Positions 1 through 32,000 are shown, counted from the first letter of the stretch. The stretch: DNA of 32,000 nt from an uncultured Lentisphaeria bacterium (GCA_951812855.1 OX638337.1:1740001-1772000); one strand, 5' to 3'. Notes: generated by a model not told the origin, from the sequence alone. Numbers and translations: made by a program.

Positions 1-303
1 AAAATTGATGCATCAAGAGTAAAACCACAAGACAAGATTGTTGATCCGAATAAGGCCGAAGATAAGGGAGAATTAGGCAATGAGGGAGCAAGCGGAACCG
101 TTGTAACTGTAAGTAAGATTGTTCGTCCGGGAGCTGTTATGAGTGGAGATGTACGGTTTAAATCCGGTGCCACAGCGGAATGGCAGCTTGACCAGTCAGG
201 ACGTCTGGGACTAAACCCTACAGGTGATTCAGAAAAACCAACTGAAGAAGATATTCAGGATTTTCAAACCGAATTACAAAAGGCACTTCAGGGAAAAATG
301 TAA
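1..303 (+). CDS. 3' end of an unidentified protein-coding gene (5' part lies outside the window)
   Basis: Frame 1 is open from base 1 to a TAA at 301-303 (...VRFKSGATAEWQLDQSGRLGLNPTGDSEKPTEEDIQDFQTELQKALQGKM*). The stop overlaps the next gene's ATG (TAATG), which suggests translational coupling. I recognise no family; it is not ClpP-like. Confidence 0.5.
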   Translation, partial: KIDASRVKPQDKIVDPNKAEDKGELGNEGASGTVVTVSKIVRPGAVMSGDVRFKSGATAEWQLDQSGRLGLNPTGDSEKPTEEDIQDFQTELQKALQGKM

Positions 304-1892
304 TGGCAGACAAAGATAATAACAAACAATTTGAAGAGCTGCAAAAAAACCTGCAATCGTTATTTAAGAACTTAAATACTGATTCAATGTTTGTTCCGAT
401 GGATAAGAAGTCATCAAAAGAAAACCAGAATTTTTCAGAACCTGACCAGAGTGATAATTCCAATGATAACGAGATATTGGAGAGTATAAGAAATTTTGAT
501 CTAAAACCCAGAGATGTTAAGAATTTTTTAGATCGATTCGTCATAAAACAGGATGAGGCTAAAAAGGTCTTGTCTGTGGCTGTTTGTGATCATTATAACC
601 ATGTCCGGTTGTGTTTAGAAAATCCTGAACTCAATGAAAATGAATACACAAAACAAAATATTATTCTTTTGGGGCCGACGGGTGTTGGAAAAACGCATCT
701 CGTGCGCTGTATTTCAAAGTTGATTGGAGTCCCTTTTGTTAAAGCAGATGCAACGAAATTTTCTGAAACGGGCTATGTCGGTCATGACGCTGAAGATTTG
801 GTACGAGATTTGGTAAAACTTGCAGACGGTAATAGTAAACTGGCTGAATACGGCATCATATATATTGATGAGATTGATAAGATTGCATTCAGATCAACAG
901 GTGGACACCGGGACGTTTCGGGTCGGGGAGTTCAAATTAATTTACTAAAGCTAATGGAGGAAACTGATGTCAGTCTGACAAGTCAGACTGATATTGCCGG
1001 GCAAATGGAAGCCATGATGGGGTTTGTAAATAAGGGAAAGAGTGCAAAGAAAAAGACGATAAATACGGCACACATTCTTTTTATCGTCAGTGGTGCATTT
1101 GATAAATTGCCGGAGATGATTCAAAAACGAATTAAAGGCAGTCAGATCGGATTTGACAAAATTAATTCAAGTGAATCAAAGATTAGTGAGTGTCTGTCTT
1201 TAGTAGAAACCAGGGATTTCATCGAATACGGATTTGAACCGGAATTTATCGGCCGGTTACCTGTTCGGGTTTCGTGTGCGTCATTAGTTCCTGACGATTT
1301 GGAAAAGATTTTGATTCAGTCTGAGTCCAGTATTCTTTCTCAGTATAGAACTGATTTTCAGGGATACGGAATAACCATGGACGAAACGATTGATGCGATA
1401 AAAGAAATCGCTGTTCAGGCGGAAAAGGAAAATACCGGTGCACGGGGATTAATGACTGTTCTGGAGCGAATATTCCGGAATTTTAAGTTTGAGTTACCAT
1501 CAACGAACATAAATTCCATTACATTGAATAAAGAAATCGTTGCCAACCCTGAAGACAGTTTGAAAAAATTATTGAAAAAGGTTAAGGAAAAAGGGCACGA
1601 TACAATCCAGAAGGGGATTAATAAATTTACTGAAAACTTTAAAGAAAAACACGGACTGGAACTTATCTTCGACGATAATGCGGTTTCATTTTTGGCAAAA
1701 TCAAAGCTCAAAACAAATCAGTCAATTGTAAAATTGTGTGAAGAAAAATTCCAGGATTTTGAATTTGGTCTGAAGCTTGTTTCAAGGAATACCGGCAAAG
1801 AGAGTTTTGTTATTGATAAAAACGTGATTAAGGACCCGGACAAAGAATTATCGAAATGGGTTGTTGAAAGTTTTCAGAAAACGGACAGCTGA
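303..1892 (+). CDS. ClpX-family AAA+ unfoldase paralogue lacking the N-terminal zinc-binding domain and carrying a C-terminal extension
   Basis: 529 aa, aligning block by block with ClpX. Motifs present: Walker A LLGPTGVGKT, pore-1 loop ETGYVGHD, Walker B IIYIDEIDKI, DVSGRGVQ, sensor-1 FIVSGAF, IGF-like loop GSQIGFDK, EPEFIGRLPV and sensor-2 TGARGL. The N-terminal ~65 aa are acidic and Asn-rich with no Cys cluster. No RKH motif sits in the corresponding loop. About 110 extra C-terminal residues resemble a second copy of the small helical lid domain. Confidence 0.85.
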   Translation: MADKDNNKQFEELQKNLQSLFKNLNTDSMFVPMDKKSSKENQNFSEPDQSDNSNDNEILESIRNFDLKPRDVKNFLDRFVIKQDEAKKVLSVAVCDHYNHVRLCLENPELNENEYTKQNIILLGPTGVGKTHLVRCISKLIGVPFVKADATKFSETGYVGHDAEDLVRDLVKLADGNSKLAEYGIIYIDEIDKIAFRSTGGHRDVSGRGVQINLLKLMEETDVSLTSQTDIAGQMEAMMGFVNKGKSAKKKTINTAHILFIVSGAFDKLPEMIQKRIKGSQIGFDKINSSESKISECLSLVETRDFIEYGFEPEFIGRLPVRVSCASLVPDDLEKILIQSESSILSQYRTDFQGYGITMDETIDAIKEIAVQAEKENTGARGLMTVLERIFRNFKFELPSTNINSITLNKEIVANPEDSLKKLLKKVKEKGHDTIQKGINKFTENFKEKHGLELIFDDNAVSFLAKSKLKTNQSIVKLCEEKFQDFEFGLKLVSRNTGKESFVIDKNVIKDPDKELSKWVVESFQKTDS

Positions 1893-1971
1893 TTAACTCT
1901 GTTTTGAATAGACGATATCCTGTAATCCATAATAATTTAGTATTCATTTCCTTCTAATCCAATTCTTCAAT

Positions 1972-2751
1972 TTACCATTTCTTCCGAATGGGAATACCTG
2001 CTTCAGCTATTTCTTCTTTGATACCAGCTATGGTGTAGTCTCCAGTATGAATCATACTGGCAATTATTGCAGCATCAGCTTTCGCTTCAGTAAACACATC
2101 AATTAAATGCTGTGGCGTTCCTCCGCCACCAGAAGCGACAACAGGTATACTGACATTCTCAGATATGAGGCACGTTAAATTTAACTCATACCCTTCCCGG
2201 GTACCATCTGCATCAACAGAATTTACGACAATCTCTCCCACACCCAGACTTTCAGCTTTCTTTGCCCACTCAAGGGCATCAAGTCCGGTACGCTCTCTAA
2301 ATCCCCGAATGGTGATTTCATAACCGCTTGGATAGTTTACACGATCTGAGATTGATACCGGATCCATCCCCAATACAATGCATTGCGACCCGAAAATTCT
2401 TGCACCTTCTGAGATCATATCCGGATTATTTACTGCGAGCGAATTGATTGACACTTTTTCTGATCCGGCATATAACACATCATACATGTCATCCAATGTT
2501 GATATTCCTCCTCCTACTGAAAATGGTATCCGGATGGCTCTTGCAATTTCTTTTACCATGTCCAGATCAATTTTACGTTTTTCTGCAGATGCTGTTATGT
2601 CATAGAATACCAGTTCATCGCAACCACCTTTACTGTATTCCAATGCTAATTCTATTGGATCACCAATATCGACATTATTTTGAAATTTAACGCCTTTTGT
2701 AACACGTTTGTTTCGGACATCAAGGCAGGGAATAATTCGTTTTGTTAACAT
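1972..2751 (-). CDS. hisF: Imidazole glycerol phosphate synthase, cyclase subunit HisF
   Basis: 259 aa starting MLTKRIIPCLDVRNKRVTKGVKF, with ELVFYDITAS, IPFSVGGGI and VVASGGGG. This is the canonical HisF (beta/alpha)8 signature. Confidence 0.95.
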   Translation of the reverse strand: MLTKRIIPCLDVRNKRVTKGVKFQNNVDIGDPIELALEYSKGGCDELVFYDITASAEKRKIDLDMVKEIARAIRIPFSVGGGISTLDDMYDVLYAGSEKVSINSLAVNNPDMISEGARIFGSQCIVLGMDPVSISDRVNYPSGYEITIRGFRERTGLDALEWAKKAESLGVGEIVVNSVDADGTREGYELNLTCLISENVSIPVVASGGGGTPQHLIDVFTEAKADAAIIASMIHTGDYTIAGIKEEIAEAGIPIRKKW

Positions 2752-3368
2752 TCACCGTTCCATTTACTAAAGTTTTCGATTAATTTTAATCCTGTATTTC
2801 CAGATCGTTCCGGGTGAAATTGGGTTGCAATTAAATTTTTCCGCCCAACGATTGAAGCAAATTCAATCGTTGCATATTCGGTAATTCCCAATATCTCATC
2901 AGAGTCTTCAGGTGCAGGATAATAGCTGTGAATGAAATAAAATTCACTGTCATTTTCAATTTCAGTGAACAAAGGGTGGGCAACATTAAATTTAACTGAA
3001 TTCCAGCCCATTTGCGGTATCTTGTATTCAGAGTTATCCGTTTCAAATTTATCTACAGTTCCGGATAAAATACCTAAACAGTCAACCCCGCTGTTTTCAC
3101 TGGATGAGTCAAAAATGATTTGTGTTCCGAGACAAATTCCCAGAAAAGGAACACCGTCGGCAACAATTTCGGGGATCAGTTTTTTTAGATTCAGTTCATC
3201 TAAGTGCTGCATGGCTGATAACGCGGCACCATCTCCCGGGAAAACCACCCTTTCGGCTGCACGTATTTGTCCAGAATCACTGGTTATTCGGGAAGCAGCA
3301 CCAATGCTGTCAAACGCTAATTTGACGCTTGTCAGGTTTCCGGCTTTGTAATCAATTATTGCAATCAC
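2745..3368 (-). CDS. hisH: Imidazole glycerol phosphate synthase, glutaminase subunit HisH
   Basis: 207 aa starting MIAIIDYKAGNLTSVKLAF, with the class-I amidotransferase nucleophile elbow LGICLGTQ and C-terminal QFHPERS. It overlaps hisF by 7 nt. Confidence 0.95.
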   Translation of the reverse strand: MIAIIDYKAGNLTSVKLAFDSIGAASRITSDSGQIRAAERVVFPGDGAALSAMQHLDELNLKKLIPEIVADGVPFLGICLGTQIIFDSSSENSGVDCLGILSGTVDKFETDNSEYKIPQMGWNSVKFNVAHPLFTEIENDSEFYFIHSYYPAPEDSDEILGITEYATIEFASIVGRKNLIATQFHPERSGNTGLKLIENFSKWNGEC

Positions 3369-3729
3369 TGGTTTTCCTTTTCAGTAATAATAATCTATCC
3401 GTATCTTTCTTAATTTTATCAAATTATAATACTATCACGGTTTAAAGTCATTGGTAGCAGATTTTTACGTCATCATTATTTTTGATCTGATTTAGGAAAA
3501 TCCTGCGTTCAGAATTTTATAATTGATTTGTCATTGTGCTGAATAGACGAATATATCGTTTGGATTGAAATCATTGTTTCCGACTGTATACAGTCATTAT
3601 CTTGCAGTATTGTTCATTCGCTTTCAAAATTTTATCCCAATGAATTTAATTTGAATCGAAGCTTGAAATTTCACGATAATAATAACTTTCTCTCCGATTT
3701 TCCATGAATTTTTATAATTGGTTATTCAT

Positions 3730-5016
3730 ATGAAAATTTTAGGTCTATCTGCATTTTATCATGATTCGGCTGCTGCATTGGTTGTCGATGGCGAAATAAT
3801 CGCAGCAGCACAGGAAGAACGTTTTACCCGGATTAAACATGATTCAGCCTTTCCGACACACGCAGTTCAATTCTGTTTTGACTATGGAAAGTGTGAGATA
3901 GAGAACATTGATTACGTGGTTTTTTATGATAAACCGCTGCTGAAATTCGACCGTTTGATCGAAACTTATGTTTCTTATGCACCCAGGGGATATAAATCTT
4001 TTATTAAGGCGATTCCAGTCTGGATGAAAGAAAAAATGCGTCTTCGGCATCAGATTAAAGAGGTTTTGGGTAAAATTAAAAATCCGATCGTTTTTACTGA
4101 ACATCATCAATCACATGCTGCAAGTGCATTTTTCCCATCACCGTATGATGAAACAGCTGTCATTACAGTTGACGGCGTCGGAGAGTGGGCGACTGCCAGT
4201 ATTGGGAAGGGGAGCGGTTCAGAATTATCGCTATTGCAAACGGAAAAATTTTACAGGAAAGAATTTTTGATAATATATGGATACAACCCGCCGCAGGGGA
4301 TGCCGGGGGGCACTCGGGGCAGCTTTGTTTGTCTGGTATCAATTGTTAAAAAACAAACGAGTCACCAACGGAAAAGATTGTCAAAAAGGAAGTTTATTGG
4401 GTCCTCGATATACAAATGATGATATGACTCATTTTTTAGACAGCAGGGATGTTCTTTATCATTCGATACGTGATGAAAATATTTTATTAGATAAAATTGT
4501 CGATGGAATGATTAATGGAAAAGTTGTCGGCTGCTTTAACGGCCGCATGGAATTTGGACCACGAGCATTGGGTGCCTGCAGTATTATTGGGGATGCCAGA
4601 AATACGACAATGCAATCAGTGATGAATCGAAAAAAGCCTTTAGTGATGAGGAAGAAAGACTTAATCAGGACTCAGATTTAAGAAAGAGAGTAAATTTAAA
4701 ACGGTCTACAATTCCTGCTGTTACACATGTCGATTATTCAGCAAGAGTTCAGACGGTGGATGAGGAACGCCATGGGCGTTATTACAGGCTTATAAAAAAA
4801 TTTAAGGAACAGACCGGCTGTCCCGTTATTATAAATACGAGTTTTAATATTAGAGGTGAGCCGATCGTTAATACTCCGGAAAATGCCTATAATTGTTTTA
4901 TGAAAACTGATATTGACATACTTGTATTAGAGGATAATATCATTTTTAAAGATGGACAGAAAAAAATTCAGGATTCAGAAATACAAGAGTATAGAAATGG
5001 ATTTCCTTTGGATTGA
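3730..5016 (+). pseudogene. NodU/CmcH-type carbamoyltransferase, inactivated by two internal deletions and a homopolymer frameshift
   Basis: ORF-track fragments 3718-4419, 4277-4681 and 4756-5016 read as one carbamoyltransferase. Frame 1 gives MKILGLSAFYHDSAAAL...HHQSHAASAF...DGVGEWAT. Frame 3 (4227-4310) gives ANGKILQERIFDNIWIQPAAGDAGG. Frame 2 gives ALGAALFVWYQLL...GRMEFGPRALGA...MQSVMN. Frame 1 then gives STIPAVTHVDYSARVQTV...INTSFNIRGEPIV. Frame changes occur at ~4222-4232, at the G6 run 4305-4310 and at ~4620-4630. Conserved blocks expected between the joined segments are absent. Confidence 0.85.
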
Positions 5017-5095
5017 TCTTTTTAAGTTGTGTTAAATGCAAATCAACCATCATTGATCGGCAATTAAGTTAAACCCTTTAGATAAAATCGCATAA

Positions 5096-5536
5096 ATGAT
5101 AAACCCGTTTGAAGAGATAAATTGGTCGCCGAACAAATTCGAAATTAAAGACTTTGGCAAGTCATTAATTATCGGAGGTGCTATTTTATTAACCTGTATG
5201 AGTTTGTATCGGACTTTTTTTATAACTGCAGGTCATGGCATAAAAATAGTTCAATTGGCGTTTGCCCTAATTCTCATTTTCGGTCTCATGGCGTATTTAT
5301 TGCCCGTTGTTTCAAAGCCTGTTTATTTAATTTGGTTTTTCATTGGTGCCTGTATTGGCACAGTTATTTCAAATCTTTTATTTCTTGCCTTCTATTATCT
5401 GTTTTTTTCTCCCATTGCATTTGTTGTCAGATTAAATGGAAGATATCCGCTAAAGATTAAGTCCAAAAATTGTGATTCTAATTGGGTTGATAAAGTCGGG
5501 AAACATGATGTAAAACGCTATTTCCGTCAATATTGA
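5096..5536 (+). CDS. Small multi-pass membrane protein, SxtJ-like (carbamoyltransferase-associated family)
   Basis: 146 aa with several hydrophobic helices and a basic C-terminus ending KRYFRQY. Its position directly after a carbamoyltransferase and before a DUF5989/SxtK-like remnant matches the sxtI-sxtJ-sxtK gene order. The family assignment rests on recollection of that family and on context, not on a search. Confidence 0.5.
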   Translation: MINPFEEINWSPNKFEIKDFGKSLIIGGAILLTCMSLYRTFFITAGHGIKIVQLAFALILIFGLMAYLLPVVSKPVYLIWFFIGACIGTVISNLLFLAFYYLFFSPIAFVVRLNGRYPLKIKSKNCDSNWVDKVGKHDVKRYFRQY

Positions 5537-5617
5537 GGTGAATTTTTGATGGGTCTGTTAATCATCTTTAGTGGTTCTTCGGCTGCACCGTTTATCTAAA
5601 CTCTGTTCATAGGTTAA
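5537..5617 (+). pseudogene. Remnant of a DUF5989/SxtK-like small membrane protein gene
   Basis: Reads GEFLMGLLIIFSGSSAAPFI-TAA(5597-5599)-TLF. As I recall, this family of ~50 aa proteins ends in ...GS.A.APFIYTLF, so the Tyr codon is now TAA and the N-terminal half is missing. Confidence 0.4.
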
Positions 5618-5622
5618 TAATA

Positions 5623-7038
5623 ATGAAATTACATCAGCGAATATTTTTAGGAATGGGAATCGGTCTGATTTTCGGCCTTATCCTGTTAACATGTTTTGAC
5701 CATCAGTCTGATTTATTTAATACGATTATTTGGTGGTTGAATCTTTTTGGCAAAGATACGTTTATCGCTTTGTTAAAGATGATTATTGCACCATTGATTT
5801 TTAGTTCTATTGTTGCGGGGATTACCAGCTTGCCGAATATGAAGGAATTGGGGGCAATTGGTGTTAAAGTGTTTGGGTTTTATTTCATCACAACAACCCT
5901 TGCTGTTGCAATTGGTTTAGCAGCAGTTCTTTATATTAAACCCGGGAAAAAGGACGCTTCAAATAAGATTCGTGAACAGCGGGTTACCCAACTAAACACC
6001 CATAGAGAAAATTATCGTAGAGTAATAAATAACCAGGATCCTTTCGCACCGGAACATCTGCCTGGATATCTGCGTTATATTGCTTCTGCAGAAGGGACAG
6101 AAATCACACAGTCGAATCTTGAATCAAAATGGCAGCATATCAAAGCCAAGAAGGATTTAAGTGCTGGAGACATGTTTAAGAAAGATATCTTATCGCCTCT
6201 GATGATGAACCCGTTTCATGCGTTGTCACAGTCACCGCCAAATTCATTAGGAATTATATTTTTTGCAGTTTTACTGGGTTTGGCATGTATGGCTGTCGGA
6301 AAATCATCTGAGCCCGTTGTCCAGTTCTTTGTTGCACTTGCAGACGTCATGATGAAGGTTACTCTATGGGTCATGGAGTTTGCCCCCATTGCTCTGGGTT
6401 GTATTATCGCTTCCTTAGTTGCAACGTTGGGAGTCGATGCACTGACATCGCTTGGTTGGTATTGTATAACTGTCGTCTTTGGTATTGGAATCCATATCAT
6501 CATTTTGTTAATGATTGTCAGTGTATTTGGAAAAACGTCACCATTGACATTTATGAAAGGTATTCGAACTGCCTGGTTAATTGCTTTTTCCACAACATCC
6601 TCCGCAGCAACGTTACCTGTAACTTTGGAATGTGTGGTTGATAATCTTAACATTTCGCCTAAGATCGCAAATTTTAATTTGCCGATTGGTGCAACCATGA
6701 ATATGGACGGCACGGCTTTATATGAAGGTGTTGCAATAATTTTTTTGATTCAAATTTATGGAGGGCTCGATGATGTGCCGGTTGTCTTAACTGCAGGTAA
6801 AACTTTTGTTATTTTTATCACCGCTGTTCTTGCATCAATCGGTGCTGCAGCAATACCCAGTGCTGGTTTAGTAACGATGGCCATTGTGGCTTCGGCAGTT
6901 GGACTGCCGCTCTATTATATCTTTTTGATCTATGCGGTTGATCATTTACTGGATATGTTTCGAACATCTACAAATGTATTAAGCGATGCTGCCTGTGCAG
7001 TGGTCATAAATCGATTTGAAGGGCATCGTTTAGAATAA
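5623..7038 (+). CDS. Dicarboxylate/amino acid:cation symporter (DAACS/GltP family)
   Basis: 471 aa polytopic membrane protein with family blocks SSSAATLPVT and GATMNMDGTALYEGVAIIFLIQ. A ~90 aa hydrophilic insert follows the third hydrophobic segment. Confidence 0.9.
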   Translation: MKLHQRIFLGMGIGLIFGLILLTCFDHQSDLFNTIIWWLNLFGKDTFIALLKMIIAPLIFSSIVAGITSLPNMKELGAIGVKVFGFYFITTTLAVAIGLAAVLYIKPGKKDASNKIREQRVTQLNTHRENYRRVINNQDPFAPEHLPGYLRYIASAEGTEITQSNLESKWQHIKAKKDLSAGDMFKKDILSPLMMNPFHALSQSPPNSLGIIFFAVLLGLACMAVGKSSEPVVQFFVALADVMMKVTLWVMEFAPIALGCIIASLVATLGVDALTSLGWYCITVVFGIGIHIIILLMIVSVFGKTSPLTFMKGIRTAWLIAFSTTSSAATLPVTLECVVDNLNISPKIANFNLPIGATMNMDGTALYEGVAIIFLIQIYGGLDDVPVVLTAGKTFVIFITAVLASIGAAAIPSAGLVTMAIVASAVGLPLYYIFLIYAVDHLLDMFRTSTNVLSDAACAVVINRFEGHRLE

Positions 7039-7330
7039 CGAAAAATATTGAGGGAATAAAGCACGGCAAGGCGTTGATATTTTACGAAAACGACAACAAA
7101 AAAACGGATGCAATATTTAATAACGGCTGTCTTTGGCGGATTCATGATGTAGGATCGAAATGGAAATCAAACAGCTAACGGCAGTTATAAAGACGGCCAG
7201 TCATGGGATGGACGATTTATTTCAATTAATGAATCGCAGCAAAGAGTTGAATTTAATAAATACAAAAATGGAAAATTAATTAAATAAAATTTTCTTCCTA
7301 TGTATCTCGGCTAAAAATTAAGGCTGTGGT

Positions 7331-8152
7331 TTACGCCTTTTCATATGGCATTAATTGTCCCCCGGTAATTGATGCTCCACCATCTACATGAAGAATCTGA
7401 CCGGTTATTTTTTGAGAGTAATTCCCGAGCAGGAATAACGCGGCGTTAGCAACCTCTTCTTTATCCTTTTCAGTATCCCATGGAATTGGGCTGGTATTGT
7501 TCCATGTTTGACTTAACTCAGTAAATCCAGGTATATTAGTTGCTGCCTTTGTTGACAGGGGACCGGCAGATACCGCATTGACACGAATTAAATCTTGACC
7601 GTGCTGACGAGCCAATCCTCTTACCACAGCTTCAAGTGCTGCCTTATTTACACCCATCCAGTTGTAATACGGATAGACGTGCTTTGTATCAAATGTAAGC
7701 GTGACAATTGATGAAGGCTTTTTAAGTGAATTTGTCGCGTGTCGTGTGACTGAGGCCAGTGAGATACTGCTAATATGAAAACCGTTTTTTAGATCTTCGA
7801 TCGCATCTGTATGAAAATTCTCTCCCAAGCCGGTTTTAGGATTTACATAAGCAATTGAATGAACAATACCTGCCAACGATTCGATGTCTGAAAATAGGTC
7901 TGTCAGTTCTTCTTCAATTGTGATATCACAAAAACGGATTTCAAGTTTTTCCTTTTCTTCTTTGGACAATTTTTTGTTCCGGTCGAAGAGTAATCGTTTC
8001 ATCCGCTCATTCTGAACAGTGTATATGACTCGTCCGCCTTGTTCAGTAATTTTTCTGCCAATTGCAAACGCGATTGAATCCGGGTCTAAAAGGCCCATTA
8101 CCAGATATGTTTCACCCTTTTCTATCATTGATTTCATTTCCTGTTTTATCAA
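7331..8152 (-). CDS. Enoyl-[acyl-carrier-protein] reductase, FabI-like SDR
   Basis: 273 aa with the FabI-type N-terminal dinucleotide motif VMGLLDPDSIAFAIG, HSIAY, and a Y-x6-K catalytic spacing in YNWMGVNKAALEAVVRGLA. Confidence 0.75.
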   Translation of the reverse strand: MIKQEMKSMIEKGETYLVMGLLDPDSIAFAIGRKITEQGGRVIYTVQNERMKRLLFDRNKKLSKEEKEKLEIRFCDITIEEELTDLFSDIESLAGIVHSIAYVNPKTGLGENFHTDAIEDLKNGFHISSISLASVTRHATNSLKKPSSIVTLTFDTKHVYPYYNWMGVNKAALEAVVRGLARQHGQDLIRVNAVSAGPLSTKAATNIPGFTELSQTWNNTSPIPWDTEKDKEEVANAALFLLGNYSQKITGQILHVDGGASITGGQLMPYEKA

Positions 8153-8155
8153 GTT

Positions 8156-9280
8156 CTATGATGTTAATGCTTTGTAATATGCCCGTTCTGAATACACGGA
8201 CCAGGTTGATACCTTCAACTTAAATTTTTCGAAGGATTGATATACTTTTTTACTGGATGAATCCGACGATATGATTTCATTAATCACATCGTTTGATATT
8301 TGTTTTAATTTTTTCAATACGTCATCAGGAAATCTTCTCAGCTCAATTTTGGGATTCTGAATCAGCTTTTGTAAATAGTCACTGTTTTTAGATTCAAATT
8401 CTGATACCGTCCAGATGTTCGATCGATAAGCAGCGGTCTTTATAATTGACTTTAAATGATCGGGCAGGGAATTATAAGCGTTTTTATTGATAAACATCTC
8501 AAGAACAGTCCCGGGTTCATGCCATCCCGGAAAATAGTAATATTTTGCAATCTTGTGGAATCCCATGAGGAAATCGTGGTAAGGACCTACCCATTCGGTT
8601 GCATCAATAACACCACGTTCGAGATTTGTAAAAATCTCCCCCCCGGCAGACAGTATTGCAGACCCTCCGGCTTGTCCAATCACTTTTCCGCCGAGTCCGG
8701 GAATCCGCATTTTCAGTCCTCTTATATCGTCAATGGAATTTATTTCTTTATTAAACCATCCCCCCATTTGTACGCCTGAATTGCCAATCGGAAAGGGAAC
8801 CAGATTAAATGCAGAGTAAACCTCTTGCCACAATTCTAATCCGCCACCACTATATAACCAGGCGTTCATCTGCTGGGCGTTCATTCCGAAAGGAACAGAT
8901 GCAAAAAATTGGGTTGCCGCTGCTTTTCCTGCCCAATAATAGGATGCACCATGTCCCATTTCAGCAACACCCTGACTCACTGCATCAAATGCTTCTAAAG
9001 CGGGCACTAATTCGCCACCGCCGTATACATGAATTTGTAACTGACCTCCGGACATCTCTTCAATCCACTCAGCCAATTTTTCAGCCCCTTCGCCCATAAT
9101 CGGGAAATGAGGCGGCCACGTGGTGATCATTTTCCACTTATAAGACTTATTTGTCTGAATATTTGGGAATGCCTGATTTGAAGATTGTTTACTGCATGAA
9201 GGCAGTGTTAACAGACCGGCACCCAATACTGTTTTGGAGGTAATATTTTTAACAAATTTTCGTCGGGTGATTTGTTTCAT
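8156..9280 (-). CDS. TRAP transporter solute-binding protein (DctP family) with twin-arginine signal peptide
   Basis: 374 aa. The N-terminus MKQITRRKFVKN...LPSC carries a Tat motif. Strong family blocks follow: TTWPPHFPIMGEGAEKLAEWIEEMSGGQLQIHVYGGGELVPALEAFDAVSQGVAEMGHGASYYW, GVQMGGWF, LKMRIPGLGG and IDATEWVGPY. No DctQ/DctM genes are adjacent. Confidence 0.9.
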   Translation of the reverse strand: MKQITRRKFVKNITSKTVLGAGLLTLPSCSKQSSNQAFPNIQTNKSYKWKMITTWPPHFPIMGEGAEKLAEWIEEMSGGQLQIHVYGGGELVPALEAFDAVSQGVAEMGHGASYYWAGKAAATQFFASVPFGMNAQQMNAWLYSGGGLELWQEVYSAFNLVPFPIGNSGVQMGGWFNKEINSIDDIRGLKMRIPGLGGKVIGQAGGSAILSAGGEIFTNLERGVIDATEWVGPYHDFLMGFHKIAKYYYFPGWHEPGTVLEMFINKNAYNSLPDHLKSIIKTAAYRSNIWTVSEFESKNSDYLQKLIQNPKIELRRFPDDVLKKLKQISNDVINEIISSDSSSKKVYQSFEKFKLKVSTWSVYSERAYYKALTS

Positions 9281-9483
9281 GGTTTACTATCGGATCAATT
9301 TCACTCTCTGCGTTAATGATTTCAGTAAATTAACACTTATTTTTTTGTAGTAAAGACCGACATTAGTTTGATATGAATGAATCTATTTTATTTTGAGCCG
9401 GGGGCCGTTGATTATTCTGATTAGAAGACCAGGTTGTGGATTCTGCCCATATACATGGAACAAACTGAGTCAGGCTATGGAAA

Positions 9484-9836
9484 ATGAAAAAAACACGGAA
9501 TAAATTCAAACCTCCTGCATTGCTGTTATTCACCTATTCAGTGATGGATTTACTGTTGGCTCAGGTTTATAATGTATTTTTCGATGTGTCCCCAGAACCA
9601 TTTTATAGAACTGAATCAAACGTTTACAGTTATGATTTAATTCCAAACTGTTTGAAGCATTTGGCAAAAAAGGATTATTAAAATCAAAACAGTATATGGA
9701 TAATTTATACGCCTTGTTGCAAATACATAATATTGACCTGACAATTGCCGTGTATCCCCGGCCTGATCATATTTATTATAATGATTTAGAATCGATTCAG
9801 GTAAAATTCTGGGAAAAATGGGTGGAGAAAAGGTGA
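9484..9836 (+). pseudogene. Possible remnant of an SGNH/GDSL-like hydrolase gene (N- and C-terminal pieces only)
   Basis: Frame 1 (9484-9681) gives MKKTRNKFKPPALLLF...FYRTESNVYSYDLIPNCLK, an N-terminal anchor plus the first conserved stretch. Frame 3 (9696-9836) gives MDNLYALLQIHNIDLTIAVYPRPDHIYYNDLESIQVKFWEKWVEKR, which resembles the C-terminal ...VYPWP.Q.......S.Q..FW block of that family. The catalytic middle is absent. Assignment is from memory and tentative. Confidence 0.35.
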
Positions 9837-9971
9837 TGAAAGATCAGTTCACATTGTGCTGCAGGAATCGAAAAGCTGGGTTTGTCGTAATATGTTAACA
9901 GACAATTTACGAAAAGCAGACATGGCTGTCGAAGCCGTATTAAAACGAGTCTTAAATATCAGAGATAATTA

Positions 9972-11357
9972 ATGAAGTATAAGAGTACCAGAGGCGGAAT
10001 AAAACCAATTGCATTCACAGATGCCGTAATGATGGGACTGGCGTCTGATGGCGGCCTCATTGTTCCGGAAATATTTCCGGATGTCAGCGATCGATTAGAT
10101 GATTTAGCCACTCTTTCATATCCTCAGTTGGCAATGGCGATAATTTCACTTTTTGTTGGTGATGATATTCCCGAAAACGATCTGAAATATATTATCGATT
10201 GCAGTTATTCTACGTTTGAACATGAGGACATTGTTCCCATCAAGTCTGTTGGGGATCTGCACATTATGGAGTTATTTCATGGACCAACTTTAGCATTTAA
10301 AGACGTTGCACTGCAATTTTTAGGAAATTTGTTTGAGTATAGCTTAAAAAAGAATAACACGAATCTTAATATTCTTGGTGCAACAAGTGGTGATACAGGA
10401 AGTGCAGCAATTTATGGGGTAAGAGGCAAGAAGAATATAAATATTTTTATTCTGCATCCACACCGGCGTGTCAGTAAAGTTCAGGAGCGTCAAATGACGA
10501 CAGTACTCGATGAAAATGTATTCAATATTGCAATTCAGGGAACCTTTGATGATGGGCAGCGAATCATTAAAGCCTTATTTAATGATCTTGAATTTAAAGG
10601 AAACTATAATTTAGGTGCAATAAATTCTGTAAACTGGGCACGAATTGCAGCTCAAATTGTGTATTATTTTTATGGTGCCCTTAAGTTACGCAGAACATCA
10701 TCGACCGGAATGGTGCAGTTATGTGTTCCCACCGGTAATTTCGGAAATATTTTTGCAGGCTACGCTGCCACCCGTATGGGAGTGCCAATTTCAAAATTAA
10801 TCTTAGCCACAAATGAAAATAATATTCTGGCACGATTCTTTAATACAGGAATTTACGAAAAAAGTAACGTCAAACAAACTCTCAGTCCGTCAATGGATAT
10901 CCAGATTGCCAGTAATTTCGAACGCTATTTATACTTCCTGGTTGATGAAAATGTCTGCAGGTTAAATGAACTCATGAACGATTTTGATAAAAATGGCAGA
11001 CTTGATATTGGAACTCTAATCCTTGAAAATAGTAACTGCGTTTTTACCGCTGAAAGCGGCAATGATGACGATACACTGACAATGATTAAAAAATACTATG
11101 AACAGTACAACTATTTACTTGACCCACATACCGCTGTCGGCGTTGGAATTGCTGAGAGATTTTTAGATGCCGGTGAACCGGCACTGTGCCTGGCAACGGC
11201 ACATCCGGCAAAGTTTGACGATGCCATTAAACAGGCAATCGGAAAAGATATCGCAACACATGATTCTATTAGAGCATTAACATATCTGCCGACCCGATGT
11301 GCCATTCTTTCTGCGGATACACAGACCATTCGCTCCTATATAATGGAAAAAATTTAG
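9972..11357 (+). CDS. thrC: Threonine synthase (long form)
   Basis: 461 aa starting MKYKSTRGG, with the PLP-lysine block HGPTLAFKDVALQF and ATSGDTGSAA. The start ATG overlaps an upstream TAA (TAATG). Confidence 0.95.
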   Translation: MKYKSTRGGIKPIAFTDAVMMGLASDGGLIVPEIFPDVSDRLDDLATLSYPQLAMAIISLFVGDDIPENDLKYIIDCSYSTFEHEDIVPIKSVGDLHIMELFHGPTLAFKDVALQFLGNLFEYSLKKNNTNLNILGATSGDTGSAAIYGVRGKKNINIFILHPHRRVSKVQERQMTTVLDENVFNIAIQGTFDDGQRIIKALFNDLEFKGNYNLGAINSVNWARIAAQIVYYFYGALKLRRTSSTGMVQLCVPTGNFGNIFAGYAATRMGVPISKLILATNENNILARFFNTGIYEKSNVKQTLSPSMDIQIASNFERYLYFLVDENVCRLNELMNDFDKNGRLDIGTLILENSNCVFTAESGNDDDTLTMIKKYYEQYNYLLDPHTAVGVGIAERFLDAGEPALCLATAHPAKFDDAIKQAIGKDIATHDSIRALTYLPTRCAILSADTQTIRSYIMEKI

Positions 11358-11362
11358 AAATA

Positions 11363-11382
11363 GTTCGATAAAATTATCGAAC
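11363..11382. terminator. Perfect 8-bp hairpin (gttcgata-aaat-tatcgaac) between convergent thrC and purO
   Basis: Inverted repeat read directly, 6 nt after the thrC stop. It is AT-rich with no clear U-tract, so terminator function is uncertain. Confidence 0.25.
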
Positions 11383-11461
11383 AAACCTGTCAAAGACATC
11401 ATTGCCGGCCTTTGTTTTTAAACGGCAAAATCGATGGGCAATGATAAATGAAACTTAGGAA

Positions 11462-12103
11462 TTAGTCGGCATTCAGTGTTGCTATTTCAAAATCCCCGGT
11501 ATCATTTTCTAATAACGCCGTTGCCGTTACCGGCTTTTCCAGGTTTGCAAAAACACCGCCATTAATGCTGTATCGGCAGGTTGAAATGGCTGAATCAGAA
11601 TCAAAAGAGTTGTCGTATTGAGCGGATCCCGGTGTAATATGTTCATAGGTAGCCACATAATAGGCGTCTCCATCTGTCAGATCAAATTCTTTAACATAAA
11701 TCGATTGCTTTGTAACGATACCGAGGAAGCCTTTACTTGAAATCTTATTAACAACTCCGGCAATCCGGGGAGTATCACGTGTGTCATGCTCGAAATCCAT
11801 TGAATTTAATACCGTGACCAGGGCATCCCGGACGGGGAATCCTTTTTCAATATTCAGTGTGATATAATCTGTGTGGATCCCATTACTGACAATTCCATAT
11901 TCATTGACGGTTTTAAGACAGTTATAGGCAATGAACGGATTCTTTTTAATATCGTCTTCAAATCCTTCCTTAGGTAATATTGCAACATTCGTGTCAATTA
12001 TTTTGGCTTCCCGGTTTGGGAATGATCGGGATGATACACGATACATTGCACCTGTTTTTCCACTTTTTGTTTTAGCAACGGCTACAATTCGTCCCACATA
12101 CAT
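11462..12103 (-). CDS. purO: IMP cyclohydrolase, archaeal PurO type
   Basis: 213 aa starting MYVGRIVAVAKTKSGKTGAMYRVSSRSFPNREA, with NPFIAYNC, VSNGIHTD and TPRIAG. It is collinear with archaeal PurO proteins (MYLGRI...YRVSSRSFPNR). Confidence 0.9.
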   Translation of the reverse strand: MYVGRIVAVAKTKSGKTGAMYRVSSRSFPNREAKIIDTNVAILPKEGFEDDIKKNPFIAYNCLKTVNEYGIVSNGIHTDYITLNIEKGFPVRDALVTVLNSMDFEHDTRDTPRIAGVVNKISSKGFLGIVTKQSIYVKEFDLTDGDAYYVATYEHITPGSAQYDNSFDSDSAISTCRYSINGGVFANLEKPVTATALLENDTGDFEIATLNAD

Positions 12104-12112
12104 GATGATTTC

Positions 12113-12568
12113 CTATTTTTTATTGGTTATGATTTTGTTGAGGTTTTCCCAGATTTCCTGATCTTGAATTGATCGAATATCCGGTATAAAACCAAATTGA
12201 TAATATAAGTTAATTGCCGGTAATCTGATACTCAGCGTTGTCAAATAAGCCTGATTATGATTAAATACTCTTAGTCGGTTGCAAATGCACGATAATAGTG
12301 ATTTAAATAATCCGATTCCCTGCATTTCAGGTGCAATAAGATAACATTGCCGCTGCTTCAGTAATTCAATATCAGAACCGAATATCTTTCTGAATAAATT
12401 AAGAGAAATATTATTAAAATCATCTGCTTGTTTATGAATGGATACCCAGTGTTCTTCATCACCTTCTTTATACCATTGAATTGTGTATCGGGCTGGTGGT
12501 TCATAATCCGGCAGATCATCCAGATCAGTTCTAATCATAGAAATGGGAATCAAATGATCATTTGTCAT
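12113..12568 (-). CDS. GNAT-family N-acetyltransferase, unusually short core (possible in-frame deletion)
   Basis: 151 aa with acetyl-CoA motif A MQGIGLFKSLL and C-terminal AINLYYQFGF. The segment between the N-terminal helices and motif A (CYLIAPEMQG) looks too short to hold the usual beta2-beta4 strands. Confidence 0.55.
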   Translation of the reverse strand: MTNDHLIPISMIRTDLDDLPDYEPPARYTIQWYKEGDEEHWVSIHKQADDFNNISLNLFRKIFGSDIELLKQRQCYLIAPEMQGIGLFKSLLSCICNRLRVFNHNQAYLTTLSIRLPAINLYYQFGFIPDIRSIQDQEIWENLNKIITNKK

Positions 12569-12571
12569 GTA

Positions 12572-14869
12572 TCAATATTCGCTTATACGATTTCCGTTCA
12601 TTAATATTTCTAACGACTTTGGGGCCACAGGTAACCAATTAGAGTAATCACACATGGACCGAGAAGTTATATATTTATGGTGTAACATATTCAAGTGTGA
12701 TATTAGCCTTGACCTTAATAAAATATCCTTCATCGGGTTTAAAGGTATCAAAATGATTAGTCGCACCGGCACCTGAAACGAAGCTTTCCTGTTTCCCAAT
12801 GATTTTTCGATTTGGTTTATAACGCTACTCCCAATAACATCAGTAATTGATTTTTCTTCATTGAGAATGTATCCCACATGACTCCAGCCTGACTCCAGCC
12901 TGACTCCAGTGGTATCTCAAAATTTGACACATTGCCAACTAAATTGCCTGAAATTTCAAAATTGGTCGCTACTGCATTCATTTTTAACCAATACCCCTGA
13001 CCCAGTGTCAGGCTTGACAGGGTGTTTAATGAATCGGGTAAATCCGGATTAAAATGTTGATTTTGCCAATAATTTGTTCCAGTTTTTTGTCGGAGCTATG
13101 AAGCTGGAAAATACAGTTCTCGGAGATGCATCTGCCGGTATGACATTTAGTGATATCTGATTCCAACCGGCAATGAGATTAAATGACTGTGTTCTTGCAA
13201 CAGTAACATTAATAGTTCGTAAATCTGTTAGACAAGCAGCACCATTATTTTCCGTTACGGTAACGTGTACGGTGTAAATGTTATTGTTATCAGTGTCAGC
13301 GGGATTTGTAAAATCCGGAGTTGTACTAAACGTCAACGCACCCGTATCGGGTTCCAGAGAGAACGCATCCTGATCTAATCCGCCGGTAATTGAATAAGTA
13401 ACTGAATCACCTTCTTGGTCGGTACTTGTAACTGTTGTCACTGTTGTCTGATTCTCAGAAACTGAGATACCGCCGATATCCCCGCCGTCATTGCTCTGTA
13501 CCTAAAATCAAGAAAATAATCGCCAGATGCATTTGCAGCAAGCAGGAATCCAGGAGATTCTAATGCTGCTTTGGAATTATATCCATGATGTCCACCCGTA
13601 CCGGTCATCCAGTTTTTAGCTCCCTCTATCGTCGCTCCATCACCAGAAAAATTACCTGTTGTTCCTGCTCCCCAGAGCCATTTTCCCACACTGAGTCCTG
13701 ACATAATAAACGAATAAAATCCACCGTCATCTGCATTGAAATCGTTTGAATACGGAATGGTGGGCTCGGCAAGTACTTTGATTGTAACCATCTTCGATAA
13801 GTTGGAGTCGCCGTTAATCGTGAGCTTTGCAACAAAGTCACCGGTCGTCGTATAGGTATGTACAGGATTTTTCTCAGTTGAATCCGGGGTGCCGTCATTA
13901 TTAAAATCGCATGACCAGGACGCAGCCATTACTGAAAAATCTTCAAATTGCAGCGGTCGGTTGGCAAACCAGACTTCATGAACATGAAAACTGGCAGTCA
14001 CAGCAGCTGTTCCGAGTGACCACCCCAGGTCCTCTATCAAACCAAGGGTTATACAGCTCCGGGGGAATGAACAGACTCTGTCATTGCCAGTGTCGGAGCC
14101 ATTAGGGAATTGGCTCGATTATTTCCGAATGTCACACCTTGATGTGGATCCCAATGGAATAGGTTGAACCTTGTTTGAATGGATTTGGAGCATATAATTG
14201 GGGTTTTGTCCCATTAAAACCTGCAGTGGCTTTTCTGCCATTGCAAAAGAGTCTGTTACTTTCAAGTGCATTTTTTAATTCAACAGAATCTATGGCGATA
14301 TTTGTAATTGCAGTTATAGTGCCAGGACGATCAATAAGTTCAGTGAATGTATCATAAATAAGTGGTACCTCACGTCGAGTTCCTTTGTCTCTTGCTTCAT
14401 TAAGTTCACCTGGACCGGAAAATCCCAACCCATGACACAGCTCATGAAGCACGACGGAAACAAAATCGTATTGACCTGCCGGCGTTATGCCATCTATACC
14501 GAAATACCAGGAAAAACGACTATTTATGGTTGCTTCAATATCCGCCAAACCTGGACGCAGATCATAACCCGAAATTTTATTTGCCAGGGCAATGGGGTAT
14601 GAAACACCAGCTGCAGCTCCCGGGAACCCCTGCACTGACGTTGTTGCAAAAGCAAATGCTAACGTACTGGTATTAGGCTGCCGCTCGTCGTCTGTCAATG
14701 TTTCACAAAACCCTGTGGTGGTGGAACGCGTGTGAATACATTTTTATAAACCTGCCTTTAATCCTTTTTGATGGTTATGATTTTCCTCTGCATTGCCTGT
14801 AATAATAATCATTGCAAGACCAGGAAAAAGAACCGGATAAATCCATTTGAAAAGCAATGTTGTTTTCAT
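12572..14869 (-). pseudogene. Large secreted/surface protein (HExxH metallopeptidase-like + PKD + cadherin-like + C-terminal beta repeats), heavily disrupted
   Basis: ATG at 14869 opens a signal-like MKTTLLFKWIYPVLFPGLAMIIITG, followed by an in-frame TAA at 14744-14746. Domain blocks: VLHELCHGLGF (HExxH at 14432-14446); PKD-like WSCDFNNDGTPDSTEKNPVHTYTTTGDFVAKLTING; cadherin-like DQEGDSVTYSITGGLDQDAFSLEPDTGALTFSTTPDFTNPADTDNNNIYTV; and C-terminal GWNQISL / GQGYWLKMN / ESGWS / DEGYFIKVKA repeats. Continuity needs frame changes near 14150-14165, 14061-14075 (G5 run), 13495-13505, 13049-13100, the 11-bp duplication at 12879-12909 and 12785-12800. There is also a TAA at 12675-12677. ORF-track pieces 14132-14698, 13438-14040, 13049-13441 and 12572-12877 all belong to it. 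Confidence 0.8.
12879..12909. repeat. 11-bp tandem repeat tgactccagcc x2.8 inside the surface-protein pseudogene
   Basis: Read directly: unit at 12879-12889 and 12890-12900, partial unit at 12901-12909. Removing one unit joins ...EIPLESGWS to HVGYILNEEKSITDV... in a single frame. Confidence 0.9.
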
Positions 14870-14914
14870 TCTTTATCCTCCATTATTAAATATTAATTTT
14901 TGGTTCAAAACAAC

Positions 14915-15230
14915 TTAAATTGTATAATTATTAACATAACCTGTTGTTTTGAAATGAGTAATAAGTATATAATTAACTCCCGAATTTCGAATAATAAATT
15001 CAGGCAAATTGTTAAGTACTCTTTGTTGGACATTGAAGCTGATAAAATTGCTGAAATTACAAATATAAGTCATTAATTCCCAGGAAGCATAGCAACGGGA
15101 ATAAATCTGGGATTTTGAATTATGTTCCTTCAACCTTCTTTCCATATCAACAGTGTATCCCACATAAATTTTTTCTGGAGAATTGATACTGCGAAAAATA
15201 TATACATGAAAATTTTGAATATGTTTATTT
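14915..15230 (-). CDS. GIY-YIG nuclease-domain protein, possibly degraded (no in-frame ATG before the GIY motif)
   Basis: In-frame translation FHVYIFRSINSPEKIYVGYTVDMERRLKEHNSKSQIYSR...SWELM carries the GIY (VYIF) and YIG (YVGYT) elements and RL.EHN. The nearest ATG (MYIFF...) is one base out of frame. The C-terminal half does not resemble the family. The ORF track only calls 14915-15163 from a GTG. Confidence 0.55.
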
Positions 15231-15323
15231 CCCGTGTAAAATTGTAATCCGGGCTTTGGATTCAGTTTGAACCGGCGAAGCCAAACGTAGTCAGGAAGAC
15301 TCTTTGGGTCTGAAGACGAAGTC

Positions 15324-15415
<92 letters not shown>

Positions 15416-15450
15416 GGTGAGTGTTTAATCTTTGTTGAAAAACGGGTTTA

Positions 15451-15478
15451 ATTATAAATCCCTAACATCATCTTGCAA
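15451..15478 (-). promoter_or_regulatory. Sigma70-like promoter candidate for tRNA-Ser (TTGCAA-16 nt-TATAAT)
   Basis: On the minus strand, TTGCAA (15478-15473), a 16-nt spacer and TATAAT (15456-15451) sit ~35 nt upstream of the mature tRNA 5' end. Confidence 0.35.
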
Positions 15479-15738
15479 GTTAATGTGATTCGAAAATGAT
15501 GTATCAACAGCGATCCTCATAATTATTATTTTCCTAAAACCCAATATCCTATTTCAAGACTGAATGATGAACTTTGCATTGTTGTTACATCGCCACACGG
15601 TGGTGAGGCTGTTGCCCAAATAGAAATTCATTGTTGTTCGGTAATTATTGCCTAAAATAGAAGTAGACTGCAAATTTCAATAAGGAGATTAAGGTGTTGT
15701 CAGACGGGGCTTGCCTACTGTATGTGATTTTTTATTAC

Positions 15739-15996
15739 TTATCGATAAACATCTTTTCGATGGCTGACTTTCAAGATGATAACGGTTAAAATATCATCTT
15801 TGATCTGTGTAACCGGACGGTAATTTCCTAATCGACAGTGCCATAACCCTTTCAGCGTTCCTCTTAACTCTTTTCCCTGACTTCGGGGATCAATAAATTG
15901 TAAGGATTTTAGAAATTCTCTAATCCGAATTTGAGTAGGCTGATTCAGCTTAAGAATCTGTTTAACAACTTTTTTCTTGATTTCTATTTTATACAT
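15739..15996 (-). CDS. Type II toxin, RelE/ParE (StbE) family
   Basis: 85 aa: MYKIEIKKKVVKQILKL...LRGTLKGLWHCRLGNYRPVTQIKDDILTVIILKVSHRKDVYR. This is the typical RelE pattern (L.G.L.G.W..R.G.YR......D....V.....HRK.VY). It overlaps the upstream antitoxin gene by 8 nt. Confidence 0.85.
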   Translation of the reverse strand: MYKIEIKKKVVKQILKLNQPTQIRIREFLKSLQFIDPRSQGKELRGTLKGLWHCRLGNYRPVTQIKDDILTVIILKVSHRKDVYR

Positions 15997-16231
15997 GTTT
16001 CAGGAACTCGTCCAGGCTCACTGTTTGATCTTCCTGTTTGTCCAGTTCTTCAAGAGCATCGACAGCATCCAAATAATCTTCAATCTCTTCGAGATATTCT
16101 GCTATTGCTGTCCTCATGATGTCGGATTGCTTGCGTTTAGCTCGCTTTGCGATTGATTTCAAATGACATTCAAGCTCTTCATCCATTCTTAGTGTAATCA
16201 ATGTAATTTCTCCTTTTATATACAAATGCAA
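15989..16231 (-). CDS. Type II antitoxin, ribbon-helix-helix (CopG/RelB-like)
   Basis: ITLRMDEELECHLKSIAKRAKRKQSDIMRTAIAEYLEEIEDY is an RHH fold pattern with an acidic C-terminal tail. The likely true start is the TTG at 16201, 8 nt after an AAAGGAG Shine-Dalgarno, giving ~70 aa rather than the 80 aa of the track. Confidence 0.8.
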   Translation of the reverse strand: MHLYIKGEITLITLRMDEELECHLKSIAKRAKRKQSDIMRTAIAEYLEEIEDYLDAVDALEELDKQEDQTVSLDEFLKHV

Positions 16232-16630
16232 TACAAGAGCAGGAAATGGTCAATCTCGTGCGTTTAAATCGGGATCAACCGGGATACTCTATTAGATCCC
16301 ATCCTTCGGCAAGAGATAAATCAAATGTCTGTATTCAGTTGATTAACGGCCATGTTGAATTTATAGAATTAGTCCGGTTGGCTGACAGATGATGAAATTG
16401 TAATGCAGAAAAATTTGAGTCTTGCTGATTTGACTGATTATAAATCGTACAATTTCTTGCATTGAGACAGTATTGATCATTCTAAAATAAAGACAGTTCA
16501 CCTGTAAAAATCCGTCGCTATTCTCAAAAATAAGATTTGTTGTGGATAACCTATAATCTTTGACTTGCTGATTAGAGCATTACCGTTTAAACCTGGCACA
16601 TTTGGCAGTAACTCATATTGGGATTGGTTA

Positions 16631-18214
16631 TCAATGTTTTGCAAATAATCGACGAGACAAATTTGAAACCATTTCAAGTGGTTCTTTACTTTTTAATAAC
16701 AATGACATGAAGAAATAGGTGCATGAACCTGCGATTGCCGGTATAAAAAAATTCCTCATCTTTCCCATAATTTGGTCATTGGGATTTATGATTACATTTT
16801 TCATTGTTATCCAAATAACAAAACAAGAACCCAGTGTACAAAATAAAATTTTAACAATTGATAACCCCATCTCCCTATATGGTATTTTATAAGACCTAAA
16901 ACGTCTTGATAACAATACAGCCAGTAAAATGACATTTATAAAGGCAGAAATTGTTGTTGCTAATGCAAGACCCGCGTGCTTCATGGGAATTATCAGGAGT
17001 ACATTCAGCACTAAATTTAGACAAAGACAAAGACATCCAATCTTAACAGGTGTGATTGTATTTTTTTGGCAGTAGAATCCATTGCGTAATATTTTTACTG
17101 CTGCAAATGCGGGGATTCCAGGTGCATAAAAGACCAAAGCTGCCAAGGTATTTTTGCAGCTTTCTGAATCGAAACTCCCTCTTTGAAACAGTAACGCAAT
17201 CAGCGGTTCAGACAGTAAGATAAAAATGCATACACATGGAATCGTCAGATACATTATATGACGAACGGAATATGTTAATATGTCTATTAACCGTTCAAAG
17301 TTTTTTTCTGACACAGCTTTTGAAAAAACAGGCAAACTTGATGTCGCTAATGCAACACCAAAAACTCCAATCGGGAGATACACTATTCGTTCACTGTAAT
17401 ACAGTGACGTTACGGCATATCCCCCTAAGTAACCGGCAAAGAGTCTGTCAAATAAAACATTGATCTGATTGATTGATGCTCCAAAAATACCGGGAACAAC
17501 CAGCCGGATCAAATCACTAATGTCCTTTGACCTGAACCCCGGAAGAAATGTAAATTTAAACCCAAGTTTAGCCAGCATCGAATAGGTAATGGTTAACTGT
17601 AAAAAGCCTGCGGCTGTCACTGCAGCAGCCAATCCCGGCAATTGATCGTGTTCATCTAAACCCAATTTTGGGCAGACAAAAAGAATGGTCACGATAAACG
17701 CAACATTTAGAATTATTGGATTTAATGATGGTACCGTGAAATGGTTTAAGCTATGAAGAATACCGGCAATCAGACCGGTTAAACAAATGAAAAATGTGTA
17801 AGGAAGAAGAAACGGAATGACAAAAAACGTTAACTGTACAAACGGATCTGGAAAAAGGGGGCGTACTAACACACACAGACCAATGCCAATACCAACGATC
17901 GACAGAAGAATCAATCCGACAATTGTGATGACATTCGAGGCAAGTTTGTAAGCCTCAACTTTTCCATCTTTTGCCAGTTTACCTGAAAATGTGGGCACAA
18001 ATGCATCAGACAATGCCCCTTCCCCTAAAATCCGGCGAAATAGATTTGGAATTGTAAAGGCAATAAAAAATGCACCCAGCCCATTTCCTGTTCCCCAAAA
18101 CTTAGCAAATAAAATGTCTCTGACCAAGCCGCTTAAACGACTTAAAAATATTCCCGAACTCCCGATAAACATGCCGGATGTCAAGCTCTCTAATGATGAT
18201 CGTTTTTTATCCAA
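16631..18214 (-). CDS. murJ: Lipid II flippase MurJ (MviN family)
   Basis: 527 aa polytopic protein with the N-terminal signature SSGIFLSRLSGLVRDILFAKFWGTGNGLGAFFIAFTIPNLFRRILGEGALSDAFVPTFS. The start may instead be the ATG at 18172. Confidence 0.9.
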   Translation of the reverse strand: MDKKRSSLESLTSGMFIGSSGIFLSRLSGLVRDILFAKFWGTGNGLGAFFIAFTIPNLFRRILGEGALSDAFVPTFSGKLAKDGKVEAYKLASNVITIVGLILLSIVGIGIGLCVLVRPLFPDPFVQLTFFVIPFLLPYTFFICLTGLIAGILHSLNHFTVPSLNPIILNVAFIVTILFVCPKLGLDEHDQLPGLAAAVTAAGFLQLTITYSMLAKLGFKFTFLPGFRSKDISDLIRLVVPGIFGASINQINVLFDRLFAGYLGGYAVTSLYYSERIVYLPIGVFGVALATSSLPVFSKAVSEKNFERLIDILTYSVRHIMYLTIPCVCIFILLSEPLIALLFQRGSFDSESCKNTLAALVFYAPGIPAFAAVKILRNGFYCQKNTITPVKIGCLCLCLNLVLNVLLIIPMKHAGLALATTISAFINVILLAVLLSRRFRSYKIPYREMGLSIVKILFCTLGSCFVIWITMKNVIINPNDQIMGKMRNFFIPAIAGSCTYFFMSLLLKSKEPLEMVSNLSRRLFAKH

Positions 18215-19575
18215 TTTTTAATCGGTTTCTGAGGATTAATTCGTACATTCAACCATTCGAGTGCTTCTTCTCTGGATTTAATCTCGCGGTTTAATTGACA
18301 CTCTTCCAATTCTTTAAGAATAATTCCGATTTGCCTTCCTTCTGCAACTCCCAAACTCAATATGTCATGCCCGGAAATAAATGGTTTTGGTACCGGTGGT
18401 TCATTTTCAAATTCTTTAATCTTTGTTTGCAGGAAGTCATAATTATCTAATTTCTTATGACTGTTCATACAGTCAATTCGGTGTAATTCAAGTTCAGTAC
18501 TGAACGTTTTCCGTGCGAGCATTCGACGTAATCTGGATTGTTTCATTCTTTTAACATCGCCAAATGCCATATGGTAATACACCAGTGCATTTACAGATTC
18601 AATGAACTCGTTTGAACAACGATAACGCTTGAGAATTTTATTGGCTATTTGTGCCCCCACTTTCGCATGGGACGGGAAAGATTCACGTCCGTTTTTATTA
18701 TAGGTAAACGTAGAAGGTTTACCGACATCATGCAGCAAAACACCCCAGGCCAGTTCACTGCCGGGTTGATTTAATGCTTTAAGCATCAATAACGTATGGA
18801 CCCATACATCTCCCTCAGGATGAAATTCAGGAGGTTGTTTTACCCCTTTTAAATTCTCAATTTCCGGCAGGATATAATGGAGCAGACCACTTTCATCCAA
18901 TAAAGAAAAGGCAACATCTGCATTATGTCCCGTCAGAATTTTATTCAGTTCATTAAATATGCGTTCCGCACTGATCTGAATAATTTTTGAAGCATTTTTT
19001 TTTATTGCCGAAAATGTTGCTGAATCTAAATCAAACCCCAAATGTGCTGTAAAACGAACTGCACGCAACATTCTCAGGTAATCTTCATTAAATCGTTGAT
19101 CAGGATCACCTATTGCTTTAACCGTCTTCTGTTCCAAATCCTTCAAACCGTTCACATAATCCAATATTTTATTTGTGCACGGGTCATAAAATAAGGAATT
19201 TATCGTGAAATCTCTCCGCTGTGCGTCACCTTCTGCACTTGAAAATGTTATTTTTTCCGGATGACGTCCATCCTTGTAATCACCATCTGTTCTGAATGTG
19301 GCGACCTCGACCTGCACGTGATCAAGAAGAACAATGATGACACCAAAGGAAACTCCAACCAATATCGTTTTCTTGAACAGAGCTTGTATCTCATGAGGCG
19401 TGGCATTTGTCGCAACATCAACTTCGGCAGGAATTGTATTCAGCATTCGATCCCTGACGGAACCGCCAACGATATAGGCGTCATATTCAGATTCGCGCAG
19501 AATAGAAATAACCTTAAATGCAACACGTTCTGCGTCTGATTCGGGTTTCAATTGTTTAGTTATCGTATTTAGCAT
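18190..19575 (-). CDS. cca: tRNA nucleotidyltransferase (CCA-adding enzyme / poly(A) polymerase family) with HD domain
   Basis: 461 aa with YIVGGSVRDRML...DVATNATP (class II nucleotidyltransferase head), RDFTINSLFY and the HD motif LLHDVGKP. The 3' end overlaps the annotated murJ start. Confidence 0.85.
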   Translation of the reverse strand: MLNTITKQLKPESDAERVAFKVISILRESEYDAYIVGGSVRDRMLNTIPAEVDVATNATPHEIQALFKKTILVGVSFGVIIVLLDHVQVEVATFRTDGDYKDGRHPEKITFSSAEGDAQRRDFTINSLFYDPCTNKILDYVNGLKDLEQKTVKAIGDPDQRFNEDYLRMLRAVRFTAHLGFDLDSATFSAIKKNASKIIQISAERIFNELNKILTGHNADVAFSLLDESGLLHYILPEIENLKGVKQPPEFHPEGDVWVHTLLMLKALNQPGSELAWGVLLHDVGKPSTFTYNKNGRESFPSHAKVGAQIANKILKRYRCSNEFIESVNALVYYHMAFGDVKRMKQSRLRRMLARKTFSTELELHRIDCMNSHKKLDNYDFLQTKIKEFENEPPVPKPFISGHDILSLGVAEGRQIGIILKELEECQLNREIKSREEALEWLNVRINPQKPIKNWIKNDHH

Positions 19576-19692
19576 CGGAGAATCGATGTTGCCAGGTTTA
19601 GATGGTAACTCGTGAAATTATGCAGTTGAATTATGTGTGTCCATTGATCATATTAAATCGAATTCCAAGAAATTTACAGGGTTTAAAATTAT

Positions 19693-21414
19693 ATGATAGA
19701 TCAAACTCAAAAACTTACCTATATCACTATTTCAATGTTTATCACAATATTTATCTATTTGATATTGTGGCAGATCGCCTCAAAGATACACCTTCCCTCA
19801 TATGCTGAGCTTCCGCTAAATGAATATAAACATATGAAAATTTGGAACGTCAGGCTAAACAATTTGAATCGGTCACAGCCTGAGACATTTGCAGAAATGA
19901 CAAAGGCATTGTTAAAAAAGCGGCAGGAAATATTTGACCAGTTTTTTGACCAGCAGAAAATAGATATTAAATCAGTATCTGTTGTCGAAAAATTGACTCC
20001 CGATCTTGATGACAGTGATTTTATGCAGAACACATCTGGTGACAACAGTAAAACATCACCGCCGGCAATGCCATCAATTAATAAACTGTTAATTGACGGC
20101 GATACGTTAACTGAGGATCGGCTCGCTCTAAATCGTCGGCTAATCTCCAAAAAACAGACAACCACTTCAATGACGAAACGAACTCGCCCAAAGCTCAAAA
20201 AAATGAAAGTAGAATTAGTCGCTGATGAACCGCAGGGCATTGAAAAATTTGCCGATCCCGTTACTCAAAAATCAAATGGTATACCGGTGAAAGCAGCCAG
20301 TATTTTAACGGCGAAACCGTTACCGATTACTAAACAAATAATTACTGACAGTCATTTATATACCACTACTGAGGAACCCCGGGAAGAAGTGCAAATCATT
20401 GACTCATTTCTTGACGTCATATTAAGCATCTACAGAGAGCCTGGATCACGTTCAGTTTATTACGAAATTCAAATTACAACCCGGGAGAAGGCATTAACTG
20501 TTCCCTATATTCCAAAAGATGTCCTGATATTGATTGACTCATCAGCAAGCATAAAGTTTGAAAAACTTAAGGAGTTTAAAAAAGGTGTCGCCCGGTCATT
20601 AGGTCACCTTAAAGAGGAAGATAACTTTAATATCGTTGCGTTTCGAGAACGTCCAACACCATTGTTTAGTGATTTTGAACCCAATACGATGACGAATAAG
20701 ATTGAAGCTGAAGATTTCGTTGAGAACCTGCAGTATTCGGGAAAAACAGATGTCTATTCCGGATTAGCCCCTTATCTGACGGTAAAACGCAAGGAGGAAG
20801 TCAGACCTTATATAATATTTCTTGTCAGCGATGGCCAGACAACAACAGGATTCAAATTTGCAGACAATGAATTGATCCGCAGAGTGATTGATGAAAACAC
20901 AGCGAATGCATCAATCTTTACGTTCAGCAGCGGTGATTTGACCAACCTTTTTTTAATGGATTTTTTATCATATAACAACAGGGGCGTTAGTGCTCACAGT
21001 CGCAAGATATCTGATTCACATTACGAATTGGTCAAATTTGTCAGCAGTTTATCAGACATAATTGTATCGAATCTAAATTATAACATTTCAGACAGTCTTC
21101 AGAGTGAAGTATATCCCAAAAAACTGCCCCATCTCTATCGAAATTATCCCCTTAGGCTATACGGGAAAATGGATGAATCAGTAGAAGAGATCGCAATTCA
21201 GGTGATTGGCCGCAGTAAAAACGGTAAAAAAGAGGAATTGATTGCAAAATTGAAAGTTGCAAATGCGTCTGTTGGAAGTCATGAAATTGCGGATAACTGG
21301 GCATTACAGAAAATTTATTATCTGATTAATAACAGTATTATGAAAAGAACATTAAGTTTGAATACGTCAATCAGGCACTTATCTCAAAAATTTAATATAG
21401 AAATTCCGTATTAA
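19693..21414 (+). CDS. Membrane-anchored von Willebrand factor type A (vWA) domain protein
   Basis: 573 aa. It has one N-terminal TM helix (LTYITISMFITIFIYLILWQIA) and a ~250 aa charged, low-complexity linker. The vWA domain follows, with MIDAS DVLILIDSSASI, NIVAFRERP, GKTDVYSGL and IIFLVSDGQTT. Confidence 0.8.
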   Translation: MIDQTQKLTYITISMFITIFIYLILWQIASKIHLPSYAELPLNEYKHMKIWNVRLNNLNRSQPETFAEMTKALLKKRQEIFDQFFDQQKIDIKSVSVVEKLTPDLDDSDFMQNTSGDNSKTSPPAMPSINKLLIDGDTLTEDRLALNRRLISKKQTTTSMTKRTRPKLKKMKVELVADEPQGIEKFADPVTQKSNGIPVKAASILTAKPLPITKQIITDSHLYTTTEEPREEVQIIDSFLDVILSIYREPGSRSVYYEIQITTREKALTVPYIPKDVLILIDSSASIKFEKLKEFKKGVARSLGHLKEEDNFNIVAFRERPTPLFSDFEPNTMTNKIEAEDFVENLQYSGKTDVYSGLAPYLTVKRKEEVRPYIIFLVSDGQTTTGFKFADNELIRRVIDENTANASIFTFSSGDLTNLFLMDFLSYNNRGVSAHSRKISDSHYELVKFVSSLSDIIVSNLNYNISDSLQSEVYPKKLPHLYRNYPLRLYGKMDESVEEIAIQVIGRSKNGKKEELIAKLKVANASVGSHEIADNWALQKIYYLINNSIMKRTLSLNTSIRHLSQKFNIEIPY

Positions 21415-21667
21415 TAAAATACATCAACGATTCATTGCCTGTTGCTCGTCTTTGTTTGGCGGGTCAGCCAACCAGAATTTGAATAAATATTAATGCAGAT
21501 ATGACATGCTTTATGTCGGTGATTTTTTATTCAACGCAGAAGCCGGTCACCGTACCGGAGTAAAAAGAGTTGTATCTGACAAACGAGAGTCCGGCTCTGA
21601 TTTTCAAAATTAAGCCGGATCATGTGATTAATCGGTTATCCGAGCTTACTGAATATATCTATTTAAT

Positions 21668-23161
21668 ATGATTTCATTCCAAGAATTTAAACTGATAGCA
21701 GCTGATTATAATGTCATACCACTGGTAAGAGAAATACTGGCAGATACAGAAACGCCAATTTCTATGGCAGCTAAATTGGAGATTCAGGAAAAGTATTTCC
21801 TTCTGGAAAGTGTCGAAGGCGGAGAATATTGGGGTCGATATTCAGTACTTGGTTTCAATATCTCTAAAGAATTTATCATCAAAAATGGAGAGGCTGCGAT
21901 TCTGTCAAATGGAAATGAAGAGTACATAAAAGGTAACCCGGTTGACGCATTGAATACCTATCTTACCGGCTTCAATCCACAGCAACCTTCAAATCTTCCC
22001 CGTTTTTTTGGCGGTGCAGTCGGGTATTTTTCTTTTGAAACGGTACGTTTTTTTGAGCGATGCGGTGAGACGAAATCATGCAGTGAAAATTTTCCGGACG
22101 CCTGTTTTATGATTGTTGATCAGGTTGCAGTTTTTGACAATATTAACAAATCCGTTAAGCTGATTTCATGTGTACATATTGATGATCACACGGATTTAGA
22201 AGATGCCTATCAAGACGGATTGGACACACTCGATGAGATTGAATCAATTCTGTCAGGAGACAGTAAAGCAGACGATTTGTCTAACGATTTTACCCGGAAT
22301 GGTAACATTGAGATGAAATCAAATATGACCAGAGAAGACTATCAGTCGATTGTCAGTAAAGCAAAAAAATACATCTGCGACGGTGATATAATCCAGGTCG
22401 TTTTGGCACAACATTTTGAATCAACAATATCGGCATCTCATCTGGATGTGTATCGAGCATTACGTTTCATTAACCCGTCTCCGTACCTTTATTATATAAA
22501 ACTGGATCGTCATCGTGCAATCGCAGGTTCGTCTCCCGAAGTCATGGTCCGAGTGATGAATTCGAACGCAGAAATTCGGCCGATTGCCGGAACCTGTCCA
22601 CGCGGCAATAGTAAAGAAGAAGATGAAAAATTTGCCAATGATCTGCTGAATGATTCAAAAGAACAGGCTGAACACGTTATGCTTGTAGACCTTGCAAGAA
22701 ATGATTTAGGTCGGGTCTCTGAAATTGGCAGTGTTACTGTTAAAGATTACATGTTTATTGAGAAATACTCTCATGTTATGCATTTGGTGTCACAGGTGGA
22801 AAGTACTATAGATGATTCTTACAACGCGTTGGATGTGCTGAAATCTACATTCCCGGCCGGTACGTTATCCGGAGCTCCGAAAGTAAGAGCCATGGAGATT
22901 ATTAACGAACTGGAGCCTGTTGTCCGAGGCCCATACGGTGGGGCAATAGGTTATATCAGTTATGGTGGAAAAATTATGGACATGGCAATTACAATTCGTA
23001 CCGTCATCATGAATAAAGACAAAGCAACGGTTACAGCAGGAGCTGGAATTGTCTATGACAGTATTCCCGAAAAGGAGTACGATGAAACAATTCATAAGAG
23101 TAATGGTATGTGCAGAGCCCTGGAATTGGCAGAAAATAAATTAAAATTGGGAAACGTTTAG
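21668..23161 (+). CDS. trpE: Anthranilate synthase component I
   Basis: 497 aa with the Trp-feedback motif FLLESVEGGEYWGRYSVLGF, then PAGTLSGAPKVRAMEIINELEPVVRGPYGGAIGY. Confidence 0.95.
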   Translation: MISFQEFKLIAADYNVIPLVREILADTETPISMAAKLEIQEKYFLLESVEGGEYWGRYSVLGFNISKEFIIKNGEAAILSNGNEEYIKGNPVDALNTYLTGFNPQQPSNLPRFFGGAVGYFSFETVRFFERCGETKSCSENFPDACFMIVDQVAVFDNINKSVKLISCVHIDDHTDLEDAYQDGLDTLDEIESILSGDSKADDLSNDFTRNGNIEMKSNMTREDYQSIVSKAKKYICDGDIIQVVLAQHFESTISASHLDVYRALRFINPSPYLYYIKLDRHRAIAGSSPEVMVRVMNSNAEIRPIAGTCPRGNSKEEDEKFANDLLNDSKEQAEHVMLVDLARNDLGRVSEIGSVTVKDYMFIEKYSHVMHLVSQVESTIDDSYNALDVLKSTFPAGTLSGAPKVRAMEIINELEPVVRGPYGGAIGYISYGGKIMDMAITIRTVIMNKDKATVTAGAGIVYDSIPEKEYDETIHKSNGMCRALELAENKLKLGNV

Positions 23162-23162
23162 T

Positions 23163-23732
23163 ATGATTGTTATGATTGACAATTATGACTCCTTCACCTA
23201 TAACCTGGTTCAGGAAATGGGTAAACTCGGGGCTGCAATTGAAGTATATCGTAATGATACCATTAGTATTTCTGAACTGGAAGAGTTGAAACCGAAGGCA
23301 ATAATAATTTCACCTGGCCCCTGCACTCCAACTGAGGCGGGTATAAGTATTGAAGTAATCTTAAACTATTCAGGGAAACTGCCGCTGCTGGGTGTTTGTC
23401 TGGGGCATCAATCGATCATCCAGGCATTTGGGGGTGCCATAATTCATGCAAATCATATCATGCACGGAAAAACCTCAGAGGTAAGCCATGACGGCACCGG
23501 ATTATTCAGGAACATGACCAATCCACTCATCGCCGGCCGGTATCATTCACTTGTCGGTGATCGACAAACATTACCCGAATGTTTAGAAGTTACAGCTGAA
23601 TCTGATGACGGTGAGATTATGGCAATAAAGCATAAGGAGCATTCCACCCTGGGAGTTCAATTTCATCCCGAATCCGTACTCACACCGGACGGTAACATTT
23701 TAATGCAGAATTTTATCGACATGATTGCCTGA
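23163..23732 (+). CDS. trpG: Anthranilate synthase component II (glutamine amidotransferase, TrpG/PabA)
   Basis: 189 aa: MIVMIDNYDSFTYNLVQ, SPGPCTP, GVCLGHQSI and QFHPES. It starts 1 nt after the trpE stop. Confidence 0.9.
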   Translation: MIVMIDNYDSFTYNLVQEMGKLGAAIEVYRNDTISISELEELKPKAIIISPGPCTPTEAGISIEVILNYSGKLPLLGVCLGHQSIIQAFGGAIIHANHIMHGKTSEVSHDGTGLFRNMTNPLIAGRYHSLVGDRQTLPECLEVTAESDDGEIMAIKHKEHSTLGVQFHPESVLTPDGNILMQNFIDMIA

Positions 23733-23759
23733 TTTAATACTGCAGTTTAGGTGAAGACG

Positions 23760-24368
23760 ATGAAAATAAAAATATGTGGTATAACCAATATACCTGACGC
23801 AAAATGTGTTGCCGATAATGCCGCTGATATGATAGGATTTATCTTCTACAATAAATCACCGCGATATGTTCCACCTGAAACAGTTAAAGAAATAACAGGA
23901 AAGATTCCTGACGATTTTAATACCGTTGGTGTCTTTGTAAACGAACCCAACTCAACAATGATAGAAATCGGCGATTATTGTGGACTGAAAACATTACAAC
24001 TGCATGGTCATGAGTCCGCGGAACAAGTCGACCGGATTCGTGGATTCAATATCATCAAAGCACTGCCGATGAACGAATCCAAAGATCTTGACGTGATTTC
24101 TGATTTCAAAAAATACACCGTCTTAATTGATACCTATGGAAAAAGTTTTGGTGGAACTGGACACACCATTAACTGGGACCTTGCTCATCGTGCTGCAAAA
24201 TCTGGAAACGTAATGTTAGCCGGCGGACTGACTCCGGAAAATATTAAAACGGCGGTTCAAACCGTTGCTCCCTGCGGAGTTGATGTTTCGTCGGGTGTTG
24301 AAACATCGAAAGGTATTAAGGACCACGCTAAAATAAAAATGTTTATTGAAAATATTCGTGACTTATAA
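23760..24368 (+). CDS. trpF: Phosphoribosylanthranilate isomerase
   Basis: MKIKICGITNIPDA...GFIFYNKSPRYV...LQLHGHES...AGGLTPENI...GVDVSSGVE. ATG at 23760 is preferred over the in-frame GTG at 23751 used by the track. Confidence 0.9.
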   Translation: MKIKICGITNIPDAKCVADNAADMIGFIFYNKSPRYVPPETVKEITGKIPDDFNTVGVFVNEPNSTMIEIGDYCGLKTLQLHGHESAEQVDRIRGFNIIKALPMNESKDLDVISDFKKYTVLIDTYGKSFGGTGHTINWDLAHRAAKSGNVMLAGGLTPENIKTAVQTVAPCGVDVSSGVETSKGIKDHAKIKMFIENIRDL

Positions 24369-24494
24369 ATTATGCTGTTGATTTTTGATGAAACGTTTTT
24401 ATAGTTAGCCGTTATCTTTTTTAAAGGCAGTTTTAGTTTCTGACTGATTCGATCTGCCTGAAAAACATCATGAAAATTATTTTGGAGTACCATT

Positions 24495-24758
24495 GTGGAA
24501 AAAGACGCAAAACAAAAAGTAATTAAGAAGTTCGCCATTAACGATAGCGACACCGGTTCTGCGGATGTACAGATTGCGGTTCTTACATCACGTATAACAG
24601 AACTAACCGGGCATCTAAAGAATCATCCTAAGGATAAGCATTCCAGACGCGGATTAATTGGATTGGTCAATCGGAGAAGAAAATTTTTGAAATATTTAAA
24701 CCGAACCTGTCACGACCGTTATTTAAACATCATAAATTCGCTCAAAATACGTCGTTAA
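24495..24758 (+). CDS. rpsO: 30S ribosomal protein S15
   Basis: 87 aa: DTGSADVQIAVLTSRITELTGHLKNHPKDKHSRRGLIGLVNRRRKFLKYL. GTG start preceded by GGAG. Confidence 0.95.
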   Translation: MEKDAKQKVIKKFAINDSDTGSADVQIAVLTSRITELTGHLKNHPKDKHSRRGLIGLVNRRRKFLKYLNRTCHDRYLNIINSLKIRR

Positions 24759-24846
24759 TTGTTCATTTTATCGTGAATTAATTAACCCATTGAATTCCCG
24801 GTAATATCGAATTCAAATCTGAGATTTCGAACTACCATCTTTCCAT

Positions 24847-24920
24847 GGCGGGTTAGCTCAGTTGGTTAGAGCAGTGGAATCATAATCCACGTGTCCGGGG
24901 TTCGAATCCCTGACCCGCTA
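24847..24920 (+). tRNA. tRNA with CAU anticodon (elongator Met or lysidine-modified Ile2), no encoded CCA
   Basis: GGCGGGTTAGCTCAGTTGGTTAGAGCAGTGGAATCATAATCCACGTGTCCGGGGTTCGAATCCCTGACCCGCTA. D-arm is GCTC/GAGC. Anticodon stem is GTGGA/TCCAC with loop ATCATAA. The T-loop is TTCGAAT. Position 1-72 is a G-U pair. Confidence 0.9.
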
Positions 24921-25229
24921 TTTAACCTCTTACCAAATTGATATTGCATACAACTGGCACTTTCATTTCATGGATTATAACAGCCATACCGATAGAAAAA
25001 ATGGCCCCCTTTAATTTTAAAATTATTCCCATTATAAATCTCCCCAATGCATAGAAAATGTTATATCCCTATTTCGCAAAGGCGGATTCAACAGAGAAGT
25101 GCAATTCCTTCAAGGTAATTTATTACCATATCGACGCGATGCGATGCCTGCATACGACGATGCATGATTTCTATTCTGCCATTGTTTTAATTAATATTAT
25201 ACTAACCAAACCGGCAGAATTGATTTTTG

Positions 25230-25731
25230 CTAAGGAATTGAATTCCTAATCTCACAAATTTTAATAAACGCCTCTTTTAACTTCGTGACATTGATTGGTT
25301 TTGAAAATATAATCATCCACCCTGGCTTCTATAGATAGCTCTTTATCATCCTTCAGTGTATTGGCTGTCATGGCAATAATGTTTGGTTTCTCCTCTTTTG
25401 AATAGGTCTTACAGATTTTTTCATGGCTTCAAGACCATCCATTTCGGGCATTTGCATATCCATCAGAATCACCTCACAGGGTTGACGCTCTAACGCCTGA
25501 ATAACGTCAATACCGTAGGAAAAACATAGCAAAACTTATTTTCCAGAAGATCCTCAATTCTTATCCTTGACAATGGGAATAACAGTCTCCTTATTTTCTT
25601 TAAGCTCAAGTAGAATCTGCGACTTCTCTTTGTTGTAATCTTCCAGAGAAATGTTATTTCCCATGAATTTAGATTCAAGTTGTGCTAATTTAGCATAAGA
25701 CGGTATACTCATTTTGTTTCCTAAATTTAAT
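25230..25731 (-). pseudogene. Response-regulator receiver-domain gene, multiply frameshifted
   Basis: ATG at 25731 gives MSIPSYAKLAQLESKF...ETVIPIVKDKN, then TGA (25554-25556). Receiver blocks continue in shifting frames: [10 protein letters not shown]; [34 protein letters not shown]; after the T6 run 25416-25421, [37 protein letters not shown]; then KPINVTKLKEAFIKI to a TAG at 25230-25232. Confidence 0.7.
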
Positions 25732-25934
25732 TTCAGAAAAGTCGATCTGACTCCAATCCATAAAATTTGCTATTTTCAATTGGTTCTGATGCCATGAAAG
25801 CGTCATATATTCATGGGTAATTAAGTGACGATTATTTTATTATCACAGACTGCTGTCTCAATTAAGGCTGTACAGTATTGTACAAATTTTCATATCATTT
25901 GGTAATAGGCAGAGTTATTTTAAAGTAGATAAAA

Positions 25935-26444
25935 TTGGTCATGACACTCAATTCTGTTGCATTATCATTAGGCAGTAATTTAGGTGATAAGCAAAAAAAT
26001 ATAAACACAGCACTCGACTTGCTATCCGATAAGATATTAATTGATCTCCGTTATTCTGACTATTTCAGCTCAAAAGCATTTGATTTTCCAATTCAAGCCT
26101 ATGATTTCTTAAATATTGCGGTGACCGGAAAAACCTCTTTATCACCTTTAGATCTATTAACGTGTTGCCAGGAAATTGAGGTCATGCTAAGACGGCCCCG
26201 AAATCATGGATTTCGAGAAAATAGAACCATCGACATTGATATTATTTTATTTAATAATCTAAACATTGAGACGCCGGTTCTCACCATTCCTCATCCAAAA
26301 ATGTTCCATCGGGATTTTGTACTGATTCCTCTTGCAGAAGTTGCACCGGACTGGAAAGTTCCACCTTCAGAGGAATCGGTTTCATATTTTTTAGCTGAGT
26401 ATAATAAAGCCAAACCTGAAAGGCAGTCCCCTAATACAATTTAA
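25935..26444 (+). CDS. folK: 2-amino-4-hydroxy-6-hydroxymethyldihydropteridine diphosphokinase (HPPK)
   Basis: VALSLGSNLGDK...NRTIDIDIILFNN...LTIPHPKMFHRDFVLIPLAEVAPDW. The start may be the ATG at 25941. Confidence 0.9.
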   Translation: MVMTLNSVALSLGSNLGDKQKNINTALDLLSDKILIDLRYSDYFSSKAFDFPIQAYDFLNIAVTGKTSLSPLDLLTCCQEIEVMLRRPRNHGFRENRTIDIDIILFNNLNIETPVLTIPHPKMFHRDFVLIPLAEVAPDWKVPPSEESVSYFLAEYNKAKPERQSPNTI

Positions 26445-26798
26445 TTGCTGATGAATTCGCCCCTTTATACCGATGGGGGTAAAGGGGAGTGTGTAAAAAT
26501 AATGAAAAAAAGACATAGTCTGATTCCGGGAAAGAAAAATGACATCAATAAATTCTACAAAGGATCAAAAATATTAAGTTATAATCGCTGCTCCAGCATG
26601 CTGCAGGTTAGCCATATAAGCGGGATTGAAAATTTTTGGGGTGTTGCCAAATCCAGATTATCTAAGTTTAGAGGCGTTCATAAAAACACATTTTATTTAT
26701 ATTTGAAAGAGTGTAAATTCAGGTTTAATCATCGTAACCGAAATATCTATCTAAAGCTAATGAAGTTTCCGGCAGCAGGCCTACAAGGTATTTGCTAA
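26445..26798 (+). mobile_element. C-terminal fragment of an IS1595-family (ISXO2-like) transposase gene
   Basis: SHISGIENFWGVAKSRLSKFRGVHKNTFYLYLKECKFRFNHRNRN matches the conserved IS1595 C-terminal block (I.GIE.FW...K.RL.KF.G.....F.L.LKECE.RFN.R). The N-terminal ~2/3 of the transposase is absent. It abuts the folK stop. Confidence 0.7.
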
Positions 26799-27003
26799 AA
26801 ATTTAATAATATTTGTGCTGAATGTAATTTATGATATTTTTTTACTTGATTCGCAATTTCATCACTTGCATATTGTCCAACGATATTCTTCGCATAGCAG
26901 CCACCAGTCCGGAAGGAACCGCTCCAAAGCTATTTTTAAACTTCGGGATGCAATGTTAAATATCACATCAATAATCGTATCAGTTTTTTAAAAACTTAGA
27001 ATT

Positions 27004-27468
27004 ATGAAATCAATCATTAAAATTTTCAAATTAAGTTTAATAACAACACTTATAATGACATTTGGCATTCTAATTAAATTGTCATTTACCCAAGGGCTGG
27101 CAAACGTTTATCAACTTCGATCTCAATCCGACACAAAAGATATTGACAGTAAAATAAATCTGATAATAAAAGCTCTGATCCAAGAACCCGATAACGCAGA
27201 ATTGCATGAGTTATTAGGTAAATTGTATTTTGATAAATCATCACAAACTACAGTTGACAAATCAAAATTTTTAAAAAATGCAATTATTTCATTCCAAAAT
27301 GCTATTCAATTAAATCCAACAAATTATAAATATCATTTATTCCTGGCCAACAGCACATTTAAACTTGATAATGATTCCGAAAAATTCATTCGTAAACTTA
27401 ATATGATTAACAAATTGGATCCCCATAACGAGATCATTTCTAATTATAGAAATCAGTTTGACTTATAA
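27004..27468 (+). CDS. Small TPR-like repeat protein with N-terminal signal/anchor
   Basis: 154 aa with a hydrophobic N-terminus and TPR-like helical pairs (NAELHELLGKLYFDK..., AIISFQNAIQLNPTNYKYHLFLANS). The function is unknown. Confidence 0.55.
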   Translation: MKSIIKIFKLSLITTLIMTFGILIKLSFTQGLANVYQLRSQSDTKDIDSKINLIIKALIQEPDNAELHELLGKLYFDKSSQTTVDKSKFLKNAIISFQNAIQLNPTNYKYHLFLANSTFKLDNDSEKFIRKLNMINKLDPHNEIISNYRNQFDL

Positions 27469-27601
27469 ATATTAACGTCGACCATGTGAATTTATTATAA
27501 CGATAAACAGCCTTGGTTCAACGTTACCTTTCCCCTTAAAACCAGCCCGTTTTGAAATAGATTCCTCAATACTAAATTATAGTAACAAAGGAGGACATAT
27601 A

Positions 27602-27725
27602 CTGAAACGGGTTACAGATGAGCAGATAATCGGGATATTAAAAGAAGGTGAATCAGACGTTTCGGTTCAGAGATATACTTCGTAAACATGGAATAGCTGA
27701 AGGTACCTGTTATCGCCGGAGTTGT
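27602..27725 (+). mobile_element. Remnant of an IS3-family orfA (HTH transposase N-terminus), frameshifted and truncated
   Basis: After an AAGGAGG site, CTG-KRVTDEQIIGILKEGESDVSVQ is followed after a frameshift by DILRKHGIAEGTCYRR. This is collinear with IS3 OrfA (..F..EQI..ILKE.E.G..V.ELCRKHGIS..TFY.WR). There is no ATG, no orfB and no recognisable ends. Confidence 0.6.
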
Positions 27726-27863
27726 GGGCTGTTTGCACTTAATCGGCAGCAGCATTCAATAAATAGACAGCATAATAAGTGAGACTTAGAATACAAGACA
27801 GTTACAATTACAGTGTTGCATATTCTAATCAATTTTAAATTCCGGGAACAGGAGAAGATAATA

Positions 27864-28493
27864 ATGATTTCGGCACTGGAAGCACTCGAACGGCTGCAAG
27901 AAGGAAATCGTCGCTTTATAGACGAGGATTGCTGTAACGAATCTATTACCCGTCAGGAACGGCGAATTGAATTAAGCGGGGGACAGGAACCGTTTGCCAT
28001 CATTCTGGGCTGTTCAGATTCCAGAGTTCCAGCTGAGATTGTTTTTGACCAGGGTTTAGGAGATCTGTTTGTCATACGTGTTGCCGGGAATATTGTTACG
28101 CCCCCACAAATTGGGAGCATTGAATATGCTGCAGAGGGTTTTGGTACCCGGCTTGTTGTTATTCTAGGGCACTCCGGATGCGGTGCGGTTTTGGCAACTC
28201 TGGAGGAACTTCAGCAGAATAAAAAACATAATTCGTGTCATATTTGTTCAATTATCGATCAAATTCGGCCTTCTATAGAACACTTATTGACCACTGAACT
28301 TGTGAATGATCAAGAGGCGTTAATGCACCATTCCGTTCGTGCAAATATACGTGCTGCTGCAAACCGACTTCGACATGAATCAACAGTTCTGCAGCGGTTG
28401 ATTCAGAACAATGGTCTCCTTATAATGGGAGCAGAATATTCATTGGAGACAGGTTTAGTAGATTTCTTTAAGGGTTTACCGGAAAACGATTAG
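27864..28493 (+). CDS. Beta-class carbonic anhydrase
   Basis: MISALEALERLQEGNRRF...ILGCSDSRVPAEIVFDQGLGDLFVIRVAGN...LGHSGCGAV carries the zinc ligands C, H, C and the D-R dyad. ATG at 27864, with AGGAGA 8 nt upstream, is preferred over the upstream start at 27813 used by the track. Confidence 0.9.
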   Translation: MISALEALERLQEGNRRFIDEDCCNESITRQERRIELSGGQEPFAIILGCSDSRVPAEIVFDQGLGDLFVIRVAGNIVTPPQIGSIEYAAEGFGTRLVVILGHSGCGAVLATLEELQQNKKHNSCHICSIIDQIRPSIEHLLTTELVNDQEALMHHSVRANIRAAANRLRHESTVLQRLIQNNGLLIMGAEYSLETGLVDFFKGLPEND

Positions 28494-28501
28494 TTATCTA
28501 T

Positions 28502-28910
28502 TCATGATTTTCGCTTTGGAAAATGTCTAATTTTTATCTGAAAATTTTCTAACTTATTTTTTCTTTTTTCTGACAGTGAATTATAAATATCTCCGGTGTT
28601 ATCCCGATATTGATCGTTTCCCTCTATAGCTTTTCAAATCGCTTTTTTTCGTTCTTTCGGCATGGCCTTGCAAACTTCAACAGCTCTTCCTTTATACTGT
28701 TTGCAGAATGATTCAAGAGAATCTAAAAACTGATCTCCTTCCCGGCAGTTTACATTGGAATTTTTTATAGATCGTATGTAAAACCCGGCAGCGGGTTGCT
28801 ACAGCAAAAATAACAACAAATGAAGGGGTTGAGCGAATTGTACTTTTTTGTGTTCCACAAATGAATGCGACTTTTCCAGTTAAGAATAACAAAACCAAAT
28901 AACTAACCAT
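28502..28910 (-). pseudogene. Possible decayed gene for a small secreted protein of unknown family
   Basis: ATG at 28910 gives a signal-like MVSYLVLLFLTGKVAFICG. After a frame change near 28800 the best-looking reading is QPAAGFYIRSIKNSNVNCREGDQFLDSLESFCKQYKGRAVEVCKAMPKERKKAI-TGA(28634-28636)-KAIEGNDQYRDNTGDIYNSLSEKRKNKLENF..., ending at 28502. Confidence 0.35.
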
Positions 28911-28966
28911 GGTTGTCGATGTTACAAATAAAAAATGGAATTTAAAATTATTGCAAATTCGACACT

Positions 28967-29435
28967 TTAGTGATGATACCGATGTCCTTCAATAATCGTG
29001 AATGTCCGATAAATCTGCTCAAGTAGAATCAAGCGGACCGATTGATGTGGAAACGTCATCAACGACAGGCTTAATAAATTTGCATTGTTAAATCTTTTTA
29101 TATCAATTCCACAGGCACCGCCAATGAATGAAGTTAACTCGACCATGCTGACTGATTTTCAGTGAATCTAAACAATCTGTAAATTTTGTCGAATTAAATT
29201 GTTTAACCGTTTCAGTTAATAATATCACGTAATCTTTATTGTTAAGATTATCCAGTATCTGTTGTATTTCTTTAAAGCGGGTTTGGTCTGTTGAATTGGG
29301 TATGGCAATTGGTTTCAATTCCATACCCAATTCAACAGGTGCGAACTTTTCAATGCGTCTTTTATAGCCATCGATATTAGTTTTTAAGTAAGAGTCCCGA
29401 GTTTTACCAATCTAAATAAATCGGATTTTATACAT
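28967..29435 (-). pseudogene. rlmH: 23S rRNA (pseudouridine1915-N3)-methyltransferase RlmH, inactivated by nonsense codon and frameshift
   Basis: ATG at 29435 gives MYKIRFI-TAG(29412-29414)-IGKTRDSYLKTNIDGYKRRIEKF...KDYVILLTETVKQFNSTKFTDCL...GRVNFI. The frame changes at 29121-29132 (ttcattcattgg). It then reads [55 protein letters not shown] (28967-28969). This is full-length collinearity with the SPOUT RlmH family. Confidence 0.8.
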
Positions 29436-29504
29436 GATTACGTTCCGGTGATTTTAAATTGCAGCGATTATTCAGGTTTATTTCCTGTAAAAACCAAACA
29501 AATA

Positions 29505-30503
29505 TCAAAGAAGTTCTGCTATTTGCACTGCATTCAAAGCTGCACCTTTAAGAAGTTGGTCACCGCAAATGAACAAAGACAACCCATTTTCACTGCTTAT
29601 GTCATCACGAATACGACCGACAGCAACAAAATCTTGACCGTTTACGTCAATTGGCATTGGAAATTTATTATTACATCTATCATCGATTACTCTTACTCCG
29701 GATGCATCTGAGAGTATTTTTTTGGCTTCTTCAACACTTACTTTCCGCTCTTGTTCGATGACAACAGATTCAGCATGTGCCCTTAAAACAGGAACTCGGA
29801 TCGTCGTCGGGCATATCTGCAACGATTGATCATTAAGAATTTTGCGAGATTCGTTGACCATCTTTTGTTCTTCTTCGCAATAGCCGTTTTCAAAAATGGT
29901 GCTGTTATGACTGAACAGATTAAATGCTATTTGATGTGGAAATGCGTTAACGGTTATTTCCTTATTTTCCAGAATCCGGGAGGTTTGCGTCCTTAGCTCT
30001 TCCATTGCTTTTGCCCCGGCTCCGCTGGCACTCTGGTAGGTGGAAACAATAATTCTGGTAATTCGGGAAAGATCATACAATGGTTTTAAAACGACCAGTA
30101 AGATAATTGTTGTGCAATTGGGGTTGGCAATAATACCGTGATGTTTTTTTACGTCTTCCGGATTGACCTCGGGAACGACCAATGGAACAGAATCATCCAT
30201 CCGAAATGCACTGGAATTATCAATAACAACCGTACCACTATTTACTGCTGCGGGAGCGAATTCTTTTGAACGCCCGCCGCCTGCGCTAAAAAGGGCAATA
30301 TCGATATCGTCAAATGAGTTTTGATTTAATTCTTGAACTGCGATATTCTGTCCACAATATCTCAACGACTTTCCAGCGGAGCGTTTTGATGCTAATAATG
30401 TCAGATTTTTTACCGGGAATTTACGTTCTTCTAATGTTTTGATCATTTCGATGCCAACAGCACCCGTTGCTCCGGCAATTGCGACATTAAAATTTTTACT
30501 CAT
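29505..30503 (-). CDS. asd: Aspartate-semialdehyde dehydrogenase
   Basis: 332 aa with MSKNFNVAIAGATGAVG (NADP-binding), the active-site Cys block IIANPNCTTI and SGAGAKAMEEL. Confidence 0.95.
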   Translation of the reverse strand: MSKNFNVAIAGATGAVGIEMIKTLEERKFPVKNLTLLASKRSAGKSLRYCGQNIAVQELNQNSFDDIDIALFSAGGGRSKEFAPAAVNSGTVVIDNSSAFRMDDSVPLVVPEVNPEDVKKHHGIIANPNCTTIILLVVLKPLYDLSRITRIIVSTYQSASGAGAKAMEELRTQTSRILENKEITVNAFPHQIAFNLFSHNSTIFENGYCEEEQKMVNESRKILNDQSLQICPTTIRVPVLRAHAESVVIEQERKVSVEEAKKILSDASGVRVIDDRCNNKFPMPIDVNGQDFVAVGRIRDDISSENGLSLFICGDQLLKGAALNAVQIAELL

Positions 30504-31222
30504 TCAGTACCTTAATTTCTATCAATTTAAGATTGATTCATTAAACCATATTCTAAAATCGTCCTGCAAATAATATCAAATAAGCTCATAGTCTAATCTA
30601 ATAGCATTTTACAAAAAGACAATTGTGGGAAAGGTTAATTCAGTCTGAAAAATAAGGCTGAATGGACCGATCAGGTGATTGGTGATTTCTTGTCGATAAA
30701 ATTGGACTCGGTCCCGTATCATTTCACCTGGAACATGCATAGGGTATTGCGACTTTGACTATAGTGAATATTCTTAATTTTAAAGGGAGATTTAAGATTT
30801 TGGGTTTTTTTGATCATTGTGTAAAGGATTCCAGGCGTCAATTGATTCAGATTGAGCATGCAATTTACGACCAATCTTTTTTTTGCTGCCGATAAATTAG
30901 TTTAATCTACTGTTATTAGATAGACGATTGTTTTGACCAACATGAAGTTTATGATTCAGTTCTTCCCCTTCGATTGCACAGAATACAAGCCAATGAAATA
31001 AAGAGAGGTCTCAGGTATTAAGGCCGATGACCGGGACGAATCATTTAGCAATCATTTGTTGTTAATAACATTTTACGTATAGTCAGGATGCATTATTATT
31101 AATTTAGAGATTTTTAAATTGATATCAGGCACTATTATTTACTCATGATAAAGTATTTGTGCTTAATCACTGCATTTGTCAGAAAAATTGACAAAGAATC
31201 CTAAATTGGAGTTTATTTGAGA

Positions 31223-32000
31223 ATGTCAGAACCAGGTATGGCAAAAGCATATAATCCGAAGGAATGCGAAGAAAAATGGTATGATCAGTGGGATAGAAGC
31301 GGACACTTTCACGGTCATGTAAATGATGATAAAGAATCTTATACGATTGTTATCCCGCCACCCAATGTTACCGGTGTTCTCACGCTGGGCCATGTCCTCA
31401 ATAATACATTGCAGGATATTTTAATTCGATGGCAGAAAATGATGGGAAAAGAAGTTTGCTGGGTACCCGGAACTGATCATGCAGGAATTGCCACTCAGGC
31501 AAAGGTCGAGGCATATTTGAAAGAGGAGGAATCGTTAACACGATTTGATCTTGGCCGGGAAAAATTTCTGGGAAGGGTATGGGAGTGGAAAGAAAAATAC
31601 GGAGGTACAATCATCCGTCAGCTAAAAACCCTTGGTGTTTGCTGTGACTGGAGAAGGGAACGATTTACGCTTGATGATGGATTGTCAGATGCCGTGCAGG
31701 ATGTCTTTATCCGGTTGTATGAAAAAGGGCTTATATACAAAGGTAAACGTATTATCAACTGGTGTCCGAAATCACACACTGCGTTATCAGATGAAGAAGT
31801 TATCTATCGGTCGGCCAAAGGATCATTGTGGTATATAAACTATCCGATTAAAGATGGTTCAGGACATATAACCGTAGCAACCACCCGCCCCGAAACGATG
31901 CCGGGAGATACCGGAATTGCAGTTAACCCAGATGATGATCGATTTAAACACCTAATTGGTCAATCAGCCATTCTTCCGTTGGTGAATCGTGAAATCCCGA
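31223..32000 (+). CDS. valS: Valyl-tRNA synthetase, 5' part (continues beyond the window)
   Basis: MSEPGMAKAYNPKECEEKWYDQW...IVIPPPNVTGVLTLGHVLNNTLQDILIRWQKMMGKEVCWVPGTDHAGIATQ...INWCPKSHTALSDEEV...ATTRPETMPGDTGIAVNP. The frame is open to base 32000. It is not in the ORF track because it has no stop. Confidence 0.95.
   Translation, partial: MSEPGMAKAYNPKECEEKWYDQWDRSGHFHGHVNDDKESYTIVIPPPNVTGVLTLGHVLNNTLQDILIRWQKMMGKEVCWVPGTDHAGIATQAKVEAYLKEEESLTRFDLGREKFLGRVWEWKEKYGGTIIRQLKTLGVCCDWRRERFTLDDGLSDAVQDVFIRLYEKGLIYKGKRIINWCPKSHTALSDEEVIYRSAKGSLWYINYPIKDGSGHITVATTRPETMPGDTGIAVNPDDDRFKHLIGQSAILPLVNREIP

Follow-up and report, generated by a model that had tools for sequence, protein, structure and literature searches.

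The window, the whole 32-kb stretch of DNA analysed here, carries decayed genes interspersed with intact core genes, and ∼25 to 33% of its gene-sized loci are genuinely broken. This decay is real, heterogeneous, and still ongoing. With a probability of about 75%, we interpret the window as part of the genome of an uncultured PVC lineage near Lentisphaerota that is shedding genes it does not need while its core remains under purifying selection. Pseudogene-rich genome reduction is a textbook process and the mechanism is not new; the window is a clear but ordinary example of a shrinking genome, from a lineage that is little described.

Decayed loci and coding density

Ten decayed loci or remnants with independent support were counted in the window, together with 23 intact protein genes and two tRNAs (features discussed below are listed in Table 1). 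The original prediction that many decayed genes lie beside intact core metabolism was therefore borne out. Most of the approximately ten loci that it had listed were recovered, and three (an SGNH-like remnant, an IS3 fragment, and a small secreted protein) were left without support. The heterogeneity of lesions that it had described was also observed, with stops, frameshifts, insertions, and deletions of 130 to 422 bp mapped. Pseudogenes make up ∼30% of loci in the window (10 versus 23 intact) and ∼25% when the reachable flanks are counted too; a fraction of 1 to 5% is typical of free-living bacteria. Of the window DNA, 63.7% is intact coding sequence, 18.8% is recognised pseudogene, and 17.4% is other sequence. 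A low coding density, below about 80%, is a hallmark of pseudogene-rich transitional genomes. The flanks examined, 8.3 kb on the upstream side and 3.5 kb on the downstream side, have a coding density of ∼85%, and no pseudogene is obvious in them. The upstream flank has LpxB, PtsP, GlnA, QueG, and BatA, the downstream flank ValS, and both are dense and intact. The decay expressed by the 64% in the window may therefore overstate the genome average.

Table 1. Decayed, doubtful, and comparison loci in the window, with the evidence for each
Feature	Position	Strand	Evidence
ClpX-like AAA ATPase, intact in window	303..1892	+	Sister-strain comparison
Carbamoyltransferase pseudogene	3730..5016	+	DNA alignment to L006 orthologue and sister strain; Pfam
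SxtJ-like ORF, 146 aa, still open	5096..5536	+	Length equals L006 orthologue
SxtK-like remnant	5550..5608	+	C-terminal ∼20 codons only, compared with L006 ORF
MORN-repeat lipoprotein remnant	7041..7284	+	tblastn with L006 127-aa ORF (6710-7093)
Spacer, 690 bp, without supported gene	9281..9971	.	Pfam, protein-database search, DNA comparison
GNAT acetyltransferase, open ORF	12113..12568	-	Comparison with L006 12765-13160
WbqC-like C-terminal remnant	∼12572..12700	-	L006 comparison
Secreted zinc-metalloprotease-like (HELCHGLGF)/PKD/cadherin surface-protein pseudogene, ∼2.2 kb	12701..14869	-	Homologues, Pfam
Degenerate GIY-YIG gene	14915..15250	-	Pfam GIY-YIG, 32 bits, profile positions 2-57/78
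Response-regulator receiver pseudogene	25230..25600	-	Pfam Response_reg, 36 bits, one frame fragment
IS1595-family transposase remnant	26445..26798	+	NCBIfam NF033547, Pfam DDE_Tnp_IS1595
IS3 fragment candidate	∼27560..27720	+	Resembles IS3 OrfA helix-turn-helix, by eye only
Small secreted protein candidate	28500..28880	-	Frame analysis; stop at 28636-28634
rlmH pseudogene	28967..29435	-	Pfam SPOUT_MTase, 109 bits over two frames

Lesions in accessory genes

The breaks were mapped against OFTM167 (L006 in our comparisons) and against a sister strain, the second haplotype in the same assembly (ptg000035c, a 1.94-Mb contig; sample ERZ18545485). The intact carbamoyltransferase orthologue of L006 (2149-3996, 616 aa) reads through three breaks in the window copy: ∼422 bp have been deleted after 4231, 1 bp has been lost at ∼4309, and 130 bp have been deleted at 4632/4633. 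The Pfam domains Carbam_trans_N and Carbam_trans_C are spread across three ORFs. The 1-bp loss, next to a G-run where a homopolymer shift had been proposed (4305-4310), is confined to the window strain. A larger, nested deletion in the sister strain also removes window positions 4144-4273 (130 bp), and that strain has a CGA>TGA change at 4562. The neighbouring SxtJ-like ORF is an orphan left from this dead three-gene cassette. Its dN/dS against OFTM167 (0.115) is the highest of seven orthologue pairs, three of its five strain SNPs are nonsynonymous, and its Pfam SxtJ match falls under the cutoff. In the SxtK-like remnant, the in-frame stop anticipated at 5597 proved to be a TAA (5597-5599) that replaces Tyr. 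The remnant reads 'MGLLIIFSGSSAAPFI*TLF', compared with '...SGSSAAPFIYTLF' in OFTM167, where the SxtK ORF (L006 4556-4822) has the terminal residues '...LLGLLIVFSGSSAAPFIYTLF'.

The surface-protein pseudogene, in which Pfam detected PKD and Cadherin domains, accumulated varied damage, as read from homologues that pass through its breaks (P0001 and P0007) and from DNA alignment to the L172 orthologue. The stop previously noted at 14744 is present; rather than a plain nonsense substitution, it is a TAA at 14746-14744 created by a 1-bp G insertion at ∼14753. Likewise, a frameshift does occur close to the C5 run at 14061-14065, but its cause is a 2-bp TA insertion at ∼14053 rather than the run itself. 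Deletions of 18 bp and 151 bp at ∼14700 and of 1 bp at ∼14157, the absence of ∼95 aa after ∼13486, and more frameshifts near 13049 complete the inventory, with the predicted 11-bp tandem duplication, an extra unit GGAGTCAGGCT at 12879-12900, of which the sister strain has one copy more. Internal deletions that remove conserved blocks, also part of the original prediction, were seen in this gene, in the carbamoyltransferase (∼422 and 130 bp), and in the core of the GNAT gene.

The degenerate GIY-YIG gene, listed earlier as a possible case of decay, qualifies as one: no ATG, GTG, or TTG is found at the family N-terminus, the recognisable domain covers the first two thirds, and NCBIfam gave a weak match to the N-terminal part only. 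The largest decayed block, at 12.1-15.25 kb, adjoins tRNA-Ser and a ParE/RHH pair. The GNAT ORF, another possible case, has lost ∼35 core residues in frame relative to L006; the L006 gene matches Acetyltransf_1 in Pfam, and the window ORF has no family match in Pfam or NCBIfam. Owing to a deletion, the surface-protein pseudogene ends in direct fusion with the WbqC-like remnant. L006 encodes an intact WbqC of 236 aa (Pfam E value, 1.5e-66), of which the window retains only '...PKSLEILMNGNRISEY'. This remnant was absent from the earlier list of decayed loci.

The 127-aa ORF of L006, on which Pfam found MORN_2, matches the lipoprotein remnant in two frames by tblastn. The remnant has lost its N-terminal ∼50 aa, has a frameshift at ∼7133-7135, and has a stop in place of a Trp codon. 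An SGNH identity considered for this remnant was rejected in favour of the MORN-repeat lipoprotein, based on tblastn and on the Pfam result for the L006 protein. The SGNH-like candidate of the original prediction was probably the ORF at 9484-9681, which had zero matches in Pfam or in a search of 5.8 billion proteins; DNA similarity between the window and L006 ends at 9358 and restarts at 9961.

The receiver pseudogene has two stops (TGA at 25556-25554 and TAA at 25538-25536) and two frameshifts, one near 25300 and one in the A-run at 25421-25416, where a shift in a response regulator had been foreseen. Stitched across these breaks, it resembles histidine-kinase receiver domains (3c97_A; E value, 3e-13), and its indels are identical in the sister strain. 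In rlmH, the stop reported at 29412 is a TAG at codon 8 (29412-29410), common to the sister strain; a 1-bp insertion at ∼29126 is absent there. The stitched product aligns to 1to0_A residues 3-158 (E value, 1e-22). No Pfam match and no homologue among 5.8 billion proteins was detected for the small secreted protein candidate, in which the stop noted at 28634 lies.

Mobile elements were represented by the predicted IS1595 fragment, an eroded transposase tail in which just the final ∼45 domain residues are left (NF033547 positions 171-215/215; E value, 5.7e-10, below cutoff), with a weak match to Pfam DDE_Tnp_IS1595. The predicted IS3 fragment had no match in Pfam or by plasmid tblastn. Across 44 kb, no intact transposase was found, only the one eroded IS1595 tail and an unconfirmed IS3-like trace. 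Insertion-sequence proliferation, an early-stage hallmark of host-restricted symbionts, was not seen in the window and flanks; since no insertion sequence is intact, a classic early-stage bloom is not evident in the window.

Intact core genes

The his, thr, asd, trp, folK, purO, murJ, cca, rpsO, valS, and fabI genes are full length, in agreement with the earlier reading: seven are within one residue of their OFTM167 orthologues, and the rest have full Pfam/NCBIfam coverage. Against OFTM167, dN/dS was 0.03 to 0.07 for HisF, HisH, FabI, DctP, ThrC, and PurO, and core genes are thus kept under purifying selection. The functional split described at the outset, with decay striking accessory genes and those for surface, signalling, and mobile functions and sparing core biosynthesis, is therefore apparent. 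Intact genes are terminated by TAA (12 genes), TGA (five), and TAG (five), which argues against recoding.

Comparison with a co-occurring strain

Identity between the window and the sister strain ranged from 99.2 to 99.6% (99.4% overall). Most lesions recur in the sister strain; these shared lesions are the older ones and the strain-specific lesions the newer. Among the latter are the nested deletion of 130 bp, the new TGA (4562), the insertion in rlmH, the differing number of 11-bp units, and a frameshift in the ClpX-like gene, which is broken in the sister strain by an expansion of (AG)2 to (AG)3 at 509. Between strains, we counted 8.3 SNPs per kb in pseudogenes and 2.6 per kb in intact genes, a 3.2-fold difference (Fisher p=1e-8), with seven indels in pseudogenes versus one in the 20 kb of intact genes. 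Within intact genes, 31 SNPs were synonymous and 22 nonsynonymous. Mapped deletions measured 422, 130, 169, ∼281, ∼105, and 1+1 bp, and insertions 1, 2, 11, and 1 bp. Mutation is thus biased to deletion: across the mapped lesions, at least 1.2 kb has been lost and ∼15 bp gained. The dead genes, with their higher SNP density, evolve neutrally.

Relatives and genome context

Named ValS matches at 60 to 64% identity were mostly Lentisphaerae or Lentisphaeria, and the best ThrC matches were 'Verrucomicrobia bacterium OFTM167' (80%) followed by Lentisphaerales (60%). Such matches of conserved proteins indicate that the organism probably belongs to the PVC group, with its nearest named relatives in Lentisphaerota. 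The two contigs measure 1.94 and 1.95 Mb compared to 4.43 Mb for Kiritimatiellota B12222, the sister contig being taken as circular and complete from its hifiasm name alone, which ends in 'c'. GC content is 38% here and 37% in OFTM167, versus 45 to 50% in L007, L038, and L091. The genome is accordingly smaller and more AT-rich than those of relatives, provided that the contig name reflects completeness. Asd (85%) and the surface protein both had their best outside matches in JAAHTH, a metagenome of the sponge Mycale hentscheli; these matches lie on two short contigs (L091 and L172; GC, 45%), which represent DNA of a relative rather than of the organism itself. The OFTM167 SDF transporter gene is reduced to a 108-bp stub, and the surface-protein orthologue from the sponge metagenome carries a TAG of its own. 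Both related lineages thus carry losses independent of those in the window.

Discussion

How might this pattern have arisen? Selection would have relaxed on accessory genes (the carbamoyltransferase/SxtJ/SxtK cassette, the surface protein, GNAT, WbqC, the lipoprotein, the receiver, rlmH, and old insertion sequences), allowing inactivating mutations in them to become fixed. The first hit in each gene would be a stop or frameshift, after which substitutions would build up in the dead gene at a neutral rate. Later, deletions would wear it down to fragments or a mere spacer; short direct repeats would have mediated some of these, and slippage within short repeats others. The process is still under way, with two co-occurring strains sharing older lesions and differing in newer ones. 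Behind the gene decay observed here, with its age structure, deletion bias, AT-shift, and small contig size, we infer, as the cause, a host-restricted life, perhaps with a sponge, in which the effective population is small; host restriction is plausible.

One alternative is that the decay, though real, stems from drift or from a change of niche and not from host restriction, the bacterium being free-living or loosely associated; in our judgment this is unlikely. In its favour, the window retains complete amino-acid pathways, MurJ, and transporters of the TRAP and SDF types, and purifying selection on core genes is strong. Against it, small free-living genomes are usually gene-dense and pseudogene-poor, as is established (McCutcheon & Moran 2011, as cited in PMC9600693), the nearest outside matches are from a sponge metagenome, and related PVC sponge symbionts have the same syndrome (PMC9600693; bioRxiv 10.1101/2024.12.29.630706).

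A handful of decaying accessory patches or islands, including one beside tRNA-Ser, could also stand out from an ordinary genome-wide pseudogene load, as the dense and intact flanks and the position of the largest block would suggest. We regard such a local hotspot as quite improbable, because decayed loci occur in at least six separate places over 26 kb, interleaved with core genes, and because rlmH is a housekeeping gene and not island cargo. OFTM167 has the same PurO-GNAT-WbqC order, which is therefore ancestral and not the mark of a recent island. The independent losses in related lineages and the small, AT-shifted genome also argue against a local hotspot.

False frameshifts and stops from errors in the assembly or consensus of a long-read metagenome are very improbable. 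Short homopolymers or repeats do occur at or beside some lesions, as with the G-run (∼4309), the A-run (25416-25421), and the repeat of 11 bp, but the damage consists mostly of 130- to 422-bp deletions, substitution stops, and missing gene halves, and most lesions are common to two separately assembled haplotypes. Three alternate contigs match the window at 100% identity. Errors would not explain the excess of SNPs in pseudogenes, and a single indel falls in 20 kb of intact genes. The lesions are therefore not assembly errors. That the genes are still functional, whether by recoding, by programmed frameshifting, or by repeat tracts that vary in phase, is scarcely credible: the 11-bp copy number and the ClpX-like (AG)n tract vary between strains, but the tracts are just 2 to 3 units long, affected genes carry several unrelated lesions and have lost catalytic or core blocks, and all three stop codons end conserved intact genes.

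Returning to a lineage shedding unneeded genes, comparable cases are known. Mycobacterium leprae, Sodalis glossinidius, and Serratia symbiotica are classic transitional genomes. Like the window, they combine low coding density, heterogeneous lesions, and deletion bias with losses of surface, regulatory, and mobile genes and retention of essential biosynthesis; they differ in belonging to another phylum and probably in host type. Within the PVC group, 'Candidatus Thermopylae lasonolidus' (Verrucomicrobiota, from the sponge Forcepia) has ∼16% of its ORFs as pseudogenes and, similar to the window, a low coding density (∼72% without pseudogenes) with primary metabolism kept, a condition interpreted as early genome reduction following host restriction (PMC9600693). 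It represents a different phylum-level lineage, and no biosynthetic gene cluster was found in the 32-kb window, another difference. At ∼5 Mb and 53% GC, compared to ∼1.94 Mb and 38% here, its genome size and GC suggest by analogy that the window organism may be at a later stage. 'Candidatus Synechomycale tutelaris' (Opitutaceae, from Mycale nullarosette) has a small closed genome of 2.53 Mb described as shrinking via pseudogene formation (bioRxiv 10.1101/2024.12.29.630706). The decay there is ascribed to 291 mobile-element genes, and many of its core pathways are gone, whereas the window has only eroded IS remnants and intact core pathways. 'Candidatus Patea custodiens' (Kiritimatiellota) is a PVC symbiont from the same JAAHTH metagenome of Mycale hentscheli; the available portions of PMC7157528 and PMC7196800 give a genome of 3.1 Mb, versus ∼1.94 Mb here, and report no genome reduction.

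We propose tentatively, at a little under even odds, that the window belongs to an undescribed, invertebrate-associated (possibly sponge) Lentisphaerota-like clade in mid-stage reduction at ∼1.9 Mb, in which the window species, OFTM167, and the Mycale hentscheli relative are independently eroding one ancestral gene set. If so, co-resident strains with fresh inactivations would record gene death as a natural time series, running from the initial hit to the final spacer. Should the organism be an animal symbiont, Lentisphaerota-like bacteria would join the reduced-genome symbionts of marine invertebrates. The value of the window lies in a clean example with long-read haplotypes of a little-studied PVC lineage: shared older lesions, strain-specific newer ones, and different losses of the same genes in two outgroup lineages make the order, rate, and deletion spectrum of gene death measurable. 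As regards annotation, many of the short ORFs called here are gene fragments and should be flagged as pseudogenes.

Decayed genes lie among intact core genes

Decayed genes were found amid intact core genes at 10 loci of the window, each with independent support. As references we used intact orthologues in the related genome "Verrucomicrobia bacterium OFTM167," the surface-protein orthologue encoded on contig JAAHTH010018498.1 (L172), and a sister strain, the second haplotype of the same metagenome assembly, for which two loci of contig ptg000035c were joined (34.6 kb) and aligned to the window. Against these references the lesions are real and as heterogeneous as the original prediction had described, comprising stops, frameshifts, deletions, and an 11-bp duplication.

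Decayed genes and remnants, with positions in window numbering
Gene or remnant	Position	State
Carbamoyltransferase pseudogene	3730-5016	OFTM167 orthologue intact (616 aa)
SxtK-like remnant	5550-5608	C-terminal tail only; TAA at 5597, Tyr in OFTM167
MORN lipoprotein remnant	7041-7284	C-terminal; frameshift and a Trp codon changed to a stop; OFTM167 gene intact (127 aa)
GNAT	12113-12568	ORF open; lacks ~35 core residues found in OFTM167
WbqC	~12572-12700	Last residues only; OFTM167 gene intact (236 aa)
Surface-protein pseudogene	12701-14869	Hydrophobic, signal-peptide-like N-terminus, then HELCHGLGF metalloprotease-like domain, PKD and cadherin domains
GIY-YIG	14915-15250	No ATG, GTG, or TTG at family N-terminus; profile match only to positions 2-57 of 78
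Receiver domain	25230-25600	Two stops, at least two frameshifts
IS1595 transposase	26445-26798	~45 terminal residues left
rlmH	28967-29435	TAG at codon 8; 1-bp insertion at ~29126

Three deletions mark the carbamoyltransferase gene of the window: ~422 bp are gone after position 4231, a single base at ~4309, and a further 130 bp at 4632/4633. The sister strain carries a larger, nested version of the first deletion and has TGA in place of CGA at 4562. An SGNH identity for the remnant at 7041-7284 was rejected on the evidence of its OFTM167 orthologue, a MORN lipoprotein. No acetyltransferase model of Pfam or NCBIfam matched the GNAT ORF. In the surface-protein gene, two homologues (P0001 and P0007) read continuously across a 1-bp deletion (~14157) and a 2-bp TA insertion (~14053). 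Relative to L172, this gene also carries a 1-bp insertion at ~14753 leading to TAA at 14746-14744, has 18-bp and 151-bp deletions, and has lost ~95 residues after 13486. Positions 12879-12900 hold a duplicated 11-bp unit, of which the sister strain has one additional copy. When stitched, the receiver sequence matches histidine-kinase receiver domains (E 3e-13), and the RlmH protein can be aligned over its full length to solved structures of RlmH.

Three further loci had been proposed as decayed genes but are unsupported because they returned zero matches. The SGNH-like candidate (9484-9681) and the small secreted candidate (stop at 28636-28634) matched nothing in Pfam searches of six-frame translations or in a search of 5.8 billion proteins, nor did the IS3-like stretch in Pfam on six-frame translations or plasmid tblastn; stop-containing frames entered the family search with X replacing stops. 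All three may be over-eroded remnants or plain spacer DNA. Two ~700-bp spacers, 30504-31222 (asd-valS) and 9281-9971 (dctP-thrC), contain no ORF or family match, and the latter has entirely lost DNA similarity to OFTM167. These spacers may represent genes eroded past recognition.

Core genes remain full length and constrained

The complementary claim, that the his, thr, trp, asd, folK, purO, murJ, cca, rpsO, and fabI-like genes are full length, was borne out by Pfam/NCBIfam coverage. Full-length matches were obtained for HisF, HisH, the SDF transporter, FabI, TRAP DctP, ThrC, PurO, a ParE/RHH pair, MurJ, the CCA-adding enzyme, a VWA protein, TrpE, TrpG, TrpF, S15, HPPK, a TPR protein, beta-carbonic anhydrase, and Asd. 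Only the start of ValS, also predicted to be full length, falls within the window; the sister strain has the complete gene. The window further carries two tRNAs. Lengths of seven genes are within one residue of their OFTM167 orthologues, and dN/dS against OFTM167 (seven genes) was 0.03 to 0.07, except in the SxtJ-like ORF (0.115). Coding density was computed for the window, 8.3 kb upstream, and 3.5 kb downstream. Intact coding sequence makes up 63.7% of the window, recognized pseudogenes 18.8%, and other DNA 17.4%; the upstream flank (LpxB, PtsP, GlnA, QueG, and BatA) and the downstream flank (ValS) are ~85% coding, with full-length genes.

PurO, an archaeal-type IMP cyclohydrolase (11462-12103, minus strand; 210 bits versus an NCBIfam equivalog cutoff of 150), is conserved in OFTM167 (11610-12251 of locus L006). 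It may replace the cyclohydrolase activity of PurH, which would be unusual in bacteria. The trpE, trpG, and trpF genes are adjacent (21668-24368, plus strand), and trpD, trpC, trpB, and trpA are absent from the window. The ParE toxin and ribbon-helix-helix antitoxin pair (15739-16231, minus strand), beside tRNA-Ser (15324-15415), is unbroken in both strains and lies amid the most decayed stretch.

Most lesions are shared by two co-occurring strains

Most lesions are common to both haplotypes, including the 130-bp carbamoyltransferase deletion, the SxtK TAA, the surface-protein frameshifts, the rlmH TAG, and every receiver indel. Only the sister strain has the carbamoyltransferase TGA and a nested deletion of 130 bp in that gene; only the window strain has lost or gained single bases at 4309 and 29126. 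The strains also differ in copy number of the 11-bp repeat and in a 9-bp deletion at 13431. An assembly artefact was rejected, given that the two haplotypes agree on most lesions and that the damage consists mostly of large deletions, lost gene halves, and substitution stops. The reading as a recent tRNA-linked island was also rejected, because OFTM167 has the gene order too. Phase variation was discarded in view of the several unrelated lesions in every gene, and stop-codon reassignment because all three stops terminate conserved intact genes (TAA, 12; TGA, 5; TAG, 5).

Genuine decay is also seen in strain divergence: pseudogenes differ between the strains at 8.3 SNPs per kb and intact genes at 2.6 (Fisher p=1e-8), and seven indels fall in pseudogenes versus one in 20 kb of intact genes. 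That single indel disrupts a ClpX-like AAA ATPase gene (303-1892, plus strand; 529 aa, below the ClpX cutoff), which is unbroken in the window strain and frameshifted in the co-occurring sister strain by expansion of (AG)2 to (AG)3 at position 509; the sister-strain copy seems to have become a pseudogene only recently. At the mapped lesions, deletions add up to well over 1.2 kb and insertions to ~15 bp. This excess fits the usual course, in which selection would first be relaxed, followed by a first disabling hit, neutral drift, and erosion biased to deletion. Upstream of murJ, a 143-bp segment (16432-16574) bounded by short direct repeats (GCTGATT.G) is absent in the sister strain and has no second copy in the fetched DNA, a deletion that appears as expected for slippage or illegitimate recombination.

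The decay occurs in a small, AT-shifted genome

Three alternate contigs (whose names begin with "atg") of ENA metagenome assembly ERZ18545485 match the window (32 kb, 38% GC) at 100% identity; its identity to ptg000035c, a primary contig of 1,941,460 bp from that assembly, is 99.2 to 99.6%. The "c" suffix presumably marks ptg000035c as circular, by the naming usage of hifiasm. An identical ThrC protein is also encoded on an NCBI contig of 1,947,381 bp. Judged by ThrC, OFTM167 is the nearest genome at species level (80% aa identity), followed by Lentisphaerales (60%); named relatives by ValS are mostly Lentisphaerae or Lentisphaeria (60 to 64%). From these nearest relatives, the organism is an uncultured PVC-group bacterium, most likely Lentisphaerota-like. 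The clade is AT-shifted (GC, 37 to 38% versus 45 to 50% in relatives), and a Kiritimatiellota chromosome from the same search is more than twice as long as ptg000035c. ValS has its closest relatives (P0113 and P0114, 68% identity) in other long-read assemblies, on ENA contigs of 1.63 and 1.43 Mb, and there may be further small genomes in the clade; the linear 1.63-Mb contig showed no synteny to the window.

The best outside matches of Asd (85%) and the surface protein are both in JAAHTH, a Mycale hentscheli sponge metagenome (PMC7196800). These matches, which concern relatives rather than this sample, hint at an animal-associated clade. None of 80 Asd loci in a metagenome scan showed synteny to the latter half of the window, the best (L091) being only 1.5 kb with unrelated flanks; the scan therefore provided no outgroup for rlmH, the receiver, or the IS region.

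The observation of decay is thus confirmed, and its original interpretation as reductive evolution is partly supported: decay, deletion excess, and a small AT-shifted genome favor it, to be set beside the coding density of the flanks. In pattern, the window matches transitional, pseudogene-rich genomes, which reflect a known kind of process. The closest PVC cases are "Ca. Thermopylae lasonolidus" (16% pseudogenes, 72% coding, 5 Mb; PMC9600693) and "Ca. Synechomycale tutelaris" (2.53 Mb, reported to be shrinking via pseudogene formation; bioRxiv 10.1101/2024.12.29.630706). A full-text literature search found no paper on a pseudogene-rich Lentisphaerae symbiont.

Relatives carry lesions of their own. 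The L172 surface-protein orthologue (320-2815) is split by an in-frame TAG where the window has Gln, with a stop also ahead of one more domain repeat; we read this split as parallel decay. OFTM167 retains the carbamoyltransferase cassette, WbqC, a response regulator, and the MORN protein; its GNAT appears damaged and its SDF transporter gene is a 108-bp stub. Near-identical copies of a ~170-bp repeat (L006 4954-5120 and 6529-6695) flank the stretch with this stub and a response-regulator gene, and the repeat may have taken part in the rearrangement.
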